Shown piece by piece: positions 1 through 64,000 of a DNA stretch of 64,000 nt. A program made the translations under genes and the position numbers. The notes beneath the pieces were generated by a model. The model worked only from the letters and a program-made list of their open reading frames with translations, made no database searches and had not been told where the DNA came from. The stretch is taken from contig JAKLKC010000012.1 in assembly GCA_023150875.1 (NCBI GenBank), positions 5,565 through 69,564 of the forward strand, read 5' to 3'. How positions within the stretch are numbered: the first letter of the stretch is position 1; each line of letters begins with the position of its first letter. Origin of the DNA: Myxococcota bacterium (GTDB lineage Bacteria; Myxococcota_A; UBA796; UBA9615; JAKLKC01).

Positions 1-99
1 CTGCCGGTCGCTACTTAGTGGCGCTTGGGGGCCCTCAGGCTCCTTCCCGCGGCCCTCCCGCGCCCCCCTCTCTCCCGGCCAGGCCCTCCTTCGGGTGGA

Positions 100-1365
100 T
101 CAACGCGGCGGTCTCCACCTCGCCGGCCCCCTCCCGGGGAGGGGCTCGGGCCTGCCGTTCCCCCCGCCCAACTCCACCTCGGTGGGCCGCCACCCCAGCA
201 GCGTCGCCGGGGCGTCCGGGGCGGGGGGAGGTCGCGGTGGGGCCGCCCCCGGGGCGGTGAGGGGCGCCGGTCTCCACCGGGCGAGGTCCGCGACCCGCAC
301 CTCCGGCGGGCGGTCCGCCGTCCCGGCTGGGGCGCCGATCTCCAACGGTGCCGCCACCGGCGACGGGGCGGAGCCCCGGGCGATCCGGGCCTGGGCGAAC
401 ACTTCCGCGACCCGGGTCGCCGTGGGGCGGTGGCGGGGATCCAGCGCCACGAGGAGGCCGATGGCCTCGTCCAGCACCTCCCAGGCCCCGTCGCCGAAGC
501 GCGCCGACAGGGGCTCCCGTCGCACCCGGGTCCCCTCGTCGTAGAGGCGGTCGGGGTCCAGGGCCACCTGCCGCAGGGAGGTCCGGATGGGGGCGCCCCC
601 CGCGGCGTCGTGCAGCAGGACCCCAAGGGCGAAGACGTCGGCGGCGGGGCCCACGTCGGCCTCGCCCCGGAGCTGCTCGGGCGCGGCGTACTCCGGGGTG
701 CCGACGAAGCCCCCCAGGACGGTGAGGGGCGCCCGGGGGGCGTAGTCGGCGTCCCGGGGGGCCCGGGCGATCCCGTAGTCCACGATCCGGGCGTGGAGCG
801 GCTCGAAGGACTGGATCAGGACGTTGGCGGGCTTCAGGTCCCTGTGGACGATCCCCGCGGCGTGGGCGTGGGCGAGGCCCAGGGCGAGCTGCCGGCCCAG
901 CTCCAGCGCGTCGTCGAGCCCGAGGGGCCCCCCGTAGCGCACCCGCCGGTCCAGGGTTCCCCCCGGGACCCAGTCCGTCGCCACCCAGTAGGGCGGCGGC
1001 CCGTCCACCCGCAGGTCCCGGAAGGCGACGACGTGGGGGTGGTCCAGGCGGCGCAGGACCTGCCCCTCCAGGCGCAGCCTCTCCCGCAGCACGCCGTGGG
1101 CGCGGTCCTGGTGGAGCACCTTCAGCGCCACCACCCGCCCGGCGTGGGCGGCCCCCAGGTCCACGGCGCGGTAGGTGACCCCGGCGCCCCCGGCGCCGAG
1201 CTTGCCCCGAATGGAGTACCGCTCCCCGACGACCTCCCCCGGCGCGAAGAAGCGGGGCCAGCCCCCCCGGGGGCGGGGCCGCTCGCACCCGGCACGGGGA
1301 CAGCGCCCCTCGGCCCCCACGAGGGAGGTCAGGCATGCGCTGCAGTAGTGCTGGAGATCGCTCAC
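100..1365 (-). CDS. Ser/Thr protein kinase (Hanks-type)
   Basis: Translation has GxGxxG-like 'GKLGAGGAGVTY', catalytic 'HRDLKPANVL', and 'GTPEYAAPE' activation-loop motif; 421-aa ORF. Confidence 0.85.
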   Translation of the reverse strand: MSDLQHYCSACLTSLVGAEGRCPRAGCERPRPRGGWPRFFAPGEVVGERYSIRGKLGAGGAGVTYRAVDLGAAHAGRVVALKVLHQDRAHGVLRERLRLEGQVLRRLDHPHVVAFRDLRVDGPPPYWVATDWVPGGTLDRRVRYGGPLGLDDALELGRQLALGLAHAHAAGIVHRDLKPANVLIQSFEPLHARIVDYGIARAPRDADYAPRAPLTVLGGFVGTPEYAAPEQLRGEADVGPAADVFALGVLLHDAAGGAPIRTSLRQVALDPDRLYDEGTRVRREPLSARFGDGAWEVLDEAIGLLVALDPRHRPTATRVAEVFAQARIARGSAPSPVAAPLEIGAPAGTADRPPEVRVADLARWRPAPLTAPGAAPPRPPPAPDAPATLLGWRPTEVELGGGNGRPEPLPGRGPARWRPPR

Positions 1366-1483
1366 CGCGTCCGTCCCCGGGGAGCCCCCTCGGGATCCCC
1401 CGATGGGGAGCCCCGAGGCAGCGTTCGGGCGAGCGCCCCGGGCGGTTACCGCGCCCGGCGGGCGGAGCCCCGGGGGAGGGGGA

Positions 1484-1651
1484 TCAGGCCCCGGCCTTCT
1501 CGCGCAGGAAGCGGGTGAGGGGACCCTCGAACTTCGAGAGGGCCTTGCGGTCCTTCCTGGTCAGGGCGGCGTAGGCCTCGCGGATCCGCTTGCGGGCGGC
1601 CCGCCGGGCCTTCTTGCGCTCGTCGTGGGGCAGCTTCTTGGTGTTGGCCAT
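1484..1651 (-). CDS. small basic hypothetical protein (55 aa, MANTKKLPHDERKKARRAARKR...)
   Basis: Internal ATG of the 1484..2065 ORF; Lys/Arg-rich helical peptide; rest of long ORF looks like GC-bias noise. Confidence 0.3.
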   Translation of the reverse strand: MANTKKLPHDERKKARRAARKRIREAYAALTRKDRKALSKFEGPLTRFLREKAGA

Positions 1652-1855
1652 CGGGGCTTCTCTCGTCGGCTCCCCGCGCCGGCCGGCGCTCCGGACCGGG
1701 GGGGAGGACCTGTGGGGTGTGACTGGGGCGGCCCCCACCGCCCGGGGGCACGGAGGGCGGTCGAGGTTAGGCGCGGCGAGGACTCCTGTCAATGGCGGAC
1801 CGGGTGGAAGGGAGTGTCGGTCGCGTCGTCGCCGCGGATCCCCGAGGGGCGCTGG

Positions 1856-1968
1856 GCGTGGACATCGCCGCGGCCCGCGAGGCCCGCACGAGGCCCCCGT
1901 GTCGCGGCATTGGAGGACCGCTTCTACGTCGACGCCGACGCCGCTCGGGACGCCGTGGTGCGTCGCAT
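1856..1968 (+). pseudogene. frameshifted fragment of a nucleotidyltransferase gene (paralog of CDS 3459..4031)
   Basis: nt 1856-1968 align to 3585-3700 of the NTase gene (e.g. 'gaggaccgcttctacgtcgacgcc...gacgccgtggtgcgtcg'), no intact frame. Confidence 0.45.
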
Positions 1969-2040
1969 GACCCATGGGGGCGGGAGCGGCCCGACTCCAG
2001 GGGGATGGATTCGGCGACGGTCCGTCGTCAGAATGGCCCC

Positions 2041-2727
2041 ATGAAGCCCACCGACAGCGCGGCACTCCCCGACTGGGAGAAGCTGCTCGCGGCCGAGCGC
2101 CATCTCCCGCACCTGGTCCCTGGGGCGCTCCTGGTCGGCGACACCGCGGCCGCGCCCCACGCCCGGCACCGCGCGAGCATCGACGGCGATCACGTCGTCG
2201 CCGACCTCCACGACCGTTACGACCCGGTGCTGGCCGCCCAGGAGGCTGCCGCCGGCTGGCGGACCGAGCGGGTGCGGCGCCCGGTGTCGATCCTCGGCAG
2301 CCCAGATGGCGTCTTGACCGGCATCCGCCAGTTGCGCCGGACGGCGCCGCTGGAGACCGAGGTGATCGAGGGAGTCCGGGTCCCGACCCTCGCCGAGAAT
2401 GCTCGAATCAAGGCGTGGCTCCTGGTCGTCCGGCGCACGGTGCGGGACTACCTGGACGTCGTGGTGCTCTTCGAGCGGCTCGGGCCCGTCGGTGTTGGCG
2501 CCGCCCTCGCGCGGTTCGACGACCTGTACCCCCAGCCGACGGGCGCTTCCCCGCTCGCGGAGCTGGCCGAACGATTGGCTGAGGCGCGGCCCGGCGACCT
2601 GGCCGTCGTCGATCTGCGAAGCTACAAGGGGCTCATCCCGCCCTGGAGCGACTGGGAACACGTCCGAGCGGCGGGGCGCAGGTGGGCGATGAGAGTGGCG
2701 GACCTGGTCCTGGGGAGCCCCCGATGA
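2041..2727 (+). CDS. AbiEii-like nucleotidyltransferase-fold protein (putative toxin)
   Basis: 'LLVGDTAAA...HRASIDGDHVV' resembles the GGTAL...RxSxDID motif of the AbiEii NTase family; stop TGA overlaps ATG of next gene (ATGA at 2724-2727); start choice (MKPTDS) uncertain. Confidence 0.5.
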   Translation: MKPTDSAALPDWEKLLAAERHLPHLVPGALLVGDTAAAPHARHRASIDGDHVVADLHDRYDPVLAAQEAAAGWRTERVRRPVSILGSPDGVLTGIRQLRRTAPLETEVIEGVRVPTLAENARIKAWLLVVRRTVRDYLDVVVLFERLGPVGVGAALARFDDLYPQPTGASPLAELAERLAEARPGDLAVVDLRSYKGLIPPWSDWEHVRAAGRRWAMRVADLVLGSPR

Positions 2728-3014
2728 CCGCGGGCGAGCTGGCTCGGTCGCGGGCGCTGTGGAACCGCGTGGGTCTCGACCTGGGGAGCGACGAGGTGCT
2801 CGCGCAAGTGCTCGACCGGGGCGAGCTGGCGGCCTGGCGTGAGCTGTACGCCGTCGCCCGGGAGGATCCGGAGCTGCGGCGGCGGATCGTCCGCGTCGTC
2901 CGGGAGGTCCCGCTGCCGCTCCCCCACCTCTGGCTGGCCGCGATGGCGTCCCTGGGCGAGCCCGTCGACCTGGATCTCCCGCTGCCGGTGTACGGGGAGG
3001 ACGGGGGGGTCTGA
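2724..3014 (+). CDS. small hypothetical protein (96 aa) translationally coupled to 2041..2727
   Basis: ATGA start/stop overlap; a near-identical second copy lies at 4088-4333. Confidence 0.45.
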   Translation: MTAGELARSRALWNRVGLDLGSDEVLAQVLDRGELAAWRELYAVAREDPELRRRIVRVVREVPLPLPHLWLAAMASLGEPVDLDLPLPVYGEDGGV

Positions 3015-3188
3015 AACACCGGGGCCGGAGGTCGGGTGCGGGCCGCGCGGGTCGCCGCCGAGGGGAAGGGGGGGCGGGCTGTTGGGGCGCTTCATGCTTG
3101 GGAGAATCGTCGGGTCCCGGCGGACCCGACGATTCAGGTCGGTCAGGCGTCGTTGCCCTCGACACCTCGGGTCCGTACCATGACGCCA

Positions 3189-3451
3189 TGCACTTCACCG
3201 GCGTTGAAGACACCCCGCCGGAGGTCCGCCAGGTTCTGATCGCGGGCTACCGTCGCATGACCCCAGCCCAGAAGCTGAGGCTGGTCGTCGCGCTGACTCA
3301 TGGGGTCCAGCAGGTTGCCCTGGCGCGCATCCGGGCGCAGCATCCCGGCGCGGGGGAGCACGAGTTGAAGATGCGCCTCGCCTCGCTCTGGCTGCCCGGC
3401 GACCTGATGCGCGACGTCTTCGGTTGGGATCCGGCGGTCCACGGCTACTGA
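3189..3451 (+). CDS. small hypothetical protein (87 aa) preceding the NTase gene, possible antitoxin-like partner
   Basis: ORF MHFTGVEDTPPEVRQVLIAGYRRMTPAQKLRL...; ends 8 nt before start of NTase gene 3459. Confidence 0.4.
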
Positions 3452-3458
3452 GCAGGGC

Positions 3459-4031
3459 GTGCTTGCCGAGCCCCTCGCGGTTGCGCTCCTGGTGGGAGAC
3501 GTCTTCGACGCGCTCGGGGTGCCTTGGGTCGTGGGAGGGTCTGTCGCGTCGTCGCTGCGTGGAGTCCCCCGCAGCACGCAGGACGTGGACATCGTCGCGG
3601 ACCTGCGCGGCCTGCACGTGGGCCCGTTCGTCGCGGCGCTGGAGGATCGCTTCTACGTCGATGCCGGCGCCGTCCGGGACGCCGTGGTGCGTCGTTCGTC
3701 CTTCAACCTCATCCACCTCGGTACCATGACCAAGGTGGACGTGTTCACGACGAAACCGGACCCGATGTCCCGCAGTGAGATGGGGCGGCGGCAACGCTAC
3801 GAGGCCGAGCCCGGGGTGATCCTCCCCGTCGCCAGCCCCGAGGACGTCGTGCTCCAGAAGCTCGACGGGTTCCGCAAGGGCGGCGGCGTGTCCGAACGCC
3901 AGTGGCGGGACGTGCTCGGCGTGCTGCAGGTGGGCGGACCTGGTCTCGACCACGACTACATGCGGCGTCTCGCAGGCGAGGTCGGACTTGCGGATCTGCT
4001 GGAGGACGCCCTGCGCGGCGCGGGGCCCTGA
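3459..4031 (+). CDS. nucleotidyltransferase family protein (190 aa)
   Basis: 'VVGGSVASSLRGVPRSTQDVDIVADL' = hG[GS]x9-13Dh[DE]h minimal NTase motif. Confidence 0.6.
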   Translation: MLAEPLAVALLVGDVFDALGVPWVVGGSVASSLRGVPRSTQDVDIVADLRGLHVGPFVAALEDRFYVDAGAVRDAVVRRSSFNLIHLGTMTKVDVFTTKPDPMSRSEMGRRQRYEAEPGVILPVASPEDVVLQKLDGFRKGGGVSERQWRDVLGVLQVGGPGLDHDYMRRLAGEVGLADLLEDALRGAGP

Positions 4032-4052
4032 GCCTCGCCCCCCCAACGGGCG

Positions 4053-4333
4053 ATGAGAGGGGCGGACCCGGTCCTGGGGAACCCCCGACGACCGCGGGCG
4101 AGCGGGCACCGTCGTGGGCGTTGTGGAGCCGCGTGGGTCTCGACCTGGGGAGCGACGAGGTGCTCGCCCAGGTGCTCGACCGGGGCGAGCTGGCGGCCTG
4201 GCGCGAGCTGTTCGCCGTCGCCCGGAAGTTCCCGCTGCCGCTCCCCCACCTCTGGCTGGCCGCGATGGCGTCCCCGGGCGAGCCCGTCGACCTGGATCTC
4301 CCGCTGCCGGTGTACGGGGAGGACGGGGGGATC
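4053..4333 (+). pseudogene. second copy of the tail of gene 2041..2727 plus the coupled small gene, with the ATG mutated (ATG->ACG)
   Basis: nt 4053-4333 ~ nt 2689-3000; 'ccgatgacc' of copy 1 is 'ccgacgacc' here, removing both the start of the small gene and the upstream stop. Confidence 0.45.
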
Positions 4334-4480
4334 CGACACCCATCCTCCCCCACGACGGTCCCTGACCCAGCGGCGATCAGCGTCCCTCCAGGCGCACTCG
4401 TCCTCGAATTCGCGTGGCGTGCCGACGATGCCGGGCGGCGGACGACCGGGGCCCCCGGCGCGGGGACCTGGGCGGCCCCG

Positions 4481-5191
4481 TCAGTGGGGGAGCGGGGCGG
4501 CGTCCATCCAGTCCCGGGCAAGCAGGCGGGTCCCGGTGGCGGGGGGAGGGTCGGCGTCCACCATGCGGAGGATCGCCTCGGCGACGGCGTCGGGGGTGGG
4601 CAGGGTGCCGGGATCCTCGTCGGGGTAGGCAGCCGCCCGCATCGCCGTGGCGGTGCCGCCGGGGTCGACGGCGTGTACCCGGATCCCGCCGTCCCCCAGC
4701 TCGTCGGCGAGCACCTGGGTGAGGCCCTCCACGGCGAACTTGCTGGCCGCGTAGGCGCCCCAGCAGGCCCGGCCCCTCACCCCCGCCCCCGACGACACGT
4801 TGAGCAGCACCGCCCGGCGGCTCCTCGCCAGGGCGGGCAGCAGGGACTGGATCACCCGGAAGGGGGTGGTGGCGTTGACCGCGAGCACCCGGTCCCACTC
4901 CTCGGGCGGGTAGCGATCGAGGGTCACTCGGGGGCCCAGGACGCCGGCGTTGTTCACCAGCAGGTCCAGGCCGCCCCCGTCCCGCTCCACCGCGTCCGCG
5001 AGGGCCCGCACCGTCCGCGGATCGGTGAGGTCGCCCACCAGGGCCCAGACCCCACGGGGCGCGTCGGGGACGGGGTGGCGGGAGACCGTCCACACCCTCG
5101 CGCCCCGGGCGGCCAGACGCTCCACCAGGGCCCGCCCGATCCCCGCGCCGCCGCCCGTCACCACCGCCCGCTTCGGCCCCCGCTCCGTCAT
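4481..5191 (-). CDS. short-chain dehydrogenase/reductase (SDR)
   Basis: 'VVTGGGAGIGRA' Rossmann motif, 'NNAG', 'YAASKFAV' catalytic YxxxK; start ATG at 5189-5191 within longer noise ORF. Confidence 0.8.
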   Translation of the reverse strand: MTERGPKRAVVTGGGAGIGRALVERLAARGARVWTVSRHPVPDAPRGVWALVGDLTDPRTVRALADAVERDGGGLDLLVNNAGVLGPRVTLDRYPPEEWDRVLAVNATTPFRVIQSLLPALARSRRAVLLNVSSGAGVRGRACWGAYAASKFAVEGLTQVLADELGDGGIRVHAVDPGGTATAMRAAAYPDEDPGTLPTPDAVAEAILRMVDADPPPATGTRLLARDWMDAAPLPH

Positions 5192-5311
5192 GCCCGATCC
5201 CGTGGCCCTCGCCCCGGCCCGCCGCGGTTGCGGCCGCAGGCCGGAGGTGCCAGTATAACCGGCCACCCGCCGGGGATCTGCCGGCGGCCCCCTCACCCCT
5301 CTCTGCAGCCC

Positions 5312-5896
5312 ATGTCGCACTCGATCGTCCCGGCCCCAGCTTCCTTGTTGACAGACGCGGTGGCTGGATATATCTCTGGCGCTCGCCCCGGCGCCGCGCC
5401 CCTCGCGACCGAGCCTGACGACCTCGCCTTCATGGCCCTGGCCCTGGAGGAGGCCCGTCTGGCGGAGCGGGAGGGGGAGGTACCGGTCGGGGCGGTGCTC
5501 GTCCGGAGGGGTGAGGTCATCGCCCGGGCGCGCAACCGCCGCGAGACCCATGGCGATCCGACCGCCCACGCCGAGATGCTCCTCATCCGGGAGGCGGTGG
5601 GATCGGGGACCATGGGGGGCGGGTGGAGGTTCACCGAGGTCACCCTGTACGTCACGCTGGAGCCCTGCGTGATGTGCATGGGGGCGTCCGTTCTGGCGAG
5701 GATTCCCCGACTGGTCTACGGTTGCTCCGACCCCAAGGGCGGGGCGGCGCGCACGCTCTACCAGCTCGGGAACGATCCCCGACTGAACCACCGGGTCGAG
5801 GTGGTCGGCGGGGTGAGGGGGGAGGAAGCGGGGGACCTGCTCCGCGACTTCTTCCGGCGGCTCCGGGCCCGCCCCCGCGGCGGGGCCGGACCCTAG
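5312..5896 (+). CDS. tadA: tRNA-specific adenosine deaminase TadA
   Basis: 'HAEMLLIREA' and 'TLEPCVMCMGA' zinc-binding CDA motifs; N-terminus aligns to E. coli TadA. Confidence 0.85.
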   Translation: MSHSIVPAPASLLTDAVAGYISGARPGAAPLATEPDDLAFMALALEEARLAEREGEVPVGAVLVRRGEVIARARNRRETHGDPTAHAEMLLIREAVGSGTMGGGWRFTEVTLYVTLEPCVMCMGASVLARIPRLVYGCSDPKGGAARTLYQLGNDPRLNHRVEVVGGVRGEEAGDLLRDFFRRLRARPRGGAGP

Positions 5897-5986
5897 CTCT
5901 TTGAACGATAGCGATGGCATGGCCCGCGGTGGCGGGGAGGCCCGGGTGCACAGATCGCCCGGCGCTCCGCTCCGCAGTCAAGTCGC

Positions 5987-6076
5987 GGAGAGGTGGCCGA
6001 GCGGTTGAAGGCGCCTGACTCGAAATCAGGTTTACCCGTGAGGGTAACGGGGGTTCGAATCCCTCCCTCTCCGCCA
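5987..6076 (+). tRNA. tRNA-Ser (anticodon CGA), CCA encoded
   Basis: GGAGAGG...CCTCTCC acceptor, long variable arm, anticodon loop cuCGAaa, T-loop GGTTCGAATCC. Confidence 0.85.
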
Positions 6077-6153
6077 CACGTTTCCTGCCGGCCCGGATCC
6101 CGTCCCCGAGCGCTTCCCGCCCCGGACCGGATCCCGCCGGGGCGGCTTCGTGG

Positions 6154-6244
<91 letters not shown>

Positions 6245-6502
6245 CCCCCACGGCGATCGGTCGGTGGCGAATCCAGGGGCCATCCACAGGTGCTCGCGGT
6301 CAGGAGGGATCGTCGGGTCCCGGGCGACCGGGTGCGGCGAACCCCGCCAGGTCCGGAAGGAAGCAACGGTAGTCGAATACCCGGTGTGTCCGGCCGACCC
6401 GGCGATCCCTCGTGACCGCGAGCGCCTCCCCCCGCGAGGCGTACTCCCCCTCCCCACGAACCCACCACCCGGCGCGCCCCTCCCGGCGCGTCCCCGGCGC
6501 CC

Positions 6503-8308
6503 ATGAGCTACCTGGCCATCGCGCGCAAGTGGCGGCCCCAGCGCTTCGAGGACCTGGTGGGACAGGGGCACGTCACCCGCACCCTCCAGAACGCGATCCG
6601 CATGGGGCGTGTCCACCACGCCTTCCTGTTCACCGGGGCGCGCGGGGTGGGCAAGACCTCGGCGGCGCGGATCCTCGCCAAGGCCCTCCAGTGCGAGAAC
6701 GGCCCGGCGGACAACCCTTGCAACGAGTGCGGGGCCTGCCGGGAGATCACCGCCGGATCCCACCCCGACGTCGTCGAGATCGACGCCGCCTCGAACAACC
6801 GGGTCGACGACGTCCGGGACCTCATCGAGAAGGTGCGCTACCTCCCCGCCCGGGGCAGGCGCCGCATCTACATCGTCGACGAGGTCCACATGGTGACCAC
6901 GCAGGCGTTCAACGCCCTGCTGAAGACCCTGGAGGAGCCTCCCCCCCACGTCGTCTTCATCTTCGCCACCACCGATCCCCAGAAGATCCTCGACACCGTC
7001 CTCAGCCGCTGCCAGCGCTTCGACTTCAAGATGATCCCGGTGCGGACCATCCACGAGCGGCTGAAGGAGATCTGCGCCACCGACGGGGTGAGGATCACCG
7101 ACGGGGCGCTTCTCCTGGTGGCCCGGGAGGCGGGCGGGTCGATGCGGGACGCCCAGAGCCTGCTGGACCAGGTGCTCTCCTTCGGCGAGGGGGAGCTGAC
7201 CGAGGAGCAGGTGGTCCAGACCCTGGGCTTCATCGACCGCACCCTGCTCCACGACGTGATCGAGGCCGTCGTCGTCGGCGATCCCGCCCGGGCCCTGGAC
7301 GGCGTGCGGCGGGTCCAGGAGTTCGGCTACGACGCCCGCCAGTTCGCCAAGGAGCTGCTGGAGGCGCTGCGCCACCTGATGGTCATCGCCCTCGTCCCGG
7401 ACGCCTCCCGCCTCGTGGACCTCCCCGCCGACGAGCAGCAGCGCCTGAAGGCCCTCGCCGCGGGGACCACCCCCGAGGCGATCCAGCGGCGGTTCGACCT
7501 GCTGGCGGGAGCCCTGGACGACATCGCCCGGTCGGAGACTCCGGGCATGATCCTGGAGGTCTCGGTCCTGCGCCTGGCGCGGGTGAGGCCGTACGTGCCC
7601 GTCGAGGCGCTGGTGGAGCGGCTGGTGGCCCTGGAGCGGCGCCTCGCCTCGGGCGCGGCCACCCCCGCGGCCACGGCCACCGCCCAGGCCCCCCCGACCC
7701 GGGCGTGGCGCACCGGCACCGTCCCCTCGGACCCACCGCCCCCGGCGGCGAGCCCGGCCGCCCCGCCCGCCCCGGCCCCCGCTCCGGCGGTCCGGCCCGC
7801 GGCAGTGGCGGTCGCCGAGCCGCCCGTGCCCGTCGCCCCGCCTGCCCCGGAGCCCGCCTCCGTGAGGTGCGATCCCGAGCGGTGGAAGGCGTTCCTGGCC
7901 CAGCTCAAGCCCGTGGACGCGCTGAAGTGGGCGGTGCTCAGCGAGGGGGCCTTCGTCTCGGCGGAGGGCGCCGCCCTCACGGTGGAGCTCTCGGGTCCCA
8001 AGCTGTCCCGCGCCCGCGCGTGGGCCGCCGACCGCAAGCTGCTGGACGCCGCGGCCCGGTTCTTCGGCGTCGAGGTGGCCTTCCAGTTCGTCGCCGCGGG
8101 CGCCGCCCCGGCCGCCTCCTCCGGTGGGGGGGGCTCGGCGGCGATCTCCCCGGCGGAGGAGGCCCGGCGGACCCGGCGGGCCCGCGAGGAAGCGGTGCTG
8201 GACCGCGCGGCGCGGGATCCCGCGGTGGCGCTCTTCCAGCGGGTGTTCCCGGGGACAACGTTGGAGCGCATCGTCCCCCTCGCGGAGGGGGGATCGGAGG
8301 GAGCATGA
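6503..8308 (+). CDS. dnaX: DNA polymerase III subunits gamma/tau
   Basis: N-terminus 'MSYLAIARKWRPQRFEDLVGQGHV...GARGVGKTS' typical DnaX; Pro/Ala-rich tau linker. Confidence 0.9.
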   Translation: MSYLAIARKWRPQRFEDLVGQGHVTRTLQNAIRMGRVHHAFLFTGARGVGKTSAARILAKALQCENGPADNPCNECGACREITAGSHPDVVEIDAASNNRVDDVRDLIEKVRYLPARGRRRIYIVDEVHMVTTQAFNALLKTLEEPPPHVVFIFATTDPQKILDTVLSRCQRFDFKMIPVRTIHERLKEICATDGVRITDGALLLVAREAGGSMRDAQSLLDQVLSFGEGELTEEQVVQTLGFIDRTLLHDVIEAVVVGDPARALDGVRRVQEFGYDARQFAKELLEALRHLMVIALVPDASRLVDLPADEQQRLKALAAGTTPEAIQRRFDLLAGALDDIARSETPGMILEVSVLRLARVRPYVPVEALVERLVALERRLASGAATPAATATAQAPPTRAWRTGTVPSDPPPPAASPAAPPAPAPAPAVRPAAVAVAEPPVPVAPPAPEPASVRCDPERWKAFLAQLKPVDALKWAVLSEGAFVSAEGAALTVELSGPKLSRARAWAADRKLLDAAARFFGVEVAFQFVAAGAAPAASSGGGGSAAISPAEEARRTRRAREEAVLDRAARDPAVALFQRVFPGTTLERIVPLAEGGSEGA

Positions 8309-8709
8309 GTAGCGGGGGGAAGCCAGAGTTCGATCTCCAGGGGATGCTCGGCGGGCTCCTGGGCCGCGCCCAGGAGATGAAGGACCGCATGGAGCAGGCC
8401 CAGGCCCGGGCCGCCACCAAGCGGGTCGAGGGCCAGGCGGGGGGCGGCGTGGTGCGGGTGGTGGTCACCGGCCAGATGGAGGTCAAGGAGGTCCGGATCC
8501 TCCCCCTGGCCTTCGAGTCCGGCGACGTGACCATGCTGGAGGACCTGGTGACCGCCGCGGTCAACGACGCCCTCCGGCGGGCGAAGGACGTGGTGGAGGG
8601 GGAGGCGAGCCGCGTCACCGGCGACCTGGACCCGGGCAACCTCGCCGCCATGCTGGGCGGGCTGATGGGTGGGGCGGGAGGGGACCCCGCCGGCGAAGAC
8701 GAAGGGTAG
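8305..8709 (+). CDS. ybaB: nucleoid-associated protein YbaB/EbfC
   Basis: ATGA overlap with dnaX stop; conserved dnaX-ybaB-recR order; helical ~134-aa protein. Confidence 0.8.
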   Translation: MSSGGKPEFDLQGMLGGLLGRAQEMKDRMEQAQARAATKRVEGQAGGGVVRVVVTGQMEVKEVRILPLAFESGDVTMLEDLVTAAVNDALRRAKDVVEGEASRVTGDLDPGNLAAMLGGLMGGAGGDPAGEDEG

Positions 8710-8724
8710 GGGGAGAGAGCGTCC

Positions 8725-9324
8725 ATGGCCGAAGCCGATCCAATCCGGCGGCTGATCCACCAGCTCAGCCGCCTTCCGGGCGTGGGGGAGAAGACCGCGA
8801 CCCGCCTGGCCTTCCACCTGCTCCGTGCCGACCGGGCGATCTGCCTGGACCTCGCCCGGGCGCTGGAGGAGGTCTCGGCCCAGGTGGGCCTGTGCGGGCG
8901 GTGCGCCAACCTGGCCGCCATCGATCCCTGCCCCACCTGCCGGGACGAGCGCCGCACCGACGACACGATCTGCGTGGTGGAGCGCCCCCAGGACCAGTGG
9001 GCGCTGGAGCGGGCCCCCGAGTACCGGGGCCGCTTCCACGTCCTCCACGGCGCCCTGGACCCCCTCTCGGGGATCGGCCCCGAGCAGCTCCAGATCGCCT
9101 CGCTGCTTCATCGGCTGGCTCCGGCGGCGGTCCGGGAGGTCATCCTCGCCACCAACCCCACCGTCGAGGGGGAGGCCACCGCCCTCTACCTGGCCCGCCT
9201 GCTCAAGCCCCTGGGGGTGAAGGTGACCCGGATCGCCCAGGGGGTGGCCCTGGGCTCGGAGATCGAGTACGCCGACCAGGGCACCCTATCCCGGGCCCTG
9301 GCCCACCGGCACGACTTCGGCTGA
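8725..9324 (+). CDS. recR: recombination protein RecR
   Basis: 'LPGVGEKTATRLAFHLL' HhH, C4 zinc finger 'CGRCANL...CPTC', Toprim region. Confidence 0.9.
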   Translation: MAEADPIRRLIHQLSRLPGVGEKTATRLAFHLLRADRAICLDLARALEEVSAQVGLCGRCANLAAIDPCPTCRDERRTDDTICVVERPQDQWALERAPEYRGRFHVLHGALDPLSGIGPEQLQIASLLHRLAPAAVREVILATNPTVEGEATALYLARLLKPLGVKVTRIAQGVALGSEIEYADQGTLSRALAHRHDFG

Positions 9325-11754
9325 TCGGCCCCGCAGCTCGAACACCCGCCACCCGGGCTCCGCCCTCCGGGCGGCGTCGGCGGGGGCCCGGCGGGCGAGC
9401 CTCCGCTCCATGGCGGCGAGGTCCGCCCCCCCGGGGGCGACGAGGACGGCGCGGACCCCCCGGCGGCCCAGCTCGGCAAGGGCCGAGGCGAGGGCCCGCC
9501 CCTCCGGGAGGCGGTCGCCGCGGGTCTGCGCCTCGGGATCGGGCTCGTCGCCCATCACCCCGGGCAGGATCAGGGCGTCGAGGCCACCCGGCGGCACCTC
9601 CGGGAGGCGCGTCCGCGCCGGGCGGTAGGGGTCGAGGCGCAGGGGCTCCCCCGCCACGTCGATCCGGGCGCGGCGTCCCGGCCAGCGCGTCCTCTCCGCC
9701 GCCAGGGCGAGCGCGTCCTCGTCGGTCAGGGCGACCTGGACGGGGAGTCCCGGGAAGGCGCCGGCCAGGGGCAGGGCGAGCCGCGCCCCGTCGGGCACGA
9801 CGACGACCCGCCGCGCCCCCCGCAGCGCGTCCCCCACGGCCATGCCCGCGCCCGGGGGGACGTCCACCGCCACCACGCCGTCCCGCCGAGCCACGAAGGC
9901 CCGCGTCCCGGAGGGGGACAGGGAGACCACCGCCACGCCCCGCGCCAGCCCCCCCGGAGCGGCCGCGGCCGGCGTCGAGGGCGCTCCGGCCGCGCCCGAG
10001 CCGGCGCCCGGCGTCCCCGGGACCGGAGCCGGCGGCGCGGCGAGGAGGGAGTGCCACAGCCGGGACCAGCGCCACCCCTCCTCGGCGCCGCCGCCCGCCA
10101 GCGCCACGAAAGGGCCCGCGGGCGAGGGCCGATCGACGATCCCCGCCGCGCTCCATGCGGCGTCGATCCCCACCCGGGCCACCGCCCCCGCCGCCTCGGC
10201 CCACGCGAGCCGCGCCCCCTCGGCGTCGCCGGCCTCGGCCCGAGCCCTGCCGAGGCAGTGGAAGCTCCTCCACAGGGCCGCCTCCATGCCCGCCTCCCTC
10301 GCGGCGCCCTGGGAGGCGCGGCACGCCTCCTCGGCGGACCGATCCCAGCCGGAGCCCCCGGACTGGAGGCGCGTCTCCGCCACTACCTCCGCGACCCGCG
10401 CCACCACCTCGGGCGATCCCGACCGGGAGGCCAGGTCCAACGCCCGGAGCGCCAGGGCCGGCGCGGCGTCGGGGTCGCCCCCGCCGGCCGCCCCCAGCGC
10501 CCAGCCCGCGGCCTGGAGGGCCGCGGCGTCCGGGAAGCGCGGGCCGCCGTCCGCGACCCGCGGGTGGGACTCCAGGGCGCGCCGGAACAGCCGCATCCCG
10601 AGGCGATGCCCCGACCGCTCGAGGTCCATGATCGCCCTCGCCGTCCACACCCCCGCCCGCTCCGCCTCGGAGAGCGCCGGGTCGTGGACGACCTCGGCGA
10701 GGACGTCCTCCGCCGCCGCCAGCCTCCCCGCCGCCCGTAGCGCCTCCCCCCGGCGCACCCCAAGCGAGGCCGCCCGCCCCGACTCCCCCTCCGTCCGGGC
10801 CGCGTCCGCCGCCTCGGCGTAGCGCGCCGCCGCCCCCACGGGATCCCCCTCCTCCCACTGCGCCAGGGCCAGGTTCGCCAGGAGCATCGAGCGCCGGCCG
10901 CCCTCGGGGACCCTGGCCAGCCCCTCCTCGATCACCCGCCGCCCCTCGGGATCCCCCCCGAGCACCATCGAGTGTCCGAGGGCGCCCAGGGCCTCGGGCA
11001 GCAGGGCGGCGAAGCCCTCTCCCCCGTCGTCGGCTCCGGAACGCGCCACCCTCACCGCAAGGTCCAGCAGGCGCCTCGCCCCCCCGGCGTCCGCCGCTCC
11101 CAGGGCCGCCACCCCCTGCCCGTACAGGGCCCGTGCCAGGTCCAGGGTGCCGCCGAAGCCCGGCAGCGGGGCGAGGCGCCCGCACAGGTCCCGGACGGCG
11201 CCGGACAGCACGGCGTCGCTGTCCTCGACGGCCAGGCTGGCGGCGAGGTACGCCTCCGCCACCACCCCCACCGCCGACGCCGCGCCCCTCGCCGCCACGG
11301 CGTCGGCGGCGGCGGCGGCCAGGGGCAGGGCCTCCCCGGGCCGTCCCGCCCCCACCGCCGCCCGCGCCAGGATCACCCGGATCGCGGCCCCCGCGGTGGC
11401 GTCGGGGGCGCGGTCCGCCACCGGCAGCACCGGCCGCAGGACGGCCTCGGCGTCCGACCACCGGCCGCCCTCCGCCAGCAGCCCCCCCAGGGCCGCGGCC
11501 GCCGCGAGGCGGGCGGCGTCGTCTCCGCTCGCGGCGGACTCCTCCACCGCCCGGCCGAACGCCTCCTCGGCCTCCCGGGTCCGCCCCTCCGCCAGGGCCC
11601 GCCGCCCCGCCACCAGGGCCTCCACCACGCCCGCGCCGGCTCCCCCGGGGGCATGCGGCGGGTCCTCCCCCCGGGCGGCCAGGGGCGACGTCGCGGCGAG
11701 GGCCGCGGCGAGCAGGGCGGCCATCGCCCGGGCGCGAGGAGGCGGGATCGGCAT
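9286..11754 (-). CDS. TPR-repeat protein with signal peptide (possible C-terminal CHAT-like domain)
   Basis: Ala-rich TPR-like repeats; N-terminal 'MPIPPPRARAMAALLAAALAATSPLAA'; C-terminal 'RVVVVPDGARLALPLAGAF' CHAT-like; start uncertain. Confidence 0.55.
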   Translation of the reverse strand: MPIPPPRARAMAALLAAALAATSPLAARGEDPPHAPGGAGAGVVEALVAGRRALAEGRTREAEEAFGRAVEESAASGDDAARLAAAAALGGLLAEGGRWSDAEAVLRPVLPVADRAPDATAGAAIRVILARAAVGAGRPGEALPLAAAAADAVAARGAASAVGVVAEAYLAASLAVEDSDAVLSGAVRDLCGRLAPLPGFGGTLDLARALYGQGVAALGAADAGGARRLLDLAVRVARSGADDGGEGFAALLPEALGALGHSMVLGGDPEGRRVIEEGLARVPEGGRRSMLLANLALAQWEEGDPVGAAARYAEAADAARTEGESGRAASLGVRRGEALRAAGRLAAAEDVLAEVVHDPALSEAERAGVWTARAIMDLERSGHRLGMRLFRRALESHPRVADGGPRFPDAAALQAAGWALGAAGGGDPDAAPALALRALDLASRSGSPEVVARVAEVVAETRLQSGGSGWDRSAEEACRASQGAAREAGMEAALWRSFHCLGRARAEAGDAEGARLAWAEAAGAVARVGIDAAWSAAGIVDRPSPAGPFVALAGGGAEEGWRWSRLWHSLLAAPPAPVPGTPGAGSGAAGAPSTPAAAAPGGLARGVAVVSLSPSGTRAFVARRDGVVAVDVPPGAGMAVGDALRGARRVVVVPDGARLALPLAGAFPGLPVQVALTDEDALALAAERTRWPGRRARIDVAGEPLRLDPYRPARTRLPEVPPGGLDALILPGVMGDEPDPEAQTRGDRLPEGRALASALAELGRRGVRAVLVAPGGADLAAMERRLARRAPADAARRAEPGWRVFELRGRSAEVVPVGQGPG

Positions 11755-12021
11755 CGCTGGCAAGACACTACCACCCCGCCCCGCGGCGCGCCCTCCCGCG
11801 CTCCGCCGCGGCCATCGCATCTCCGGCCGCCCCCGGGGCGCGTTGACACCGTTTTTTGGCGCGTGCTAGCGTGCCCTCGAACCCACCCGCCCGGCTCGGA
11901 CCGCGCCCCGCGCTCCCTCCGGTGGCGGGCGGTCCGGGGCGCCGACGCCCCGCGCCGCATTCCCGTAGAGCCGGCCCCTGGGGATCGCGGCCGGAGTCCC
12001 GTGGAAAGGAGACCGTTTCCC

Positions 12022-12564
12022 ATGGCCTCGAGCGCGACGGAGACCAGCGACGAGCGGCTGGTCCAGATCAACGACGAGCTATCGGCGATCCTCGAGGAGA
12101 AGCTCACCTTCCTCGCCACGGCCCTCAAGACCACCGAGAGGCTGACCCAGCAGATCGCCAGCAGCGAGCTGGACATCAAAAGGAACACGGACCTCCAGGG
12201 CCGCCTGGAGACCGACCTCGGCGCCATCGAGTCGGGCCTCGCGGGCCTGCGGGAGCGCACCGAGGCCCTCTCCGGCGATCACGACGCCCTCCAGAAGGAG
12301 AAGTACGCCCGCGAGAAGGAGATCAACCGCCTGGAGTGGGAGATCGCCGAGCGGCGCAAGGCCATCTCGAACGACCAGAGCACGATCTCCGAGATGGAGC
12401 GCGAGCTCTCGCGCCTCGACGCCGAGAACGGCCGCCTGCACAAGCAGGTGCAGGCCCTCGAGGTCCAGGTCACCCAGTTCCGCAAGGCCCGCGAGGACTA
12501 CCTCGCTCGGATCACCGCGATGAAGCGCGAGATGACCGAGTTCGCGGGTTCGAGCGAAGAGTAG
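12022..12564 (+). CDS. coiled-coil hypothetical protein
   Basis: Good RBS 'ggaaaggagacc' upstream of ATG 12022; heptad-rich translation. Confidence 0.55.
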   Translation: MASSATETSDERLVQINDELSAILEEKLTFLATALKTTERLTQQIASSELDIKRNTDLQGRLETDLGAIESGLAGLRERTEALSGDHDALQKEKYAREKEINRLEWEIAERRKAISNDQSTISEMERELSRLDAENGRLHKQVQALEVQVTQFRKAREDYLARITAMKREMTEFAGSSEE

Positions 12565-12586
12565 ACCCTCGCCCCGGGAAAGCCAC

Positions 12587-14527
12587 GTGACCCGCAAGCG
12601 CGCGCAGCCCGCTCCCAAGAGGGGCGCTTCCGAGGCCGCAGCGGCCCTCGCCTCCCCGCCGACGCGGGACACCCCCGACGCCATCGTGTCCGCGTGCGCC
12701 GGGATCCTGGCGGCCGTCCGCACGGCCGAGAACGAGCTCCGCCGCGTCGCCGATCCCTTCCTGGACCTCGCCCAGAAGCGGCGGGTGACCGAGGCGGGGC
12801 TGATCGCGGGGGGCCTGGCGTCCATGGCCGGCACCAGCGCGGCGGTGGATCGCCGCACCTTCGCGGTGGCGACGGCGGTGTCCGAGCCCGCCGGCCAGGC
12901 GGTGTCGGTCCAGGAGGTCGAGACCCTCGTCCGCCACCAGGTCCAGATGGGCCTGGAGCAGCTCGGCCGGGAGCGGAGCGCCGACCTGCGCGACGTGGTC
13001 GAGAAGTCGGTCCGGCGCGTCGCCGCAGGCCAGGAGGGGCGCCTCCTGGAGGTGCTCACCCGGAACCTGACCGAGTCCCTCCGCACCCTGGAGGCCCAGC
13101 TCGGCGATCGCCTGCACGACCTGCTCCCCGCCGCGGGCGCCCCCGTCGAGTTCTCCCCCGAGGAGCTCGAGGAGGTCCGCCCCGACGACGCCCAGGGATC
13201 CCGCCCCCGCTCCGGACACGGGACGGTGGAGGTGATCGAGGAGATCGAGGTCCAGGACACCGCCGCCCTGTCGGCGTCCCTGGACCTGGACGGCTCCGCG
13301 CCCGACGGGGTGGACGCCGCCTCGCAGGGCGCCGGAGACCCCCTACCCGCATCCCCGTGGACCGAGCAGGAGGAGGCCGCCGCGGAGGAGGAGGCCATCG
13401 CGGCCGAGAACGCGGCGGCCGACGCCGCCGGAGCGTCCGGCGCCGACGGCGGCGAGGCCGACGGCGGCGAGCCCGGCGAGCCGGAGGCCAGCGAGATCGA
13501 CGTCCGGCGCGCGTCCGGCGCCAACACGGAGCTGCTGGACGCCATCGAGGACGTCCGCACCCTGGACGTCCAGGTCGACACGTCCTTCGCCCTGGAGGGC
13601 TTCGCCGAGGTGATCAAGGGCGAAGCCATGACCGAGGACGCCGACGACCTCCCCGCCTTCGGCGAGGACGAGCCCGTGGCCTTGGGCGAGGAGGGCGCCG
13701 CCGGCGACGACGAGGCGGCGGTGGAGGTCACCATCGGCGGGGACGACGAAGGCCCGTACTCCCCCGGGGCGCTGGAGGAGGTGATCGTCTCCCTCCCGGG
13801 CGAGGCCATCGAGATCGGCGGGGGCCTGGAGGAGGTCGGGGGATTCGCCGACGGCGGGTTCGCCCCGTCCGCCGGCGACGACCCCATCGTCGTGGACCTG
13901 GGCGGTGGGGACGGGCTCGGAGAGGTCCCGAGGGAGGCCCTCCAGACCGCCGACGACCTGGCGAGCGAGGTGCGCTCCCTGGGCGGGGAGGACGAGGGCG
14001 GCGACTCCTTCGACCTCCCCCCCGCCAGCGCCGCCGCGCCCTCCCCCGAGGAGGTCGACACCGTCAACCGGTACCTGGAGCTGGCCGCGGACCTCCGGGT
14101 GCGGAAGAACTACCCCGCCGCCCTCGAGGTCTACGGGAAGGTCCTGGAGATCGATCCCCGGAGCTTCGATGCCTACGTAGGACGGGGCGTGCTCTACCTC
14201 GAGACCGCGGACCTCAAGAGGGCGGCGACGGAGTTCCGCAAGGCGCAGCACGTCGATCCCGACGCCCCCGAGGCGTACATGGGACTCGGGGAGGTCCACT
14301 TCGTCCACAAAGAGTACAGCCGCGCCGTCAAGTGCTTCTCCAAGAGCCTCTCCCTGGACGAGAACCTCGCCGACGCCTACTACAAGCGCGGGCTCAGCCA
14401 CTACCACGAGCGCGCCCACAAGAAGGCGTTCCTGGACCTGAACAAGGCCTACAAGCTCGACCCCGAGCTCCCCCACATCAAGAAGTACCTCCAGATGGTG
14501 ATGAAGCAGCTCCGGCCGGGGAGCTGA
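12587..14527 (+). CDS. acidic protein with C-terminal TPR repeats
   Basis: GTG start; very Asp/Glu-rich central region; C-terminal TPRs ('AYVGRGVLYLETADLKRAATEFRKAQHVDPD...'). Confidence 0.55.
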   Translation: MTRKRAQPAPKRGASEAAAALASPPTRDTPDAIVSACAGILAAVRTAENELRRVADPFLDLAQKRRVTEAGLIAGGLASMAGTSAAVDRRTFAVATAVSEPAGQAVSVQEVETLVRHQVQMGLEQLGRERSADLRDVVEKSVRRVAAGQEGRLLEVLTRNLTESLRTLEAQLGDRLHDLLPAAGAPVEFSPEELEEVRPDDAQGSRPRSGHGTVEVIEEIEVQDTAALSASLDLDGSAPDGVDAASQGAGDPLPASPWTEQEEAAAEEEAIAAENAAADAAGASGADGGEADGGEPGEPEASEIDVRRASGANTELLDAIEDVRTLDVQVDTSFALEGFAEVIKGEAMTEDADDLPAFGEDEPVALGEEGAAGDDEAAVEVTIGGDDEGPYSPGALEEVIVSLPGEAIEIGGGLEEVGGFADGGFAPSAGDDPIVVDLGGGDGLGEVPREALQTADDLASEVRSLGGEDEGGDSFDLPPASAAAPSPEEVDTVNRYLELAADLRVRKNYPAALEVYGKVLEIDPRSFDAYVGRGVLYLETADLKRAATEFRKAQHVDPDAPEAYMGLGEVHFVHKEYSRAVKCFSKSLSLDENLADAYYKRGLSHYHERAHKKAFLDLNKAYKLDPELPHIKKYLQMVMKQLRPGS

Positions 14528-14743
14528 CCTCGTCGTCCCGCCTCGATCCTCCGCCCCCGTCACCCGAAAGGTCCCCCGCCCGTAGGCGTCGCGGCCTCGG
14601 CGCGCCCGCCGGCCGCCCACTGAGGTCCGAGCGTGGCCCCATCTCCCTCCCGCGCACATGACAGGGATCGCTCGAAGGGTCCACGGACGCCCCGGCGCCC
14701 GGGCGCGCGGCGTCGCGATCGGACCGATCCCGGAGGTGGCGTC

Positions 14744-17212
14744 GTGCGCTGGCTCCTCACCCGCCTGCTCCTGCTCCTGATCCTCGCCACTGCCGCCGCC
14801 GCCGCGGGGGCCTGGGCGTGGTCGGGGGTCCTGGACGCCCGGATCGTCGATCGCATCGAGCGGGGGCGCGCCCTGGACGAGCCCTCGGTGGTGTGGGGCG
14901 CTCCCGTGGTGGTGCGGAAGGGGGAGTACCTCAGCATCTCCCGGGCCCGGGAGGCCCTCACCCGGGCGGGCTGGACCGAGGCCCGGGAGGTGGACGGCGA
15001 CCGCCGCTTCCACGTGTCCCGCAACGCGCTGCTCCTGGATCCTCCGGGGGACCCGCGGCTGGAGGTCCGCCTCGTCCAGGACCGCGTCACCTCCATCCGG
15101 GACGCGAAGGGCGTCGAGCGCCCCGAGTACGCGCTCCCCGCCGAGGAGATCGCCCCCCTGGTGGGCGAGGACCGCACCCGCAGGACGCCGGTGCCCCTGG
15201 CGGAGATCCCCCAGGTGGTCCAGGACGCCGTGCTCGCCATCGAGGACTCCCGCTTCCACCAGCACCCGGGCGTCGACCTGCGGTCCCTGGTCCGGGCCGC
15301 CTGGGCGGACCTGCGGGCGCGGGAGTTCGTGCAGGGCGGCTCCACCATCACCCAGCAGCTCGCCAAGAACCTCTTCCTGGCCCCCGAGAAGAAGCTCCTG
15401 CGCAAGGCCAACGAGCTGCTGATCGCCCGGGCGCTGGAGCGCCGCTACGGCAAGGACCGGATCCTGGAGCTGTACCTGAACCAGATCTACCTGGGGCAGC
15501 GGGGGGGCTTCGCCATCTACGGCGTCGAGCAGGGGGCGAGGGCCTACTTCGGGAAGACCCTGCGCCAGCTCGACCTGGCGGAGGCGGCCACCCTGGCGGG
15601 GGCGATCCAGGCCCCCAACCGGTGGGCCCCCTGGAAGCACCCCGAGGACGCCCGCCGCCGCCGAGACCAGGTCCTGGACCGCATGGTGACCACCGGGCTG
15701 GTCCCCCGGGAACGGGCCGAGACGGCCAAGGCGACGGCCCTGCACGTCAAGAAGGGGGAGGCGGTGCTGGCCCGCCGCGCCCCCTGGTTCCTGGAGCGGG
15801 TCCGCGACCTCCTCGAGGAGCGCTTCCCGGGCCCCGCCCTCGCCCGGGAGGGCTATCGGGTGGAGACCACCCTGGACCTCACCTTCCAGATCGCCGCCGA
15901 GGCGGCGGTGAAGGACGGCCTCGCCGCCCTGGAGGCGGGCTACCCCTCCCTCGCCCGGAAGGGGAGGCTGGAGGCCGGCCTCGTCTCGCTGGACCCCCGC
16001 ACCGGCGAGGTCCGCGCCTGGGTGGGGGGCCGGGACTACGGCGCCAGCCAGTTCGACCGGGTCCACCAGGCCCTCCGCCAGCCGGGATCGGCATTCAAGC
16101 CCCTGGTCCTGGCGGCGGCACTGGAGGCCGATCCCGAGGGCATCACGGGCGCCGCCACCTTCTCGGACGATCCCCTCACCGTCGAGGCGCCCGGCTCGGC
16201 GCCTTGGAGCCCCGGGAACTACGACGGCACCCACCGCGGACGGGTCACCCTCATGGAGGCCACCTGGGACAGCCGCAACCTCCCCTTCGTCCGCCTCGGG
16301 CAGCGGATCGGCCTCCCGGCGGTGGCGGCCACCGCCAGGGACATGGGGATCCGCTCCCCCGTGAAGCCGGTGCCCTCGGTGGTGCTGGGGGCCTCCGACA
16401 CTTCCCCTCTGGACCTGGCCGTCGCCTACGCCACCCTGGCGAACGGCGGCGCCCGGGTGAGCCCCTCGTGGGTGAGGGCCGTCCGCGACCCCGGCGGCGA
16501 GGCGCAGATGACGGTGGACCGGATCGCCCCCAAGCGGGTGCTCCGTCCCGACACCGCCCACCTGGTGACCGACCTGCTGCGGGGCGTGGTCCTGAGGGGG
16601 ACCGGGCGGGCCTCGTCCTCGGCGGTGAAGGTGCCCTTCGTGGGCAAGACCGGCACCACGGACCGCGCCCGGGACGCCTGGTTCGCCGGCTACTCGGCGG
16701 ACCTGGTGACGGTGGTGTGGGTGGGCTACGACGGGGAGGAGGTGGTGGGGCTGACGGGGGGACAGGCGGCCTTGCCCCTCTGGTCCCGCTACATGGCCTC
16801 CATCGGGAAGTACCTGTCTGGCCAGGACTTCTCGCCCCCGGAGGGCGTCGTCGCCGTCCCGGTGTGCCCCCGCTCCGGCCGGATCGCCCACCCCGGCTGT
16901 CCCCTCACCGTCCAGGCCGCCTTCCGGGCGGGCACCGATCCCCCGGAGTCGTGCCCGGTGCACGGGCTGGACGGGCAGGTGCTGGGGGAGGTCCCCCCCT
17001 GGCCTCCCGAGGACGCCGCCGCGGCCGCGGTGGCCATCGACGGCTCGCCGATCCCTGCAACCGCCCCGCCCGGGGACGGCGCCGCCCCGCCCTCCGCCGG
17101 AGAGGACCACCCGCGGGACCCCCTGGGCGCCCTCATCGCCCGCCGCAAGGCCGAGCGCGAGGCCCGCCGGCGGGCCCAGGAGGGGGAGGGCGCGGAGGCG
17201 GAGGGACGCTGA
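14744..17212 (+). CDS. penicillin-binding protein 1A (bifunctional transglycosylase/transpeptidase)
   Basis: GT51 motifs 'EDSRFHQHPGVD', 'GGSTITQQLAKN', 'RKANELLIARALERRYGKD'; transpeptidase region; GTG start at 14744 after RBS ggagg (ORF opens at 14633). Confidence 0.85.
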   Translation: MRWLLTRLLLLLILATAAAAAGAWAWSGVLDARIVDRIERGRALDEPSVVWGAPVVVRKGEYLSISRAREALTRAGWTEAREVDGDRRFHVSRNALLLDPPGDPRLEVRLVQDRVTSIRDAKGVERPEYALPAEEIAPLVGEDRTRRTPVPLAEIPQVVQDAVLAIEDSRFHQHPGVDLRSLVRAAWADLRAREFVQGGSTITQQLAKNLFLAPEKKLLRKANELLIARALERRYGKDRILELYLNQIYLGQRGGFAIYGVEQGARAYFGKTLRQLDLAEAATLAGAIQAPNRWAPWKHPEDARRRRDQVLDRMVTTGLVPRERAETAKATALHVKKGEAVLARRAPWFLERVRDLLEERFPGPALAREGYRVETTLDLTFQIAAEAAVKDGLAALEAGYPSLARKGRLEAGLVSLDPRTGEVRAWVGGRDYGASQFDRVHQALRQPGSAFKPLVLAAALEADPEGITGAATFSDDPLTVEAPGSAPWSPGNYDGTHRGRVTLMEATWDSRNLPFVRLGQRIGLPAVAATARDMGIRSPVKPVPSVVLGASDTSPLDLAVAYATLANGGARVSPSWVRAVRDPGGEAQMTVDRIAPKRVLRPDTAHLVTDLLRGVVLRGTGRASSSAVKVPFVGKTGTTDRARDAWFAGYSADLVTVVWVGYDGEEVVGLTGGQAALPLWSRYMASIGKYLSGQDFSPPEGVVAVPVCPRSGRIAHPGCPLTVQAAFRAGTDPPESCPVHGLDGQVLGEVPPWPPEDAAAAAVAIDGSPIPATAPPGDGAAPPSAGEDHPRDPLGALIARRKAEREARRRAQEGEGAEAEGR

Positions 17213-17240
17213 GGGCGGTCCCTCGTCCGGCGGAGCCAAG

Positions 17241-17303
17241 TCGAGTACCGAGCCCAGGACGAGCCCCCCGCGTTTCGTCACCAAGCACCCGAACGCCCGC
17301 CGT
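17241..17303. repeat. left copy of imperfect direct repeat (37-bp perfect core 17257-17293), putative attL
   Basis: 17257-17303 matches 59839-59885 with 1 mismatch; weaker identity extends to 17241/59823. Confidence 0.6.
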
Positions 17304-17427
17304 GGGGGTCATGGGGGCAATCGTCGCAGTGGATCGCCCGCGGCGATCTGCGCGTGCCCCGGCATCGAGTCGCCCCGGTGGACGCCAGGGACGACCATGA
17401 GCATACTGATGCACAGGAGGCATCGCG

Positions 17428-17676
17428 ATGGCCCCGACCCGCCGCGCCCAGATCCTGATGGACCCCGAGGAGTACGATGAGCTGGCCCGCATCGCCGAGG
17501 CCAGGATGGTCTCCGTCGCGGAGCTGATCCGCAACGCCGTGCGCGTCGTCTACCTTCGGTCCCGAGACGACCGGCTGGCGACCGTGGGGCGCATCGTGGC
17601 CATGGACCTCCCTGTAGAGCCCTGGCCGCGAACGAAAGCGGAGATCGAGGATGCCTATGACGCCGGCCTTCCTTGA
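17428..17676 (+). CDS. vapB: VapB-like antitoxin
   Basis: 82-aa ORF with RBS 'aggagg' upstream; overlaps downstream PIN gene by 26 nt. Confidence 0.6.
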   Translation: MAPTRRAQILMDPEEYDELARIAEARMVSVAELIRNAVRVVYLRSRDDRLATVGRIVAMDLPVEPWPRTKAEIEDAYDAGLP

Positions 17677-18070
17677 CTCCAACGTCTTCATCTACGCGGC
17701 CGGCGCCGACGGCCCGCTGAAGGCACCCTGCGCGGAGATCCTCCGTCGCGTGGGCGCCGGAGAACTGGACGCCAACACGAGCGTAGAGGTCGTCCAGGAA
17801 CTCCATCACGTCTTCCGCCGGCGCGGTCGGCTTGCCGACGGGGTACGCCTGGCGCGTGACGTCGTGCGCCTCTTCCCCGGGCTGTTGTCGATCACGCGGG
17901 CTGATGTGTTGAGGTCGGGAGACATCCTGATGGCGCGGCCTCAACTGTCCCCCCGGGACGCCCTCCACGCCGCGACCGCCCTGAACAACGGGATCACCAC
18001 CATCATCTCGGTGGACGCGGACTTGGAACACGTCGATGGCCTGTCAAGGCTGGATCCCGCCGGAATGTGA
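17651..18070 (+). CDS. vapC: PIN-domain toxin VapC
   Basis: 'FLDSNVFIYA...' N-terminal Asp, conserved acidic residues, 'ISVDADL' C-terminal; ~139 aa. Confidence 0.75.
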   Translation: MPMTPAFLDSNVFIYAAGADGPLKAPCAEILRRVGAGELDANTSVEVVQELHHVFRRRGRLADGVRLARDVVRLFPGLLSITRADVLRSGDILMARPQLSPRDALHAATALNNGITTIISVDADLEHVDGLSRLDPAGM

Positions 18071-18096
18071 CTCTCAGGGCGCCGCCCGAACCGTGG

Positions 18097-18180
18097 CGCC
18101 CGGGTGAGCCCCTCGTGGGTGAGGGCCGTTCGCGACCCCGGCGGCGAGGTGCGGATGACGGTGGACCGGGTCGCCCCTGA
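18097..18180 (+). pseudogene. fragment of PBP1A gene (copy of nt ~16456-16526)
   Basis: 'gcgcccgggtgagcccctcgtgggtgagggccgt.cgcgaccccggcggcgagg' near-identical to PBP1A. Confidence 0.5.
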
Positions 18181-18309
18181 TCGAGAGGGCATCGGCTTCC
18201 CACCGAGGAGGGCTGAAGGCGCTTTCGGACCGATCAGCGCTGCGCGGGGCGGGCCCTCAGTTCCCGCCCTCCATCCACCGGCAATCCGGCAGCTCGGGCC
18301 CGTGATGGC

Positions 18310-19505
18310 TCACCCGTCCCCCGAGGCCCCGCGGACAACTGCCTCGAGTGCCTCCCACGCGCCCGCCGGATCGAAGGCCCGCGCCGCATGGTCCGCGTCC
18401 AGCAGCGCATCCGGCAGGAACTCGTCGTACTTGTTGGCCGTCTTGTTCCTCACCGTCGCCGCGAGCTCGAGCGGATTCGCCGGCCCCGCCTCGACCAGCG
18501 CACGCAGGTGCTGCGCCATCCCCTCCGGCCGGACCCCGGACACTGCCAGCCCCAGCCCCATGCGCGTCACCGTGAGCCCGCGGGCCTGGAGCTGCACCTG
18601 GATCGTGTTCAGTGCGCGGTCCCCGACCCAGAGGAAGAGCAGCACTTCACTCCCGTAGGGCACGACGGCACGGCGCGCCAGGTCGTATCGGTCGAAGTTC
18701 TCGCGCCCCTCCCGCAGCAGGTCCGCTGCCCGGGCGTCGAGGAACGAGATCGGCTCCGTGGACGTGTACACCCGGTACATCTCCTTCCGCACCCCGTCGT
18801 GCACCGCCCCCCCCGTGCTCCCGAAGAACGGGACCCGCCCTCCCGGGGCTCGCACCAGGTCGAGCACCTTCCGGTCGCAGTCGACCGAGACCACCTTCCA
18901 GCGCCGCCCACCGAAGATCAGGAACATCTCCGGGTACACGGGGAAGGTGATCGGCAGCGTCCCCAGCGCCTTGCCGCCGCTCGTCAAGCGGTACTCCTCC
19001 GGCGTGACGAAGACCGCATAGAAGGTGTGGTGGTTGACCAGCCGCTCGCCCGCCAGCCCCAGCACCAGCACGCCGTCGTGCATCTGCGCGATCAGGTCGT
19101 GGCGGCCCATGCTTCGGAGCAGCTCGCCGAACATCGCCTGGCCGACGTTCGAGAACGGGCCGCCCCGGCAGAGCGCCTCCCACGCCCGGGCCGCGGAGAC
19201 TCCGCCGTGCTGGGCCACCAGCGACAGCACCTGCTGCAACAATGTCGACAGGTGGAGCATCCCCGCCGCGGGAGGCTCGTACCACCCGCGCAGCAGGAGG
19301 CGGACCGTCGCGACCGCCTGCACGAGTTCGGCGCGGAGCGCGTCCTGGGGTGATGGATCACCCGCCAGCTCTTCCTCGGTGACGTACATCCGGAGGATCG
19401 CCGGCTCACCCCGGCGGCCCGAGCGGCCGAGACGCTGTCGCAGGCTCGCGACCGACGGGGGAGCGCCGATCTGGGCCACGCTCCTCACCTGCCCGACGTC
19501 GAGGG
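18310..19505 (-). pseudogene. C-terminal remnant of an Lhr-like DEAD/DEAH helicase (truncated; no N-terminal helicase core)
   Basis: Translation starts matching at helicase motif VI 'LDVGQVRSVAQIGAPPSVASLRQRLGRSGR' and continues through the DEAD/H-associated domain; upstream part of ORF is noise. Confidence 0.55.
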
Positions 19506-20065
19506 GCGGCCGCGCCACCGGTCTGGGTGTCGCCGTTCCCTCGTGCCTGCGATCGTCAGCCGACGCAGTCTGTTGGGACGGCGTGCTCGCGCGAGGGCCC
19601 AGGGGGGCGCGCCCATGATTGGGTTCGTCGCCCTCGGCCAGCGGCTCTCCGTTGCGGTCGAGGGTGCCGTTGACGGTGTCCAGCGACCCTGCGGGGAGCA
19701 TCTCGACGCTGGTGCCGAGGGCCTCCCACTCCCCGCGGGTCCAGGAAGGCCGCTCCGCGAAGGCCCGCAGCAGCGCCGAGTGGGTGCCGTCCAAGCCCGC
19801 GATGATGGGCCCCCGCAACACCCCCCGGTACCCTCCCAGGCATCCACCCAGCACCAGCCAAGTCACACGCGAAGCTCGGACTCCGCACCGCATCGCCCCG
19901 AACGGACCCAGGTGGCCTCGCCCGGTAACAGGCACCCCAACGAGATCGCCGCGTTGTGTGTCCGATCCTCGGTCCGGCCGGCCTCGCCGGTAGGGCTCGA
20001 CGCATGGCCGCCCCCCTTCGCCCCCGGACCCACCGCGACTGGCCTCGGCTGGCGCTCGGCGTCGA

Positions 20066-20722
20066 CTACCCCATGGCCGGAACCTCGAGGGCGGCTCGGT
20101 GCAGGGTCAGGACGACCTCGGAGGCGCCCGGCGGGACTCCGTCGGCGGCCGCCCAGTGAAAGCGGGCACTCTCGACCTCGCTTACCACCCTCTTGAGCCA
20201 CGCGCGGGCGCTCGCCGAGACCGTGGGGCGCACCGACCCTTCGGCGAGCCTCGCCGCCCTCTCCGAGAAGTGGGTCCCGCCGCCGCGCTCATCGAGCATG
20301 ACGAGGGCCGGCACGACCTCGATCGCGTCGAGCGCGCCTCCCCCGAGCAGGTCCGAGATCCGGTACGGGCGCGTCCCCGAGAAGAGGGTCGGCTCCGGCT
20401 CCCCCAGCGCCTTCTTGAGCTGGATGGCGTAGCCGGCGGCCTGTGCGACGGCGGCCCCAGTCCGGTGGTGCCCGCGCCTCTTCGCCTCGACGACGAGCAG
20501 GAGCCGCCCGCGGGGGTCGTGGAGCAAGCCGTCAGGGCCGTTCTTGAACCCGCGCCCGCGAGCGCTCGCCTCGAAGCCCCACTCCGCATACCTGCCGTCC
20601 TGGTCCGTCAGCGGAATGGGTGTCAGCTCCCGCTCCTCGGCCGCGTCTCGCAGGATCCAGCGTACGCGCCCACCGGCGGGTGGTCGAAGCAGGTCCATCG
20701 TCCACTTCTGTTCCTTGAGCAT
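20066..20722 (-). CDS. restriction-endonuclease-like (HsdR N-terminal / PD-(D/E)xK) protein
   Basis: 'LHDPRGRLLLVVEAKRRG' resembles the D...hhhEaK nuclease core of HsdR_N/Mrr-type domains; ATG at 20720-20722. Confidence 0.45.
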   Translation of the reverse strand: MLKEQKWTMDLLRPPAGGRVRWILRDAAEERELTPIPLTDQDGRYAEWGFEASARGRGFKNGPDGLLHDPRGRLLLVVEAKRRGHHRTGAAVAQAAGYAIQLKKALGEPEPTLFSGTRPYRISDLLGGGALDAIEVVPALVMLDERGGGTHFSERAARLAEGSVRPTVSASARAWLKRVVSEVESARFHWAAADGVPPGASEVVLTLHRAALEVPAMG

Positions 20723-20871
20723 CGCTCGCTCCCGGGATCGCCGACATCGGGCCGGTGACGGTTCATCGTGGCACGAGGGCCGTTGGTCATGCCAACCAGG
20801 GCGACGCACCGTCGGCCCGACGAGGCATCCGCCGTCGGCGCACCGCCCGCCGAGACCTGCCAGCCTCGATA

Positions 20872-21150
20872 TGCTGGGCACCTCCGACACCTCCCCCCTG
20901 GACCTCGCCGTCGCCTACGCCACCCTGGCGAACGGCGGCGCCCGGGTGAGCCCCCCCTGCCCACCGAGGGCGAAGCGCCGGACGCGGCGGCCATCGACGG
21001 CTCGCCCGCCCCTTCCACCGCCTCGCCCGGCGGCGGCGCCGCCCCGCCATCCGCCGGGGGAGATCCCCCGCGGGATCCCCTGGCCCTCATCGCCCGCCGG
21101 AGGGCCGAGCGCGAGGCCCGGCAGCGGGGCCCAGGAGGGGTAGGGCGCGG
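20872..21150 (+). pseudogene. internally deleted copy of the PBP1A 3' end (matches 16384-16478 + 17025-17195)
   Basis: High nt identity to two PBP1A segments with ~550-nt internal deletion. Confidence 0.55.
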
Positions 21151-21201
21151 ACGAGGGCGGGCGTTGAGGCGGCCGGATGGCCCGGCGTGGGGAGGGAGAG
21201 G

Positions 21202-21405
21202 TCAGGGGACGGCGGAGTCGCCCTTCAGGTCGCCGGTGACGAGGTGGAGCAACTCGGTGGAGAGCTCGATCACCTGCTGGTGGGTGAGCCCGCTGCCCCG
21301 CAGCTCCTTGTAGAAGGAGCGGGCGAGGATCGAGCGCGCGCGGCGCCAGTCGTTGCCGGTGTACTGGGGACGCGTCTGCTGGGCCTGGGTCGCGACCTGC
21401 TTCAT
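21202..21405 (-). CDS. small hypothetical protein (67 aa)
   Basis: Strong RBS 'ggagga' 6 nt upstream of ATG; non-biased composition. Confidence 0.4.
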   Translation of the reverse strand: MKQVATQAQQTRPQYTGNDWRRARSILARSFYKELRGSGLTHQQVIELSTELLHLVTGDLKGDSAVP

Positions 21406-21595
21406 CGGAAGAGAGCCTCCTCCCCATGGGATGGGCCCGGGGTGGACCGGGAGTCGCGGCGTGCGGGTGCAGGCCCCGTGCCACGGCGGCGAACGAAAAT
21501 AGTCCAGTGATTCCGATGGTTTATGATCCAGGGGTGCGTAGCCCGCTGCGCGGTCGAGGGCCCAGGGGCGGGGCGCTGCGTAGCCGACTTCGCAC

Positions 21596-23161
21596 CTAGC
21601 CCCGGGCGAGGTCGTGGTCGTCCAGGTCGACCCGGAGGTGGCGGGCCAGGTGGGGGTGGACCCGCTGGACCTCCCGGAAGACCTGCTGGGCGACCCGCCG
21701 GTAGCTGACGTGGCCCTGTCGGGAGGAGCGCAGGGCCACGAAGTGGGCGAGGGAGCGCAGGTTCCAGGTGAAGAGCACCCGCTTGCGGAAGGCGAGGGGA
21801 ACGGCGTAGGGGGCGCACGCCGGGTGCTCGCGGCGGATCCGCTCCCAGGTCTCGTGGGAGCGCTCCATGTGGCGGCGGTAGGCGTCGCCGAGGCCCATCT
21901 CCTCCACCTCGACCGGGGTCGCGTAGCCCAGGTCGCACCCCAGATCCTGGTTGGACTGGGTGGCGATCCGGTGGCGCTGGACGTCCCGGAAGGCGCCGTA
22001 GTCCATCACCAGGTCGAAGGTGTAGGTGACGTGCTCCAGCTCCCGCAGGGGGGGATCGTGCCGGCCCCGGCGGCCCAGGTACTCGTCCAGGACCCGCCCC
22101 CGGGTCTCGGCGTCCATGGCCTCCGCCGCCCGGCGTGCCGCGCCGTAGGGAAGGTCCGAGAAGCGGTAGAGGATCGCCTCCACGAGGCGCACCTCGGCGT
22201 CGGCCTCCCACCGCACCAGGCGCACCCGGTTGCCCGCCCCCGCGTCGGAACCGAGGTCCTCGGGGAGGGCACCCGCCCCCCCTCCCGCCGCCTCCAGCCA
22301 CCCGGCGACCTCCTTCGCCATCGCCGCCTCGGTCTCCACCCGGTAGGGGCTCGCCTCGGCGTACTTGACCAGGGTGGGGATCACGTGGCGCGACTCCTCC
22401 TTCACGGACTCCCCGAGCCTCCGCACCTCGGCCAGGGGGTGGGAGAGCAGCTTGGAGATCGCCGACTCCAGCGAGCGGCCGTTGATCGTCACCCCCACGT
22501 TGGTGCAGGTGGAGGCGGGCAGGAGGTAGCGCAGCACGTCGCAGGCCTGGGCCCGGATGGCACCGTCGTGGACGGCCCGGGAGCGCCTGCCGGCGGGATC
22601 GTGGGGGGAGCGCCGCTCCAGCCACTCCCGGGCCACGGGCATCATCTCCCGGTAGCCGTCCATCAGGGCGTCGCAGTGCTCCTCCAGCAGCGCCCCCTCG
22701 GGGGTGCCCCGGAGCTCCGCCGGCCGGTGCCAGCGGTCCCGGTCGAAGACCACGTAGCGCGTGGACTTCTCGGTGAAGCTGGCCAGGCGCACGTCCTCCA
22801 GGGCCTTCGAGGCGAGGATGGACACGTCCTCGACGGCGACGTGGGCGACGGCGTGCTCGGCGACCGATCCGTGGCCGTAGCCGACGACCCACTTCTCGTG
22901 GAAGGCCCGGGCCTTGTCCCGGGCGCCGGCCAGGCCATCCCCGTCGGGCGTGGCCGGACCCGCCCCACCCACGTCCAGATCCCCCTGGCGGATCAGGCGC
23001 ACCAGGTTCCGGCGCAGGGAGTCGGGGCTCCGGCTGTAGTACGCGAAGAGCACCGCGATCACCTCCTCGGGGAGGTTCCGCAGGCAGAACACGTCGCCGT
23101 CCAGGCGGGTGACGTAGGGCGCCAGCAGGCGCGCCTCGCTCTCGGTGAAGGACTCGGTCAT
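21596..23161 (-). CDS. thyX: FAD-dependent thymidylate synthase ThyX-like (long, 521 aa)
   Basis: ThyX signature 'QRHRIATQSNQ' (RHRxxxxxS) in C-terminal half; ~2x usual ThyX length. Confidence 0.75.
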   Translation of the reverse strand: MTESFTESEARLLAPYVTRLDGDVFCLRNLPEEVIAVLFAYYSRSPDSLRRNLVRLIRQGDLDVGGAGPATPDGDGLAGARDKARAFHEKWVVGYGHGSVAEHAVAHVAVEDVSILASKALEDVRLASFTEKSTRYVVFDRDRWHRPAELRGTPEGALLEEHCDALMDGYREMMPVAREWLERRSPHDPAGRRSRAVHDGAIRAQACDVLRYLLPASTCTNVGVTINGRSLESAISKLLSHPLAEVRRLGESVKEESRHVIPTLVKYAEASPYRVETEAAMAKEVAGWLEAAGGGAGALPEDLGSDAGAGNRVRLVRWEADAEVRLVEAILYRFSDLPYGAARRAAEAMDAETRGRVLDEYLGRRGRHDPPLRELEHVTYTFDLVMDYGAFRDVQRHRIATQSNQDLGCDLGYATPVEVEEMGLGDAYRRHMERSHETWERIRREHPACAPYAVPLAFRKRVLFTWNLRSLAHFVALRSSRQGHVSYRRVAQQVFREVQRVHPHLARHLRVDLDDHDLARG

Positions 23162-23215
23162 CCCTTCCGATCCGGGCGCCGCTCGCGGGCGGCAGGTGGT
23201 TGGGGGGTGGACAGG

Positions 23216-24295
23216 CTAGAGGTAGTAGGTGAACGCCAGGCCCCCTCCGAGGGGGAACCAGTCGATCCAGTACCGCCACAGGTATGGGGCCGACACGGCG
23301 ACGGTCAGGTGCGCCCGGCCGGTAGGGCCGAGGACGATCTTCCCCCCCAGCGTCCCTTCGAAGAAGAGCGGCACCGCGGTCTCGTCGCCGGCGGTGCGGG
23401 TCGAGTAGTACTGCTCGAAGCCCATCTTCCCGTCGCTCTCGACGAAGAGATGGAAGCGCGGCGACAGGCGGAAGGCGAGGTTGAGGCCGAAGCGGAGCCG
23501 GGGCTCCAGGGGGGTGAACCGGAAGTCCCCCGCCGCCTGGAGCTGGATCTGCACGGGGGTTCCCGGCGGCGCGATCCCCAGGTGGAAGTAAGCCTCCAGG
23601 CCGAGGTCCAGGGCGGGGGCCTGCTGGTAGATCCCCCGGTCGAAGCCGAAGCGGAAGAGGCCGGCGGCGCTGACCAGCAGCCCGGTGCGGACGTCCTTGA
23701 CCAGGGCGTACCGCGCGCCCAGCTCCAGCGTCCCGCCCGAGCCGACGTCCCGGTTCGCCACCTGGGCGAAGGCGCTGAAGGAGCGCCGGAAGGCCCACTC
23801 GACCCCCGCCTCGTAGTTGAAGTAGGTGGTCGCGCCGTAGAAGAGGCTGCCGAAGGCCCGCTTTCGCGTGTTCCCCGGCAGGAACCGGTAGGGCTCGACG
23901 AAGGCCATCTCCTGGGTCCGGGCGTCCTCCACCTGCTTCGCCTGCTCGTCGGCGGCGACGTCCTCGTCGAACTCCTTCTCGACCCGCTTCCGGAGCTCCA
24001 CCGTGCGCTTCTCGATCTCGGCGCGGTACGGCGTCTCGGGATACTCCCGCAGGTAGTTCTGCCAGCCCTCGAGCTGTTCGTCCGCGGGGAGGGGCTTCAT
24101 CTCGCGCTGGAAGGCGAGGTAGAGCTCGGGGGAGTCCGCGGCGGCCTCGGAGAGGTCCTCCTCCGCGCCTCCTTCCCCTTCGACCCCCTCGTCGGGCGCG
24201 GGATCGTCCTCCTCGGCGAGGGCGGCCCCGGGGGCGAGGAGGCCCGTGCACAGGGCCAGGGCGGCGAGGCGGGAGCGGAGTGCGAACGGGCCCAT
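23216..24295 (-). CDS. outer-membrane beta-barrel protein
   Basis: Signal peptide 'MGPFALRSRLAALALCTGLLAPGAALA', alternating amphipathic strands, aromatic C-terminus '...FTYYL'. Confidence 0.55.
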   Translation of the reverse strand: MGPFALRSRLAALALCTGLLAPGAALAEEDDPAPDEGVEGEGGAEEDLSEAAADSPELYLAFQREMKPLPADEQLEGWQNYLREYPETPYRAEIEKRTVELRKRVEKEFDEDVAADEQAKQVEDARTQEMAFVEPYRFLPGNTRKRAFGSLFYGATTYFNYEAGVEWAFRRSFSAFAQVANRDVGSGGTLELGARYALVKDVRTGLLVSAAGLFRFGFDRGIYQQAPALDLGLEAYFHLGIAPPGTPVQIQLQAAGDFRFTPLEPRLRFGLNLAFRLSPRFHLFVESDGKMGFEQYYSTRTAGDETAVPLFFEGTLGGKIVLGPTGRAHLTVAVSAPYLWRYWIDWFPLGGGLAFTYYL

Positions 24296-24493
24296 AAGGG
24301 GCGACCTCCGGACGTTCAGCGGCGGCGGCGGCATGGAGCGGGACGGCCTCCCCCAGCGTCCGGGCGCGGCGGGGCCTCGCCCGCGGGGGGCCCCGATTCA
24401 ACAACAGAACGGCCGCCGGGCGCAAGGGACCGGGGTGGACCCGCATCCCCACGTCCGGGGATCGGCGAGGATCCCGTGATATACCGGGGCGGC

Positions 24494-25198
24494 ATGCGCG
24501 TCGCCATCGTCACCCCCACCTACAACGAGCGCGAGAACGTCGGGGAGCTGATCGCCCGGCTGGCCGCGGCCGTCCCCGGCGCCACCGTCGTCGTCGTGGA
24601 CGACGGCTCCCCCGACGGCACCGCCGACGCCGTCGACGAGGTCGCCCGGGAGCGCCCCGGCGTCCACCTGCTGCGGCGCCCCGGCAAGGCCGGGCTGGCC
24701 TCGGCCTACGTCACCGGCTTCCACCTCGCCCTGGCCCTGGGGGCGGAGCGGATCGTGCAGATCGACGCCGATCTCTCCCACGATCCCGCCGACGTGCCCC
24801 GCCTGCTGGCGGAGCCCGCCGACCTGGTGCTGGGCAGCCGCCACGTCCCGGGGGGCGGCACCCGGGACTGGTCCCTGCACCGGAGGATCCTGTCCCGCTT
24901 CGGCTCCGCCTACGCCCGCGCCTGCCTGGGCCTGCCCCAGCGGGACCTGACCGGCGGCTTCAAGGCCTGGCGCGCCGCCCCCCTGCGGCGCGTGCTCTCC
25001 AGGCCCCTCCTGGCCGACGGCTACGCGTTCCAGGTGGAGACCACCCAGAGGGCGGTGCGGGCGGGGTGCTCCGTCGTCGAGGTCCCTATCGTCTTCACCG
25101 AGAGGGCCCGGGGCGCCTCCAAGATGCGCCTGCCCATCGCCCTGGAGGCGGCGTTGCTGGTGCCCGCCCTCCGCCTGGCCCGCGGTGGCCCCCGGTGA
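24494..25198 (+). CDS. GT2 polyprenol-phosphate glycosyltransferase (Dpm1-like)
   Basis: 'IVTPTYNERENV', 'VVVVDDGSPDGT', 'QIDADLSHDP' GT-A motifs. Confidence 0.8.
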   Translation: MRVAIVTPTYNERENVGELIARLAAAVPGATVVVVDDGSPDGTADAVDEVARERPGVHLLRRPGKAGLASAYVTGFHLALALGAERIVQIDADLSHDPADVPRLLAEPADLVLGSRHVPGGGTRDWSLHRRILSRFGSAYARACLGLPQRDLTGGFKAWRAAPLRRVLSRPLLADGYAFQVETTQRAVRAGCSVVEVPIVFTERARGASKMRLPIALEAALLVPALRLARGGPR

Positions 25199-25295
25199 CC
25201 GCGGTCCCCCGAGGGCGCTTGCGGCCCCCCCGCCCCGGCCCCTACTCTTGGGCCGTCCCCCGGCCCTCGCCGCCACCTGTCCGCCGCGCCACCCC

Positions 25296-26055
25296 GATGG
25301 AAATCGCCCGCTACTTCCAGGAGGTCGAGCTGCTCCTGCTCCACCTGCGAGAGGAGGGTCACTCCCTCTCCTCCGAGGACCTCCAGGTGCTGGAGGCCTG
25401 GTGGGACGGGGGCGTGCCCCTCACGCCGGTGCTGGCGGGGGTCCGCAAGGGGGCGGCCCGCCTGGCCCGCCGCAAGCGCCGGCCCCGGGGGCTCCGCCTG
25501 AAGGCGGTGGGCACCGACGTCGCCCGCGAGGTCAAGAGGGCGGCGAGCCGGGGCGTGGTCTTCCCCCGGGACGACACCCCCGACGTCGTCCCTCCGCCCG
25601 GCGGTGAGATCCCGTGGGGCCTCGACGATCCCCCGGACCCCATCGCCCCCGACGGCGAGGGGGGGGGCTACGCGCCGGACGAGGGGGACGAGCGGGTCCA
25701 CGCCGCGCGGATCGCCGAGGCGCTGGCGGCCGAGGCCGCCCGGATCGCGGACACCTCCCCGGAGGCGGCGGCGTTGGTGCGCTCGGTGGCCGGCGAGGCC
25801 GCGGACCTGGGGGCCGAGAGGGCCTACGTCCGCCTGGTGGAGGTGTCCCGGGCCTTCTACGCCGCCCGCCTCGACGCCCTGGACGCGGTCCCCCGGGGGC
25901 GGCTGCTGGCGGAGTCCCGGGCCTCCCTGGGCCCGGCGGCGGCCCGCATGAAGCCCCAGGCCCTGGAGGAGACGGTGCGAGAGCTGGCCCTTCGCCGCGT
26001 GATGGCCGAGGATCCCGTCCTCGATCCCGACCGCGTCCTGGAGATCCTGCCGTGA
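25296..26055 (+). CDS. hypothetical protein, coupled to downstream AAA ATPase (possible loader/replication partner)
   Basis: Stop TGA overlaps GTG of next gene (GTGA at 26052-26055). Confidence 0.45.
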
Positions 26056-26939
26056 CCGGCCACACCCCTCCCCAGGCCCCCTGCGCCGTCCTGGCCGCCT
26101 TCGAGAACCCCCGCCCCGTCAACGCCGGCGGCCACGCCCGGGTGGACCTGCCGGTGCCCGTGAGCGCCTGCCCCGGATGCGAGGGCCAGGGGTTCCGGCG
26201 CGCCACCTTCGAGAACGGCTACGTCTACGTGCGGGACTGCGAGGGCAAGGCGGCCCTGCGCCGCGCCGAGCTGTACAACCGCTCCGGCCTGCCCGGGCGG
26301 TACGCGGAGTCGTCCCTGGAGCTGTTCCAGCCCCACCCCGTCTCGGTGGGGGCGGCGCGGGCGGTGGCGCTGGAGTTCGTCCGGGCGTGGCCGGCGGCGA
26401 AGGCGGGCGTCGTCTTCGTGGGGAGGCCCGGGGTGGGCAAGACCCACCTGCTGGCGGGGATCGTGCGCTCCCTGACCCTCGATAAAGGGGTGCCCTGCCG
26501 CTACGTGGACTTCACCCACCTGGTGAACGACCTGCGGGCCGCCATCGGCCGCCGGTCCAGCCCCGCGGAGATCGTCCGGCCCCTGGTGGAGGTGGACCTG
26601 CTGGCGGTGGACGACCTGGGGCGGGGCCTGCTGGAGACCGACTACGAGGCCTCGGTGATCGACGAGCTGGTCAGCCGGCGCTACAACGCCGACCGCGTCA
26701 CCCTCTTCGCCACCAACTTCCCCGACGACCCGGCGGCGGAGCCCTCGGCGTCGCGGCGGCGCGAGACGAACCTGAGCGAGCGGGACGTCCGCCCGCGCCC
26801 CCTGGCCGAGGTCGTGGGCGAGCGGGTGGTGTCCCGGATCCGCCAGATGTGCCGCTTCGTGGAGATCGAAGCCGAGGACTTCCGCGCCACCGCGGGTCCC
26901 CGGCCCCTGCGGGGGAGGCCGCGACCGGCGCGGGGCTGA
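26052..26939 (+). CDS. DnaC/IstB-like AAA+ ATPase with N-terminal Cys-rich region
   Basis: Walker A 'GRPGVGKTHLL', Walker B 'LLAVDDLG', 'CPGCEGQG...RDCEGKA' zinc-ribbon-like. Confidence 0.65.
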   Translation: MTGHTPPQAPCAVLAAFENPRPVNAGGHARVDLPVPVSACPGCEGQGFRRATFENGYVYVRDCEGKAALRRAELYNRSGLPGRYAESSLELFQPHPVSVGAARAVALEFVRAWPAAKAGVVFVGRPGVGKTHLLAGIVRSLTLDKGVPCRYVDFTHLVNDLRAAIGRRSSPAEIVRPLVEVDLLAVDDLGRGLLETDYEASVIDELVSRRYNADRVTLFATNFPDDPAAEPSASRRRETNLSERDVRPRPLAEVVGERVVSRIRQMCRFVEIEAEDFRATAGPRPLRGRPRPARG

Positions 26940-27044
26940 TGGGCTGGCGACACCTCCCCCCGTCGGTGGGGACGACGCCGCCCGGGGTGCGCTAGAATCC
27001 CCGCTTCGGCGCACCCCACCCCCCACCCCTCCCCGAGGACGCAG

Positions 27045-28724
27045 ATGGCCCGCGCCCACGGCGATCCCTGGCCGGAGCGGCGGCCCCCAGGCGGCTCCGC
27101 CGATCCCGACGAGACCTCCGATCCCCGTGGCCCGGGAAGGGGGTGGAGCCGCCTCCGCGCGGTGGCGCTGGTGGCCCTCGTCGTGACCCTGTTCGTGCTG
27201 GGCGTCTCGTGGATGCTGACGGCGCGCCGGGGCCAGGTGGAGGCCCTGCACCGGGTCGCCGGCAGGGCGGCCCAGGCCCGCCCAGCGGTGGAGCTGGTGG
27301 TGGAGGAGCAGGCGGTCCGGGACGGCGCGGTGGCGACGCGGATCTCGGTGGCGGACCTGGACCTCGCCGGGCGCCCCGGGGCGAGGCGCGACTTCTGGGT
27401 GGCGGGGGGGACGGCGCGGATCGGGGCGGCACGGGCGAGGGTGGTCGCCGCGCTGGCTCCCGAGGACCCCCTGGACCTTCCCTTCCTCGCCTCCCTGGCC
27501 GGGGAGGCGGAGGGGGCGGGCCAGGCCCAGTCCCTGTTGCCGGTGCGGGGCGCGCCCGGCTACCACGCCTATCGGGGGGACGAGGAGGAGCGGGTGGCCC
27601 GGGTGGAGCAGCTCGTGTGGGACGCGGTGCGTGCCGTGGCCGCGGGCACACCGTCCCCCGGGGGCTACGAGGCGTCCGTCGCCCGGGGCGAGGAGGCGGA
27701 GGTGGACCTGGTCCTCGGGGACCGGTGGATCGTGGAGGCCGACCACACGGGGCGGATCTCCGCCCGCGCCGCCCGCACGGCCGTCCCCGCGTTCGACCCG
27801 GCCCCCGTGCTCACCCGGTCCAGCCTGGAGTTCTCCGTCGCCCAGGTGGACCGCATGGTCGCCTTCGCCGGCCAGGTGGACCCCCGCGACGTCTTCTACC
27901 GGGTGACCCTGCGGGCCCGGAACCGCTCCCCCCAGGCCCTCGCGGTGGACACCTCGCTGCTCCGGCTGGTGGACTCCGGGGGGGGCCGGTGGAACCCCGA
28001 GTCCGCGGATCCGCTGGCCCTGGGCCCGGGGGCCGGCGCCTCCCTCCGCCTCGTGTTCCGGGTGCCTCCGGAGGCCGCGGGCCTGCGCCTGGAGATCCCG
28101 GGGGAGGAGATGGGCGCGGGGGAGCGGGGCCGCCCGGCGACCCTTCCCCTCCAGTCCCCGGAGCCGGGGATCGGGGACGTGGTGGCGTCGGGGCGCGTGC
28201 TCCTGGCGGTGCTGTCCGCCGATCGCCGGGTGGAGGCGGGCGAGTTCGTCTACGAGGTGGCCATCGGCGCCCTCAACCTCTCCCGGGAGCCCGTCGCCCT
28301 CGGTCCCGGCGACCTGTCCCTGGCCGATCTGCGCTGGGAGCACGCGCCGCCGGTGCGGGCGGAGGCCCTGTCGGCCGACCTCCCCCCGTTGGAGCCCCGC
28401 CGCCTCGCCGCCCGCTTCCCCGCCGGCCCCTCGGTCTTCCGCCACGACCCCACCCTCGTCATCAAGGACTCCGGGGATCCCGCCGCCCGGGAGGCGCGGG
28501 TGCGCCTCTCCCCGCCCCGCTCCTCCGAGCCCGAGGCCGTCGCCGACTACCTGGACCAGGTGGCCGCCGCCCGGCACTGGGCGTGGTCGCGGGAGCTCCT
28601 CGGCCGCAACCGCGGCCTGCTGGGCTGGCTCGGCGATCAGGAGGCCCGGCGCACCGACGCCGCCCTCCACGCCGACGCCGCCCGCCGCCTCTTCCCCGAC
28701 AGCGGCGTGTTCGGCGGGCCCTGA
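27045..28724 (+). CDS. membrane-anchored hypothetical protein
   Basis: Single N-terminal TM 'LRAVALVALVVTLFVLGVSWML'; 559 aa. Confidence 0.45.
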   Translation: MARAHGDPWPERRPPGGSADPDETSDPRGPGRGWSRLRAVALVALVVTLFVLGVSWMLTARRGQVEALHRVAGRAAQARPAVELVVEEQAVRDGAVATRISVADLDLAGRPGARRDFWVAGGTARIGAARARVVAALAPEDPLDLPFLASLAGEAEGAGQAQSLLPVRGAPGYHAYRGDEEERVARVEQLVWDAVRAVAAGTPSPGGYEASVARGEEAEVDLVLGDRWIVEADHTGRISARAARTAVPAFDPAPVLTRSSLEFSVAQVDRMVAFAGQVDPRDVFYRVTLRARNRSPQALAVDTSLLRLVDSGGGRWNPESADPLALGPGAGASLRLVFRVPPEAAGLRLEIPGEEMGAGERGRPATLPLQSPEPGIGDVVASGRVLLAVLSADRRVEAGEFVYEVAIGALNLSREPVALGPGDLSLADLRWEHAPPVRAEALSADLPPLEPRRLAARFPAGPSVFRHDPTLVIKDSGDPAAREARVRLSPPRSSEPEAVADYLDQVAAARHWAWSRELLGRNRGLLGWLGDQEARRTDAALHADAARRLFPDSGVFGGP

Positions 28725-28818
28725 CGCCGGCCCGCCGTGGCCGGCCCCTCCGGTCCGGTCCGGCCGGTCTCGCACGGTCTCACCGCCGGCCTCCCGGTCT
28801 CGCCCGGGGACGGATCTC

Positions 28819-28886
28819 GTCTCAGGATGAGACAACCAACGCGGCGCGTCCGTGTAAATACTCGAAATGGCAGGTGATTCGAGTAT
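28819..28886. promoter_or_regulatory. two adjacent palindromes (GTCTCAggaTGAGAC; ATACTCGAA-11nt-TTCGAGTAT) in an unusually AT-richer intergenic patch
   Basis: Seen directly; ~100 nt downstream of 27045..28724 and ~50 nt upstream of 28932. Confidence 0.3.
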
Positions 28887-28931
28887 CGGCCGGTCCGGCC
28901 CGGCCCTTGCTCCCTCCTCCGGGCGGAGGTG

Positions 28932-29222
28932 ATGAGCATGACCCGGATCCTCGCCGCCCTGGCCCTCGCCGCCGCCCTCGCCCCCGCCGCCGCCGCGGCC
29001 GGACCCCTCCCGGCCGGCCCGACCGCCCCCTCGGAGGGCGCCGCCCCCGAGGCCGTGGCCGGCGTGCGCGCCCCCGCGTGGGACGTGCTGCGGATCCGCC
29101 CCGAGGAGCGGGGCCGGAACGCCTGGGACTGCCAGGGCGAGTGCCAGGAGCGCCGCGACCGCCGCCGGGCGCTGCGGGTGCGGGTGGCGATGTCGGACGC
29201 GGGAGGGAGCGCCCTCCGCTGA
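28932..29222 (+). CDS. small secreted hypothetical protein
   Basis: RBS ggagg then ATG; signal peptide 'MTRILAALALAAALAPAAAAAG'. Confidence 0.4.
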   Translation: MSMTRILAALALAAALAPAAAAAGPLPAGPTAPSEGAAPEAVAGVRAPAWDVLRIRPEERGRNAWDCQGECQERRDRRRALRVRVAMSDAGGSALR

Positions 29223-29228
29223 GGCCGG

Positions 29229-30935
29229 CTATCGCCTCCGCCGCCAGAGCCACGCCCCGACGCCCCCGGCCACCGCCAGGCCCGGCACCAGGATCACCGC
29301 CACCAGGATGGTGACCATGAGCTGGGGCCCCGTGAGCGACAGGGGCTGGTGCCCCGCCTCCTTGGGCCGGATGGACAGCAGGTCCCCCTCCCGGGCGAGG
29401 TAGGACACGGCGTTCTGGAACAGGTCGGCGTTGGCGCCGAAGCCCGCCAGGGCGTTGCTGGCGAAGTCGCTGTCTCCGAAGACCGCCAGGTCCGCCCGCT
29501 GGATCGGCGCCTCCCCGGCGTCGTCTCCGGCCGGCGCGGCGGGGGCCTCTCCGCCGGGCGCGATCTCCGCCCGGGCCGCGTCCTCGGAGGGCGGTGCTCC
29601 CGCCGCTCCCTCGCCCGCCGATCCCCCCTCCGGCGCCGTCGCCGCGGCCAGCCCCGCCGCCCGCGGGTCGATGGAGGCGAGCATCGCCAGGGCGAGGGGA
29701 CCCGCGTGGTCCTTCCCCTCCGCGAAGCTCGGGTCCGGGGTCTGGAGGTCCACCTTGCCGTACGCGGCGTCGCTGCTCCGCACCAGGGAGCTGCGGAGCA
29801 CCCCCGCCGGTGCCGCCTCGGACTCCGCCAGGGACGTGGCCACCGGGAACACGGTGGCGATCCCGCTCAGCCGCTCGGTGATGTCGTGGGGGGAGTAGTC
29901 CACTCCCACGACGTAGGTGTAGTCCGCCCCGAGGCGCCCGCCGTTGGGGTCCAGCACCAGGTCCCCCCGGGACTCGATCCCGAAGCGCCGCGCCAGGTCG
30001 GCGAGGCCGTGCTCCACCCCGGGGTCCAACATCAGCAACAGGCCCCGGTTCCGGGCGAGGTGGTCCGTCAAGAGCCGCCGGTCCGACTCGGAAAACGGCT
30101 TGGTGGGGCCGGCCACCACCACCACGTCGGCGTCCTCGGGGACCTGGGGCGTCTGGAAGAGGTCCAGGGCCTTCACCTCGTAGCCCTGCTTGCGCAGGGC
30201 CTCGGCGACGTGGCTGAACCCCTGCTCCGCCGCTTCTTCCAACCCTCTCTCGCCGTGGCCGGTGGTGAAGTAGACCGTCTTCTTCCCCTCCCGGGTCACC
30301 TTGATGATGGCGTTGGTCAGGTCGCCCTCGCCGGGGGCGACCACCTTCTCCTCCCGCGTACCGGAGGCCACGAACACCGTGCCGTCCTGGACGACCCCCT
30401 TCTGCTGGGCGGCCCAGGGCGCCGCCTCGGGGTCCACCAGCTCCACCTTCAGGTGGGGGGAGAGGCGCTCGTACCGCTCCATCAGCGAGATGAAGGCGTC
30501 CCGCCCCCCCGGGGTGCCGGCCTCGCCGCCGGCCCGGAAGAAGGCGGTGACGGCGACGTCCCGGTCGAGCTTGCCCACGAGGTCCGTGGTCTGCTCGCTC
30601 AGGGTGTGGATCTTCGCCTGGGTGAGGTCCCGGCTGGCGGGATGGCGCGCGGCGACGTAGTTCGCCAGCACCACCACCCCCAGCGCCATGGAGACGGCCA
30701 GCCACGACGCCGCCTGCTTGCGGGTGGCCCGCTGCCCGCTGGCCAGGGCGATGGCCTCCCAGTCCAGCCAGATCCAGGACGCGAGGCCGAGGGCGGCCAC
30801 GACGGTGACGACGGTCCAGACGGTGTCCCCGGGGGGGCGGCCGTCGTAGTAGCCGAGTCGGAACAGCAGGGTGACGGCGGCGAGGGCGCCGACGCCGCCC
30901 GCGATCCGTCCGATGACGATCCCCGCGCGGCCCAT
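29229..30935 (-). CDS. GldG-like ABC-transporter-associated protein
   Basis: N- and C-terminal TM segments, central periplasmic domain; downstream of ABC permease/ATPase on same strand. Confidence 0.7.
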   Translation of the reverse strand: MGRAGIVIGRIAGGVGALAAVTLLFRLGYYDGRPPGDTVWTVVTVVAALGLASWIWLDWEAIALASGQRATRKQAASWLAVSMALGVVVLANYVAARHPASRDLTQAKIHTLSEQTTDLVGKLDRDVAVTAFFRAGGEAGTPGGRDAFISLMERYERLSPHLKVELVDPEAAPWAAQQKGVVQDGTVFVASGTREEKVVAPGEGDLTNAIIKVTREGKKTVYFTTGHGERGLEEAAEQGFSHVAEALRKQGYEVKALDLFQTPQVPEDADVVVVAGPTKPFSESDRRLLTDHLARNRGLLLMLDPGVEHGLADLARRFGIESRGDLVLDPNGGRLGADYTYVVGVDYSPHDITERLSGIATVFPVATSLAESEAAPAGVLRSSLVRSSDAAYGKVDLQTPDPSFAEGKDHAGPLALAMLASIDPRAAGLAAATAPEGGSAGEGAAGAPPSEDAARAEIAPGGEAPAAPAGDDAGEAPIQRADLAVFGDSDFASNALAGFGANADLFQNAVSYLAREGDLLSIRPKEAGHQPLSLTGPQLMVTILVAVILVPGLAVAGGVGAWLWRRRR

Positions 30936-30939
30936 GGCG

Positions 30940-31728
30940 CTACCTCCAGCGCAGCGCTTCGACGCGCTGCTCCGCCAGGAACAGGAAGAAGCCGATGAAG
31001 GTGCCGAAGTAGAGGACGTCGCGCGAGTCGATCACCCCCTTGCTCAGCCCCTCGAAGTGCTTGAAGAAGCTCAGGTATTCCGAGACCTGCGCCGCCCAGC
31101 CCGAGCCTCCGAACCCCCCCGCCGAGCTGGCGCTTCCCGCCTCGCCGATCACCCAGAAGACCAGGAGCAACGCGAAGGAGAGGGCGGCGGCGATGATCTG
31201 GTTCTCGGTCATCGCCGAGGCCGCGAGCCCCACGGCGAGGAAGGCGCCCCCGAGGAGGAAGACCCCGAGGTAGGTCAGCAGCATGGGGCCGGTGTCGGGG
31301 GTGCCGTAGGCGTACAGCAGGACGGGCTGGTACAGCAGCGTGAGCTGCATCGCCGCGAAGAGGCCCACGGCCCCCAGGAACTTGCCCAGGACGATCTCCC
31401 ACGAGCTCACGGGCGATGTGACCAGCAGCTCGATGGAGCGCTGCTTCCGCTCCTCGGCCAGGAGGCGCATGGTGAGGATCGGGGTGATCAGCAGCAGCAC
31501 CACGAACATGGTCTGGTGGTAGGGCCCCACCAGGTGCTCCGTCAGGTTCACCTCGCCTCCGCCGTAGGGGCTGGACGGGCCGGTGCTCGCCTCGACGTAC
31601 CAGGGCAGGAAGAAGATCGCGAAGAACCATCCCCCGAGGAACGCGTAGGCGCCCATCATCACGTAGGAGATGGGCGAGGTCAGGTAGGTCCGCAGCTCGC
31701 GGCCGGCGATGGTCAGCACGTTGCGCAC
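30940..31728 (-). CDS. ABC-2 family transporter permease (GldF-like)
   Basis: 6-TM hydrophobic profile, 262 aa. Confidence 0.75.
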   Translation of the reverse strand: MRNVLTIAGRELRTYLTSPISYVMMGAYAFLGGWFFAIFFLPWYVEASTGPSSPYGGGEVNLTEHLVGPYHQTMFVVLLLITPILTMRLLAEERKQRSIELLVTSPVSSWEIVLGKFLGAVGLFAAMQLTLLYQPVLLYAYGTPDTGPMLLTYLGVFLLGGAFLAVGLAASAMTENQIIAAALSFALLLVFWVIGEAGSASSAGGFGGSGWAAQVSEYLSFFKHFEGLSKGVIDSRDVLYFGTFIGFFLFLAEQRVEALRWR

Positions 31729-31731
31729 GGC

Positions 31732-32685
31732 TCAGCCCTCCGCCCCGGCGTCCCGGATCAGCCCGAGGAAGATGTCTTCGAGGGAGGTGGAGACGCGGTG
31801 CATGGAAAGCAGGCCGAAGCCCCCCTCCACCACCGCCCGGGCGATCCCCTCCCGGGGATCCTCGCCCAGGGCGATGTCCGCCAGGTACGCCGCCCCGCCT
31901 CCCTCCCCGAGGCCGGCGGGGCCGGGGGCGACTCCCAGGACCCCGGGGACGGCCCGGATCGCCGCCAGCACCTCCGGGGAGGGGCGGGCGACCACCACCT
32001 CCACCCCCGCGGACCCCTTCACCCGCCGCTCCAGGGCCGCGAGGGTGTCCTGGGCCACGATCCGGCCGCGGTCGATGACCAGCACCCGGTCGCAGACCTG
32101 CTGGACCTCGGGGAGGATGTGGGTGGAGAGGACCACGGTGTGCGCCCCCTTGAGCCCGCGGATCAGCTCCCGGATCTCGATGATCTGCTGGGGATCCAGT
32201 CCCTCGGTGGGCTCGTCCATGACCAGCACCTCGGGGTCGTGGACGATGGCCTGGGCGAGCCCCACCCTCTGGCGGTAGCCCTTGGAGAGGTTGCCCACCA
32301 GCCGCCCGGTGACCTGGGGGAGGCCCGCCTTGTCGATGGCCCGGTCCACGGCGGCCCGCACCCCCGCCCGGGGCACCTGCTTGATGCGGGCGGCGAAGGC
32401 GAGGAAGTCCCGCACGGTCATGTCCAGGTAGAGGGGGGGCTGCTCGGGGAGGTAGCCCAGGCGGCGCTTGGCGTCCTTGGGCTTCTCCACCACGTCGAAG
32501 CCGGCCACCCGCGCCGAGCCCCCGCTGGGACCCAGGGAGCCGGCCAGGATCCGCATGGTGGTGGTCTTCCCCGCCCCGTTCCGGCCGAGGAAGCCCAGGA
32601 TCTCCCCCTTGGTCGCCTGGAAGGTGACGTCCCGGATGGCGTCGACCTCGCCGTATCGCTTGGTGAGGTTGTTGACCTCTATCAC
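31732..32685 (-). CDS. ABC transporter ATP-binding protein (GldA-like)
   Basis: Walker A 'GRNGAGKTT', signature 'LSKGYRQR', Walker B 'LVMDEPT'; GTG start with RBS aggaga. Confidence 0.85.
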   Translation of the reverse strand: MIEVNNLTKRYGEVDAIRDVTFQATKGEILGFLGRNGAGKTTTMRILAGSLGPSGGSARVAGFDVVEKPKDAKRRLGYLPEQPPLYLDMTVRDFLAFAARIKQVPRAGVRAAVDRAIDKAGLPQVTGRLVGNLSKGYRQRVGLAQAIVHDPEVLVMDEPTEGLDPQQIIEIRELIRGLKGAHTVVLSTHILPEVQQVCDRVLVIDRGRIVAQDTLAALERRVKGSAGVEVVVARPSPEVLAAIRAVPGVLGVAPGPAGLGEGGGAAYLADIALGEDPREGIARAVVEGGFGLLSMHRVSTSLEDIFLGLIRDAGAEG

Positions 32686-33614
32686 GCCTCGATCTCCTGC
32701 GCCCGCGGCCGCCCCGCGCTTCGGGGCCGCACCAACACGCGAGCCTCCGCCCATCTTCCCCCGCGGCGCCCCCTCCCGGCCGCCCCCGTCCGCCCGGCGC
32801 CGCTCCCGGGAGCGCCGGGGGCGGCCATTCTATTCCTTCCGCCCGGGATTTCACCCCCGCCCGGCGGGACCGTGCTCCCCCGCCCGCGTCCGGGCCCGGG
32901 CCCGGGCCCGTTCAGTCCCACCTCGGGAACAAGCGGCGCGCGACCGGGGGGCCATCCCGCCCTCCGGGGAGGGCGAGGGCGGGCGCGACAGTGGGGGCCT
33001 GACCGCCGCTCCGTCGCTCACCACGCCCCGTACGGCCCCCCTTCGGGGGGTCGGCGGCGAAACGTGAGTGACTGGGTGGGCGTCGAGGTCAAGCGTCCCC
33101 GCGGTCGCGGGCCAGCCGGAGGATCTCCTCGTGGAGCCAGCGGGTGAGCTGCTCCTCGGAGGAGGATAGGACGGACAAAGCGCCGATCTCGAGGGGGGCG
33201 CCGGGTATCGGGGGAGGCCACCTGGGTCCGCTCGGGGCGATTCGGCGCGGTAGCGAGCTGCGTGTGTGAGTTGTGTGGCATCGTGTGGACGCCTGGAAGG
33301 GCATCGGGCCTGCTGCGAGCGCTCGCCGGAGGGGGGATCGGCGGGGGTGCGCCGCGGAGGTCGGGCGAGTGAGGAGGTCGGGGCATGGGGGTGGGCCTGC
33401 GTGGCGGGGAGATGATCGCACATCGATGCCCGGGCATGCCTCGTCTGGACGGGGGAGTCGCCGGGAGCGCCGCGCGCGCCGGTGCGGAGCGGCTGCACTC
33501 TTGTCTTGAAGATGACGTTCGGGGCGCATTGATACCCATAGGGAAGGATTGGCCGCCCCGGTGAAAGCGGGCGCCGCCGGTCCGGTGTCCCCGCGCGCGA
33601 CGGGAGGCAGCCGC

Positions 33615-34127
33615 ATGGAGAAGCTGAAGTTGGAGTTCCGGGTGGAGATAGCCGACTACGCCAGTCCGATGCCCGCGGCGGTCGAGGTGCGCCTGAGGCG
33701 CAAGTCGGAGGAAGAGTACCTGAAGCTGAAGAAGCCCAAGGTCACCGGGTTCGTGTGGACGTTCGAGGGTGCGATCGAGGCAGAGGAGGCGGATGTCCGC
33801 TTCATGGTCTGGTTCCGAGCCCACCGGGGAGTGCGCTACGCCGTCGACGTGCACCGACTGACCTCGGAGGGGGCCAAGGACGAACCATCGGCGAGCCCGT
33901 CGGCAGCGGGGACCGAGGTAGTCCCGGACGAGGCGTCGACGAGCCGATCGGCACCAGAGCGCAAGGAAGCGTCGACCGACGCGCCCGAGGCCGGATCCGG
34001 CGGGAAGACGCATCGCCACCACTACGAGGGCGAGGTCGCCGCTGAGGACGTCAAGGACGGAATGGTTACCTACCGTGGAGGTCTCAATGAGGTTCCCAAG
34101 GGTACTGAGGTCGGCCTGGCTCGCTAG
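33615..34127 (+). CDS. hypothetical protein
   Basis: ATG MEKLKLEF... within 33549 ORF; moderate composition. Confidence 0.35.
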   Translation: MEKLKLEFRVEIADYASPMPAAVEVRLRRKSEEEYLKLKKPKVTGFVWTFEGAIEAEEADVRFMVWFRAHRGVRYAVDVHRLTSEGAKDEPSASPSAAGTEVVPDEASTSRSAPERKEASTDAPEAGSGGKTHRHHYEGEVAAEDVKDGMVTYRGGLNEVPKGTEVGLAR

Positions 34128-35238
34128 CTCGGTGATGGTCGTGCCCGCGGCCGCGGACGCGGCCGAGCCGGAGCCGCTCCTCCAGCTCACCGGGCCGGCT
34201 GGCTTCACGTTGTCGTTCCAGGAGAAGGAGAAGATCGCGACCGTCGCCACCGGCGGTGTGTCGCGGGACGGGACTCGGGTGAAGGTGTCCCTCAGCGCGC
34301 CGCTGGACGAGGAGTCCCGCATCGCCGCCCTGGCCGACGGCGACGGGCTGGCGGCCGGGTTCAAGCTTCGCTTCGACCTGGAGTACGACTCGGCTCACCA
34401 CTGGATGTTCGGAGACGCGTCGCGATTCGAGGCGCTCGAAGAGGCCGCCTGCGAGCTGGCCTACGAGCGGAATCCCGAGAAGCCGAAGCATTGCCCTCCG
34501 GGGACCATGCGCCAGTTCCTGGCGGAGGCTGTCGCCCAGCAGCGGGCGATCGGCGTCGGAACTCCCGATGTGGTCGCCGTCGCGCGGCGGGCGGACCGAG
34601 TGCCGTTCCGCGCTGGTCCTTCGGTTGCGGTGGCATTCGACCGCAAGGACGCCTACCTGGGCGACGTCGGCATCGACCCCCGGGCGTACACCGCGTGGTC
34701 GGTGTCCGTGGGAGGACACCTCACCGTCCAGCCGACCTTCTGGCTCCTGCTCCGGGTGGACGGAGGCGTCGAGATGGGGCAGGAGCTCGAGGGGGAGTCG
34801 GTCGAGCGATGCGAGCCCGTGGCCAGCAGCGACGCGTCGGTGACGGGCACGGCGTGCGAGGACGTCCTGCTGCTGGATGCCGAGCCGAAGCCGCAGGCGA
34901 CCGCCCGGGTGGGCTTCGCGGCGGCGTTGTTCGCCCAGAAGGCGTTCGACGGAAAGCTGGGGAAGGACGTGGTCCGTGTCCTCCCCGGCGTCGAGCTGCG
35001 TGCCGGCCTCGACGAGCTCTCGACGGACGGGGACGAGGACCTCATCGCGCTCCAGGTCCTCGGCTTCGTCACGCCCGTCACCGTCGCCACGCCGGACAGC
35101 TCGCCCGCCTTCGGAGGCGCCGCGCGCTTCGGGGTGGGGCTCCGGGTGCGCTTCGCCCTGGAGGACGACGACGAGGCAGCGTGGACGCCCGGGTTCCGGG
35201 ACGCCGCGCCCATACTGGTCGTCGGCGCCACGCTCTGA
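34087..35238 (+). CDS. secreted hypothetical protein
   Basis: Signal peptide 'MRFPRVLRSAWLASSVMVVPAAADA'. Confidence 0.45.
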   Translation: MRFPRVLRSAWLASSVMVVPAAADAAEPEPLLQLTGPAGFTLSFQEKEKIATVATGGVSRDGTRVKVSLSAPLDEESRIAALADGDGLAAGFKLRFDLEYDSAHHWMFGDASRFEALEEAACELAYERNPEKPKHCPPGTMRQFLAEAVAQQRAIGVGTPDVVAVARRADRVPFRAGPSVAVAFDRKDAYLGDVGIDPRAYTAWSVSVGGHLTVQPTFWLLLRVDGGVEMGQELEGESVERCEPVASSDASVTGTACEDVLLLDAEPKPQATARVGFAAALFAQKAFDGKLGKDVVRVLPGVELRAGLDELSTDGDEDLIALQVLGFVTPVTVATPDSSPAFGGAARFGVGLRVRFALEDDDEAAWTPGFRDAAPILVVGATL

Positions 35239-35295
35239 TCCCGCAACCTCCCCCGCTTCGTTCGCCGGCGTCCGCGCAGCGCGGGCGGGTTCGCG

Positions 35296-38100
35296 TCAGC
35301 CGTCCGTAGCCGCGCCCGCCGGGGCGAGCGGCTTGGCCAGCGCCGACCAGATCCGCCACGCCTCGCGCCAGCCAGCATCGCGATCCGCCACCACCGTGCC
35401 CAGCCGGCGCCGGACGGCCTCTCGCGTGCCGGGGAGCTCCTCGACGAGCCGCGGAGCCAGATCCAGGACGACCGCCGTCGGCGCCGTGGCGAGCAGTCTA
35501 CCGAGCCGACCCTCCGGACCGTTCGCCGCCACCGCCCGCAGGAGCCCCGTCATCGACCCGGGGTCGTGGTGCCACGCCGAGACCAGCGCGTCCTGGACCC
35601 CGTCCGCCGCCGACCCCAGCACCGGGTCCAGGAACGCCTCCGCCAGTATCGGGATCGGCATGGCCTCCCACAGTGCTCGATGGAGGACGAGACCCGTGTC
35701 CGCCCTCATCGCGGCCAGGACGTGCCCCCATGCCTCGTCGTCCAGGTCCGCCAGGGGCAGGCCCCGATGGAGGAGGCTCCTCAGCTCGCCGTGCGGTGCC
35801 GGCGAGGACAGCCGGGACGGTGGACACGCGCGCCACAGCGTCGCGGCCTCCTCCGGGTCGCCGGGCCGCAGCCAGGCGTTGAGATATGTTCCCCCGACGT
35901 CGTCCCACCCCCCGCGCCAGAGCGCGGCCAGGGTCTGGTCGCGCGTGCATCCGAGCTCTTCGCACTCCGCGATCAGCTCGGTCGGCGGCAGGCCGAGCAG
36001 CACCCAGGGGTCGGGGACCTGCGCCATGCCCCCGCCGTCCAGGGCCGCCGCGGCGAAGCGGGAGACGGCGAAGACCTGCGCCGCGCCGACGAGGGCGTTG
36101 GGGATGGCGGCGGCCTTCCCCCAGCGCCGCTCCAGGCGGGCGCCGAGCCGGAACGATCCGCGGGCCCACGGGGCCAGGGTCCCCGGCTCCCCCGACTTTC
36201 CCCCTTCGTACAGGCGGACGCCCCGGAGCGCCTCGAGCAGGTCCAGACTCGGATCCGCGTCGCACCAGGGGGCGAATACGCGGGGGAGCGCGCCGAGGGC
36301 CGCCCCGTCGAGCCCCTCGGTGAGCGCGAGGGACGCCACAACGAACGACCCGAAGCCGGCGGATCGCTCCGTGTCACTGTAGGAGCCGAGGAGCGGAAGG
36401 AGACGGGGCGGCGCCCCCCCCGCGAGGTCCATGAACCGACCCTGCGCGCGGACGAGCCTGCCGCGGAGCGCCGGGTCGACGCGGGCGCCGTCCAGGACGG
36501 CCAGCCCGGCCGCCCGGAACCCTGCCTCGACCGCCGCCACGACGGACACGTCGGCGAGGCCCGCCCCGTCGGCCGCATCGAGGATCCGCTCGAGCACCGG
36601 GTGAGCCGGGTTCCCGTGGAGGGCCTGCTCCAGGGCGAGCACCACCGGCGCGTTCCACCCCGGCCTCAGGAACGCCTCGCCGATCTCCTCGGCACGCCAT
36701 TCTCCGCAACGGGCGAGCTCGTCCCGGAGCAGCCAGGCCGCCAGCCAGCCATGGCGGATCCGGTACCGGCCCCCCGAGCATCGGCCCAGCCACCGGCCGG
36801 CGACCATCAGGCGGACGACCTCACGGCCGTCCGGTCGGAGAGCTGCTCGAAGGCCTTCGACCGGGACGTGCCCGGACCGCTCCTCCGCCCGCGCCAGGAA
36901 CCGATCCACCTCCTCCCGGTCCTCGCCGGGAGCCGCCTCCGTGGGGACGAGTCCAGACCACTCGTCTGGGGTGAGCCCTTCGTCTACGAAGGATCGGGCT
37001 GCGTCCGTGGGGACGTCCGGGCTCGTGAGGAGGCGCCGCAGCATCGTCCGCGCCAGACTCGGGCCCTCCCTGCGCATCCATTCCCCGTGCAGGGCTTCCT
37101 GGGGCACCCGGGCGAAGGTGGCCTTGAGGGTCATCCTTAGCGCTTTTTCCGGCGTCTCCTCGAACGCTTCCCAGGGCACCTCGTCCAGGACGCCGCACAG
37201 CGCGAGCACGTCTCCGGGCGTGCGCAGCCCGAGGTAAGGGTTCGTGGCGACCTCCTCGGCCCTGCGCCGGGAGAAACCGCCGTCCCGAGGGAGGCGGCGT
37301 TCGACCCACTTGAGGAAGGCCGCGATCCAGGACCGCAGGGGCGGCGTCTCGACGACGCTCCAGCCCGCCCCATCGTCCCCATCCGCCGCGTCCTCGTCCC
37401 GGTCCCGCCCAGCCCGGAGCCGGAAGGAACCCGTCCGTCCCTGCGGCGATCTTCCCGGCGGCGCGAACGGCGCCGCGACGGTAATCCACGCGTCCTCGGG
37501 CAGGCTCTCGAATCGCAATGCGTCGATGCCCTCGTCCGACTCCAGGTCGACGTAGACCCACTCGCCGAGCCGTATGGCCTCGCGGGCGGCCCGCGCGTCC
37601 GGCGCGACGACGACACGCGCGGAGCGACGGGCGGCGAGCCAGCGACCCAGCAGGGTCACGCCCGCGCCGGTAGGCGCGATCCACCAGGTGGCGCCGAAGG
37701 GCCCGAGGAACCCCGTCAGCTCCGGCGGAATCCCCGGGAACAAGCTTTCGGAAGCCAGATCGATCGGTCTCGCCGCGGGGAGGTCGTCCAGGGGGACGAG
37801 CGTCGGTCGTGGCTGCCCCTGCGCGTCGAGGACCTCCCGCAGGCGTTCCTCGAGGTCCGCCGCCTCCATTTCCAGCAGACGCGCCAGGGCCGCGCCTCGC
37901 GCGGGGTTCGTCCCGAACCACCACTCGGAGTGATCCCCGCGGTCGAGCTTCCGCAGCTCGTTGCCGACGGAGCGGGGATTCATGTCGGCATTCGGCCACC
38001 CGTCTGCCGCGACGAGCCGCCGGCCGAGGGCGTCGAACGACTCCCCGGGTTGGAGCAGCTCCTTGAGCCATCCCATCGTCACCTCCGACGTCCCGAGCAT
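35296..38100 (-). CDS. large uncharacterised protein (934 aa), divergent neighbour of pVip
   Basis: Long non-Gly/Pro-biased ORF; no recognisable catalytic motifs by eye. Confidence 0.55.
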   Translation of the reverse strand: MLGTSEVTMGWLKELLQPGESFDALGRRLVAADGWPNADMNPRSVGNELRKLDRGDHSEWWFGTNPARGAALARLLEMEAADLEERLREVLDAQGQPRPTLVPLDDLPAARPIDLASESLFPGIPPELTGFLGPFGATWWIAPTGAGVTLLGRWLAARRSARVVVAPDARAAREAIRLGEWVYVDLESDEGIDALRFESLPEDAWITVAAPFAPPGRSPQGRTGSFRLRAGRDRDEDAADGDDGAGWSVVETPPLRSWIAAFLKWVERRLPRDGGFSRRRAEEVATNPYLGLRTPGDVLALCGVLDEVPWEAFEETPEKALRMTLKATFARVPQEALHGEWMRREGPSLARTMLRRLLTSPDVPTDAARSFVDEGLTPDEWSGLVPTEAAPGEDREEVDRFLARAEERSGHVPVEGLRAALRPDGREVVRLMVAGRWLGRCSGGRYRIRHGWLAAWLLRDELARCGEWRAEEIGEAFLRPGWNAPVVLALEQALHGNPAHPVLERILDAADGAGLADVSVVAAVEAGFRAAGLAVLDGARVDPALRGRLVRAQGRFMDLAGGAPPRLLPLLGSYSDTERSAGFGSFVVASLALTEGLDGAALGALPRVFAPWCDADPSLDLLEALRGVRLYEGGKSGEPGTLAPWARGSFRLGARLERRWGKAAAIPNALVGAAQVFAVSRFAAAALDGGGMAQVPDPWVLLGLPPTELIAECEELGCTRDQTLAALWRGGWDDVGGTYLNAWLRPGDPEEAATLWRACPPSRLSSPAPHGELRSLLHRGLPLADLDDEAWGHVLAAMRADTGLVLHRALWEAMPIPILAEAFLDPVLGSAADGVQDALVSAWHHDPGSMTGLLRAVAANGPEGRLGRLLATAPTAVVLDLAPRLVEELPGTREAVRRRLGTVVADRDAGWREAWRIWSALAKPLAPAGAATDG

Positions 38101-38218
38101 ATCCGGCCCCGAAGCGAGGTCAACCCGTCTGCATCGAGCACATCACGATGTGCATCATGCAAGCGGAATGCAGGCCACTCGCGCTCCGCCTCGCGAGCCT
38201 CCAAGCTGATGGCCGGAG

Positions 38219-39052
38219 GTGCCCGTGAGACCGATCGCCGCCAACTACCACCTGCTCCAACCCTGCGACGCCGCCTGCCGCTTCTGCTTCGCCACGTTCC
38301 GCGACGTCCGCGGGCGTCTGCCGCTCGCCGACGCGCTGCGCGTCCTCGACCTGCTCCGCGCGGCCGGGATCGAGAAGATCAACCTCGCCGGAGGCGAGCC
38401 GACCCTGCATCCGCGGATCGGGGACATCGTCGCCCACGCCCGCCGCATCGGGTTCGTCACCAGCATCGTCACCAACGGGTCCCGCCTCGGGGAGCTGCTG
38501 GACCACCACGCGGCCGACCTCGACTGGGTGGGCCTCTCGGTCGACTCGGCGGACGAGGCCACCGAGATCGGGATCGGCCGCGGCCGCGGCGACCACGTCC
38601 GGCGCGCCGTGGCGCTGGCGTCGCGCTGCCGGACGCTGGGGATCCGCGTCAAGCTCAACACGGTGGTCTGCGCCCTCAACTGGCGGGAGGACCTGAGCCC
38701 GCTGGTGCTCGCCGTGCGCCCCGACCGTTGGAAGATCTTCCAGGTCCTCCCCATCGCCGGCCAGAACGACGGGGCCATCGACGACCTGCTCGTCACCGCG
38801 GATCAGCTCCACGCCTTCGTCGAGCGGCACCGGGACCTCGCCCGCCGGGGCTTCCCGCCCGTGGTCGAGGACAACGACGCCATGAAGGGGTCCTACGTCA
38901 TGGTCGACCCTCTCGGACGCTTCTACGGCAACGCCACCGGCCGGCACGTATACAGCGACCCGATCCTAGATGTCGGCGTCGAGGCCGCGCTCTCGCAGGT
39001 CGGCTTCGACGCCGCGAAGTTCGACCGCCGCGGGGGGAGGTACGCGTGGTAG
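38219..39052 (+). CDS. prokaryotic viperin (pVip) radical-SAM antiviral enzyme
   Basis: Near-colinear similarity to human viperin/RSAD2: 'NYHLLQPCDAACRFCF' (CxxxCxxC), 'EKINLAGGEPTL', 'RWKIFQVL', 'MKGSYVMVD', C-terminal 'ILDVGVEAAL...GFD...RGGRYAW'. Confidence 0.9.
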   Translation: MPVRPIAANYHLLQPCDAACRFCFATFRDVRGRLPLADALRVLDLLRAAGIEKINLAGGEPTLHPRIGDIVAHARRIGFVTSIVTNGSRLGELLDHHAADLDWVGLSVDSADEATEIGIGRGRGDHVRRAVALASRCRTLGIRVKLNTVVCALNWREDLSPLVLAVRPDRWKIFQVLPIAGQNDGAIDDLLVTADQLHAFVERHRDLARRGFPPVVEDNDAMKGSYVMVDPLGRFYGNATGRHVYSDPILDVGVEAALSQVGFDAAKFDRRGGRYAW

Positions 39053-39311
39053 CGCCGGGGCCCCGGGTGGCGATCCTCGGCGGTGACGGACGCCAGTGCG
39101 GGAGGTGGGGGGGAGAGGGGATCGCCGTCCACTTCATGGCCGGCCGCGCGGGTGGCAACGGGGAGCCGAGGCGGCTGGAGGCGGCCCTGAGATCGGGGTC
39201 CATCACCCGCGTCGTGATCCTCGCGCGGTGGAACGGCCACGCGACCACCCGGCGCATTCGGCGGGTGTGCCGAACCCTGGGGGTGCCGGTCGAGGTCGTG
39301 CCGTGACGTCC

Positions 39312-41348
39312 TCAGGCCACCCCCAGCGCCTTGAACGCCGCCTGCCGCACGTCTCCGAAGAAGATCGGGTCCACCCGCTCCAGGACGTCGGGATGGACGT
39401 CCAGGATCTGGCGCTTGTTCTCGATGGGGACGAGGGCGCGGCGGGCGCCATTGTCCATGGCGACCTGGAGGGGCTCGGTCAGGGAGCGGACCGGCTTGAT
39501 GTTGCCCTGCACGCTCATGTCGCCCAGCACCAGCAGGCTCGCCTGGGGCGGGGACCGGCGCAGGATGGAGTAGGCGGCGACGAAGAAGGCGACGCCGATC
39601 TCCGCCTCCACCCGGTTGCCCAGCAGGTCGATGACCTCGACGTGCAGGTCCGACGTGTCGAGCTCCCGGGCCACGCCGAAGGGGGTCTTCTGGGCGTGGA
39701 GGTGGGCGAAGGCGCGCTGGACCGACTCCTTCATCGCCCCGCTCACGCCCCCCGCCAGCTTCAGCTTGCCGGTCCCCGACGACTGCGACACCTCCACCCG
39801 GTACAGGCCCACCGTGCCGTCCCCGCTGACCGAGGCCGTGTAGACCGTGCCCGGCGGCAGGGGGTCGGTGGAGATCAGGTCGCGCCCCCCCTGCTCGGGA
39901 ACGCCGACGAAGCGCTCCTCGCCCGTCTCGTGGTCGACATAGCTGAAGCTCGTCTGGTAGTACTCGAAGGAGCCCATCTTCTTGAGCTGCTCCTTCACCC
40001 GGCGCCGGCCCTCCAGGGCGAAGGCCAGGACCTCCTCCAGGTCCTCCTTGGAGACCTCGCCGTGGGGGTGCAGGACCTTCACCAGCCCCGACACCGTGCG
40101 CCGCACCGCCTTGCGGTCCCGGGCGTTCAGGTGGGAGCCGAGGTCGAAGTGGTGGTCCAGCGTCTCGGTGAAGTTGAGGCGGCGCAGCTCCCGCATCGCC
40201 TCGGCCAGGTAGTCCACCACGAAGCCGTAGTGGTCGGTGAAGTGTTCGTTGCGCATCTTCGGCACCTCCCACCCCGGCAGGTAGAAGTGCAGCCGGTCGA
40301 TGAACGCCATGTCGTCCCGGATCACGTCCGGCATCGGCGCGAACAGGTGTCCCGTCTGGACCATCACGTCCACCGGCTGCTGGGTGTTGCCGAACATCGC
40401 CACGCTGGCGTAACCCGACGCCTCCTCCTGGCCCCGCTGGTAGCGCCCCGACTCGCAGTAGGTCTTGAGGGTGGTCACCACCTCCTTCGGCATCTTCTGC
40501 AGGTCGGCCACCTCGTCGAAGCCCACCACGTCCCAGATCTGCACCATCCCCTTCTGGCGACCGCTCATGTGGCCGAAGAGGTTGGCCACCGTCGTCGGAC
40601 CCGTCAGCAGCGCCGCGTAGGGCGACAGCTCCTGCACCGCGTAGCTCTTGCCCGTGCCCCGCGGGCCCAGCTCCACCAGGTTGAAGTTCTGCTCGCACAG
40701 GGGCACCAGGCGCGCCAGGAAAAGCAGCTTCAGCCGCCGCGCCATCACCGTCGGCTCGTAGCCCATGCTGCGAAGGAGCAGGTCGATCCACTCGTCGGTC
40801 GTGAACCCGGCCCGCGTCCGCCGGTAGTCGTCCAGGTCGAAGGTGGCGAGCTGGATGGGGGTCAGCTTCTCGATCCAGAACGGGTACCTGCCCCGGTTCT
40901 CGTCGTCGGGCAGGAAGCGCAGGTCCACCTGAGCCCAGATCCCGCCGGTGAGCAGGCGGTCGTAGGAGCGGACGTAGTGCTCGGGCACGCGCACGTGCTG
41001 GTGGCCGAAGTTCGCCAGCTCCGCCCAGTAGTCCGAGTCTACCAGCCGCACCTTCACTTTGTCGATGAAGGTCCAGCGCCCCTTCTCCCGGACCCGGCTC
41101 TGGGCCTTCATGGACTCGTCGGGCCGGATGTAGTTCTCGGCCAGCGTGTCCTTCACCACCTGCAGCCCCATCTGGATCGCCATCTCGTCCGACGAGGCGC
41201 AGTACTTGCCGAGCAGGTACTCCAGGACGAAGACCGGGACGTTCGCCCCCACCTTCACCTTGCGGACGAGGTCCTTGCGGACCACGCGCCCCGCGAAGAG
41301 GCGGTTCACTTTGTCGTCGAGCGCGTCGCGCGTCGGGGGCACGTTCAC
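39312..41348 (-). CDS. brxL: BREX Lon-like protease BrxL
   Basis: N-terminus 'DDKVNRLFAGRVVRKDLVRKVKVGANVPVFVLEYLLGKYCASSDE' matches BrxL family; Walker A 'LGPRGTGKS'; C-terminal Lon-like domain; GTG start. Confidence 0.9.
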   Translation of the reverse strand: MNVPPTRDALDDKVNRLFAGRVVRKDLVRKVKVGANVPVFVLEYLLGKYCASSDEMAIQMGLQVVKDTLAENYIRPDESMKAQSRVREKGRWTFIDKVKVRLVDSDYWAELANFGHQHVRVPEHYVRSYDRLLTGGIWAQVDLRFLPDDENRGRYPFWIEKLTPIQLATFDLDDYRRTRAGFTTDEWIDLLLRSMGYEPTVMARRLKLLFLARLVPLCEQNFNLVELGPRGTGKSYAVQELSPYAALLTGPTTVANLFGHMSGRQKGMVQIWDVVGFDEVADLQKMPKEVVTTLKTYCESGRYQRGQEEASGYASVAMFGNTQQPVDVMVQTGHLFAPMPDVIRDDMAFIDRLHFYLPGWEVPKMRNEHFTDHYGFVVDYLAEAMRELRRLNFTETLDHHFDLGSHLNARDRKAVRRTVSGLVKVLHPHGEVSKEDLEEVLAFALEGRRRVKEQLKKMGSFEYYQTSFSYVDHETGEERFVGVPEQGGRDLISTDPLPPGTVYTASVSGDGTVGLYRVEVSQSSGTGKLKLAGGVSGAMKESVQRAFAHLHAQKTPFGVARELDTSDLHVEVIDLLGNRVEAEIGVAFFVAAYSILRRSPPQASLLVLGDMSVQGNIKPVRSLTEPLQVAMDNGARRALVPIENKRQILDVHPDVLERVDPIFFGDVRQAAFKALGVA

Positions 41349-41352
41349 GGGG

Positions 41353-43920
41353 CTACCTCAGGAGGCTCGTGGGCAGGGCGGGGGACGAGGCGAGGACCGC
41401 CCCCGAGGCCGGATCCAGGACCACCACCTTCACCGACGCCGCGTCCTCGCCGCCCAGCGTCAGGCCGACGTGGGCCTTCGCGCCCGGCCGGACCCGCAGC
41501 ACCCCCCGCTCCCGGTCGAGCTCGCCCCCGCTGACCATGCCCGCCGCGCCCACCTGCTGCTGCTCCGACAGGACCACCACCCGCAGCTCCACCGCCTCGG
41601 GCGCGAACAGCGGCGGCGCCTTCACCTCGACCTCCACCACGAAGACCCGGTTCGTGATGCGCTCGGGCAGCCCCGCCAGGACCACCTCGATCCCGCCCGT
41701 CCCCGGCGCCGGCTCCCCCGCCGGGATCCGGAAGGAGAGGACCGGGATCACCAGCTCCTGGAGGCTCGTGCTCCCGTGGTGGAAGCTCAGGTCCCCGCCG
41801 GCCTTGAACACCCCCAGGCCCGCCGGGAACACGAGCTCCAGGTCGCCGGCGTAACCGAGCTCCCCCGCCGACACCCGCACCGTCCCGGGGGGCGTCGCGC
41901 CGCCGCGGCCGATCCAGACCCGCCGGTGGAGCTCCACCGTATCGCCGCCGGGGGCGTCGGTCTTCATGTCGTCCCCCTTCCGCAGCCCGAAGAGGTGGCC
42001 GTGGTCGGCGGTCACCACGAAGTGCTCCACCCCCGCGGCCGAGAGGCGCCGGGCCGCCCGGGCGAGGTCGCCGATCACCCCCTCCATTGCCCGCCGGGCC
42101 AGGTGGTCGTCCCCTGTCTCGCCCAGGTAGTCGATCTCCGTCGACCGCACCACCACCAGGGACCGGCCCGCGACCCGCCGCCGCAGCTCGGACGCCTTGT
42201 CCTGGAGCACCCGGCTCAGGGTCAGGTCCACGACGTCGGGCACCCGCGCCTGCAGGTACCTCGTCCGCTCCGTCACCCCCGAGAGCGGCACCCCGTCCAC
42301 CAGGGCCGCCACCTTCCCCTTGTGGGCCACCACCGACAGGTTCGCGGACGCCCCCGGCAGCAGCGCCGCCATGCCCACGGGCGTGATGGTGGGCAGGGCC
42401 GCCACGGCGGGGAGCAGGTGGAGGTCCAGGGCCCCCGGGAGCTGCCGCGCGAGCTCCACCCCCATCTCGTACCGCAGCGCGTCGACCAGGAAGTACGCCA
42501 CCGGCCCTCCCCGGGTCGCCACCACGTCCGGGTGGACGCGCGCCTGGTGCAGGACCCCCGGCACGCTCCAACCCGCCCGGGCGAGGGCCGCGGTGAAGCC
42601 CCGGGCCATGTCGTGGAGCAGCCGCTCCGCGTCCCGGAGCACGACGCTGATCGCCTTCTCGAACAGGGACTCGTCGCCGACCCGCCCCCGCCACGTCTCC
42701 AGCGCCCGCTGGGCGGCGTCCACCCGGTGCCACCCGTCCTCGGCGGCGTAGCCCGCCACCCAGGTCTCCGGACCCGCCGAGGTCGGGGGCAGGCTGCCCT
42801 TCACCGCCCCGATCCGCAGGCCGAGCACGGCGACGCGCCGCGCCACCTCCCATTGCTCCTTGCGGGGGACGCGGGTGGCCTCGTCGGTCCACTCCACCCA
42901 GAAGCTCCGCTCGCGATCCTCCACCACCTCCAACGCCTCGCCGAACCGTCCCCGCTCCAGCAGCTCGGCGCACCAGGAGAGCAGGAGCCGCTCCTCGAAC
43001 TCGAAGGTGTCGATGCGCCCCAGGTCCTCCGCCCGCACCTTCGCCCTCGCCAGGTGGAACTCCTGCTCCACCTGCCGGGCCCGGGCCGCGTAGGCCGGGG
43101 CGTGGTCCCGCCGGAAGCGCCGGGCCAGCTCCCGCACCTGCTCGCGTTGGGCCTCGGTCTCTGGCGCCGGCTGCCCGGACATCGACGCGGGCGGAGGCGC
43201 CCGGAGGTCCATCCGGAACTCGCCCAGCAGGACGTAGCGGGCGAGGCGGCCGCGGGCCTGGGCCAGGGGAAGGCCGTCGTCGAGGTGCAGGCCCACCTTC
43301 GAGGCGACGAGGCGGTACAGCTCCGCGGCGGCGCCCTTCTCGGCGATCTCCGCGTCCCGGGCCTCGTCGGCGAGCCACCGGACCAGGATCTCGGAGTCGG
43401 CGGCGTCCCCGAAGATCACCTTCAGCCGCGACGCCTCGCCGCCGTCCCGCTGCGCCAGGAAGGCCACCACGTCGTCGTAGGTGGCGCGCCCTCCCTCCAG
43501 CACCTCGTCGATGACCCCGTCGGTGTAGCGCCGGCGCAGGCAGTCCCGGGCCTGTCGGGGGAAGTCCCAGTCCAGGCGGCGCCCGGCCTTCTGCAGCTCC
43601 ATGAGCACGTCCCGGGCGGGCTCGGGCAGCTCCGCGGGCACGTAGACCAGGAGGGGCGGATCGGGGGGGCCGTCCCCCGCGAAGAAGGGCTCGACGGCGT
43701 CCCGCACCGCGAACCACGAGCCCTCGAAGGTGACGAGGCGGGCCCGACCGTCGCCCAGGTCCACCTCGAAGACGTCGGGGTGCTCGTCGCTCCAGGCACA
43801 CGCGCCGGCCAGGTCGTCGAAGAAGGGCCGGAAGGCGCCGGCGGGGTCCACGACGACGGCGACACCCCGACGCAGCGCGGCGCGCACCTGCTCGGCGAGG
43901 TGGGTGTGGAAGGGGTTCAT
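41353..43920 (-). CDS. pglZ: BREX alkaline-phosphatase-superfamily protein PglZ
   Basis: 'YFLVDALRYEMGVEL', 'VVTADHGHL' PglZ motifs; ATG at 43918-43920 overlaps stop of upstream gene (ATGA). Confidence 0.9.
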   Translation of the reverse strand: MNPFHTHLAEQVRAALRRGVAVVVDPAGAFRPFFDDLAGACAWSDEHPDVFEVDLGDGRARLVTFEGSWFAVRDAVEPFFAGDGPPDPPLLVYVPAELPEPARDVLMELQKAGRRLDWDFPRQARDCLRRRYTDGVIDEVLEGGRATYDDVVAFLAQRDGGEASRLKVIFGDAADSEILVRWLADEARDAEIAEKGAAAELYRLVASKVGLHLDDGLPLAQARGRLARYVLLGEFRMDLRAPPPASMSGQPAPETEAQREQVRELARRFRRDHAPAYAARARQVEQEFHLARAKVRAEDLGRIDTFEFEERLLLSWCAELLERGRFGEALEVVEDRERSFWVEWTDEATRVPRKEQWEVARRVAVLGLRIGAVKGSLPPTSAGPETWVAGYAAEDGWHRVDAAQRALETWRGRVGDESLFEKAISVVLRDAERLLHDMARGFTAALARAGWSVPGVLHQARVHPDVVATRGGPVAYFLVDALRYEMGVELARQLPGALDLHLLPAVAALPTITPVGMAALLPGASANLSVVAHKGKVAALVDGVPLSGVTERTRYLQARVPDVVDLTLSRVLQDKASELRRRVAGRSLVVVRSTEIDYLGETGDDHLARRAMEGVIGDLARAARRLSAAGVEHFVVTADHGHLFGLRKGDDMKTDAPGGDTVELHRRVWIGRGGATPPGTVRVSAGELGYAGDLELVFPAGLGVFKAGGDLSFHHGSTSLQELVIPVLSFRIPAGEPAPGTGGIEVVLAGLPERITNRVFVVEVEVKAPPLFAPEAVELRVVVLSEQQQVGAAGMVSGGELDRERGVLRVRPGAKAHVGLTLGGEDAASVKVVVLDPASGAVLASSPALPTSLLR

Positions 43921-44915
43921 CCGGGGTCCTCGGTCGCGGGCTGGCTCTCGTCGTCCAGGATCACCAGGCGGGTGACTTGCAAGCGCCCCGTCCGGCGTCC
44001 GCCACCCGCGCGTCGGACTCCGTGGACCTCGACCCGTCGGTCGAGGGCCTCGATGGCCGTGTCGAGCAGCTCCGGCTCGAAGCCGCACGGGACCTCCAGG
44101 GCCGCATCGCCGACGTTCCGCAGCGTGAACGACAGGTTGTCGAGGTCGATCTCCCGCAGGTCCCCCGCGTAGGTCAGGACGACCTCCGAGGCGGCGGCGT
44201 CGATGGCCGCGTCGATCCGCCGATGGGCCGCGCGTGTCAGCGAGACGGGGCGCCCGCCGGCCGAAGGTCCCGACAGCTCGACCGCGTCGACCCCTCCCCG
44301 GGGGCGCGGGGCGAGGCGCTTGACTTCGGTCAGCAGCACCCGGCGGAGCCCCGCGTCGGGGACGCGCCGCGCGAGGGCGCCCTCGTCCTCGTCCGACCCC
44401 GCCCAGGCGGCCACCGTCGCGTACTTGTCCAGCGCTTCCCTCGCCGCGCCCGCGACGCTCCCCGCGTCGGCGTCCTCGCGCTCGGGAAGGCGCAGGCCGA
44501 CGCGGACGCTGCCCGGCCGCAGGCTCAGCACCTCCAGGTCGCAGGCCCGCTGGATGGCGAGGGTCGGACGGGTCGAGAGGGACCCGGTGGCGATCCACTC
44601 GGTCCCCGACTGGATCCCCTTGCGGAGCGTGTTGAGGAAGGTGGTCAGGACGCTCGTCGGCGTGGCGGGCCAGTCGATCCCGGCGCCGCGGACTCCGAGC
44701 CAGAGGGGGGCCTCCGCCTCCTCGGCCACCGCCCGCCCGGTGTACTCGCGCAGGTCGGCCTCCATCCGCCGGATCTGGTCGAGGGGCCCCTCCGACATGA
44801 CCGCGAACCAGGCGTCGCTCAGGCGGGGACGGTCCCGCTCCAGAGCGGCCAGCGACTCGTACATCCGAGCGAGCTGCTGGAGCGTGACGCGGAGCTCGGT
44901 GTCGTTGCGGATCAT
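43917..44915 (-). CDS. uncharacterised protein (332 aa) translationally coupled between an NTase-like gene and pglZ
   Basis: ATGA overlaps at both ends (44912-44915 and 43917-43920); no known motifs recognised. Confidence 0.55.
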   Translation of the reverse strand: MIRNDTELRVTLQQLARMYESLAALERDRPRLSDAWFAVMSEGPLDQIRRMEADLREYTGRAVAEEAEAPLWLGVRGAGIDWPATPTSVLTTFLNTLRKGIQSGTEWIATGSLSTRPTLAIQRACDLEVLSLRPGSVRVGLRLPEREDADAGSVAGAAREALDKYATVAAWAGSDEDEGALARRVPDAGLRRVLLTEVKRLAPRPRGGVDAVELSGPSAGGRPVSLTRAAHRRIDAAIDAAASEVVLTYAGDLREIDLDNLSFTLRNVGDAALEVPCGFEPELLDTAIEALDRRVEVHGVRRAGGGRRTGRLQVTRLVILDDESQPATEDPG

Positions 44916-45355
44916 GGCGTCACCTTCAGGATGCCCTTCGCCCGACCGTCCCGGGTGAGCTGGAAGTATTCCATGTGGCGTGCCAGCGCGGGCGTGCCTT
45001 CCGCGCCGACGAGCACGTCGAACCCGTACCTCGTCCCCACGCGCCGGCGGGAGAGGAGGTTGTACTCGAAAGGGCGCAGCTCGGACTGGAAGTCGTGGTC
45101 CGCACGGAGGGCGAGCACGAGGTCGATGTCCCCGGGATCGGGCTCGGCGGTCACGAAGCTCCCGTCGACGGCGAGCCAGGCGATGGCGGGCGTGGTCCTC
45201 GCCTCGGCCAGGAAGGCGCGCAACCTCTCCACGAGCACATGGCGACCGGGATGCCCCAGGCAGAAGCGCCCGAAGCGCTCGCGCACCTCCGCGAAGGTGC
45301 ACTCGTGCACCCCCGGAGGCAGCAGCCCGTCGGGGGTCAGCTCCGGGATCGGCAT
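44912..45355 (-). CDS. nucleotidyltransferase-like small protein (DUF-type, 'TPDGLLPPGVH' family)
   Basis: 'LAVDGSFVTAEPDPGDIDLVL' fits GSx9-13DxD NTase motif; N-terminal 'PELTPDGLLPPGVHECTFAEV' signature. Confidence 0.55.
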   Translation of the reverse strand: MPIPELTPDGLLPPGVHECTFAEVRERFGRFCLGHPGRHVLVERLRAFLAEARTTPAIAWLAVDGSFVTAEPDPGDIDLVLALRADHDFQSELRPFEYNLLSRRRVGTRYGFDVLVGAEGTPALARHMEYFQLTRDGRAKGILKVTP

Positions 45356-45482
45356 GGCGCCTCGGGGAGAAGCGGGGAGAGCTGGCGGGCGGAACGGCTC
45401 ATGCACGGTCCCCGACCGGCCTGCGGTCCGCCACATCGGGCGCACCGATCCGGGGGATGCTGCCGGAGGGCGGGAGCGCGGC

Positions 45483-45542
45483 GACGCCCCGGCGCCGCGC
45501 GGCGCGCACCAGCTCGGCGAGGTGGGTGTGGAACGGGCTCAT
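45483..45542 (-). pseudogene. remnant of a second pglZ 5' end (20 codons, MSPFHTHLAELVRAARRRG...)
   Basis: 45483-45542 ~ 43861-43920 at nt level incl. ATGA junction; similarity stops abruptly. Confidence 0.5.
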
Positions 45543-46228
45543 CCGGGGCCCTCGGCGCGGAGGCGGCCCTGGCGGCGGAGCTGCCTCGCCACCAGCGGGC
45601 ACTCGCAGGCCAGCCAGGAAAGGGGCCACGGTTCCGGCGGATCGTCCGGGTCGGTCCGCAGGCCGTGGTACCGGTCGTGGTATTCCGCACGTGCGTCACA
45701 GAAGACGGGGTCGTTGAGGCCCAGCCTCGAGATCGTCGCCTCGACCTTCGCCCGGACCTCGGCTTCCAGGTCGTCCGCCGGGGCGATCTCGAAGCTCGCC
45801 ACGTCCAGCGTGAACCAGTGGTCCTGGACCTCGAAAGGGTCCAGCACGTCCTCGTGGTCGCCCTTGTTGGTGTTCACCTGGGCGGCCGCGAGGCGGAAGT
45901 TCGACCACTCGTAGGCGAGGCGCCGGTCCCTCGACTTGGGGACGAAGTGGTCGACCGTGGCGGCTCCCGTCGCCTCGTGGATGCGCATGCCCAGGTAGCC
46001 GCACACGTTCCCGTAGCGCCGCCGGAGCTCGGGCAGCGCGCGGGTCCAGAACGTGGGGAGGTTCTCCACGGGGATGGCGTCGATGGTCGTCGCCACGACG
46101 CTCCGCTTGCGGCCTCGCCGTGGGGGACCCGAGGTATCACCGACGAGTTCACGGAGGGCTCGCTCGCCCGGGATCCTCACGAGCTCGTCGAAGTCGGCCG
46201 GTTCCTCGGCGGGATCGACGTGGATCAC
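45539..46228 (-). CDS. HNH endonuclease (PtuB-like)
   Basis: 'CGYLG...VDHFVPKS...WSNFRLAAAQVNTNK' HNH motif; GTGA overlap with upstream ATPase. Confidence 0.7.
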   Translation of the reverse strand: MIHVDPAEEPADFDELVRIPGERALRELVGDTSGPPRRGRKRSVVATTIDAIPVENLPTFWTRALPELRRRYGNVCGYLGMRIHEATGAATVDHFVPKSRDRRLAYEWSNFRLAAAQVNTNKGDHEDVLDPFEVQDHWFTLDVASFEIAPADDLEAEVRAKVEATISRLGLNDPVFCDARAEYHDRYHGLRTDPDDPPEPWPLSWLACECPLVARQLRRQGRLRAEGPG

Positions 46229-47511
46229 GCGGGCTCCGGCGGAAGGTGCTGCGACATGAAGTGCCGCCAGCGGACGAAGAAGGGGTCCATCGCCGGGAGG
46301 AGGCGGCCGAGATCGGCATCGACGTTCCGGATCCGGTCCGGGTCGGGTGAGGGCTCACGAATGAGCCGGCGGGCGGCTTCGATGGCCCTCTCCGCGTCTA
46401 CCGACGTCGCCTCGCCGAGATCGAATACGTCGGAGCGGAGCCACCGGCTCGCGTCGCCCCTCAGGTGCCACTCGTCCTTTGCGATCTGGACCATCCCGTC
46501 CACCAGGTCGAGCTTCCACAGGGCGTCCCGGGAGGGGTCGAACACGGGCTCCATCGAGGCGAGGATCAGGGGGGAATGGGTCGCCACCAGGAACTGGACG
46601 TCGGGAGCGGCGTCGTCGTGCCACCCGCGCACGGCCTCGTGGATGCCACGAAGCACCGTCCGCTGCCACCTGGGGTGGAGGTGGGTCTCGGGCTCGTCGA
46701 TGAGCACGATCAACTGGCGCGACATGGGCCTGCCCATGCTGGCGCTCTCCCGCTCGTGGGCGGACAGGGACCAGGCCAGCAGGTAGGCCAGCTTGCACAT
46801 CCGCTGCACCCCCGCCGGGGCGTATGTGATGGGGACGTCCTGGCCGTAGGGCATGGATACGGTGGGGATCGCCCGGTCGTCGTCGGGGTACGGGTACCGT
46901 GGCTCTCCCGGCCGCAAGGGTTCTCCTTCGGGGCCCAGGGCGGCCAGCAGCCTGCGGAGCAGCTCGAACCTCGGGTCCTCGCTGCGCTGCCAGAGGATCC
47001 AGTCCAGGATCAGCCCGGAGCAGATCGTCTGCTCCCGCTCCTGGCCGCCCTCGGTGATGGTCCGACGCAGGCCGTGGAAGACCTGGCGTGGGCTGAACTG
47101 GTATGCCGGTGGCGCCTCGATGTTACCGCCGTCGGGGCGCTGATAGAGGCGGTAGTTCCGAGCCGGGTCCCAGGCCGAGAACGAGCCGTCCACGCGAGCG
47201 TACAGGACGAGGCCCGGGTTCGGGGGGCGGCCCGGGGCCCGCCGCCAGGTCTGGGCTCCCGGGAGCCACTTGGAGACCGCTTGGTGGGGTCGCCGTTCCC
47301 CGTCGAAGGCGAAGGCGATCTCGGCGTCCTGCGCGTTCGGGACCGCGGGCGACTCGTGCCAGGTGCGGGTCAGGGCCCACCACCCCACATCCAGCAGGAA
47401 CGACTTCCCGAGCCCGTTGTCCCCGGTGATCAGGTTGAAGCGGCGCGCGATGGGGTCCATCACCAGCGACGCGCCGGGCCCGACCCGGGTGAGCTTCAGC
47501 TTCCTCAGCAT
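46225..47511 (-). CDS. AAA/ABC-type ATPase (PtuA/OLD-like)
   Basis: Walker A 'TGDNGLGKS', Walker B 'LIVLIDEPETHLHP', 'ATHSP'; ATG overlaps pglX stop (TGATG at 47509-47513). Confidence 0.7.
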   Translation of the reverse strand: MLRKLKLTRVGPGASLVMDPIARRFNLITGDNGLGKSFLLDVGWWALTRTWHESPAVPNAQDAEIAFAFDGERRPHQAVSKWLPGAQTWRRAPGRPPNPGLVLYARVDGSFSAWDPARNYRLYQRPDGGNIEAPPAYQFSPRQVFHGLRRTITEGGQEREQTICSGLILDWILWQRSEDPRFELLRRLLAALGPEGEPLRPGEPRYPYPDDDRAIPTVSMPYGQDVPITYAPAGVQRMCKLAYLLAWSLSAHERESASMGRPMSRQLIVLIDEPETHLHPRWQRTVLRGIHEAVRGWHDDAAPDVQFLVATHSPLILASMEPVFDPSRDALWKLDLVDGMVQIAKDEWHLRGDASRWLRSDVFDLGEATSVDAERAIEAARRLIREPSPDPDRIRNVDADLGRLLPAMDPFFVRWRHFMSQHLPPEPA

Positions 47512-50500
47512 CAGGAATCCTCGGCGGGCGGCGCCTTGGGCAGCGCCAGGTCGAGCTGGTGACTGCGCTCCTGACCGCGCCGGGGGCGCTCGGGAGCGGC
47601 TCGCGCCGGACGCCCCGGGGACCGGCGGGCCGGCGCGGGCGGCGGCGTGTGGGTGAGCTTCGCCAGGGCGTCCTTCACGGCGGGGGAGGTGCGCTCCCTC
47701 ACGAGGGACTCTACGACGTCGCCCTCGACCTCGCGGGGAGACCACCGACCGTCCTCGTCCGGGCACCAGAAGACGTCCTCCAGGCCGTGGGCGATGGCGA
47801 GGCTGCGGTCCAGGGCGCACTTCGGGACCACGCGCTCGGGCCACAGGCGCATGGCCAGGTGGGACCAGTCGTACTCGGCCTCGCAAAGGCGGGCGAAGGC
47901 GCCCTCGCACTCCTTCTGCCAGCTCCGGGTGTGGGCGAAGAGGCGGTGCAGCGGCGCGGCGTTGAGGATCACGCCGTCGTCGAGGTCCGGGTCCCACAGG
48001 GGGGCCACCCGGGCGACCTCGTCCCGGAAGGCGCGAAGCTCGTCCACGAAGGCCTCCTGCTCGGCCAGGGCGCGCCGCTGGGAGGGCGTGGGCGTGCCGC
48101 CGACCTCGGCGCGGAGGTGGGCGAGGCGCCCCTCCTCGAAGCGCAGCTTGGGCGCGACGTGGTCGTGGAGGACGCGGTGCAGGGTGTCCCGGGCGAAGCG
48201 GTGGATGTAGACCCACACGCTGTAGCTGCCCGAGGGGGTGCCCAGGCGCCAGTAGATGGGGGCCTTGCGGCGGCTCCGCGAGTAGCGCTGGACGTGCTCG
48301 GCGAAGAAGGCCCGCCTCAGCCAGGGGCGCAGGTCATCGGCGCCGGGGTCGAGGAGGGCGGTCGCCTCCCTGAGGCGCTCGTCGCCGTCGTCGCCGAAGA
48401 CCACGTCGAAGACCCGCCGGATGCACCCGAGCAGGTCGCGCTCGTGGCCGGGGTCGTCGACGAGGATCCCGTCGGTGGGGAAGGCGATGGGGTAGCCGGC
48501 GGGCGGTGCGTCCGCGGGCAGGCCGTCCTCGCCGGTCAGCATGCCCGGGGAGCAGGGGGGGAGGGGATCGAAGGGGTCGGGCTCGGGCGGTAGCGGGCGC
48601 TCGCCGGTGGCGAGGCGGATGTCGAAGCGGCCGTATGCCGTGCCCACGAGCGCGCTGACTACGGGCATCACCACCTCAGCAGCACCGAACTCGGGGGACC
48701 ACGCCGTGCTGAGTTTGCGCACATCGTCGGACGCGGTCACCCCGAACAGTTGTGCGATTTCGTCATCAATGACAGCTAACGCTTCATTGAATTTGTGGAG
48801 CTCCACCTTCCTCCGGCAATGCTCATCCGCAACAAGGCCGCGACCGACTCCAGTTCCGTAGATATGCGCAGGCATTCCACCAAACGTAGGATCCAATTCA
48901 TCCAAGCCGCGAAGAGCCCTAGCCGCGCTAATCGCTATCATACTGGCATGTTCAACGCGCTTCTTGACCTCCTCTTGTGGCCACCGCCAATTCAGCGACT
49001 TCACCAGCCCGGTCGGGAATGCGGAAGCTGTGGACCGGCTCATTACGGCCTTTCGCGTAACGGCGGCGTTCAACCATCCGACGAGATATGCATTGCTAAC
49101 GGACTCTGTGATGGAAATAACGGCGGGGCCGACAATCGACATGATGACACCCCGGGGTAGGTTCCGAACTGCAAATCCGAGCGTCGACCGGTACGAGTAC
49201 GTTGCCCCGCCCCTGTACCACCACGAAGATCCCGTTCGGCACTGCGCCGTCTGTCCATTGATGGCCATGTTCACAGCATCTAGCTCCGCTCCGTCCTGCC
49301 TTCGGTTCAGGACCAGATGGACGTCGCCGTAGAATGGCTGGAATTCGCCCCCTTTGGCATACCGTGCCCAGCACTTGGGTGATAGATCTCTGGCATTGAC
49401 TTCAGTCCAGATGCGGAGGAACCGCTCGTCGTCATGAGTCAGCGGCCCTTGACGAGCTGTTCCTGCTGCGGGTTCGAACGACTCGCTTTGTTCCCCGATC
49501 TGCGTGGATGCCAGTGCTCCACCTGTCAATACTTGATGTGCTACGCTCATGACTATTTGCCGCCGCGCCCGCCACGCTGGATCACGAGGACGACCGGCAG
49601 AAGCAGCGAGGAGGGCTTCCGCGCTTTGCCCCGGTTCGCCCGAGACCACGAATACCGAGTCTTCTGCACTTCCGGGGGCGCCGGCCAGTACAAAGTAACA
49701 GGCCCGGACTACAGCATCGTCCATGAGCCCCATTCCAGCATCGACCAGTATTGCGAAGCGATCGTTGAACTTGTGCCTCCTCCAGCGACCAAGTCTCTTG
49801 GTTGTCAGCACGCTATTGGGAGCCACAACACCGATCGGTCCATTCGTCAGTTCGGCTGCACGGTCGACAAGAGCCGCAGATGCCTCGACGTACGAGAGGG
49901 AGCGATTTCGCCTTAGAAGCAGGAATGGAGAATCGGGGAGCCTCCCAAACGGCGGATTCATCAACACCACGTCGTACCGCCCCCGGCACACGTCGATGAA
50001 CGCGAACCCCCGCGCCGCGTCCTCGGCGAACAGCCTCCTCCGGTACGCGTTCCCGGTCGTCGCCCCCTCGGCGTACTCCCTCAGCGCCTCGTAGACCTTG
50101 CCCTCGACCTCCTCCCACCGCTCCCGGTCCAGCCGCGCGTACATCGGCCCCCGGCTGAACCGCTTCTCCAGCTCCTGGCGCACCGTGTCCTCGATGCGCA
50201 GCAGGGTCCCGGCCTCGCCCGCGAGCCTCATCTCTTCGAACACCCGCCGCACCAGGGCGGCGACGTCGGGGTCCAGGCCCCAGCAGAACTCGTCCAGCAG
50301 GTCCGCCTCCCCCGGCATGGGCTCGGCGATCACCACGTTCGTCCGGGTCACGAGCGGTCGCTTCGCGCGGTCCAGGCCCAGGTCCTTCCACGCCCTCTGG
50401 GCCCGCATCCACAGCGCCAGTGCCGCGATCTGGGCGGCCCGGGGGTCGATGTCCACCCCGTACAGGTTGTGCCTCAGGACCAGCCCCGGCAGCTCCCGCC

Positions 50501-51617
50501 GCAGCGCCTCCCGCGTCGCGTAGTCCTCGCGCAGGCTCCTCCCGGTGGCCTCCGACGCCGGGGAGCCCTCGTCCTCCCACGCCTCCTCGTAGATCACCAG
50601 GAGCAGGTCGAAGGCGTAGAGCAGGAAGTGACCCGACCCGCAGGCCGGGTCCAGGATCTTCAGGTCCCGCGGGTCCTTCTTCGCCCGGAAGGGCAGGTGG
50701 ACCGGCCGCTGCTCGGGCGGGACCGTCTCGTCGGGCTCGGGCGCGGCCTCGCCCTCCGCCAGGAACACGGTGCCCGGCCGGCGCACGAGGTAGCGGCAGA
50801 GCTCCGCGAGCCGCGTCCCGCCCCGGCGCATCTCCAGCCAGGTCTGGCCGAGGGTGTTGTCGGTCAGGAACTCCACGACGTAGCGCGGGGTGAAGAACTG
50901 GTTGCGGACCGCGAGCTCCCGGCTGTCGCGGGGGGCCTGGGACTCGGCCCGCATCCGCCGCCGCTCGTCCTCGCCGTTGAAGTACTGGTAGACCCAGCCG
51001 ATGGTCTCGTCCTCGCCCCACACCTGGGCCAGCTCGGGGTCGTTCAGGACCCCCAGCAGATCCTCCAGCGCGTTGCGCCGGGGCCAGAGCAGGCTCGCGG
51101 GGTCGCGGCGGTCGAAGAGGACCCGCACCTCGCGGCCCACCTCGTCGAAGAGGCACTCCAGGTAGAGGCGGTAGGCCTCGTGGGGCCGCACCTTCAGCCC
51201 CTCGGCCAGGCCCTGGAACTCGCGGAAGCCCGACGATGCCAGGGCCCCCCTCACGCTCTCCCTCACGATCCCCCGCGCCTCCAGCATCTTCAGGGCGACG
51301 AAGCGGTTGAGGGTGGTGAAGGCGCACTCCCGGGTGAGCGCCGCCACCGCCTCGGGCGCGGTCCGGCCCTGGGCGCGGTGGTGGGCGACGGCGTCCACCA
51401 GCCTCCGCCGCACCCGGCGGGCCGCGGGGTCCTCATCGAGATGGCGCCCCGCCTCCTCCGCCACCGTGCCGTCCGGGCGGATGTCGAAGGTGCCCTCGAG
51501 CTGGGCGGCGATCTCCCCCTCGAGCAGGCGGCGGGCGGCCTGGGTGGCGCGCTGGATGCGGTTGCGGGTGTCCTTGTCCATGCCTCGGGGCCGTGGGCGC
51601 GGGGCGGCGGGGATCAT
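47511..51617 (-). CDS. pglX: BREX N6-adenine methyltransferase PglX
   Basis: 1368 aa; 'VVLMNPPFG' motif IV at ~49948-49962, 'DPACGSGHFL' motif I; position between brxC and pglZ. Confidence 0.85.
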   Translation of the reverse strand: MIPAAPRPRPRGMDKDTRNRIQRATQAARRLLEGEIAAQLEGTFDIRPDGTVAEEAGRHLDEDPAARRVRRRLVDAVAHHRAQGRTAPEAVAALTRECAFTTLNRFVALKMLEARGIVRESVRGALASSGFREFQGLAEGLKVRPHEAYRLYLECLFDEVGREVRVLFDRRDPASLLWPRRNALEDLLGVLNDPELAQVWGEDETIGWVYQYFNGEDERRRMRAESQAPRDSRELAVRNQFFTPRYVVEFLTDNTLGQTWLEMRRGGTRLAELCRYLVRRPGTVFLAEGEAAPEPDETVPPEQRPVHLPFRAKKDPRDLKILDPACGSGHFLLYAFDLLLVIYEEAWEDEGSPASEATGRSLREDYATREALRRELPGLVLRHNLYGVDIDPRAAQIAALALWMRAQRAWKDLGLDRAKRPLVTRTNVVIAEPMPGEADLLDEFCWGLDPDVAALVRRVFEEMRLAGEAGTLLRIEDTVRQELEKRFSRGPMYARLDRERWEEVEGKVYEALREYAEGATTGNAYRRRLFAEDAARGFAFIDVCRGRYDVVLMNPPFGRLPDSPFLLLRRNRSLSYVEASAALVDRAAELTNGPIGVVAPNSVLTTKRLGRWRRHKFNDRFAILVDAGMGLMDDAVVRACYFVLAGAPGSAEDSVFVVSGEPGQSAEALLAASAGRPRDPAWRARRQIVMSVAHQVLTGGALASTQIGEQSESFEPAAGTARQGPLTHDDERFLRIWTEVNARDLSPKCWARYAKGGEFQPFYGDVHLVLNRRQDGAELDAVNMAINGQTAQCRTGSSWWYRGGATYSYRSTLGFAVRNLPRGVIMSIVGPAVISITESVSNAYLVGWLNAAVTRKAVMSRSTASAFPTGLVKSLNWRWPQEEVKKRVEHASMIAISAARALRGLDELDPTFGGMPAHIYGTGVGRGLVADEHCRRKVELHKFNEALAVIDDEIAQLFGVTASDDVRKLSTAWSPEFGAAEVVMPVVSALVGTAYGRFDIRLATGERPLPPEPDPFDPLPPCSPGMLTGEDGLPADAPPAGYPIAFPTDGILVDDPGHERDLLGCIRRVFDVVFGDDGDERLREATALLDPGADDLRPWLRRAFFAEHVQRYSRSRRKAPIYWRLGTPSGSYSVWVYIHRFARDTLHRVLHDHVAPKLRFEEGRLAHLRAEVGGTPTPSQRRALAEQEAFVDELRAFRDEVARVAPLWDPDLDDGVILNAAPLHRLFAHTRSWQKECEGAFARLCEAEYDWSHLAMRLWPERVVPKCALDRSLAIAHGLEDVFWCPDEDGRWSPREVEGDVVESLVRERTSPAVKDALAKLTHTPPPAPARRSPGRPARAAPERPRRGQERSHQLDLALPKAPPAEDS

Positions 51618-51663
51618 ACCAGCCGTCCCCGACGTTGGCGCGGGCGGGGGCGCGCCGCCGACG

Positions 51664-54600
51664 CTACTGCACCCAAACCTTCTTGCCCTCCCCGATCAGC
51701 CGCTCGCACTCGTCCCGCAGGGCCTGGATCGCCGCGTCGAGCTGCTCGGGGGTCTCGACGCCCCCCGGGAAGAACGACGACACCCGCACCCGCACCACGC
51801 GGTTGCCGTCGATCATGCGGAGCATCTCCTCCGTCGCCGCCTGGAGCCGCGCCGGGCACGCCTCGGTCTCGGCGCGCACCTGGGGGATGGGGGTGGGGGG
51901 CGGCAGGGCGGTGGTGGCGGGGCCCGCGAGGGGGGCCTCCACCCGGGCCTGCTGGGCAGCGTCGAGCTGGGACCACTCCGGCGCCCCGCGCAGGCGCTCC
52001 ACGGCGGCGGCGTAGGCGGCGCGCCGGGCCTCGACGGCGGCGTCGAAGCGGGCCCGCCAGGCGGCGCCGACCTCCCGGGCGTGCTCGTCGATCCGCGGCA
52101 GCTCCCGGAAGAAGGTCTCGCGCCGCAGCAGGTCGTCCAGCTCCTCGGCCCGCGCCGCCAGGCCTTCGGGGAGGTCCGGCTCCTCCTTCAGGAACGGCCA
52201 CTGGCGGCGCACCGCGTCCCGGGCACGGGCGAGGTCCAGGAGGCGCGGCTCGGTCAGGGCGTCGTCCAGCTCGGCGGCGCGCTTGATGCCCGCCTTGATC
52301 TCCCCGCAGCTCGCGTTGAACGTGGTGATGGCGTTGTCGTCGCCGCCCGTGCGGATCACGCGGACCTGCTCCAGGGCGCGGGCCAGCACCTCGGCCCCCG
52401 GCAGGTCGTCGCGGACCAGGCGGTTGTGGACGTCCTGAAGGGCCTGCTCGTGGCGATGGACCTCGTCCTTGATGGCGCGGGCGACGACTCCCGGCTCCAG
52501 CTCGGCGATCTCCTTGCCGAACACGTCGCGGAAGTGCCCGTCCGCCTTGACCAGCTCCCCGTAGTCGACGCTGACCTTCGGCCGGAACGTCGCCTGCCGG
52601 AAGAGGTTGTTGTTGGTGAACGTCGTCCGCGCGTCGAGGGAGAGGGCGTTGTCGATCACCTGCCCCCGGGAGACCGCCTCCACCTTCCCGGCGCGCAGAA
52701 GGCTCGCCACCAGCAGGCGCACCACGTCGAAGTCCCAGCCGAAGGGCTCCTTGCCCAGCTCGTCGGCCAGCGCCCGGCCGCTCACCAGCTCGCCATAGGC
52801 CGCCTTGTGGGCGATCCGGTTCATCACCTCGGAGAGGGGACCGCCCTCGGTGCGGAACGCGGGCTTGCCCCTCGTCTCCTGGACGAGCTGGAGCTGGGAG
52901 AAGACCGGCGGGAGGCCCCGGAGGTTCTCGGTGGTCAGCAGGGCCTCCAGGTCCTTCGCGGACACCTTCGCGGCGCCGTCCGAGAAGCGGTCGAAGACCT
53001 CGGGGAGCACCCTCGCGAGCACGCCCGCGCAGGCGCGGCCCACGTCGGCGGCGCCGGCCTCGGGGTTGCGCTCGTTGCCGCGGAAGTAGACGGTGCCGGA
53101 GAGCAGGGCTTCCCGCAGGCGCCGCCTCAAGTCGTCCTGGTGGCGCTGGCGGCGGCGCTTCTCCTCGGCCACGAGGGCGGTCTCGTCCCGGGTGGTGGCG
53201 TTGCGCTCGCGTCGGGCCAGGATCTCCTGGCTGCGGAAGACCTCCTCGGTCACGCGGTCCACGGCGTCGTCCAGGCGGGCGATCCAGAAGACGGCGGTGC
53301 GCTCCTCGCGGCTGCGCTGCCGCCACTCCTCGCGCAGGCGGCCCCACTCGGCCTCGTCCGGCGCCAGGGAGACGTGGACCGGAACGTCGCCGGGGGTGAC
53401 GAGGCGGTTGTTCAGGAAGAGCCCGGCCCGGAAGGGCTTGACGTCACGCAGGAGGTGGGACGGCTGGGGCGTCCACAGCCCGTCCACCACCTCGGCGTGG
53501 ATCCGGGCGGCGTCGGCGGGCCGGAGGGAGAGCTTGCCCCGCTGGCCCTCCCAGTCGTCCTCGGCGGGCGTGGGGATCCGGTAGCCGTCCTCGCCCAGGC
53601 GGATGCGGCCCGCGGCGACGAGGGCGTCCAGGGCCGCCTTGACCTCGGGGAGCTGGGAGTCGGCGGTGACGCTCGGGTGGAGGGTGGCGGCGACGTTCTC
53701 GGCGGTGCGGGGGATCCGCTGCTCGTACTGGAGCAGGCAAACCGCCTTGGCGACGGCCTGGGCGCGGGGGTGCGGCACCTCGCGGCCGATGTCGTCGATC
53801 TTCCGGCGCACGTCGCTCGAGACGTTGCCCGAGACGAGGTCGTACACGCGATCGAGGGTGACGAGGGTCCCCTCGGGCTTCGAGGCGAGGTCCACCTCGG
53901 GGTGGATGAGGAGCTGCTGGGCGAGCTTGATGATGGTGCGGGCGGCGCCGCCGACGTGTTTGCTGGCGCCGCCCTGGGTGCGCAGGCCCGAGACGACGTT
54001 GATCACGAGGTCGATCTGGTAGGGGAGGAGGGGGTAGAGGTCGATGAAGCCCTGGTCGGTCAACTCGGGCAGGGCGACGTTGGGGGCGTGGACGCGGGTG
54101 TGGTCCACGAGGCGGCCCCGGTGCTCCCGGTGGAGGGCGCGCAGGCGGGCCTGGGCGTCGGCGTGCTTCTCGAGGACGCGGCGGCTGGTGACCTCGGAGA
54201 TGTCCGAGGGCTCCAGGTGCACCTGGAGGGGGAAGCGGTCCTTCACCTTCGGCAGCTCGATGCGCGTCTGGTCGAGGCCGCCGACCAGCTCCGAGAGGGC
54301 CTCCTGGGAGGTGACCATGACCCAGATCCGCCCGCCGCCCCGCTGGCCCAGGCGCTCGACCACGGCGCGGAGGTCCTCGAGCTTACCGCCGTCCTTGGCG
54401 ACGAACTGGCCGACCTCGTCGATGACGAAGAGCAGGTTGCGCTTTTCGGGCCGGCGCCTCGACAGCAGCTCCAGGCAGCGGTCCGCCAGCAGGGCCGGGG
54501 TGACGTCGCCCCGGCCCTTCGCCCCCTTCACCCAGGAGTCGGGGGCGTTGTAGGTGCGGGGCTCCAGGGCGTGCATGACCGCCGAGGCCCGGCCGATGGC

Positions 54601-55218
54601 GAGGGCGGGCAGGCCCTTGTCGTGGTCCCAGGCCCGGCGGTCGTGGAGCTCGGCGTACTTCGCGACGAAGGCGCCGAGGCGGCCCTCGGCCTCCAGCGTG
54701 ATCTCCAGCTCGGCCAGGTCCAGCTCCCGGGCGTAACCGAGCCGCTGGAGGAAGAGGCGGTACATGATCTCGGTGATCGACTGGTTTCCGGCGCGGATCC
54801 CCCGGTCGGTCGAGACGTCGAAGATCACCGCCTCGGTGGGGACCATCTCGTTCACCTGGCGGAGCAGGACCTCGGCCTTGTTGTCCTTGGGGACGCTGAG
54901 CCGCCGGGCGAGGAGGTCGCCCGCGCGCGCGCCGCCGCCCAGGTCGCGGTCCTCGATGGCGAGGCCTAGCATCTTGGCGAAGCTGGACTTGCCCGAGCCG
55001 AAGAAGCCCGAGATCCACACCGCGGTGCCGTCGTGGGGCTTGCGGAACGCCTCCAGGTAGGCCTCGAGGATGGCGATCTGCTGCCTCCGGATGGAGTCGG
55101 TGACGACGTACTCCGACAGCTCGTGGCGGATCCGCGCCAGGTCGTCGTCGTCGACCTTCACGACCTCCTCGATCCGGCGGTCGACGTCGCGGGCAAAGAG
55201 CTCGGCGATGCGTTCCAT
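51664..55218 (-). CDS. brxC: BREX ATPase BrxC
   Basis: 1184 aa; P-loop 'GFFGSGKSSFAK', 'LLFVIDEVGQF' Walker B; N-terminus 'MERIAELFARDVDRRIEEVVKV' typical. Confidence 0.9.
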   Translation of the reverse strand: MERIAELFARDVDRRIEEVVKVDDDDLARIRHELSEYVVTDSIRRQQIAILEAYLEAFRKPHDGTAVWISGFFGSGKSSFAKMLGLAIEDRDLGGGARAGDLLARRLSVPKDNKAEVLLRQVNEMVPTEAVIFDVSTDRGIRAGNQSITEIMYRLFLQRLGYARELDLAELEITLEAEGRLGAFVAKYAELHDRRAWDHDKGLPALAIGRASAVMHALEPRTYNAPDSWVKGAKGRGDVTPALLADRCLELLSRRRPEKRNLLFVIDEVGQFVAKDGGKLEDLRAVVERLGQRGGGRIWVMVTSQEALSELVGGLDQTRIELPKVKDRFPLQVHLEPSDISEVTSRRVLEKHADAQARLRALHREHRGRLVDHTRVHAPNVALPELTDQGFIDLYPLLPYQIDLVINVVSGLRTQGGASKHVGGAARTIIKLAQQLLIHPEVDLASKPEGTLVTLDRVYDLVSGNVSSDVRRKIDDIGREVPHPRAQAVAKAVCLLQYEQRIPRTAENVAATLHPSVTADSQLPEVKAALDALVAAGRIRLGEDGYRIPTPAEDDWEGQRGKLSLRPADAARIHAEVVDGLWTPQPSHLLRDVKPFRAGLFLNNRLVTPGDVPVHVSLAPDEAEWGRLREEWRQRSREERTAVFWIARLDDAVDRVTEEVFRSQEILARRERNATTRDETALVAEEKRRRQRHQDDLRRRLREALLSGTVYFRGNERNPEAGAADVGRACAGVLARVLPEVFDRFSDGAAKVSAKDLEALLTTENLRGLPPVFSQLQLVQETRGKPAFRTEGGPLSEVMNRIAHKAAYGELVSGRALADELGKEPFGWDFDVVRLLVASLLRAGKVEAVSRGQVIDNALSLDARTTFTNNNLFRQATFRPKVSVDYGELVKADGHFRDVFGKEIAELEPGVVARAIKDEVHRHEQALQDVHNRLVRDDLPGAEVLARALEQVRVIRTGGDDNAITTFNASCGEIKAGIKRAAELDDALTEPRLLDLARARDAVRRQWPFLKEEPDLPEGLAARAEELDDLLRRETFFRELPRIDEHAREVGAAWRARFDAAVEARRAAYAAAVERLRGAPEWSQLDAAQQARVEAPLAGPATTALPPPTPIPQVRAETEACPARLQAATEEMLRMIDGNRVVRVRVSSFFPGGVETPEQLDAAIQALRDECERLIGEGKKVWVQ

Positions 55219-55229
55219 GGCGGGTCTCC

Positions 55230-55817
55230 TCAGAAGATGCGGGGCCGGTAGTTGTGCTCGGCGTCGATCGCGCCCATGAAGCGCAGGCCGGCGGGGCCGT
55301 CGGTCTCGCCGGGGTAGAAGAGCACCGTGGGAACGGCCACCTGGCCCACGAGCTGCTCCAGAAGGGCCGAGGTGCGGTAGAGGGGGTACAGGGCGCCGGC
55401 GCGGACGAGGAGGACGACGTCCCGGAGGGGATCAGCGTCCTTCGGGACCCGGGCGGCGACGAGGCGGTCGAGGCGCTGGTACTCGGCCAGGACCGAGAAG
55501 GCGGTCTCGATCGCCAGGGGGAGGCCGGCCTCGCGCTCCGCCGCGGCGAGGGCGCCGCCCCCCAGCCCCTCGGCAGCGAGGGCGGCGGCGAGGCACTCGG
55601 CGAGGGAGATCCGGGTGACGCGCTTGCCCTTCTGGCCGAGGCGGGTGGCGAGGAGGGTGACCTCCTTGCGGAGCTCGAGCTCGTCCTCGGGCGGGTAGAC
55701 GAAGACCACGAAGGGCATGTCGTGGTAGGCGCTGATCCCCGGGCGGGGGTCCTCCTTGATCAGCGCGGGCTCGAGCCGCCCGGTCAGGCGGGCCTTCCAA
55801 GAGGGAGTGGGGGTCAA
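55230..55817 (-). CDS. brxB: BREX protein BrxB (DUF1788)
   Basis: 'VVFVYPPEDELELRKEV' BrxB N-terminal signature; inferred TTG start with RBS aggag, overlapping brxA stop (TTGA). Confidence 0.7.
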   Translation of the reverse strand: MTPTPSWKARLTGRLEPALIKEDPRPGISAYHDMPFVVFVYPPEDELELRKEVTLLATRLGQKGKRVTRISLAECLAAALAAEGLGGGALAAAEREAGLPLAIETAFSVLAEYQRLDRLVAARVPKDADPLRDVVLLVRAGALYPLYRTSALLEQLVGQVAVPTVLFYPGETDGPAGLRFMGAIDAEHNYRPRIF

Positions 55818-56602
55818 GGCGACAACTCCTCCCGCGCGAACTCCTCGGCGGACGCGCGGGGCAGGCGGAGCTCGGCGACGCTGCCGGCGACCTCGTAGCG
55901 GAGCCGGCCGAGCTGGTGGAGGCGGAACAGCTCCCGTTGCACGTCGTCGGGCCCCATGAGGTACATCCGCCAGTCCGGGGCGTGGACCAGGCGGTGGGGG
56001 TTGGGCTCCTCCCGGGCGGCGGCGTGGAGCAGGTAGAGGAAGGCGTCGTCGGGCAGGTGGTAGGGGACGAACTCCCGGGCGAGGGTCCCGGTCATCAGCC
56101 CGAAGTCCACGGCCATGCGGAGCAGGCCCGAGGCGACGCGGGAGGTGGTGGAGGGGGACCAGCGCTCCTTGATCTCCACGTCCTCGCGGTCGTGGAGGCC
56201 GTCGAGGTAGGGCGCGACGTCCTCGGTGCGGATCCGGAAGGCGCCGGCGGCGTGCTGGTCGTAGAGCCACCGCGACAGGAAGTCGCGCACCAGGAACTCG
56301 TCCCGGGTCATGTGCCACAGGAGCAGGGGGCGGAAAGTCTCGAGGGCGAGGCCGCGCCGGGCCAGCTCGACGAGGACTCGGTCGCGGCCCTCGGTGTCGA
56401 AGCGACGGTTGACGGTCTTGGCCAGGTCCCGCCACCAGTTCGCGCTGCCGGCGCCGACGGGGTCCGCGGACTTGAGGCGGTCGAGGTTCCACTTCCGGGG
56501 CCGGGAGAGGTCCCAGTGGCGGAAGAGGTCGTAGGTGGGCTCGACGAGGGCCCCCTTGATGACGGTGAACGACGAGACGACCCGGGCGCGCGCGCCGGCC
56601 AT
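55814..56602 (-). CDS. brxA: BREX protein BrxA (DUF1819)
   Basis: N-terminal 'VVSSFTVIKGALVEPTYDLF' matches BrxA 'YSSGF...' start; ATG overlaps upstream stop (TGATG). Confidence 0.7.
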   Translation of the reverse strand: MAGARARVVSSFTVIKGALVEPTYDLFRHWDLSRPRKWNLDRLKSADPVGAGSANWWRDLAKTVNRRFDTEGRDRVLVELARRGLALETFRPLLLWHMTRDEFLVRDFLSRWLYDQHAAGAFRIRTEDVAPYLDGLHDREDVEIKERWSPSTTSRVASGLLRMAVDFGLMTGTLAREFVPYHLPDDAFLYLLHAAAREEPNPHRLVHAPDWRMYLMGPDDVQRELFRLHQLGRLRYEVAGSVAELRLPRASAEEFAREELSP

Positions 56603-57156
56603 CACCCCTCCAGGCGGGCGTAGGGGATGGCGGGGGCCTCCCTCTCGCCCCGGAAGAAGCCGGCGGCGAGCAGGCCGAGGGTCTCGTCGTCGAGGGCGCA
56701 CACCCCGGGGAGGGGGACGGCGCGCCCGTCGACGGAGCGCTTGAGGTGGCGGGCCCGGGCCAGCTCGGCCTCGCCGAGGACCTCCAGGGAGCGCAGGCCG
56801 TGGAGCACGTCGCCCTGCAGCCCCGTCAGCGCGGCGAAGAAGGGCGCCCAGCGGTCGGGCTGGTCCATCCAGTCCTGGAGGTGGTCCTCGAAGACCTCCT
56901 CGACCTCGGGGGGGAGGCTGAACAGGGTGGCGCAGGCCGGGGGGTTCCAGAGCTCCCGCGTGCGGGCGCGGGCCACGGCGAGCGCGACCCGGGCCTGGGC
57001 GAACGGGGCGGTGCGAGGGAAGCTCCGCTCGTACAGGGTGCGTCCCAGCGGCCCGAGGACGCCCCGGGTGTTCCACCAGCCCAGCCGGTCCATCTCGCCG
57101 AGGCGCGCCACCACGAGGCGGAGCCGGAAGAGGCGGTCGAAGTCGATCGCGTGCAT
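56602..57156 (-). CDS. hypothetical protein (185 aa) translationally coupled upstream of brxA
   Basis: ATG at 57154-57156; stop overlaps brxA ATG; no recognised motifs. Confidence 0.5.
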   Translation of the reverse strand: MHAIDFDRLFRLRLVVARLGEMDRLGWWNTRGVLGPLGRTLYERSFPRTAPFAQARVALAVARARTRELWNPPACATLFSLPPEVEEVFEDHLQDWMDQPDRWAPFFAALTGLQGDVLHGLRSLEVLGEAELARARHLKRSVDGRAVPLPGVCALDDETLGLLAAGFFRGEREAPAIPYARLEG

Positions 57157-57625
57157 TCGAGACCCGCGGGGAGGGCGGTGGCGGCGGCCCCCGTCCCGGC
57201 GGGCGCACCCGGCGCGAGCGCGCCCGCCCGGGCGCATTCTCTCGCGTCGGCGACGGCGGGTGAAGGGGAGGGGAGCGTGGGGAGGGGCGATTGCCGGGAT
57301 CGATCCGGGATCCCCCACGGTCGGGGAAGGGGAGTCGAGGCGGTAGACCCGGCGTCCCCGAGGGTCGAGGAAGGGTGGTCTACCCCCTCGATCCGGCATG
57401 ACCCGAGGCAGCCGCAGTCAAGGCGTAGCCGGATCGCCCGCCACGGCAGAGCCAGCGCGTCGCGAGGAGCCGTGCGAGGTCGGGGTGATCCCCACCGCGG
57501 TCCCCGAGCCGCCGGACGATCATGCCAGGGCCGGCGAGGGCCAAGACGGCAGCATCCACGCATGTCATCCCTCGGTCGCGCATGTCAGGACGCGGATACC
57601 GGCTTCCGCTGGCCGCGGAAGGCCC

Positions 57626-57786
57626 TGACCACGTGCCCGAACTGTGGTCAGCTCGCCTGACCACGCCGTTGACCGCGCCGTGCCAGCCCGTTGACCGCGC
57701 GCTGACCCCGCTCCGCCCCGCCGCCGACCACGCCCCGAGGGGTCGCTGACCACGTCCGGGAGCCTCCGCCGCGTCCATGTGGTCAG
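57626..57786. promoter_or_regulatory. array of GCTGACCAC[AG] repeats (3 direct, 2 inverted) plus 2x GTTGACCGCGC
   Basis: CTGACCACG at 57625, 57657, 57746; inverted GTGGTCAGC at 57644 and 57780; between BREX operon 5' end and recombinase gene. Confidence 0.4.
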
Positions 57787-58312
57787 CGGATCTGCTGGCC
57801 CGGCGCGGGGTTGGCTGGCTACCGTCAGAGGCAACGACGGGCGCTGGATCCACCCCGGGCCCTCGTTGTCCCTGGACCGTCGGCGCAGCCAACTGCGCGC
57901 CGCCGGTCGGAGGCGAGATGATGCCCGCCGCCGCCGACGCGCCCGCCATCTCCGACGGCACCCCGCGCCCGTTCGGGGGCAATGATCCCGACGACGGCGC
58001 ATTGACGTGGCCCGTCGCGGCGGCCGTCGGCGCCTGCCCGTCCTGCGATCTGACGGCGCCGGACGCTGCCAACGGTGCCGTCGGCGTCGGCATGGGACCG
58101 AACAGCGGCCAGGCGGCATGCACCGTTCGCGGCACCCGTCCTCGCGTCCCGACGGTGGGTCTCCGCCTGACCGCGACGGGGCCCCCCTCGTTCCGGGCGT
58201 GGGCGTCCTGCCTGACCCTCGGCGACCTGGAGGACGTGCTGCGGAAGGCGGTCGCGTAGGCGGCGACGTTACGTCAAGTTCTCGGCGTCCCACCCCATCT
58301 GGAGCCTCCGCC

Positions 58313-60082
58313 ATGCCCATCGTCGGAGCCGCCTACCTGCGGTGCAGCGACCCCCGCCAGGACAAGAGCATCGAGCAGCAGCGAGAGGAGATCCTCCGCC
58401 GCGCCGAGGCCGACGGCGTCGTGATCCCGCCCGAGAACTGGTTCGTGGACGAGGGCCTCAGCGGGCGCTCGACACGGAAGCGCCGCGCCTATCTGGATCT
58501 CATCCGCGTGGCCGAGGTCCAGCGCGACGCCCGCACCGAAAAGCGCCGCGCCCAACCCCAGCGCATCGACCGGCTCTACGTCTGGGCCTTCAGTCGCCTC
58601 GCCCGCAACATGTTCGATGCCCTCCGCGCCTTGGCGGCACTCGACGAGGCCGACATCGACGTGGTCTCGCTCACCGAGCCCGATGCCGGGGATCGCTCCT
58701 TCCGGAAGCTGATCCGGCCAATCCTGGCATGGCTCGCCGAGAGGTACAGCGAGGAGTTGTCCCGCAACGTCCAGCGCGGCATGCGGTCCCAGGCCGAGCG
58801 GGGTTTCTGGCAGTACGGGAACCCGCCCTACGGTTACGCGCTCGAGGAGGGCCGGCTCGTCGTCACCGACGAGACCCGCGCCGACTTCGAGACCGTCCGG
58901 CGCGTCTTCGCGGTCTACCTCGAAGGCCGAGACGGGGCGAAGCGTCTCGCCGAGAGACTCACCGCCGAGAGCATCCGGCCGCCCTCGCGGCGCGATTGCC
59001 CGCGCGATCGGCTCGGCTACGCCTGGCGCCCCAAGCACGTCCTCCAGATCCTTCGAAACCCGGTGTACTGCGGCCACATCGTCCACGACGGCGAGGTCGT
59101 CGCCCGCGGGGTCCACGAGGCCGCGGTGTCCGACGAGGACTTCGCCCGGGTCGCGGCGCTCCGAAAGCTCAAGGAGCGCGTCAAGCTCGACGGAATCGGG
59201 AACGGCCACCACCCGATCCACATCGGCGAGCGCGGGCTGTTCACCCCCTGGCTCCGCTGCGGCTCCTGTAGCGGGCGCATCCGCGTCACCGTCGGCGGGC
59301 GCTCGGGGAAGGCCGACTACTTCTACTACTCATGCGCCTCCCGCGCCGAGAACAAGGCCACCTGTCCCGGCCTGTCCATCCGGACCGAGAAGCTGGACGA
59401 GGCGGTCCTCGCCTACATCCACGACCACGTCCTGTCCCCCGTCAACGTCCAGGCCCTCATCGATCGGTCCCTCGCCGATCTGGCCGAGCAGCCCGACGAC
59501 ATCGCCCAGCAGCGCGCCGCGATTGAAGCGACCATCGCCGAGCTGGACCGCCGTATCCGCCTCGTCGGCCACCAAGTCCTGGACGGCATCCTGGCCCCGT
59601 CCGACGCGAAGGCGCTCAACGCCCCGCTGCTCGCCCAGCGCGAGACCGCCCAGCTCCGGCTCGCCTCCCTGCCGCAGCGGCGCGAGTTGCCCACCGTCGT
59701 CGACTGCGACCGCTTCCGCGCGGCCGTGCTGGAGGCGTGGACGGCGAAGCCCCTCGACGACCGCCGCGCCGCGCTGGACCGTCTGCTCGACCGGATCACC
59801 CTCGGCGAAGCCGGCGCCCATATCGAGTACCGCGCGAAGGACGAGCCCCCCGCGTTTCGTCACCAAGCACCCGAAGGCCCGCCGTACACCCCCATGTCCG
59901 CGCGGGTGCCGTCGGGGTCGTTCCAGGTGGGATCGGGGTCGGCGGCGTCTCGGAGGGGGGAGGTGGGGCGGAGGTGCCAGTCGTCGTTGTCGGGGTCGCC
60001 GTCGGGAGTGGCGGTCACGAAGGCGGGGTCCACCGAGAGGTTGCCGTCGGTGCCCGTCCAGGGGCGGATGGCGCCGTCGTAG
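58313..60082 (+). CDS. large serine recombinase (integrase)
   Basis: 'AAYLRCSDPRQ' catalytic Ser region, 'VWAFSRLARN', recombinase domain, zinc ribbon 'CGSCSGR...CASRAENKATC', coiled-coil; ORF reads through the repeat so true C-terminus is uncertain. Confidence 0.8.
   Translation: MPIVGAAYLRCSDPRQDKSIEQQREEILRRAEADGVVIPPENWFVDEGLSGRSTRKRRAYLDLIRVAEVQRDARTEKRRAQPQRIDRLYVWAFSRLARNMFDALRALAALDEADIDVVSLTEPDAGDRSFRKLIRPILAWLAERYSEELSRNVQRGMRSQAERGFWQYGNPPYGYALEEGRLVVTDETRADFETVRRVFAVYLEGRDGAKRLAERLTAESIRPPSRRDCPRDRLGYAWRPKHVLQILRNPVYCGHIVHDGEVVARGVHEAAVSDEDFARVAALRKLKERVKLDGIGNGHHPIHIGERGLFTPWLRCGSCSGRIRVTVGGRSGKADYFYYSCASRAENKATCPGLSIRTEKLDEAVLAYIHDHVLSPVNVQALIDRSLADLAEQPDDIAQQRAAIEATIAELDRRIRLVGHQVLDGILAPSDAKALNAPLLAQRETAQLRLASLPQRRELPTVVDCDRFRAAVLEAWTAKPLDDRRAALDRLLDRITLGEAGAHIEYRAKDEPPAFRHQAPEGPPYTPMSARVPSGSFQVGSGSAASRRGEVGRRCQSSLSGSPSGVAVTKAGSTERLPSVPVQGRMAPS
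59823..59885. repeat. right copy of imperfect direct repeat (perfect core 59839-59875), putative attR
   Basis: See 17241..17303; covers the last 8 codons + stop of gene 59860..61527. Confidence 0.6.
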
Positions 60083-61527
60083 TCGGTGGGGTCGTTGTCG
60101 AAGACGTCGTTGAAGGCCACGGTGGAGAGGTCGTTGGTGCCGTAGATGCCCGCGCCGCCGGTGTTGCGCCACACGACGTTGCCCCGGAGATCGGGGGAGT
60201 TGCTGGCCCGCACCAGGACGCCGCCGCCCTGGCCGCCGGGGCAGTCGTTCCAGGCGATGACGTTGTGGAAGAGGGCCGGCGACGCCTCGCCCTCGTAGAA
60301 GGCGATCCCGCCGCCGAAGGCGTTGGCCTCGTTGGCCGCGATCACGTTGTTCTCCACCACCAGGGCCACCGAGTTGTGGACCTCGATCCCGCCGCCCTGG
60401 CCCCCCTGGGTGGCGTCCACGTCGTAGGCGGAGTTCCCGTAGATCACGTTGTGGACGATGTGGTCCGAGGAGCCGGCCAGCCAGATCCCGCCACCGTCCC
60501 CCGCCGTGTTGAAGCGGATGACGTTGCCCTCCACCAGGCAGGAGGAGGAGCGGACGAAGATCGCCCCGCCGTCGTTGCCCTCCTCCACTCCCCCCCAACC
60601 CGCGTCGTTGCCCTCGATGAGGTTCCCCAGGATCGAGGGCGCTCCCGAGCGGACGAAGATCGCCCCGCCCTGGGCGAAGTCGATGGCCGCGTTGGAGGAG
60701 ATCACGTTGCCCTCGATGACCGGCGAGGCGGAGTCGACGTGGATCCCGCCCCCCTCCACCGCCGCGCCGTTCGTCAGGGTGAAGCCGGAGATCTGCGAGG
60801 CCGAGCCCTCGCCGCTGGCGAAGGTGACGACCGAGCCCGCGCCCCCGCCGTCGATGAAGGTGTCCGGGGGGCCGGTCACCGCCTCCACCCGGACCGCCGC
60901 GCCCCGGAAGTCCACGTTCTCGTAGTAGGTCCCCTGGAAGACCCGCACCAGGGAGCATCCCACCGCGGCGGCGTGGTCCAATCCCCCCTGCACCGTCGCG
61001 AACGGGCGGGTGAGGGTGCCCTCGTAAGGAGCCGTGGCCACCTGGTTCACGTAGGTCGGGCAGTCGTCCAGGCAGTCCACCAGCCCGTCGCCGTCGTCGT
61101 CCCAACCCTCGTCCACCGCGCCGTCGCAGTCGTCGTCCACGGAGTTGCACTGCTCGCTCGCCGACGGATGGATGGAGGCGTCCGAGTCGTCGCAGTCGCC
61201 CCCCTCCAACGTCCAGCCGTCCCCGTCGTCGTCCGTGCCCGAGGGGGTGGTGTCGTCGTCCGTGGGGGCGGTGTCGTCGTCGGGCGTGGTGTCGTCGTCC
61301 GGCGGGGTGGTGTCGTCGTCGGGCGTGGTGTCGTCGTCGGGCGGCGTGGTGTCGTCGTCCCCCGCCGAGTCGTCGTCGGCGGGGGTGGTGTCGTCGTCCA
61401 CCGGCGCCGAGTCGTCGTCGGAGCCCCCACCGCCCAGCAGCGGGTCCTCGTCCCAGTCGGAGCACCCCCCGACCAGGAGGGCGAGCAGCGGCGGGAGGGC
61501 CGCCCGGACGTAGCGTGCAAGGTGCAT
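59860..61527 (-). CDS. putative lipoprotein with parallel beta-helix repeats and acidic DDDTTPP tandem repeat
   Basis: Signal/lipobox 'LLALLVGGCS'; repeated 'GGxIxVxxSSxxVxGNVI' beta-helix units; C-terminus ...GGPSGAW lies in the repeat. Confidence 0.65.
   Translation of the reverse strand: MHLARYVRAALPPLLALLVGGCSDWDEDPLLGGGGSDDDSAPVDDDTTPADDDSAGDDDTTPPDDDTTPDDDTTPPDDDTTPDDDTAPTDDDTTPSGTDDDGDGWTLEGGDCDDSDASIHPSASEQCNSVDDDCDGAVDEGWDDDGDGLVDCLDDCPTYVNQVATAPYEGTLTRPFATVQGGLDHAAAVGCSLVRVFQGTYYENVDFRGAAVRVEAVTGPPDTFIDGGGAGSVVTFASGEGSASQISGFTLTNGAAVEGGGIHVDSASPVIEGNVISSNAAIDFAQGGAIFVRSGAPSILGNLIEGNDAGWGGVEEGNDGGAIFVRSSSCLVEGNVIRFNTAGDGGGIWLAGSSDHIVHNVIYGNSAYDVDATQGGQGGGIEVHNSVALVVENNVIAANEANAFGGGIAFYEGEASPALFHNVIAWNDCPGGQGGGVLVRASNSPDLRGNVVWRNTGGAGIYGTNDLSTVAFNDVFDNDPTDYDGAIRPWTGTDGNLSVDPAFVTATPDGDPDNDDWHLRPTSPLRDAADPDPTWNDPDGTRADMGVYGGPSGAW
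61230..61440. repeat. in-frame tandem ~21-bp repeats (gtcgtcgtc-rich) encoding (DDDTTPP)n
   Basis: Visible periodic 'ggtggtgtcgtcgtcgggcg' units. Confidence 0.5.
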
Positions 61528-61549
61528 GATCCCGCGCCCCGCCACCGGC

Positions 61550-63463
61550 TCACGAGGCCAGCACGAAGTTGTTCAGGACGGCGACCAGCACCCCCATGAT
61601 GGACACGCCGGCGATGATGCCCGAGGCCAGGGGCACGAGGTAGGCGTCGGCGGTCTTGGGAGAGCCCTTCGACCAGAAGTGGGCCACCACGGCGCCCAGG
61701 AACATCGAGAGGGGGTACTGGAAGGGCAGGATCAGCCCGAGGCCGAGGCCCGTGGCCGAGGGCAGCCACTTGCGGGCCTTGGGGAGGAGCTGCTCCAGGG
61801 CCACCATCGCCGCTCCAAGCCCCAGGCCCCAGAAGATCGCCTGGCGGTGCATGGGGTGCATGTTGTCCAGGCCCAGCTTGAAGACCTCGGCGACCGCCTT
61901 CCACGCCTGCGCCGCCGGGGCGGGGAACGCCGGTGCCGATCCCCCGACTCCCGTGAGCACCGTCGCGTCGGGCACCAGCAGATAGAAGCCCGTGACCGTC
62001 GCCGCCGTCCCGGCGAAGATCCCCATGAACTGGGCGACGAACTGGCGGCGGGGGTTGGCGCCCAGCAGGTAGCCGCTCTTGAGGTCGTTGAGCAGGTCGG
62101 CGGCGGAGCCGGCCGAGCTCGCGGTGATCCCCGCGGTCATCAGGTTGGCGGTGGTCGACTGGGGGATCAGCACTCCGTAGGTGAGCTGCATGATCTTGCC
62201 CATCGCGCCCACGGGCGTGATGTCCGACTCGCCCGTCGCCCGGCAGGCCACCAGGGCCAGCAGGAACGTCAGCAGGACCGCCAGGACGCCGTAGTGCGCG
62301 GGCACGTCGAAGAACGCGAACGCCACGCCCACCACCGCCGCCCCCGCGATGACCGTGCCCCAGGCGAACCAGGACATCGGGACCTCGGTGCGGCGGACGA
62401 GGTCGCTGTCACCCCCCGCGCCGCCCGCTCCCCCCGCGAGCCCCCGGAAGGCGCGGGCGATGGTGCGCCACTGGAGCGCGAACGAGAGCAGCCCCGAGCT
62501 CACCATGATGGGCACGCCCAGCCACAGCCCGATCTCCTTCCACGCCTTCCAGGGCTCGGTGGCGGCGCGGACCTCCTGCCCCGTGGCGGCGCTGGTCCAC
62601 AGGGACTCGTAGGCCACGGGACCGGCGACGTACACGAGGAGCAGGCCGCCCAGCATCATGTAGATCGTCACCCTCAGCCCCACCAGGGCGCCGGCGGCGA
62701 TCATGATGGGGTTGTGGTCCAGGACCATGGTCCAGTGGGAGGGCTCGTTGGCCACGGCCTTCCCCCCCTCCAGGTGCGTCCCCCTGGCCGGCAGGCCCAC
62801 GAGGTCGAAGATCGGCGAGTCCGCGGGGAGCAGGGGGGCCCGGCCGTCGGCGGTCTTCCGGACCTGAAGGTCGATGAGGAGGGGGAACAGCGCACCGGCG
62901 AACCCCGACACCGCCAGCGCCCGGGCCTTCCGGATCGCCTCGCTCCCCTCGGAGTAGAGGGACTGGAGGGTCACCGCCGCCGCCGTCCCCGAAGGGAACT
63001 TCAGGCGCTCCTTGTTGATGAGGTTGCGCTTCATCGGGATAGCGAGCACCGTGCCCAGCGCCGCCAGGAAGACCGTCCACGCCGTGAGCACCGGCCAGGG
63101 CAGGTGCTGTCCCTGGGGGTGCTCCGGGGTGACCGACAGCATCAGCAGCGCCGCGATCGCCGAGATCATCGTGCCGCCCGTCGAGTAGCCCGCCGCCGAG
63201 GCCGTGGACTGCATGCAGTTGGTCTCGAGGATCGTCATGGGGGTCTTCGCCACCCCGATCCCCAGCAGCAGGTTCCAGATCCCGTAGGAGAGGATGCAGG
63301 CGGTGATGGCGACGCCGAGGCCCCACCCCGTCTTGAGGCCCACGTACAGGTTGGTGAAGGCGAGCAGGAATCCCAGGGCCGAGCCCATCAGCACGGCCCG
63401 GACCGTGAGCTGGGGCACGTCCTCGCCCCGGTAGATCCGGGCGTACCACTCCTCCTCGGTCAT
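61550..63463 (-). CDS. OPT-family oligopeptide transporter
   Basis: Multi-TM translation 'LTVRAVLMGSALGFLLAFTNLYVGLKTGWGLG' typical OPT N-terminus; start (MTEEEW vs upstream MPDRR at 63628) uncertain. Confidence 0.7.
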   Translation of the reverse strand: MTEEEWYARIYRGEDVPQLTVRAVLMGSALGFLLAFTNLYVGLKTGWGLGVAITACILSYGIWNLLLGIGVAKTPMTILETNCMQSTASAAGYSTGGTMISAIAALLMLSVTPEHPQGQHLPWPVLTAWTVFLAALGTVLAIPMKRNLINKERLKFPSGTAAAVTLQSLYSEGSEAIRKARALAVSGFAGALFPLLIDLQVRKTADGRAPLLPADSPIFDLVGLPARGTHLEGGKAVANEPSHWTMVLDHNPIMIAAGALVGLRVTIYMMLGGLLLVYVAGPVAYESLWTSAATGQEVRAATEPWKAWKEIGLWLGVPIMVSSGLLSFALQWRTIARAFRGLAGGAGGAGGDSDLVRRTEVPMSWFAWGTVIAGAAVVGVAFAFFDVPAHYGVLAVLLTFLLALVACRATGESDITPVGAMGKIMQLTYGVLIPQSTTANLMTAGITASSAGSAADLLNDLKSGYLLGANPRRQFVAQFMGIFAGTAATVTGFYLLVPDATVLTGVGGSAPAFPAPAAQAWKAVAEVFKLGLDNMHPMHRQAIFWGLGLGAAMVALEQLLPKARKWLPSATGLGLGLILPFQYPLSMFLGAVVAHFWSKGSPKTADAYLVPLASGIIAGVSIMGVLVAVLNNFVLAS

Positions 63464-63837
63464 CTCCAGGACCTGGTCGGGGGGAATGGCGAGGGGGCGG
63501 CTCCGCTCCACCTCGTCGGGGGTGGAGGGCGGGCGCTGGAACAGGGGCGCGGGCCGGGGCGGCGGGCCGGGCGCCCGGGAGGAGGCGGTGGCGACCTTCG
63601 GAGAGTGAGGGGGGCGGCGGTCGGGCATGGGGGGCTCCGGCGCGGCCGGGCGGGTCCGCGCTCGGTGGGGGTCAGTCTGGGGAGGGGATGATGCCGGAAC
63701 CGAAACGGAAAGGACACCGCGGGGCGGCGAAGCTTCCGTCCCGGGGCCTTCGGGGGACACCGCGGGGCGGGACGTACCGCCGGGGGCGCATCGGCCGGGT
63801 GGAGGGGCGGGAGGTGTCGGGCCCGGGCCTCGAGGAT

Positions 63838-64000
63838 CAGCCGTTACCGCGCTCGCTGTAGGTCCCGCCGTACTGCTCCCAGGTGGGGATCGACGGCCAG
63901 GCGCTCGAAGAGTCGGGCCTCTTGAAGTTGTTCTCCATGAACGTCTTCGCCAGGGCGGTCGCGGTGGCGCGGGCCTCGGCGAGGCTGGACGCGGAGATCC
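63838..64000 (-). CDS. 3' end of an unidentified gene (partial, runs off window)
   Basis: Open frame to window edge with stop at 63838-63840; not identifiable. Confidence 0.2.

What the first reader, a model, noticed from the sequence alone, without database searches (positions are those of the whole stretch)
39312..57156. Complete type-1 BREX locus chained with overlapping start/stop codons, carrying extra cargo between pglX and pglZ
All six canonical genes are recognisable: brxA 55814-56602, brxB 55230-55817, brxC 51664-55218, pglX 47511-51617, pglZ 41353-43920 and brxL 39312-41348. They are on the minus strand in canonical order. Most junctions are 1-4-nt start/stop overlaps (TGATG, TTGA, GTGA, ATGA). 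Unlike the textbook operon, ~3.6 kb holding four extra genes plus a pglZ 5' remnant sits between pglX and pglZ.
Basis: partly seen in the sequence, partly recalled or inferred. Interest (0 to 1): 0.8.

Follow-up and report, generated by a model that had tools for sequence, protein, structure and literature searches.

The report
BREX operon with two nested defence modules
This is an intact BREX anti-phage operon from an uncultured Myxococcota bacterium with two smaller defence modules (Septu and a nucleotidyltransferase/OB-fold pair) nested between its methylase and phosphatase genes, an arrangement already known to be common.

Summary
Profile searches assign all six ORFs to BrxA, BrxB, BrxC, PglX, PglZ and BrxL. 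They lie on the minus strand in canonical order, and 6 of 10 junctions are 1-4-nt start/stop overlaps. The 3.6 kb between pglX and pglZ holds four genes. These are Septu (PtuA ATPase plus PtuB HNH nuclease) and a conserved DUF6932 nucleotidyltransferase-like gene paired with a 332-aa protein that has an OB fold (a distant PADLOC PDC-M63 relative). The pglZ 5' remnant is real: 77 nt, 91% identical, running from -13 to +64 around the ATG.

- There is a seventh gene, brxE (56602-57156).
- This PglX lacks a ~65-aa C-terminal tail present in six relatives.
- PglX residues 554-986 are compositionally foreign (GC3 0.61 against 0.97).
- The locus sits between a viperin gene and a serine recombinase gene.

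Relatives carry other defence modules at the same junction. Published surveys report genes between pglX and pglZ in about 7,000 of 9,000 genomes. The locus is therefore a new member of a known kind. The duplication, a possible footprint of stacked insertion, is the only mildly new point.

The parts
56602..57156 (-). brxE (184 aa), the first gene of the operon. Its stop overlaps the brxA start (TGATG).
   Evidence: NCBIfam BrxE family NF033447: 125.9 bits against a cut-off of 40. The BREX-6 BrxE model NF033448 gives 53 against 80, so it is not met. PADLOC BrxE 7.6e-7. GC3 0.98. Relatives L011 and the P0004 locus have a BrxE gene in the same place.
55814..56602 (-). brxA (262 aa)
   Evidence: PADLOC BrxA 4.9e-83. 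Pfam PF08849 48.7 bits against 23.
55230..55817 (-). brxB (195 aa, TTG start overlapping the brxA stop)
   Evidence: PADLOC BrxB 3.1e-51. Pfam PF08747 54.5 bits against 26.8.
51664..55218 (-). brxC (1184 aa), P-loop ATPase
   Evidence: PADLOC BrxC E = 0, 1576 bits, full length. NCBIfam NF033441 779.7 bits against 400. Walker A GFFGSGKS at residue 71.
47511..51617 (-). pglX (1368 aa; the alternative start at 51581 gives 1356 aa), N6-adenine methyltransferase and specificity subunit. It lacks the ~65-aa C-terminal tail found in relatives.
   Evidence: PADLOC PglX E = 0. NCBIfam BREX-1 PglX 550.1 bits against 500. Motifs DPACGSG (residue 323) and NPPF (residue 554) are present. The tail is present in 6 of 6 relatives and absent here.
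48660..49958 (-). Compositionally foreign segment inside pglX (residues 554-986), covering the expected target-recognition region.
   Evidence: GC3 is 0.61 inside and 0.97 outside, and the left change-point falls at the N of NPPF. Identity to relatives is 23-34% here, against 54-74% in the flanking parts. The nearest non-self protein among 1.84 billion representatives is 40% identical.
46225..47511 (-). ptuA (428 aa), the Septu ABC-type ATPase. Its start overlaps the pglX stop (TGATG).
   Evidence: PADLOC PtuA PDLC00307 1.9e-141, residues 1-421 against profile 1-419 of 424. Pfam AAA_21 and AAA_15. Walker A GDNGLGKS and Walker B IVLIDE. The nearest solved chains are PtuA proteins, with local similarity only.
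45539..46228 (-). ptuB (229 aa), the Septu HNH nuclease. Its GTG start overlaps the ptuA stop.
   Evidence: PADLOC PtuB PDLC00348 3.7e-60, full length. Weak NCBIfam PtuB and TIGR02646 hits, both below cut-off. HNH-type H...N...N/H spacing is present.
45479..45555 (-). pglZ 5' remnant: a copy of the last 13 nt before the pglZ ATG plus its first 64 nt. Its ATGA overlaps the ptuB stop. It opens a 47-codon ORF (45399-45542) with no coding signature.
   Evidence: Alignment, direct repeat D2, and blastn 77 nt, 90.9%, E = 4e-23. Gene callers on sibling contigs call a 47-aa ORF here. No such copy was found in 7 relatives.
44912..45355 (-). x3 (147 aa), a DUF6932 protein with a minimal nucleotidyltransferase-type motif (GS-x11-DID).
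   Evidence: Pfam PF22014 90 bits against 27. PADLOC PDC-M63A 7.7e-18. Motif at residue 65. It is always followed by an x4 homologue in 6 of 6 independent contexts.
43917..44915 (-). x4 (332 aa), an uncharacterised partner of DUF6932 with a helical N-terminal part and a C-terminal OB fold. Its stop overlaps the pglZ start (ATGA).
41353..43920 (-). pglZ (855 aa)
   Evidence: PADLOC PglZ 1.4e-238, full length. Pfam PF08665 69.1 bits against 25. The best NCBIfam model is BREX-6 PglZ at 258.5 bits, below its 400 cut-off.
39312..41348 (-). brxL (678 aa), a Lon-like protease/ATPase and the last gene of the operon.
   Evidence: TIGR02653 977 bits against 628. Pfam BrxL_N, BrxL_ATPase and Lon_C. Walker A GPRGTGKS. 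It is 87-88% identical to relatives.

Best explanation
The locus is one co-oriented, largely translationally coupled 11-gene operon: brxE-brxA-brxB-brxC-pglX-[ptuA-ptuB]-[DUF6932-x4]-pglZ-brxL.

The seven brx/pgl genes form a BrxE-containing subtype of type-1 BREX. By analogy with studied type-1 systems, PglX methylates a short non-palindromic host motif, and the complex blocks replication of unmethylated phage DNA.

Two self-contained modules are nested at the pglX/pglZ junction.
- Septu: an ABC-type ATPase plus an HNH nuclease.
- A conserved pair of a DUF6932 nucleotidyltransferase-like protein and an OB-fold protein, distantly related to the PADLOC candidate PDC-M63.
They are most likely independent extra defence layers that ride on BREX transcription and transfer.

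The two modules arrived in separate events. Septu was joined to pglZ first. The second module then entered at the pglZ start by recombination and left a 77-nt duplicate of the pglZ 5' end behind.

Shown here: gene identities, order, overlaps, intact motifs, the duplication, recurrence of cargo at this junction in relatives, and occurrence of the DUF6932-x4 pair outside BREX. Septu's independence of BREX rests on published surveys and was not tested here.
Inferred: co-transcription, anti-phage activity, independence of the layers, and the order and mechanism of insertion.
For: - All BREX families are assigned with strong scores.
- Catalytic and NTP-binding motifs are intact in BrxC, BrxL, PglX, PtuA and x3.
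- All 11 genes are on one strand, and 6 of 10 junctions overlap.
- The same architecture occurs on contigs from 5 sequencing runs.
- The cargo-less form brxE-A-B-C-X-Z-L exists in relatives. This shows the four genes are additions.
- Cargo genes have GC3 of 0.90-0.93, against 0.96-0.98 in the BREX core.
- Relatives hold other defence modules at the same junction: Septu in L014, HEC-01A in L010 and PDC-S31 in L002. L008 holds PDC-M28 inside a split pglX.
- DUF6932-x4 is a fixed pair with a 4-nt overlap in 6 of 6 contexts. These include non-BREX sites, a plasmid-like element and a methylase/restriction operon.
- The 77-nt pglZ duplication flanks only the second module.
- Published work reports embedded defence genes in BREX as frequent and 96.7% co-oriented (bioRxiv 10.1101/2024.01.29.577857). 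It also reports genes between pglX and pglZ in about 7,000 of about 9,000 genomes (PMC11341690).
Against: - No expression, methylation or phage data exist for this organism, which is an uncultured Myxococcota MAG.
- PglX lacks a C-terminal tail conserved in all six relatives examined, so BREX activity could be impaired.
- PglZ is below every NCBIfam subtype cut-off.
- The window's x4 does not itself hit PDC-M63B, and PDC-M63 is only a candidate system.
- The 183-nt gap between ptuB and x3 breaks translational coupling and could hold an internal promoter. The promoter scan is uninformative in this G+C-rich DNA.
- The order of insertion rests on one duplication.
Confidence: 0.85

Rival explanations
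1. The nested genes are not autonomous systems. They are recruited auxiliary or backup effectors that work as part of BREX. For example, the PtuAB nuclease could execute restriction or abortive infection when BREX is inhibited, and the OB-fold/NTase pair could act as a sensor.
For: The genes are tightly coupled in translation to pglX and pglZ. A very distant BREX locus (L018, BrxC 24% identical) carries the same two modules, with DUF6932-x4 between brxC and pglX and a PtuAB-like pair between pglX and pglZ. PMC12839542 interprets HNH plus ABC-ATPase pairs inside BREX loci as auxiliary or backup effectors.
Against: DUF6932-x4 is found without any BREX genes nearby in L015, L016/L017, L019/L020 and L021/L022. 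Septu is mostly found outside other systems, with only 0.7% embedded in Hma (bioRxiv 10.1101/2024.01.29.577857). Close relatives of this BREX work with no cargo or with different cargo.
Confidence: 0.15
2. The BREX part is crippled. Insertion of ptuAB removed the conserved C-terminal tail of PglX, and the specificity segment was replaced. The locus would then mainly be a scaffold that expresses the nested modules.
For: The ~65-aa tail (..LDALRAALH..GA.KSELLAASGLDE..GEVER.G..RGTRY..) is present in 6 of 6 relatives. It is absent here, and no copy was found elsewhere in the window. L014, which also carries Septu at this junction, keeps the tail.
Against: All seven BREX ORFs are full length with GC3 of 0.96-0.98, which fits continued selection. 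The motifs are intact. The same sequence occurs on contigs from five sequencing runs. The E. coli and Salmonella PglX proteins that have been studied are about 1,200-1,225 aa and have no such tail. That comparison rests on my own knowledge and on the domain map in PMC11341690.
Confidence: 0.1
3. The locus should be filed as type-6 BREX rather than type 1.
For: A BrxE gene is present. PglZ scores best against the BREX-6 PglZ model, 258.5 bits against 109.9 for BREX-1 type A.
Against: There is no BrxD or BrxHI gene among the 11 genes of the locus or its scanned neighbours. BrxL is present, at 977 bits. PglX passes the BREX-1 cut-off and fails the BREX-6 one, 334.8 against 900. BrxE fails the BREX-6 equivalog, 53 against 80. 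PMC12839542 treats types 5 and 6 as subtypes of type 1.
Confidence: 0.05

Closest known systems
Type-1 BREX (brxA-brxB-brxC-pglX-pglZ-brxL), as studied in E. coli HS, Acinetobacter and Salmonella
   Same: All six families are present, in the same order and on one strand. The NTP-binding and methyltransferase motifs are intact. PglX passes the NCBIfam BREX-1 model, and BrxL and BrxC pass theirs.
   Different: There is an extra brxE gene at the 5' end. PglZ is closer to the BREX-6 model and below all NCBIfam PglZ cut-offs. Four nested genes are present. The host is an uncultured Myxococcota bacterium with about 73% G+C.
BREX loci with a defence system embedded between pglX and pglZ: Salmonella D23580 (PARIS ariAB) and E. 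fergusonii pEFER (BrxU) (PMC11341690)
   Same: A second defence system sits co-oriented inside the BREX operon. Placing both published examples between pglX and pglZ rests partly on my own knowledge. The part of PMC11341690 I read says PARIS lies within the Salmonella BREX locus and surveys the genes found between pglZ and pglX.
   Different: Here there are two stacked modules, not one, and of different kinds (Septu and a PDC-M63-like pair). A 77-nt pglZ 5' duplication lies between them.
Hma systems with embedded Septu, and the 'guilt-by-embedding' phage defence candidates of PADLOC (bioRxiv 10.1101/2024.01.29.577857)
   Same: Septu is nested inside a methylase-containing multi-gene defence system. 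The DUF6932 gene matches PDC-M63A. That is a PADLOC phage defence candidate (PDC) model. According to that paper, PDC models were built from genes embedded in BREX, DISARM or type I RM.
   Different: The host system is BREX, not Hma. The partner protein x4 is too divergent to hit PDC-M63B itself.
Type-6 BREX (brxE-brxA-brxB-brxC-brxD-pglX-pglZ-brxHI)
   Same: A BrxE family gene lies directly upstream of brxA, and PglZ resembles the BREX-6 model.
   Different: There is no brxD and no brxHI helicase, and brxL is present instead. BrxE is below the BREX-6 equivalog cut-off.

Membership tests
BREX type 1 | BrxA (DUF1819) protein | tested here: met
   Pfam PF08849 48.7 bits against 23; PADLOC 4.9e-83.
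BREX type 1 | BrxB (DUF1788) protein | tested here: met
   Pfam PF08747 54.5 bits against 26.8; PADLOC 3.1e-51.
BREX type 1 | BrxC P-loop ATPase | tested here: met
   NCBIfam NF033441 779.7 bits against 400. PADLOC 1576 bits. Walker A present.
BREX type 1 | PglX adenine methyltransferase of the BREX-1 kind | tested here: met
   NF033452 550.1 bits against 500. Motif I and NPPF are present. It lacks the C-terminal tail of its closest relatives.
BREX type 1 | PglZ alkaline-phosphatase-like protein | tested here: met
   Pfam PF08665 69.1 bits against 25; PADLOC PglZ 1.4e-238, full length.
BREX type 1 | PglZ of the BREX-1 subtype (NCBIfam type A or type B equivalogs) | tested here: not met
   TIGR02687 109.9 bits against 270.35. 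NF033450 66.3 against 400. The best model is BREX-6 PglZ at 258.5 against 400.
BREX type 1 | BrxL Lon-like protein | tested here: met
   TIGR02653 977 bits against 628.25. Pfam BrxL_N, BrxL_ATPase and Lon_C.
BREX type 1 | Canonical gene order on one strand | tested here: met
BREX type 1 | Motif-specific m6A methylation of host DNA and exclusion of unmethylated phage | not testable with these tools
   This needs methylome sequencing and phage challenge.
BREX type 6 | BrxE protein | tested here: inconclusive
   The BrxE family model NF033447 is met (125.9 bits against 40). The BREX-6 BrxE equivalog NF033448 is not met (53 against 80).
BREX type 6 | BrxD ATPase and BrxHI helicase in place of BrxL | tested here: not met
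   None of the 11 locus genes or the scanned neighbours hits BrxD or BrxHI. BrxL is present.
Septu | PtuA ABC-type ATPase | tested here: met
   PADLOC PDLC00307 1.9e-141, full length. Walker A and B present. The retron-type NCBIfam PtuA model is far below its cut-off (53.8 bits against 500).
Septu | Adjacent PtuB HNH nuclease | tested here: met
   PADLOC PDLC00348 3.7e-60. It has a 4-nt overlap with ptuA. TIGR02646 is below its cut-off (26.7 bits against 52.15).
Septu | Anti-phage activity | not testable with these tools
   This needs cloning and phage assays.
PADLOC candidate PDC-M63 | Component A (DUF6932) | tested here: met
   PDC-M63A 7.7e-18. Pfam PF22014 90 bits against 27.
PADLOC candidate PDC-M63 | Component B next to A | tested here: inconclusive
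   The window's x4 has no PADLOC hit at E <= 0.01. Of 32 x4-family members, 8 hit PDC-M63B weakly (best 8.8e-4) and 9 hit PDC-M32A (best 1.8e-7).

The most novel reading that the evidence does not exclude
The start of pglZ may act as a reusable entry point where defence modules are stacked one behind another by recombination that uses the conserved pglZ 5' end as its homology or attachment segment. Each module then ends in the same short junction (CCGAGG...CC.GATG, carrying the ribosome-binding site and the start codon), so the next gene stays translationally coupled. The 77-nt duplication would be the first footprint of this process. The co-occurrence of Septu and the DUF6932/OB-fold pair in two very distant BREX loci (this window and L018) would then reflect selection for that particular combination with BREX.
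Probability: 0.2. Interest if true: 0.55.

Novelty: new member of a known kind. Interest (0 to 1): 0.3.

Why it matters
BREX operons with nested defence systems are already documented on a large scale, so this locus adds an example rather than a concept. Three details could be useful.

1. The 77-nt duplicate of the pglZ 5' end is a rare physical trace of how a module gets embedded. The published surveys I read leave that question open.
2. The DUF6932 plus OB-fold pair is a compact, uncharacterised two-gene module. It was found here in BREX, in a methylase/restriction operon, on a plasmid-like element and standing alone. That makes it a reasonable candidate for functional testing.
3. The PglX gene shows a clean replacement of its specificity region that starts exactly at the NPPF motif. 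This illustrates how BREX target specificity can be exchanged in nature.

Tried and rejected
- **Genome scan.** The genome-contig scan with PglZ returned only two loci. Relatives were instead reached through protein search and contig look-ups.
- **Other pglZ remnants.** I searched 7 relatives for further pglZ 5' remnants by blastn and by an N-terminal peptide motif. None were found, so the footprint is so far a single case.
- **A third junction copy at pglX/ptuA.** The pattern CCGAGGNNNCCNGATG hits only the three module boundaries, with 0.08 hits expected. That pattern was written after seeing the three sites. The unbiased consensus of the two true copies, allowing 3 mismatches, gives 9 hits against 11.2 expected. 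The result is inconclusive, because ribosome-binding-site constraints could explain the resemblance.
- **The missing PglX tail.** I looked for it elsewhere in the window by tblastn and found nothing in the cargo region.
- **A donor for the foreign PglX segment.** The search for homologous proteins returned nothing, not even the protein itself. The exhaustive representative search found the protein itself and then nothing above 40% identity. Plasmid PglX genes are only 23-27% identical.
- **Signals in the locus.** The promoter and terminator scan of the locus was uninformative. The RNA fold of the ptuB-x3 gap had a z-score of +1.44. Rfam gave no hit in the locus.
- **x3 and x4 in other collections.** x4 has no match in the plasmid collection. 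x3 has no sequence match in the PDB. A literature search for 'DUF6932' found no papers.
- **Mosaic origin.** Comparing upstream and downstream BREX genes with relatives showed no clear discordance in identity ranks.


Full report
**Checking the observation.** The window has 70-80% G+C, so raw ORF lists are crowded with artefacts. A third-codon-position GC plot and start-codon mapping single out an unbroken series of minus-strand genes from 57156 down to 39312. One search gives the junctions. Six of the ten are 1-4-nt start/stop overlaps:
- brxE/brxA: TGATG
- brxA/brxB: TTGA
- pglX/ptuA: TGATG
- ptuA/ptuB: GTGA
- x3/x4: ATGA
- x4/pglZ: ATGA

The other four are gaps of 11, 46, 183 and 4 nt. The interval between the pglX stop and the pglZ start is 3,590 nt and holds four coding regions.

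**Family assignment.**
- BrxA: PADLOC 4.9e-83; Pfam 48.7 bits against a cut-off of 23.
- BrxB: PADLOC 3.1e-51; Pfam 54.5 against 26.8.
- BrxC: PADLOC E = 0, 1576 bits; NCBIfam 779.7 against 400.
- PglX: PADLOC E = 0; NCBIfam BREX-1 PglX 550.1 against 500.
- PglZ: PADLOC 1.4e-238; Pfam 69.1 against 25.
- BrxL: TIGR02653 977 against 628.

The Walker A motifs of BrxC and BrxL and methyltransferase motifs I and IV (NPPF) of PglX are intact.

It is a BrxE family protein (NF033447, 125.9 bits against 40). It is below the BREX-6 BrxE equivalog cut-off (53 against 80). Second, PglZ scores best against the BREX-6 PglZ model (258.5 bits) and is below every NCBIfam PglZ cut-off. No BrxD or BrxHI gene is present. 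The system is therefore a seven-gene, BrxE-containing form of type 1. The literature I read still describes BrxE as exclusive to type 6, while treating type 6 as a subtype of type 1 (PMC12839542).

**The cargo.**
- 46225-47511 is PtuA (PADLOC 1.9e-141, full length, Walker A and B present).
- 45539-46228 is PtuB (PADLOC 3.7e-60, HNH-type spacing). Together these two form a Septu system.
- 44912-45355 is a DUF6932 protein (Pfam 90 bits against 27; PADLOC PDC-M63A 7.7e-18). It carries a GS-x11-DID motif typical of minimal nucleotidyltransferases.
- 43917-44915 (x4, 332 aa) hits nothing in Pfam, NCBIfam or PADLOC.

DUF6932 and x4 are adjacent with a 4-nt overlap in all six independent contexts examined:
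- this window;
- a plasmid-like element (L015);
- a site between a methylase and a restriction enzyme in Planctomycetota (L016/L017);
- a distant BREX locus (L018);
- a site next to another methylase (L019/L020);
- a stand-alone site (L021/L022).

The pair behaves as an autonomous two-gene module that is often nested in modification-based defence operons.

**The pglZ remnant.** Immediately at the ptuB stop there is a copy of the pglZ start region. Positions 45479-45555 match 43857-43933 over 77 nt at 90.9% identity (E = 4e-23). The copy runs from 13 nt before the ATG to nucleotide +64 and then diverges completely. It opens a 47-codon ORF that gene callers pick up on sibling contigs. The surrounding 183-nt gap has no codon-position GC signature.

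Because the repeat begins upstream of the ATG, the last codons of ptuB (..EGPG*) and of x4 (..EDPG*) are encoded by the same duplicated junction sequence. The simplest reading has two steps. First, ptuAB was joined directly to pglZ. Then the DUF6932-x4 module entered at the pglZ start. It entered either by single-crossover integration of a circular intermediate carrying a pglZ 5' segment, or by an unequal join between two BREX loci with different cargo. Either route leaves the older pglZ 5' end stranded.

None of seven relatives shows such a copy, so this is one footprint and not yet a rule. A possible third copy of the junction at pglX/ptuA could not be separated from ribosome-binding-site constraints.

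**Relatives.** The window's PglZ occurs identically on contigs from five sequencing runs, all consistent with the same architecture over the stretch each contig covers. PglZ relatives at 62-73% identity are all metagenomic.
- Two have the cargo-less operon brxE-A-B-C-X-Z-L (the P0004 locus and L011).
- L001 also lacks cargo.
- L014 carries a Septu of the same PADLOC subfamilies at the same junction. It is only about 40% identical.
- L010 carries a HEC-01A ATPase with a partner gene. It also has a PD-T7-3-like gene between pglZ and a fragmented brxL.
- L012 carries the same partner gene plus a decayed ATPase C-terminus.
- L008 carries PDC-M28ABC between the two halves of a split pglX.
- Geomonas propionica (L002) carries PDC-S31.
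- The very distant BREX in L018 carries both DUF6932-x4 (between brxC and pglX) and a PtuAB-like pair (between pglX and pglZ).

Cargo genes in the window have slightly lower GC3 (0.90-0.93) than the BREX core (0.96-0.98). All of this fits later acquisition and turnover of defence modules at this junction.

**Comparison with the literature.** The arrangement is well known. Went et al. report that about 7,000 of about 9,000 genomes with linked pglZ and pglX have genes between them. BrxU and PARIS are the commonest recognised systems there (PMC11341690). [quoted passage not shown] They derived the PADLOC candidates (PDC) from such embedded genes. They state that the biological significance of embedding remains to be explored (bioRxiv 10.1101/2024.01.29.577857). 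PMC12839542 lists HNH nucleases paired with ABC ATPases inside BREX loci.

**How it most likely works.** By analogy with studied type-1 systems, PglX with BrxB, BrxC and PglZ methylates a host motif and blocks unmethylated phage DNA. Septu and the DUF6932/OB-fold pair are probably separate layers expressed from the same transcript. Published examples suggest such layers cover phages that evade or inhibit BREX. Every functional step here is inference. Only the gene content, integrity and architecture are shown.

The main caveat concerns the PglX tail. All six relatives examined end PglX with a conserved ~65-aa tail after a 'QLPLDL' linker. That tail has a weak, sub-threshold match to a winged-helix-like Pfam domain. 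The window's PglX stops at that linker, exactly where ptuA begins, and no copy of the tail exists elsewhere in the window. L014 also has Septu at this junction and keeps the tail.

**Side observations.**
- PglX residues 554-986 (48660-49958) have GC3 of 0.61 against 0.97 outside. The left boundary falls exactly at the N of NPPF.
- This stretch is only 23-34% identical to relatives, while the flanks are 54-74% identical. It covers the position of the target-recognition domain mapped in Salmonella PglX (PMC11341690).
- Nothing closer than 40% identity exists among 1.84 billion representative proteins. This looks like a recent swap of the specificity region from an unknown donor of lower G+C.
- The operon is flanked by a prokaryotic viperin gene (38219-39052; NCBIfam 282.6 bits against 180).
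- Beyond a 1.15-kb stretch without a convincing gene lies a large serine recombinase. This suggests a mobile defence island.

**Verdict.** The thing described is a new member of a known kind. Interest is modest. The pglZ duplication and the uncharacterised DUF6932/OB-fold module are the parts worth following up.

Noticed in passing
window 48660-49958 (minus strand, PglX residues 554-986): This segment inside pglX has GC3 of 0.61 against 0.97 in the rest of the gene, and it starts exactly at the NPPF motif. It is 23-34% identical to relatives where the flanks are 54-74% identical. The nearest database protein is 40% identical. It looks like a horizontally replaced specificity (TRD) region from an unknown donor of lower G+C.
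   Followed up: partly
window 47511-47530 (3' end of pglX), compared with L001, L008, L010, L011, L012 and L014: All six relatives end PglX with a conserved ~65-aa tail (..SELLAASGLDE..GEVER.G..RGTRY..). The window's PglX stops at the preceding linker, where ptuA starts. No copy of the tail was found elsewhere in the window.
   Followed up: partly
window 38219-39052 (+) and 39046-39306 (+): A prokaryotic viperin gene (PADLOC pVip 1.8e-83; NCBIfam 282.6 bits against 180) is followed by an overlapping 86-codon ORF. Both are convergent with brxL, and the stops are 5 nt apart. Together with BREX they form a defence island.
   Followed up: partly
window 35296-38100 (-): A 934-aa protein with a good coding signature lies next to the viperin gene. 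It has no hit in Pfam, NCBIfam or PADLOC.
   Followed up: no
window 57157-58312 and 58313-60082 (+): About 1.15 kb upstream of brxE has no convincing gene and no Rfam match. It is followed by a divergent large serine recombinase (Resolvase, Recombinase and Zn_ribbon_recom domains; probable start at 58313). The BREX and viperin island may be an integrated mobile element. Its ends were not mapped.
   Followed up: partly
L018:1-10475: A very distant BREX locus (BrxC 24% identical) carries both cargo types: brxC-[DUF6932-x4]-pglX-[PtuA-like, PtuB-like]-pglZ. Its pglX and ptuA matches are broken into several pieces, which may be frameshifts or assembly errors.
   Followed up: partly
L001, L008, L012 and L014 (pglX region): In several relatives PglX is encoded as two ORFs split near residues 640-720, inside the variable segment. 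In L008 a three-gene PDC-M28 module sits between the two halves.
   Followed up: partly
L012:9768-10004 and L010:7992-8657 / L012:9131-9775: The 78-aa ORF just before pglZ in L012 resembles the C-terminus of a PtuA-like ATPase (..APHAPLVLASMEP..), so it is probably a decayed remnant. The 221-aa gene in L010 and the 214-aa gene in L012 are homologous cargo genes with no family hit.
   Followed up: no
L010:12604-15655: A PD-T7-3-like gene (PADLOC 4e-14; precomputed Pfam AF_1680) sits between pglZ and brxL. In this relative brxL is broken into four ORFs.
   Followed up: no
window 5987-6407 (+): Two tRNA-Ser genes (anticodons CGA and GGA) and the small SRP RNA lie here. They are unrelated to the finding.
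   Followed up: no
The word-indexed protein search returned no hit for the PglX middle segment, not even the organism's own PglX. The exhaustive representative search did find that protein at 100% identity. A negative result from the indexed search should not be trusted for this kind of sequence.
   Followed up: yes

Follow-up and report, generated by a model that had tools for sequence, protein, structure and literature searches.

The 147-aa nucleotidyltransferase (NTase) and the 332-aa partner protein (p332) encoded just upstream of pglZ, in the 64-kb stretch of Myxococcota DNA analysed here (the window), may well form an autonomous two-gene cassette that diverges from PDC-M63, sits as cargo in a slot of a type 1 BREX locus, and acts as a toxin-antitoxin-like abortive-infection module. 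The pair is a good defence candidate of this kind because it recurs inside other methylation-based defence operons. The features of the pglX-pglZ interval are as follows, with positions counted in the window.

41353-43920, minus strand: pglZ, the downstream boundary of the slot (PADLOC PglZ, 1.4e-238)
43828-43933, minus strand: resident copy of the pglZ 5' junction, with the p332 stop, the pglZ start and the first 31 pglZ codons
43917-44915, minus strand: the 332-aa partner, p332
44912-45355, minus strand: the 147-aa DUF6932 minimal nucleotidyltransferase, first gene of the pair
45356-45449, minus strand: spacer from the pglZ remnant to the NTase gene, with a GAGG Shine-Dalgarno 4 nt before the ATG
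45450-45555, minus strand: diverged second copy of the pglZ 5' junction (direct repeat search, alignment and pattern search)
45539-46228, minus strand: PtuB, the Septu HNH nuclease, neighbouring cargo (PADLOC PtuB, 3.7e-60, full length)
46225-47511, minus strand: PtuA, the Septu ABC-type ATPase, neighbouring cargo (PADLOC PtuA, 1.9e-141; Pfam AAA_21 and AAA_15)
47511-51617, minus strand: pglX, the upstream boundary of the slot (PADLOC PglX, score 1192)

The ATGA overlaps described for the pair are confirmed by the sequence and the translations. The 147-aa gene runs into p332 at ...ACG CCA TGA / ATG ATC, and p332 runs into pglZ at ...CCC GGA TGA / ATG AAC. PtuB overlaps the pglZ remnant by ATGA as well (...CCC GGA TGA / ATG AGC), and the PtuA gene overlaps the pglX stop. 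The 147-aa translation reads MPIPELTPDGLLPPGVHEC...VDGSFVTAEPDPGDIDLV..., and the 332-aa translation begins MIRNDTELRVTLQQ.... Both ORFs are genuine genes, given their GC3 (0.91-0.93), their homologues (50 and 228) and the AF2 pLDDT of their products (92.7 and 91.2). A promoter and terminator scan of 43600-47800 gave 0 sites, and the spacer at 45356-45449 is likewise free of promoter- or terminator-like sites.

The 147-aa protein has the NTase fold that the preliminary description assigned to it. It matches Pfam DUF6932 (PF22014) over the entire profile (1-142 of 142; 90 bits, cut-off 27) and the PADLOC PDC-M63A model PDLC04744 over its full length (7.7e-18), and it shows the hG[GS]...DxD motif, the third carboxylate and the alpha/beta fold of pol-beta-like NTases. 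DUF6932 has an extra N-terminal motif in which P4, G10, L12, P13 and G15 are invariant and H17 nearly invariant. Y98, which lies within a P95-x-x-Y-N99 motif, is also nearly invariant. A DUF6932 profile search against PDB sequences gave no match, and the nearest solved structures, as structural neighbours, are MNT antitoxins.

p332 has no family in Pfam, NCBIfam or PHROGs, as had been stated, yet it is conserved. It belongs to a large family of 1622 clusters at 50% identity, so the ORF is not spurious. AF2 confidently predicts an N-terminal helical hairpin (5-68), an alpha/beta middle domain (71-240) and a C-terminal OB-fold (~244-319), and the best fold matches are ssDNA-binding OB-folds. A p332 profile search against PDB sequences returned nothing (best E 0.33). 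The protein is soluble and acidic (pI 5.1, and 4.9 for the OB domain), and none of its segments is hydrophobic (max KD19 0.78). Pfam and PADLOC give no HEPN match, and there is no conserved R-x4-6-H and no invariant His or Tyr. The OB region gave only sub-threshold matches to DUF5818 when all 47 members were scanned, and these were treated as noise. P0082 (575 aa) was considered as a Rosetta-stone fusion and rejected, because its N-terminal 246 residues lack any DUF6932 signal and reflect a spurious high-GC extension of the start. In BFVD, three multi-domain viral proteins match p332, one of them annotated DUF6575, with TM-scores of only 0.3-0.4, which makes them a lead only.

The layout of the pair is that of PDC-M63 (Pfam DUF6932; PHROGs 9194 and 6603), in which DUF6932/PDC-M63A comes first and overlaps by 4 nt the gene for a partner of ~310-330 aa; prophages, plasmids and defence islands carry this kind as well. 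In the lambdoid Erwinia phage vB_EhrS_59, the cI-rexA-rexB slot is taken by a canonical PDC-M63A/B pair (2.3e-41 and 1.6e-43). The p332 profile finds the B protein of this phage collinearly at 2.5e-6 (hmmsearch), with an hhalign probability of only 58%. Ten of the 47 p332 family members match PDC-M63B weakly (best 8.8e-4). The p332 of the window has no match to the PDC-M63B models at E<=0.1, and PADLOC would therefore not call the system. Judging from these profile comparisons, the relationship of p332 to PDC-M63B is no more than remote. The p332 family forms a separate large branch that, in contrast to PDC-M63, gave no tblastn match in the phage and plasmid collections searched. The 332-aa protein had been put forward as the best candidate for a previously undescribed component; the pair is not wholly so, since the NTase is DUF6932/PDC-M63A and p332, although it has no named family, has this remote relative. 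PDC-M63 is itself a computational candidate with one published test, which was negative: removing PDC-M63AB from E. coli NILS69 had no phenotypic effect with the 10 phages used (PMC12409345).

All six type 1 BREX core genes (BrxA, BrxB, BrxC, PglX, PglZ and BrxL) are present in the window, and the pair is additional to them. The pglX-pglZ interval is an exchange slot, as proposed earlier, because the closest BREX relatives hold different cargo there. In the loci of the three nearest PglZ relatives (68-73% identity) the pair is missing, and each locus has different genes between pglX and pglZ, which overlap or abut the pglZ start (1-4 nt). In the window, the gene first described as HNH is, by its profile match, PtuB, with PtuA upstream; being adjacent with a 4-nt overlap, the two make up a Septu system (PADLOC). 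The arrangement resembles PARIS, BrxU/GmrSD and 'backup effectors', where foreign defence genes are nested among BREX core genes; the nested genes here are Septu PtuAB and the pair, between pglX and pglZ. A recent survey (PMC12839542) reports auxiliary 'backup' effectors within BREX loci; its passages on embedded modules do not name the DUF6932 plus OB-fold pair.

The pglZ 5' end is indeed duplicated behind PtuB. A single direct repeat (43828-43933 versus 45450-45555) spans 106 nt, ungapped, at 80% identity and a spacing of 1622, and its core, from -14 to +64 around the pglZ ATG, is ~91% identical. A 35-nt degenerate junction pattern occurs at two sites only in the 64 kb and in 0 of 100 shuffles. 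The remnant peptide MSPFHTHLAELVRAARRRGV is identical to pglZ MNPFHTHLAEQVRAALRRGV at 17 of 20 residues, and the similarity extends over ~31 pglZ codons and the final 14 nt of the gene upstream (RBS plus ...PG*). The remnant can be read as a 47-aa ORF (45399-45542) coupled to PtuB, and is called as a gene on sibling contigs.

In the proposed scheme, a usually promoter-less two-gene cassette would have been captured between pglX and pglZ beside PtuAB, and a joint made inside the pglZ 5' end would have left the 5' remnant behind. The preliminary description likewise had the pair arriving by recombination at the pglZ 5' end. The scar alone does not show which element came in, because PtuA-PtuB arriving with a donor pglZ fragment leaves the same scar. 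It is possible, at somewhat over one chance in three, that a donor pglX'-PtuA-PtuB-pglZ' segment recombined upstream of a pair already ATGA-joined to pglZ. This sequence of events predicts the same structure, and the ~9% difference between the remnant and the resident pglZ at the core is as expected of a donor allele. PtuAB and the pair also share a slightly lowered GC3 (0.90-0.93, compared with 0.97-0.98 in the BREX core), and the GC3 profiles do not discriminate which of the two arrived later. The relatives mildly favour pair arrival, with the PtuB-pglZ junction being the older, because PtuAB lies between pglX and pglZ in locus L005 and PtuA follows pglX in L060, with the pair at brxC-pglX in both, and because p332 is joined to pglZ in none of the other loci examined. 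No empty site was found among five contigs with identical PglZ, which had the same arrangement or were cut, and no second pglZ remnant was found in other loci with PtuAB and p332.

The pair behaves as a coupled unit, as had been suggested. Wherever p332 is intact and the upstream DNA sufficient, a same-strand DUF6932 gene immediately precedes it and either overlaps it or ends within ~20 nt of it. The only exceptions to pair integrity are truncated copies: in L025/26 p332 is intact and the NTase is 5'-truncated with loss of the catalytic half, and in L029 the NTase is intact and p332 keeps only its N-terminal ~205 residues. A scan of species-representative genomes gave 6 loci.

The pair is not a BREX-specific component; a defence or BREX-accessory component had been suggested earlier. 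It lies upstream of DrmABC (DISARM) in L020, between type III Mod and the Res gene downstream of it in L002 and L009, after NurA-MTase in L044, near HsdR in L010, beside GmrSD in L046, next to a Bub-like system in the ICE of L001, and in L013 within a P2-like prophage. This strong association with defence, together with a partner that is not HEPN, also speaks against a generic NTase/HEPN toxin-antitoxin with no link to defence. Within BREX the pair is found between pglX and pglZ in the window, between brxC and pglX in L005, L017, L022/23 and L060, and upstream of brxC in L024, where it abuts two PtuA-like ATPases. The BREX-associated pairs fall into at least five lineages and three positions. 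The BREX-embedded copies are only 39-52% identical to one another and scattered in the family dendrogram, which gives at least four independent associations. No conserved boundary motifs (attC-like or other repeats) beyond host-gene homology flank the pair at 13 loci.

MenT and AbiEii (DUF1814), which belong to a different NTase family, are NTase effectors that a cognate protein restrains within an Abi or toxin-antitoxin module; their antitoxin gene comes first, the opposite of the order seen here. By analogy, the DUF6932 NTase would be the effector, with a cellular component (tRNA 3' ends, for instance) as the target that it nucleotidylates; neither protein of the pair, however, matches DUF1814/AbiEii or AbiEi/MenA (Pfam, PADLOC). 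The helical hairpin of p332 would keep the NTase inactive, and the middle and OB-fold domains would sense infection and so release the enzyme. Being translationally coupled to the host operon, the pair would stay expressed together with BREX. The case for a nucleic-acid-binding sensor is weakened by the acidity of p332 and its OB domain.

The assignment of the effector role to the NTase draws support from its other partners and from gene decay. On a Nostoc plasmid, DUF6932 is paired with an RmrA-type protein containing a hairpin, HTH_3 and Peptidase_M78. In RosmerTA, the antitoxin is of this RmrA type, and the toxins it accompanies vary (PMC10440598). The Nostoc partner starts with a p332-like helical hairpin, a similarity that is not significant (E 0.23), so that homology is statistically unsupported. 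RmrA consists of an XRE HTH and an ImmA/IrrE M78 peptidase, of which p332 has neither and the Nostoc variant both. A Klebsiella plasmid encodes DUF6932 as a fusion with a different C-terminal domain, next to a helicase-ATPase pair. The decay pattern in L025/26 and L029 is also consistent with an NTase effector. This polarity would reverse if the best structural neighbours of DUF6932, the MNT antitoxins, were the better guide.

The recurrent nesting in methylation-based operons, and the joint presence with PtuAB at three BREX loci, could point to functional coupling rather than autonomy. The pair might then be an accessory or backup layer of methylation-based immunity (BREX, DISARM, type III and type I R-M), co-transcribed with the host operon and firing once the main system has been disabled, for instance by anti-restriction proteins, as is thought for PARIS; it may act jointly with PtuAB. 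We consider this rather unlikely. Some 9 of the 17 distinct pair contexts (~9/17) are methylation-based systems, where the pair usually lies between cistrons, with gaps of 3-60 nt and without its own promoter. Three loci (the window, L005 and L060) combine BREX, the pair and PtuAB despite BREX proteins that share no more than 24-57% identity; in L060 PtuA follows pglX and an MNT-HEPN pair and extends up to the locus end. PtuAB also adjoins a p332 remnant in L037, a pair abuts PtuA-like ATPases before brxC in L024, and 'backup' effectors in BREX are on record in the survey text cited above. However, the position within BREX varies among three slots, no methylation system is near the pair in the ICE of L001, the GmrSD island of L046, L006 or the P2-like prophage of L013, and the canonical kind occupies a phage cI slot. 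Recombination between conserved flanking defence genes would, moreover, spread any cassette without a functional link.

A stronger version, in which DUF6932 and its OB-fold partner, possibly with PtuAB, form a conserved second layer wired into BREX, DISARM and type III R-M, seems less probable still. The acidic OB-fold partner would here sense phage interference with the primary system, and the released NTase would modify a nucleic acid or protein target.

We give a similarly low standing to a reversed polarity in the style of type VII HEPN-MNT systems, with DUF6932 as an antitoxin that nucleotidylates the p332 toxin and so keeps it inactive. Those systems also place a minimal pol-beta-fold NTase of ~100-150 aa first in a two-gene operon. 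However, p332 is built of hairpin, alpha/beta and OB domains rather than HEPN, it lacks the HEPN Rx4-6H motif and any invariant His or Tyr, and DUF6932 has its extra N-terminal motif. Intact p332 also persists beside a catalytically dead, truncated NTase in L025/26, and the Nostoc partner is an antitoxin-type protein.

A Hailong-like guard, in which the NTase would constitutively make a short untemplated, perhaps protein-primed oligonucleotide that the p332 OB-fold binds and is held off by until phage nucleases remove it, has the Hailong precedent, the ssDNA-binding OB-fold matches of a minimal NTase's partner and the nearly invariant Y98 in its favour, but is improbable. The Hailong NTase pairs with a transmembrane ion-channel effector, HalA; p332 has no hydrophobic segment.

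With an autonomous toxin-antitoxin-like cassette as the preferred reading, the pair would add a widespread module to the defence candidates, with >1600 clusters and a partner that has no Pfam family, and offers a concrete, testable architecture of a minimal NTase with a hairpin/OB-fold partner. The recombination scar and the three alternative cargoes in sister loci document the pglX-pglZ junction as a BREX cassette-exchange slot. The analysis also raises the question of why the pair repeatedly nests in methylation-based operons, often with Septu-type PtuAB. If the second-layer reading were true, both the defence chemistry and the coupling logic would be new for BREX.

All six type 1 BREX core proteins are recognised by PADLOC models in the window, and the pair made up of a 147-aa DUF6932 nucleotidyltransferase (NTase) and its 332-aa partner (p332) lies within their operon. 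The genes are ordered as follows:

56602-57156, minus: BrxE-like gene, 184 aa, upstream of brxA (weak PADLOC BrxE match, 7.6e-7)
55814-56602, minus: brxA (PADLOC models)
55230-55823, minus: brxB (PADLOC models)
51664-55218, minus: brxC (PADLOC models)
47511-51617, minus: pglX (PADLOC models)
46225-47511, minus: PtuA, 428-aa ATPase of Septu (PADLOC 1.9e-141)
45539-46228, minus: PtuB, 229-aa HNH protein of Septu (PADLOC 3.7e-60)
45399-45542, minus: 47-aa ORF whose opening codons duplicate the pglZ N-terminus, a remnant of pglZ
44912-45355, minus: DUF6932 gene, 147 aa (Pfam DUF6932, PADLOC PDC-M63A)
43917-44915, minus: p332 gene, 332 aa (family libraries without a match)
41353-43920, minus: pglZ (PADLOC models)
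39312-41348, minus: brxL (PADLOC models)

The locus is otherwise type 1, with BrxL present, despite the weak BrxE match upstream of brxA. The top NCBIfam score of its PglZ is to the BREX-6 PglZ model, under that model's cut-off. A complete Septu PtuA-PtuB system (45539-47511, minus) is embedded between pglX and pglZ, with the PtuA start overlapping the pglX stop and the PtuB stop ATGA-coupled to the pglZ remnant. Inside pglX, a block at ~48740-50000 (minus, codons ~540-960) has a GC3 of 0.48-0.70 against 0.95-1.00 on either side; it looks like a segment swapped horizontally from a lower-GC donor, and is presumably the target-recognition region. A promoter and terminator scan of 43600-47800, which takes in the pair, found no such sites.

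The 147-aa protein belongs to Pfam DUF6932 over its full length (90 bits; cut-off 27) and matches PADLOC PDC-M63A at 7.7e-18. Across 46 homologues, G65-S66 ... D76-x-D78 never varies and D113 hardly does; in an N-terminal motif P4, G10, L12, P13 and G15 are invariant and H17 nearly invariant, and R38, P95, N99 and K140 are also conserved. A literature search found no mention of DUF6932. For p332, no family was found in Pfam, NCBIfam, PADLOC or PHROG, but it is clearly a real protein despite lacking a named family, with 50 full-length homologues at 44-62% identity and, in a profile search, 1622 cluster representatives at E<=1e-3 (214 of them at E<=1e-30). It is soluble and acidic (pI 5.1), and its most conserved motif, GDLREIDLD (251-259), lies within an OB domain. 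Because the median pI of this domain is 4.9, nucleic-acid binding by it is not secure, and any affinity for ssDNA or ssRNA would be expected to be weak; the median for the segment 69-150 is 8.3. In BFVD the p332 model matches three viral proteins, namely a DUF6575 protein, Q6NE06 of Leptospira phage LE1 and one from Myoviridae; the alignments span 280-338 columns at E 1e-8 to 3e-6, with low TM-scores of 0.3-0.4. DUF6575 is a domain in one E. coli defence system picked out experimentally (PMC9519451).

The pair is a PDC-M63-like variant, of a kind that is known yet unvalidated. The window's p332 has no match to the PADLOC PDC-M63B models, and 10 of 47 members of its family match them weakly (best 8.8e-4); 10 of the 47 match PDC-M32A (best 1.8e-7). 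Erwinia phage vB_EhrS_59 carries a canonical PDC-M63 pair (A 2.3e-41, B 1.6e-43) between cI and N, directly downstream of cI and in the same orientation; in lambda this interval is the rexA-rexB position. The p332 profile aligns collinearly with the 310-aa B protein of this phage, residues 65-140 against 71-146, with E 2.5e-6 in hmmsearch and 58% probability in hhalign. We conclude that p332 is a remote branch of the PDC-M63B kind that has diversified on its own. PDC-M63 itself is a computational candidate only, and the sole published test, in which PDC-M63AB was deleted from E. coli NILS69, saw no defence against the 10 phages used (PMC12409345).

The two genes are a conserved, coupled unit that moves between defence loci. 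DUF6932 lies directly upstream of intact p332 on the same strand in every fetched locus with enough upstream DNA, mostly with a 4-nt overlap, and inside operons the intergenic gaps around the pair are 3-60 nt. A striking share of the hosts are defence operons of several genes that rely on methylation. In BREX the pair occurs as brxC-[pair]-pglX (L005, L017, L022/23, L060), as [pair]-HEC-01A x2-brxC (L024), and in the window as pglX-PtuAB-[pair]-pglZ. It precedes DrmA-DrmB-DrmC in a DISARM locus (L020), separates Mod and Res of a Type III R-M system with a DrmD-like helicase (L009; also L002-4/L008, with an extra gene preceding Res), follows NurA-MTase in an MTase island (L044), and is near an HsdR gene of Type I R-M (L010). 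The pair also occurs in a GmrSD island that has ParE toxin-antitoxin pairs (L046), next to a Bub-like ubiquitin system in an ICE-like region (L001), in an island encoding an ApeA-HEPN protein (L006), and in a P2-like Lysobacter prophage (L013). The BREX-embedded copies share 39-52% identity, the same as random family members, and form no joint cluster, so the pair became associated with BREX independently at least four times. Decayed copies are common (L011, L012, L029-30, L032-33, L035-43). In L011 and L035-L038 (e.g. L037, 5654-9571), PtuA-PtuB is followed by a decayed p332 and then by PtuB fragments; residues ~109-220 of p332 are deleted, DUF6932 is missing, and BREX genes are absent from the contig. 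PtuAB and p332 are thus neighbours in a second type of arrangement.

Since the pair is missing from the closest BREX relatives, varies in position and has many non-BREX contexts, it is neither BREX core nor BREX-specific. The preliminary description had named p332 as the window's best candidate for an undescribed defence or BREX-accessory component; p332 does lack a family, but the pair is PDC-M63-like and is not specific to BREX. A functional link to BREX is kept open by the enrichment inside methylation-based operons and by the co-occurrence with PtuAB: three very divergent BREX loci (the window, L005 and L060) carry both the pair and PtuAB of one and the same subfamily, and PtuAB also adjoins a p332 remnant outside BREX (L037). 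A recent comparative study reports auxiliary 'backup' effectors, HEPN-MNT fusions included, within BREX loci (PMC12839542); the passages covered do not mention the DUF6932/p332 pair.

The three ATGA overlaps described previously can be read directly in the window sequence, and the reported duplicate of the pglZ 5' end is the region's top direct repeat (106 nt, 80% identical, spacing 1622). Its core of ~78 nt (~91% identity) starts 14 nt before the ATG and covers the RBS and the final codons (...PG*) of the gene upstream of the pglZ start. A 35-nt junction pattern occurs in the window only at these two sites, and in 0 of 100 shuffles. The remnant, an open 47-aa ORF (45399-45542) translationally coupled to PtuB, is annotated as a gene in sibling contigs, and it is nearest to the resident pglZ allele, with THLAE in both against QHL[VDN]E in relatives.

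The proposed cassette-exchange hotspot at this site is borne out by the three closest PglZ relatives (73, 71 and 68% identity), each with different genes in the pglX-pglZ interval. In L048 a gene of 142 aa is followed by a ParA-like ATPase and by genes of 495 aa and 804 aa; L055 has one 795-aa gene; in L056 genes of 221 aa and 49 aa precede an AAA_21 ATPase. In all three, the last gene before pglZ reaches its start, overlapping or abutting it (4 nt in L055 and L056, 1 nt in L048). The interval is therefore a true slot for exchanging cargo, and one of its recombination boundaries lies in the conserved pglZ 5' end. The cargo of these three loci is unrelated and mostly unannotated, and provides further uncharacterised candidates. 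In L060 (13632-14601) the slot holds a classical MNT-HEPN pair and then PtuA.

The scar is real, and the direction proposed for it, arrival of the pair via the pglZ 5' end, is mildly favoured. Insertion of the pair into an older PtuB-ATGA-pglZ junction fits L005, which has PtuAB between pglX and pglZ and the pair elsewhere, and L060, where PtuA behind the MNT-HEPN pair follows pglX to the locus end and the pair is again elsewhere. Arrival of PtuAB with a donor pglZ fragment, upstream of an older pair-pglZ junction, predicts the same structure. GC3 does not separate these orders (both cargoes at 0.90-0.93, the core at 0.97-0.98), and no empty site was found, the five contigs with an identical PglZ having the same arrangement or being cut. 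The observation is confirmed, and its interpretation supported in part.

The most likely role predicted for the pair is that of an abortive-infection module of toxin-antitoxin type, in which the NTase would be the effector. On a Nostoc plasmid (L059, Nostoc sp. NIES-3756 pNOS3756_1, 3998-5901), DUF6932 overlaps by 4 nt the gene for a 488-aa protein that begins with a p332-like hairpin (MIKNERQYRVTQTQ...), continues with HTH_3 (XRE HTH) and Peptidase_M78, and matches PADLOC RmrA models. In RosmerTA, the protease-HTH protein serves as antitoxin to a variety of toxins (PMC10440598). Across these pairs the constant element is therefore the NTase plus the hairpin, with swappable C-terminal modules. 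The Nostoc locus would follow the RosmerTA layout, DUF6932 taking the toxin position. The decay pattern agrees with this polarity: L025/26 retain intact p332 and an NTase without its catalytic half, and L029 retains an intact NTase and p332 cut to the N-terminal ~205 residues. As the 147-aa NTase lacks its own substrate-binding domain, the partner would be either an inhibitor and specificity factor for it or its substrate. A fusion of DUF6932 with a C-terminal domain of ~260 aa occurs in L057 (Klebsiella pneumoniae plasmid pKC25-20651A, 3992-5170); this domain has an HSFGT motif and is possibly an alpha/beta-hydrolase, and the fusion adjoins an ATP-binding protein and UvrD-helicase pair resembling Gabija.

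The NTase-effector polarity thus draws on the Nostoc partner, the RosmerTA analogy, the decay pattern and the size of the NTase. Its main mechanistic rival is the reversed, MNT-like polarity, in which the NTase would modify and silence p332; a Hailong-like oligonucleotide guard is a weaker candidate than this. Our confidence in the NTase-effector explanation lies mostly with the pair being mobile defence-type cargo and less with the mechanism. Defence cargo embedded in BREX is an established theme, within which this pair would have a predicted function; its architecture and repeated nesting in BREX, DISARM and R-M operons make it worth an experiment.

What the first reader, a model, noticed from the sequence alone, without database searches (positions are those of the whole stretch)
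45539..47511. Septu-like ATPase + HNH nuclease pair embedded inside the BREX operon, coupled to pglX
A 428-aa ABC/AAA ATPase (Walker A TGDNGLGKS; Walker B LIVLIDEPETHLHP; ATHSP) starts 1 nt inside the pglX stop. It is followed, with a GTGA overlap, by a 229-aa HNH endonuclease (CGYLG..VDHFVPKS..WSNF..N..K). This two-gene architecture matches Septu (PtuA/PtuB), here co-transcribed inside BREX. Nested defense systems in the pglX-pglZ gap are a recognised but under-catalogued phenomenon.
Basis: partly seen in the sequence, partly recalled or inferred. Interest (0 to 1): 0.75.

Follow-up and report, generated by a model that had tools for sequence, protein, structure and literature searches.

The report
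Septu nuclease pair nested inside BREX
A two-gene Septu anti-phage module (an ATPase and an HNH nuclease) sits inside a complete BREX phage-defence operon, next to a second nested two-gene cassette; the reading is right, but this arrangement is already described and turns out to be common for this Septu lineage.

Summary
On the minus strand, a 428-aa ABC ATPase (46225-47511) starts 1 nt inside the pglX stop codon. A 229-aa HNH protein (45539-46228) follows with a GTGA overlap.

PADLOC assigns both proteins full-length to Septu (PtuA E=1.9e-141, PtuB E=3.7e-60). Predicted structures match only solved PtuA and PtuB chains at the top. The catalytic motifs are conserved.

The host operon is a complete type I BREX: brxA-brxB-brxC-pglX-[ptuA-ptuB]-[DUF6932 + 332-aa gene]-pglZ-brxL. 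It lies in a Myxococcota defence island.

Three things were new relative to the finding:
- A second nested cassette lies between ptuB and pglZ. It is an NTase-like protein matching PADLOC candidate PDC-M63A, plus a conserved partner of unknown function.
- That cassette is bounded by a ~85-106-nt duplication of the pglZ 5' end, so the old ptuB-pglZ junction survives as a 47-codon scar.
- In 80 related loci from species-representative genomes, about half of the judgeable ones have this Septu lineage next to PglX or PglZ. At least about 15 gains or losses are needed on the tree.

Embedding of defence systems in BREX, including ABC-ATPase+HNH dyads, is already published (Payne 2024; NAR 2026). This is a new member of a known kind, of modest interest.

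The parts
46225..47511 (-). ptuA: Septu ABC ATPase, 428 aa. Walker A G30-S37 (K36), signature-like A233-G234-x-x-R237, Walker B D272/E273, H-loop H312, and three C-terminal helices.
   Evidence: PDLC00307, E=1.9e-141, full length; AAA_21/AAA_15; invariant motifs; AF2 pLDDT 87; top PDB folds are Septu and retron PtuA.
45539..46228 (-). ptuB: Septu HNH nuclease, 229 aa, with a GTG start in a GTGA overlap with ptuA. Catalytic D93-H94, N110, N119 and K122 are present. The CxxC...CxxC zinc finger of solved PtuBs is absent.
   Evidence: PDLC00348, E=3.7e-60; alignment; pLDDT 94.8; only PtuB chains match; solved PtuBs have CAYC where this clade has CaYL.
47511..51617 (-). pglX: BREX methyltransferase, 1368 aa from the first ATG, or 1356 aa from the ATG at 51581. 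Its stop overlaps the ptuA start by 1 nt.
   Evidence: PDLC02527, bits 1192, profile 3-1327 of 1332; Eco57I, MmeI_Mtase.
45399..45542 (-). 47-codon remnant ORF. Its first ~23 codons copy the pglZ N-terminus (MSPFHTHLAELVRAARRRGVA). Its ATG overlaps the ptuB stop (ATGA). This is the scar of the former ptuB-pglZ junction.
   Evidence: repeat D1: 45450-45555 vs 43828-43933, 106 nt at 80%, with a core of ~85 nt at ~90%; called as a 47-aa gene by an independent caller.
44912..45355 (-). DUF6932 / PDC-M63A-like small protein, 147 aa. The GS...DxD-type motif 'DGSFVTAEPDPGDIDLV' suggests a minimal nucleotidyltransferase. First gene of the second nested cassette.
   Evidence: and (PDLC04744, E=7.7e-18; PF22014, E=4.7e-25). 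The NTase reading of the motif is my inference.
43917..44915 (-). Gene X: 332-aa conserved protein of unknown function. It has ATGA overlaps with DUF6932 upstream and pglZ downstream. Second gene of the second nested cassette.
   Evidence: GC3 frame and start; no PADLOC or Pfam hit; ~50 homologues; always directly after DUF6932; alignment; no solved relative.
41353..43920 (-). pglZ: BREX alkaline-phosphatase-like protein, 855 aa. Its first ~75 nt plus ~10 nt upstream form the other copy of the direct repeat (43828-43933).
   Evidence: PDLC02559, E=3.3e-238, profile 1-851 of 860.
39312..41348 (-). brxL: BREX Lon-like protease/ATPase, 678 aa.
   Evidence: PDLC02506, E=5.2e-287; BrxL_N, BrxL_ATPase, Lon_C.
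51664..55218 (-). brxC (pglY): BREX ATPase, 1184 aa.
   Evidence: PDLC02476, bits 1576, profile 4-1180 of 1180.
55230..55817 (-). brxB, about 195 aa. The start is inferred as the TTG at 55817, overlapping the brxA stop.
   Evidence: PDLC02459, E=8e-51; PF08747.
55814..56602 (-). brxA, about 262 aa. Its ATG at 56602 overlaps the stop of an upstream 265-aa gene by 1 nt.
   Evidence: PDLC02454, E=2.6e-82; PF08849.

Best explanation
The pair is a type I Septu system (PtuA ABC ATPase + PtuB HNH nuclease). It belongs to a widespread lineage whose PtuB has lost the zinc-finger cysteines. It is nested, in the same orientation and with overlapping stop and start codons, between pglX and pglZ of an intact type I BREX operon in a Myxococcota defence island.

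Shown here:
- gene structure and family assignment;
- intact catalytic motifs;
- PtuA-like and PtuB-like folds;
- completeness of the BREX operon;
- recurrence of the same nesting in many phyla.

Inferred: the pair is expressed from the BREX transcript and acts as an autonomous second layer of defence. By analogy with studied Septu systems, a PtuA oligomer would hold PtuB through its C-terminal helices. On infection the nuclease would be licensed and would nick DNA and/or cleave a host tRNA (tRNA-Tyr in the E. coli systems). That stops phages which escape or inhibit BREX.

The locus then gained a second cassette (DUF6932 + gene X) by recombination at the 5' end of pglZ. This left a duplicated pglZ start next to ptuB.
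For: Family:
- PADLOC PtuA 1.9e-141 and PtuB 3.7e-60, both full length.
- Foldseek top hits are 8eea (E. coli Septu PtuAB), 9e90 and 9nnb, for both models.
- A profile search of PDB sequences with the PtuB alignment finds only PtuB entries.

Motifs:
- Walker A, Walker B and H-loop are invariant in 18 PtuA sequences.
- H94, N110, N119 and K122 are invariant in 23 PtuB sequences.

Operon:
- All six BREX genes give near full-length matches.
- Overlaps are -1, -4, -4 and -4 nt, and no gap exceeds 183 nt.
- Terminator- and promoter-like sites are no more frequent than in shuffled sequence.

Autonomy and mobility of the pair:
- 31 of 62 judgeable loci are next to PglX or PglZ and 31 are not, with at least 15 state changes on a neighbour-joining tree.
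- BREX genes are the only recurrent neighbours.
- A stand-alone pair sits on a mobilizable Azotobacter plasmid.

Mechanism by analogy:
- Septu PtuAB forms a hexameric assembly with ATP-sensitive DNA nicking, and PtuB's C-terminal domain binds the PtuA C-terminal extension (PMC12819146).
- Septu EcB88 needs Walker A/B and HNH residues and cleaves tRNA-Tyr on infection (PMC13096335).

Scar: a 106-nt repeat (core ~85 nt at ~90%) lies exactly at the ptuB stop and at the true pglZ start.
Against: - No experiment exists on this lineage.
- It shares only ~15% identity with solved PtuA and PtuB, and TM-scores are about 0.45-0.57.
- It scores far below the NCBIfam PtuA/PtuB equivalog cut-offs: 53.8 vs 500 bits and 31.9 vs 150 bits.
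- Oligomer state, trigger and substrate could therefore differ from studied Septu systems.
- The loss of the Zn-binding cysteines could affect nuclease stability or specificity.
- Very tight and frequent linkage to pglZ, with gaps of 0-100 nt in most BREX-linked loci, is also compatible with functional dependence on BREX rather than autonomy.
- Co-transcription is not demonstrated.
- The promoter scan uses a sigma-70 consensus that may not suit Myxococcota.
Confidence: 0.85

Rival explanations
1. The pair is not an autonomous system. It is a BREX-dedicated accessory, either the nuclease arm that BREX lacks or a guard that fires when PglX or BREX is inhibited. On this view it works only together with BREX proteins.
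For: - Half of the judgeable loci of this lineage are BREX-linked.
- ptuB is usually 0-100 nt from pglZ.
- One gammaproteobacterial/Desulfobacterota subclade is almost uniformly embedded.
- Here the pair is translationally coupled to pglX.
- PMC12839542 proposes ABC+nuclease dyads as BREX backup effectors.
- Payne et al. suggest that embedded ABC systems could be triggered by anti-BREX proteins such as Ocr.
Against: - 31 loci with adequate flanks lack any BREX gene.
- No other neighbour family recurs.
- The pair occurs alone on a plasmid.
- It also sits beside a DISARM-type DrmMI methylase gene (L007).
- At least 15 gains or losses are needed on the tree.
- Studied Septu systems protect when cloned alone (PMC13096335).
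- No pglZ-linked sequence signature separates embedded from free members in my data; this was not tested formally.
Confidence: 0.12
2. The pair is a PARIS-, OLD- or Gabija-type ABC-ATPase system, or a retron type I-A (Septu type II) effector module, rather than type I Septu.
For: - There are weaker PADLOC hits to AriA (1.3e-22) and to retron ATPase_I-A and HNH_I-A.
- NCBIfam's best, sub-threshold hits are the retron Ec78 PtuA and PtuB.
- PMC12839542 classes such ATPases as OLD-family ABC.
Against: - The PtuA and PtuB models score about 120 and 50 orders of magnitude better than these alternatives.
- The partner is an HNH protein, not a TOPRIM protein.
- No reverse transcriptase ORF lies in the operon.
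- No Rfam retron RNA is found in the window.
Confidence: 0.02
3. The HNH protein is a McrA-like, modification-dependent (type IV) restriction nuclease with an ATPase helper. It would complement BREX as BrxU does, rather than act as a Septu-type abortive module.
For: - Several homologues are labelled 'McrA' by JGI.
- There is a weak PADLOC mREase_IV hit (E=0.0016).
- GmrSD-like genes share the same gap in other loci (L048).
Against: - The label is a generic HNH annotation.
- Fold and profile searches return only PtuB chains.
- No modified-base reader domain (SRA, ParB-like DUF262) was detected.
Confidence: 0.03

Closest known systems
Septu type I (PtuA/PtuB; Doron 2018; E. coli Septu structures 8EE4/8EE7/8EEA; Septu EcB88)
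   Same: - The two-gene order is ABC ATPase then HNH nuclease, with overlapping genes.
- Both proteins give full-length matches to PADLOC Septu models.
- The closest solved folds are the same.
- Walker A, Walker B, H-loop and HNH residues are conserved.
- Both proteins have C-terminal helical regions, like the PtuA C-terminal extension and PtuB C-terminal domain interface.
   Different: - Identity to solved members is only ~15%.
- PtuB lacks the CxxC...CxxC zinc-binding cysteines across the whole lineage.
- PtuA is shorter (428 vs 456-550 aa), with a beta-rich middle region in the model.
- It is nested in BREX rather than free-standing.
- Trigger, oligomer state and substrate are untested.
OLD-ABC ATPase + HNH dyads and other nuclease modules embedded in BREX loci (NAR 2026, PMC12839542); 'embedded' defence systems in Hma/BREX/DISARM/type I RM (Payne et al. 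2024, bioRxiv 10.1101/2024.01.29.577857)
   Same: [quoted passage not shown]
- The proposed role is a backup layer.
- The second cassette matches one of Payne's embedded-cassette candidates (PDC-M63A).
   Different: - Those papers are surveys. This specific Myxococcota locus is not described there as far as I could search, nor is the tandem stacking with a pglZ 5' duplication or the ~50% BREX linkage of this Septu lineage.
- Payne et al. quantify Septu embedding for Hma (0.7%), not for BREX.
BREX with embedded BrxU (pEFER) or PARIS (Salmonella BREX)
   Same: A second, mechanistically different defence is nested within a type I BREX operon and expressed with it.
   Different: The nested system here is Septu (ABC + HNH), not a GmrSD type IV enzyme or AriA/AriB. 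No functional data exist for it.
Retron type I-A (Ec78/Eco7, Ec83), also called Septu type II
   Same: The effector pair is PtuA + PtuB, and these are among the closest solved structures.
   Different: There is no reverse transcriptase or msr/msd RNA here. The NCBIfam retron PtuA and PtuB models score far below cut-off.

Membership tests
Septu type I (PtuAB) | Adjacent, co-oriented genes: ptuA (ABC/'AAA_15/21' ATPase) followed by ptuB (HNH) | tested here: met
   ptuA is 47511-46225 and ptuB is 46228-45539, with a 4-nt overlap. The same order is seen in 76 of 80 related loci.
Septu type I (PtuAB) | Both proteins match Septu profile HMMs over their full length | tested here: met
   PDLC00307 PtuA scores 1.9e-141 (1-421 of 428 aa). 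PDLC00348 PtuB scores 3.7e-60 (1-224 of 229 aa).
Septu type I (PtuAB) | Intact ABC ATPase catalytic motifs in PtuA (Walker A Lys, Walker B Asp-Glu, H-loop) | tested here: met
   G30-S37 including K36, D272, E273 and H312 are invariant in 18 sequences.
Septu type I (PtuAB) | Intact HNH (beta-beta-alpha-Me) catalytic residues in PtuB | tested here: met
   H94, N110, N119 and K122 are invariant and D93 nearly so, in 23 sequences.
Septu type I (PtuAB) | Folds of PtuA and PtuB resemble solved Septu proteins | tested here: met
   For PtuA the top hits are 8eea_D (E=4e-14, TM ~0.5) and other PtuA chains. For PtuB the ten significant hits are all PtuB (9nnb_J 1.4e-5; 8eea_G TM 0.57).
Septu type I (PtuAB) | PtuA oligomer binds PtuB; regulated nuclease activity; anti-phage protection | not testable with these tools
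   This needs biochemistry and plaque assays. Only C-terminal helices consistent with the known interface are seen in the models.
TIGR02646 / retron-type PtuB (NCBIfam NF041761) | Score above the curated cut-off, and the CxxC...CxxC zinc-binding cysteines seen in solved PtuBs | tested here: not met
   Scores are 31.9 bits vs a 150 cut-off and 26.7 vs 52.15. The window has CGYL and the clade consensus is CAYL, where solved PtuBs have CAYC. No second Cys pair is present.
Retron type I-A (Septu type II) | Reverse transcriptase gene and msr/msd ncRNA next to ptuAB | tested here: not met
   No RT lies among the neighbouring genes. There is no retron RNA at the Rfam gathering threshold. NF041760 PtuA scores 53.8 vs 500 bits.
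PARIS / OLD / Gabija | ABC ATPase paired or fused with a TOPRIM nuclease (plus a helicase for Gabija) | tested here: not met
   The partner is an HNH protein. AriA scores only 1.3e-22 against 1.9e-141 for PtuA. No TOPRIM domain is found in Pfam.
BREX type I (host operon) | brxA, brxB, brxC, pglX, pglZ and brxL on one strand | tested here: met
   All six genes give near full-length PADLOC matches and Pfam support.
PADLOC candidate PDC-M63 (second cassette) | Two-gene cassette with PDC-M63A and PDC-M63B | tested here: inconclusive
   The A protein matches PDLC04744 at 7.7e-18. The 332-aa partner matches no PADLOC model at E<=0.01, yet it is the constant neighbour of DUF6932 in 4 other loci.

The most novel reading that the evidence does not exclude
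This zinc-finger-less Septu lineage is adapted to BREX. It normally occupies the slot immediately upstream of pglZ. It may act as a guard that is licensed when BREX (PglX or PglZ) is inhibited by a phage, instead of sensing phage independently. A secondary reading is that the conserved 5' end of pglZ serves as a recombination handle through which nested cassettes are stacked, as the duplicated pglZ start in this window suggests.
Probability: 0.15. Interest if true: 0.6.

Novelty: new member of a known kind. Interest (0 to 1): 0.27.

Why it matters
The locus adds a clean, intact example of layered immunity: BREX plus Septu plus a candidate system in one tightly packed gene array. It also gives three usable facts:

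- One Septu lineage is BREX-linked in about half of the sampled species-representative genomes, yet it moves in and out of BREX repeatedly.
- The duplicated pglZ 5' end is a rare physical trace of how a nested cassette was added.
- The DUF6932 + 332-aa pair recurs inside three different methylation-based defence loci. This supports treating it as a defence candidate worth testing.

None of this changes current understanding of Septu or BREX.

Tried and rejected
- **OLD, Gabija, PARIS and retron readings.** Rejected on HMM scores, partner domain, and the absence of a reverse transcriptase or retron RNA.
- **Recurrent pglZ 5' duplications.** I searched every BREX-linked related locus for repeats of the pglZ start within the upstream 9 kb. 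Nothing comparable turned up; the only hit was one 32-nt match in L036. The scar is therefore a single event here, not a general signature.
- **A pglX 3' remnant next to the second cassette.** None was found among the direct repeats of 41300-51700.
- **A 'before insertion' allele.** I looked among other contigs carrying the identical PtuA. All six are 100% identical to the window.
- **A conserved non-BREX neighbour for the free-standing members.** None recurs in more than 8 of 80 loci.
- **Function of gene X.** There is no PADLOC, Pfam or PDB sequence match, even with a 15-sequence profile. DUF6932 also has no solved relative by sequence.
- **The apparent PglX length variant (1356 vs 1368 aa).** It is only a different start-codon call on identical DNA.
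- **The Aeromonas hit in the plasmid collection.** That record has no annotation in the region and was not pursued.
Full report
**Observation**

The window is 73% G+C. The genes in question lie on the minus strand.

- The ORF list and the sequence itself show pglX ending with a TGA at 47513-47511.
- An ATG at 47511-47509 opens a 428-codon frame that ends at 46225.
- A GTG at 46228 opens a 229-codon frame that ends at 45539. This gives a GTGA overlap.
- Third-position G+C of about 0.9 marks these as the coding frames.
- Six contigs from other sequencing runs are 100% identical over this region. An independent gene caller on them gives the same 1368/428/229-aa products.
- Homologues of the second protein are 228-232 aa and align from residue 1. 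The GTG start is therefore correct, and the deposited 185-aa annotation is too short.

**What it is**

PADLOC's profile library assigns the ATPase to PtuA. Model PDLC00307 scores E=1.9e-141 and covers residues 1-421 of 428. The best non-Septu family, AriA, scores 1.3e-22. The same library assigns the second protein to PtuB (PDLC00348, E=3.7e-60, residues 1-224).

Pfam sees only the generic AAA_21 and AAA_15 domains and a sub-threshold HNH. NCBIfam's retron-type PtuA and PtuB equivalogs are hit far below their cut-offs. So this is Septu, but not the retron-associated branch.

An 18-sequence PtuA alignment keeps these positions invariant:
- Walker A (G30-S37, including K36);
- an AG..R signature-like motif (A233, G234, R237);
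- Walker B D272-E273;
- the H-loop H312.

A 23-sequence PtuB alignment keeps C76, H94, N110, N119, K122 and a DPF motif invariant.

AlphaFold2 models are confident: PtuA pLDDT 87 and PtuB pLDDT 94.8. Foldseek against the PDB returns the following:
- For PtuA, the first hits are E. coli Septu PtuAB (8eea, 8sux, 8ee4) and retron Ec83/Ec78 PtuA, at E=4e-14 and TM about 0.5.
- For PtuB, the only significant hits are ten PtuB chains, at E=1.4e-5 to 5.6e-4 and TM 0.44-0.57.

A profile search of PDB sequences with the PtuB alignment likewise finds only PtuB entries.

One difference is lineage-wide. Where solved PtuBs have CAYC, this clade has CAYL (CGYL in the window). The second cysteine pair is also missing. 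The zinc finger is therefore gone while the catalytic His and Asn residues stay.

**Surroundings**

The neighbouring minus-strand genes give near full-length PADLOC matches to BrxA, BrxB, BrxC, PglX, PglZ and BrxL, with Pfam support. This is a complete type I BREX.

From at least 57399 down to 39312 the genes are packed on one strand. Overlaps are 1-4 nt or gaps are short. Promoter- and terminator-like sites are no more frequent than in shuffled sequence. This is consistent with one transcript but does not prove it.

The island also holds a large serine recombinase (58007-60082, plus strand) and a prokaryotic viperin (38219-39052, plus strand). The identical PtuA protein is recorded from a Myxococcota MAG.

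ptuB is not followed by pglZ. Two more genes lie between them.

- The first is a 147-aa DUF6932 protein (44912-45355). It matches PF22014 at 4.7e-25 and PADLOC candidate PDC-M63A at 7.7e-18.
- The second is a 332-aa protein (43917-44915) with no family match.
- The two are joined by ATGA overlaps to each other and to pglZ.

Directly at the ptuB stop sits a 47-codon ORF. Its first ~23 codons repeat the PglZ N-terminus. At DNA level, 45450-45555 and 43828-43933 form the longest direct repeat in the region: 106 nt at 80%, with a core of ~85 nt at ~90%.

The repeat starts about 10 nt before the ATG. As a result, PtuB and gene X end with the same '...PG*' and the same ATGA junction.

The simplest reading is that ptuB once abutted pglZ, as it does in most related loci (see below). 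The DUF6932+X cassette then entered by recombination near codon 24 of pglZ, bringing or regenerating an intact pglZ 5' end. No comparable duplication exists in the other BREX-linked loci, so this is one event and not a general mechanism.

Gene X has about 50 homologues. In the four contexts I fetched it always follows DUF6932 with a 4-nt overlap:
- once in a plasmid-like region with ParA, ParB and a relaxase;
- twice between an N6-methyltransferase and helicase/restriction genes in Planctomycetota;
- once in a BREX-like locus.

That pattern fits the 'embedded cassette' origin of PDC-M63 in Payne et al..

**How common is the nesting?**

A scan of one genome per species with the PtuA alignment found at least 582 relatives and returned the best 80 loci. 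PtuB follows PtuA in 76 of them.

I built iterated HMMs from the window's BREX proteins and searched the loci. They detect PglX upstream and/or PglZ downstream, on the same strand, in about 30 loci from these groups:
- Myxococcota;
- Acidobacteriota;
- Gamma- and Betaproteobacteria;
- Desulfobacterota;
- Planctomycetota;
- Chlorobiota;
- Chloroflexota;
- Spirochaetota.

The ptuB-to-pglZ gap is mostly 0-100 nt. The pglX-to-ptuA gap ranges from -7 nt to 6.7 kb, because other cassettes sit there. Examples are a GmrSD/HEC-06-like gene in L048 and an HEC-01A-like ABC ATPase in L025.

Clustering of all neighbours shows that BREX genes are the only recurrent neighbours.

On a neighbour-joining tree of 81 PtuA sequences, 31 loci are BREX-linked, 31 are not despite adequate flanks, and 19 cannot be judged. 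At least 15 changes of state are needed. The pair also occurs alone on a mobilizable Azotobacter plasmid and beside a DISARM-type DrmMI methylase gene in Sorangium.

So the cassette is mobile and probably autonomous, but it has a strong preference for the pglZ-proximal slot of BREX.

Two limits apply. The sample is the 80 best matches, not the whole family. The HMMs were seeded from one BREX, so the linkage is a lower bound.

**Mechanism**

Nothing here was tested experimentally. The mechanism rests on published Septu work.
- PtuA and PtuB form a large assembly. The PtuB C-terminal domain is clamped by PtuA C-terminal extensions.
- DNA nicking by stand-alone Septu is ATP-sensitive (PMC12819146).

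Both models here end in helical bundles compatible with that interface.

I therefore take the pair to be an infection-triggered ATPase-licensed nuclease that backs up BREX. The guard idea, in which it is triggered by BREX inhibition, is possible but unsupported.

**Comparison with what is known, and novelty**

[quoted passage not shown] 2024. That paper also describes Septu embedded in Hma, and reports that 96.7% of embedded genes share the host's orientation.

A 2026 survey of BREX diversity explicitly reports HNH nucleases linked to OLD-family ABC ATPases as dyads inside BREX loci. It interprets them as backup effectors (PMC12839542).

PADLOC already holds models that fit both proteins end to end, so standard pipelines would label this locus Septu within BREX. 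Full-text searches found no paper on this particular locus or on a pglZ duplication scar.

**Verdict**

- This is a new member of a known kind.
- Modest extra value comes from the stacked second cassette, the junction scar, the zinc-finger loss and the linkage statistics.

Noticed in passing
window 43917-45355 (-), with L087-L090: A second nested cassette lies between ptuB and pglZ. It is DUF6932/PDC-M63A (147 aa, NTase-like GS...DxD motif) plus a conserved 332-aa protein with no Pfam, PADLOC or PDB match. The pair recurs with the same 4-nt overlap in a plasmid-like region, inside a SNF2-MTase...ResIII/RE system, and in a BREX-like locus.
   Followed up: partly
window 45399-45555 and 43828-43933: A direct repeat of ~85-106 nt duplicates the pglZ start (and ~10 nt upstream) right at the ptuB stop. 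This creates a 47-codon remnant ORF. It was not found in 30 other BREX-linked loci.
   Followed up: yes
window 38219-39052 (+): A prokaryotic viperin (pVip, radical SAM; PADLOC E~1e-83) is encoded next to brxL on the opposite strand. The BREX operon therefore sits in a wider defence island.
   Followed up: no
window 58007-60082 (+): A large serine recombinase (Resolvase + Recombinase + Zn_ribbon_recom domains) lies just upstream of the BREX operon. The island may be an integrative element. Its ends were not mapped.
   Followed up: no
window 49000-49999 (inside pglX): G+C drops to 0.595 in a 1-kb stretch of pglX, against 0.69-0.75 around it. This may be an exchanged target-recognition region of the methyltransferase.
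   Followed up: no
window 56602-57399 (-): A 265-aa gene with high GC3 has a stop that overlaps the brxA ATG by 1 nt. It gives only a weak PADLOC BrxE hit (E~1e-6) and no Pfam hit. It may be an extra upstream BREX-operon gene.
   Followed up: no
window 35296-38100 (-): A 934-aa ORF with coding-like GC3 (0.88) lies beside the viperin gene and has no PADLOC or Pfam match.
   Followed up: no
window 45539-46228 (-): The public annotation of this ptuB (L6R50_08550) is 185 aa. Homologues show that the real product is 229 aa from the GTG that overlaps ptuA.
   Followed up: yes
L007 2220-9944, L048 8159-9961, L025 298-1404, L002 8375-9751: In related loci the gene just upstream of ptuA varies: a giant DISARM-type DrmMI methylase fusion (Sorangium), a GmrSD/HEC-06-like nuclease, an HEC-01A-like ABC ATPase, or a SIR2-like protein. 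Several nested systems therefore stack in the same gap.
   Followed up: partly
L029 and L073: In two loci the Septu pair sits in a different BREX gene order: pglX-[ptuAB]-brxC-pglZ in one, and pglX-brxC-pglZ-[ptuAB] in the other. The association is therefore not limited to type I gene order.
   Followed up: no
window 5987-6407 (+): Two tRNA-Ser genes (cga, gga) and the small SRP RNA lie together about 40 kb from the finding. They are unrelated to it.
   Followed up: no
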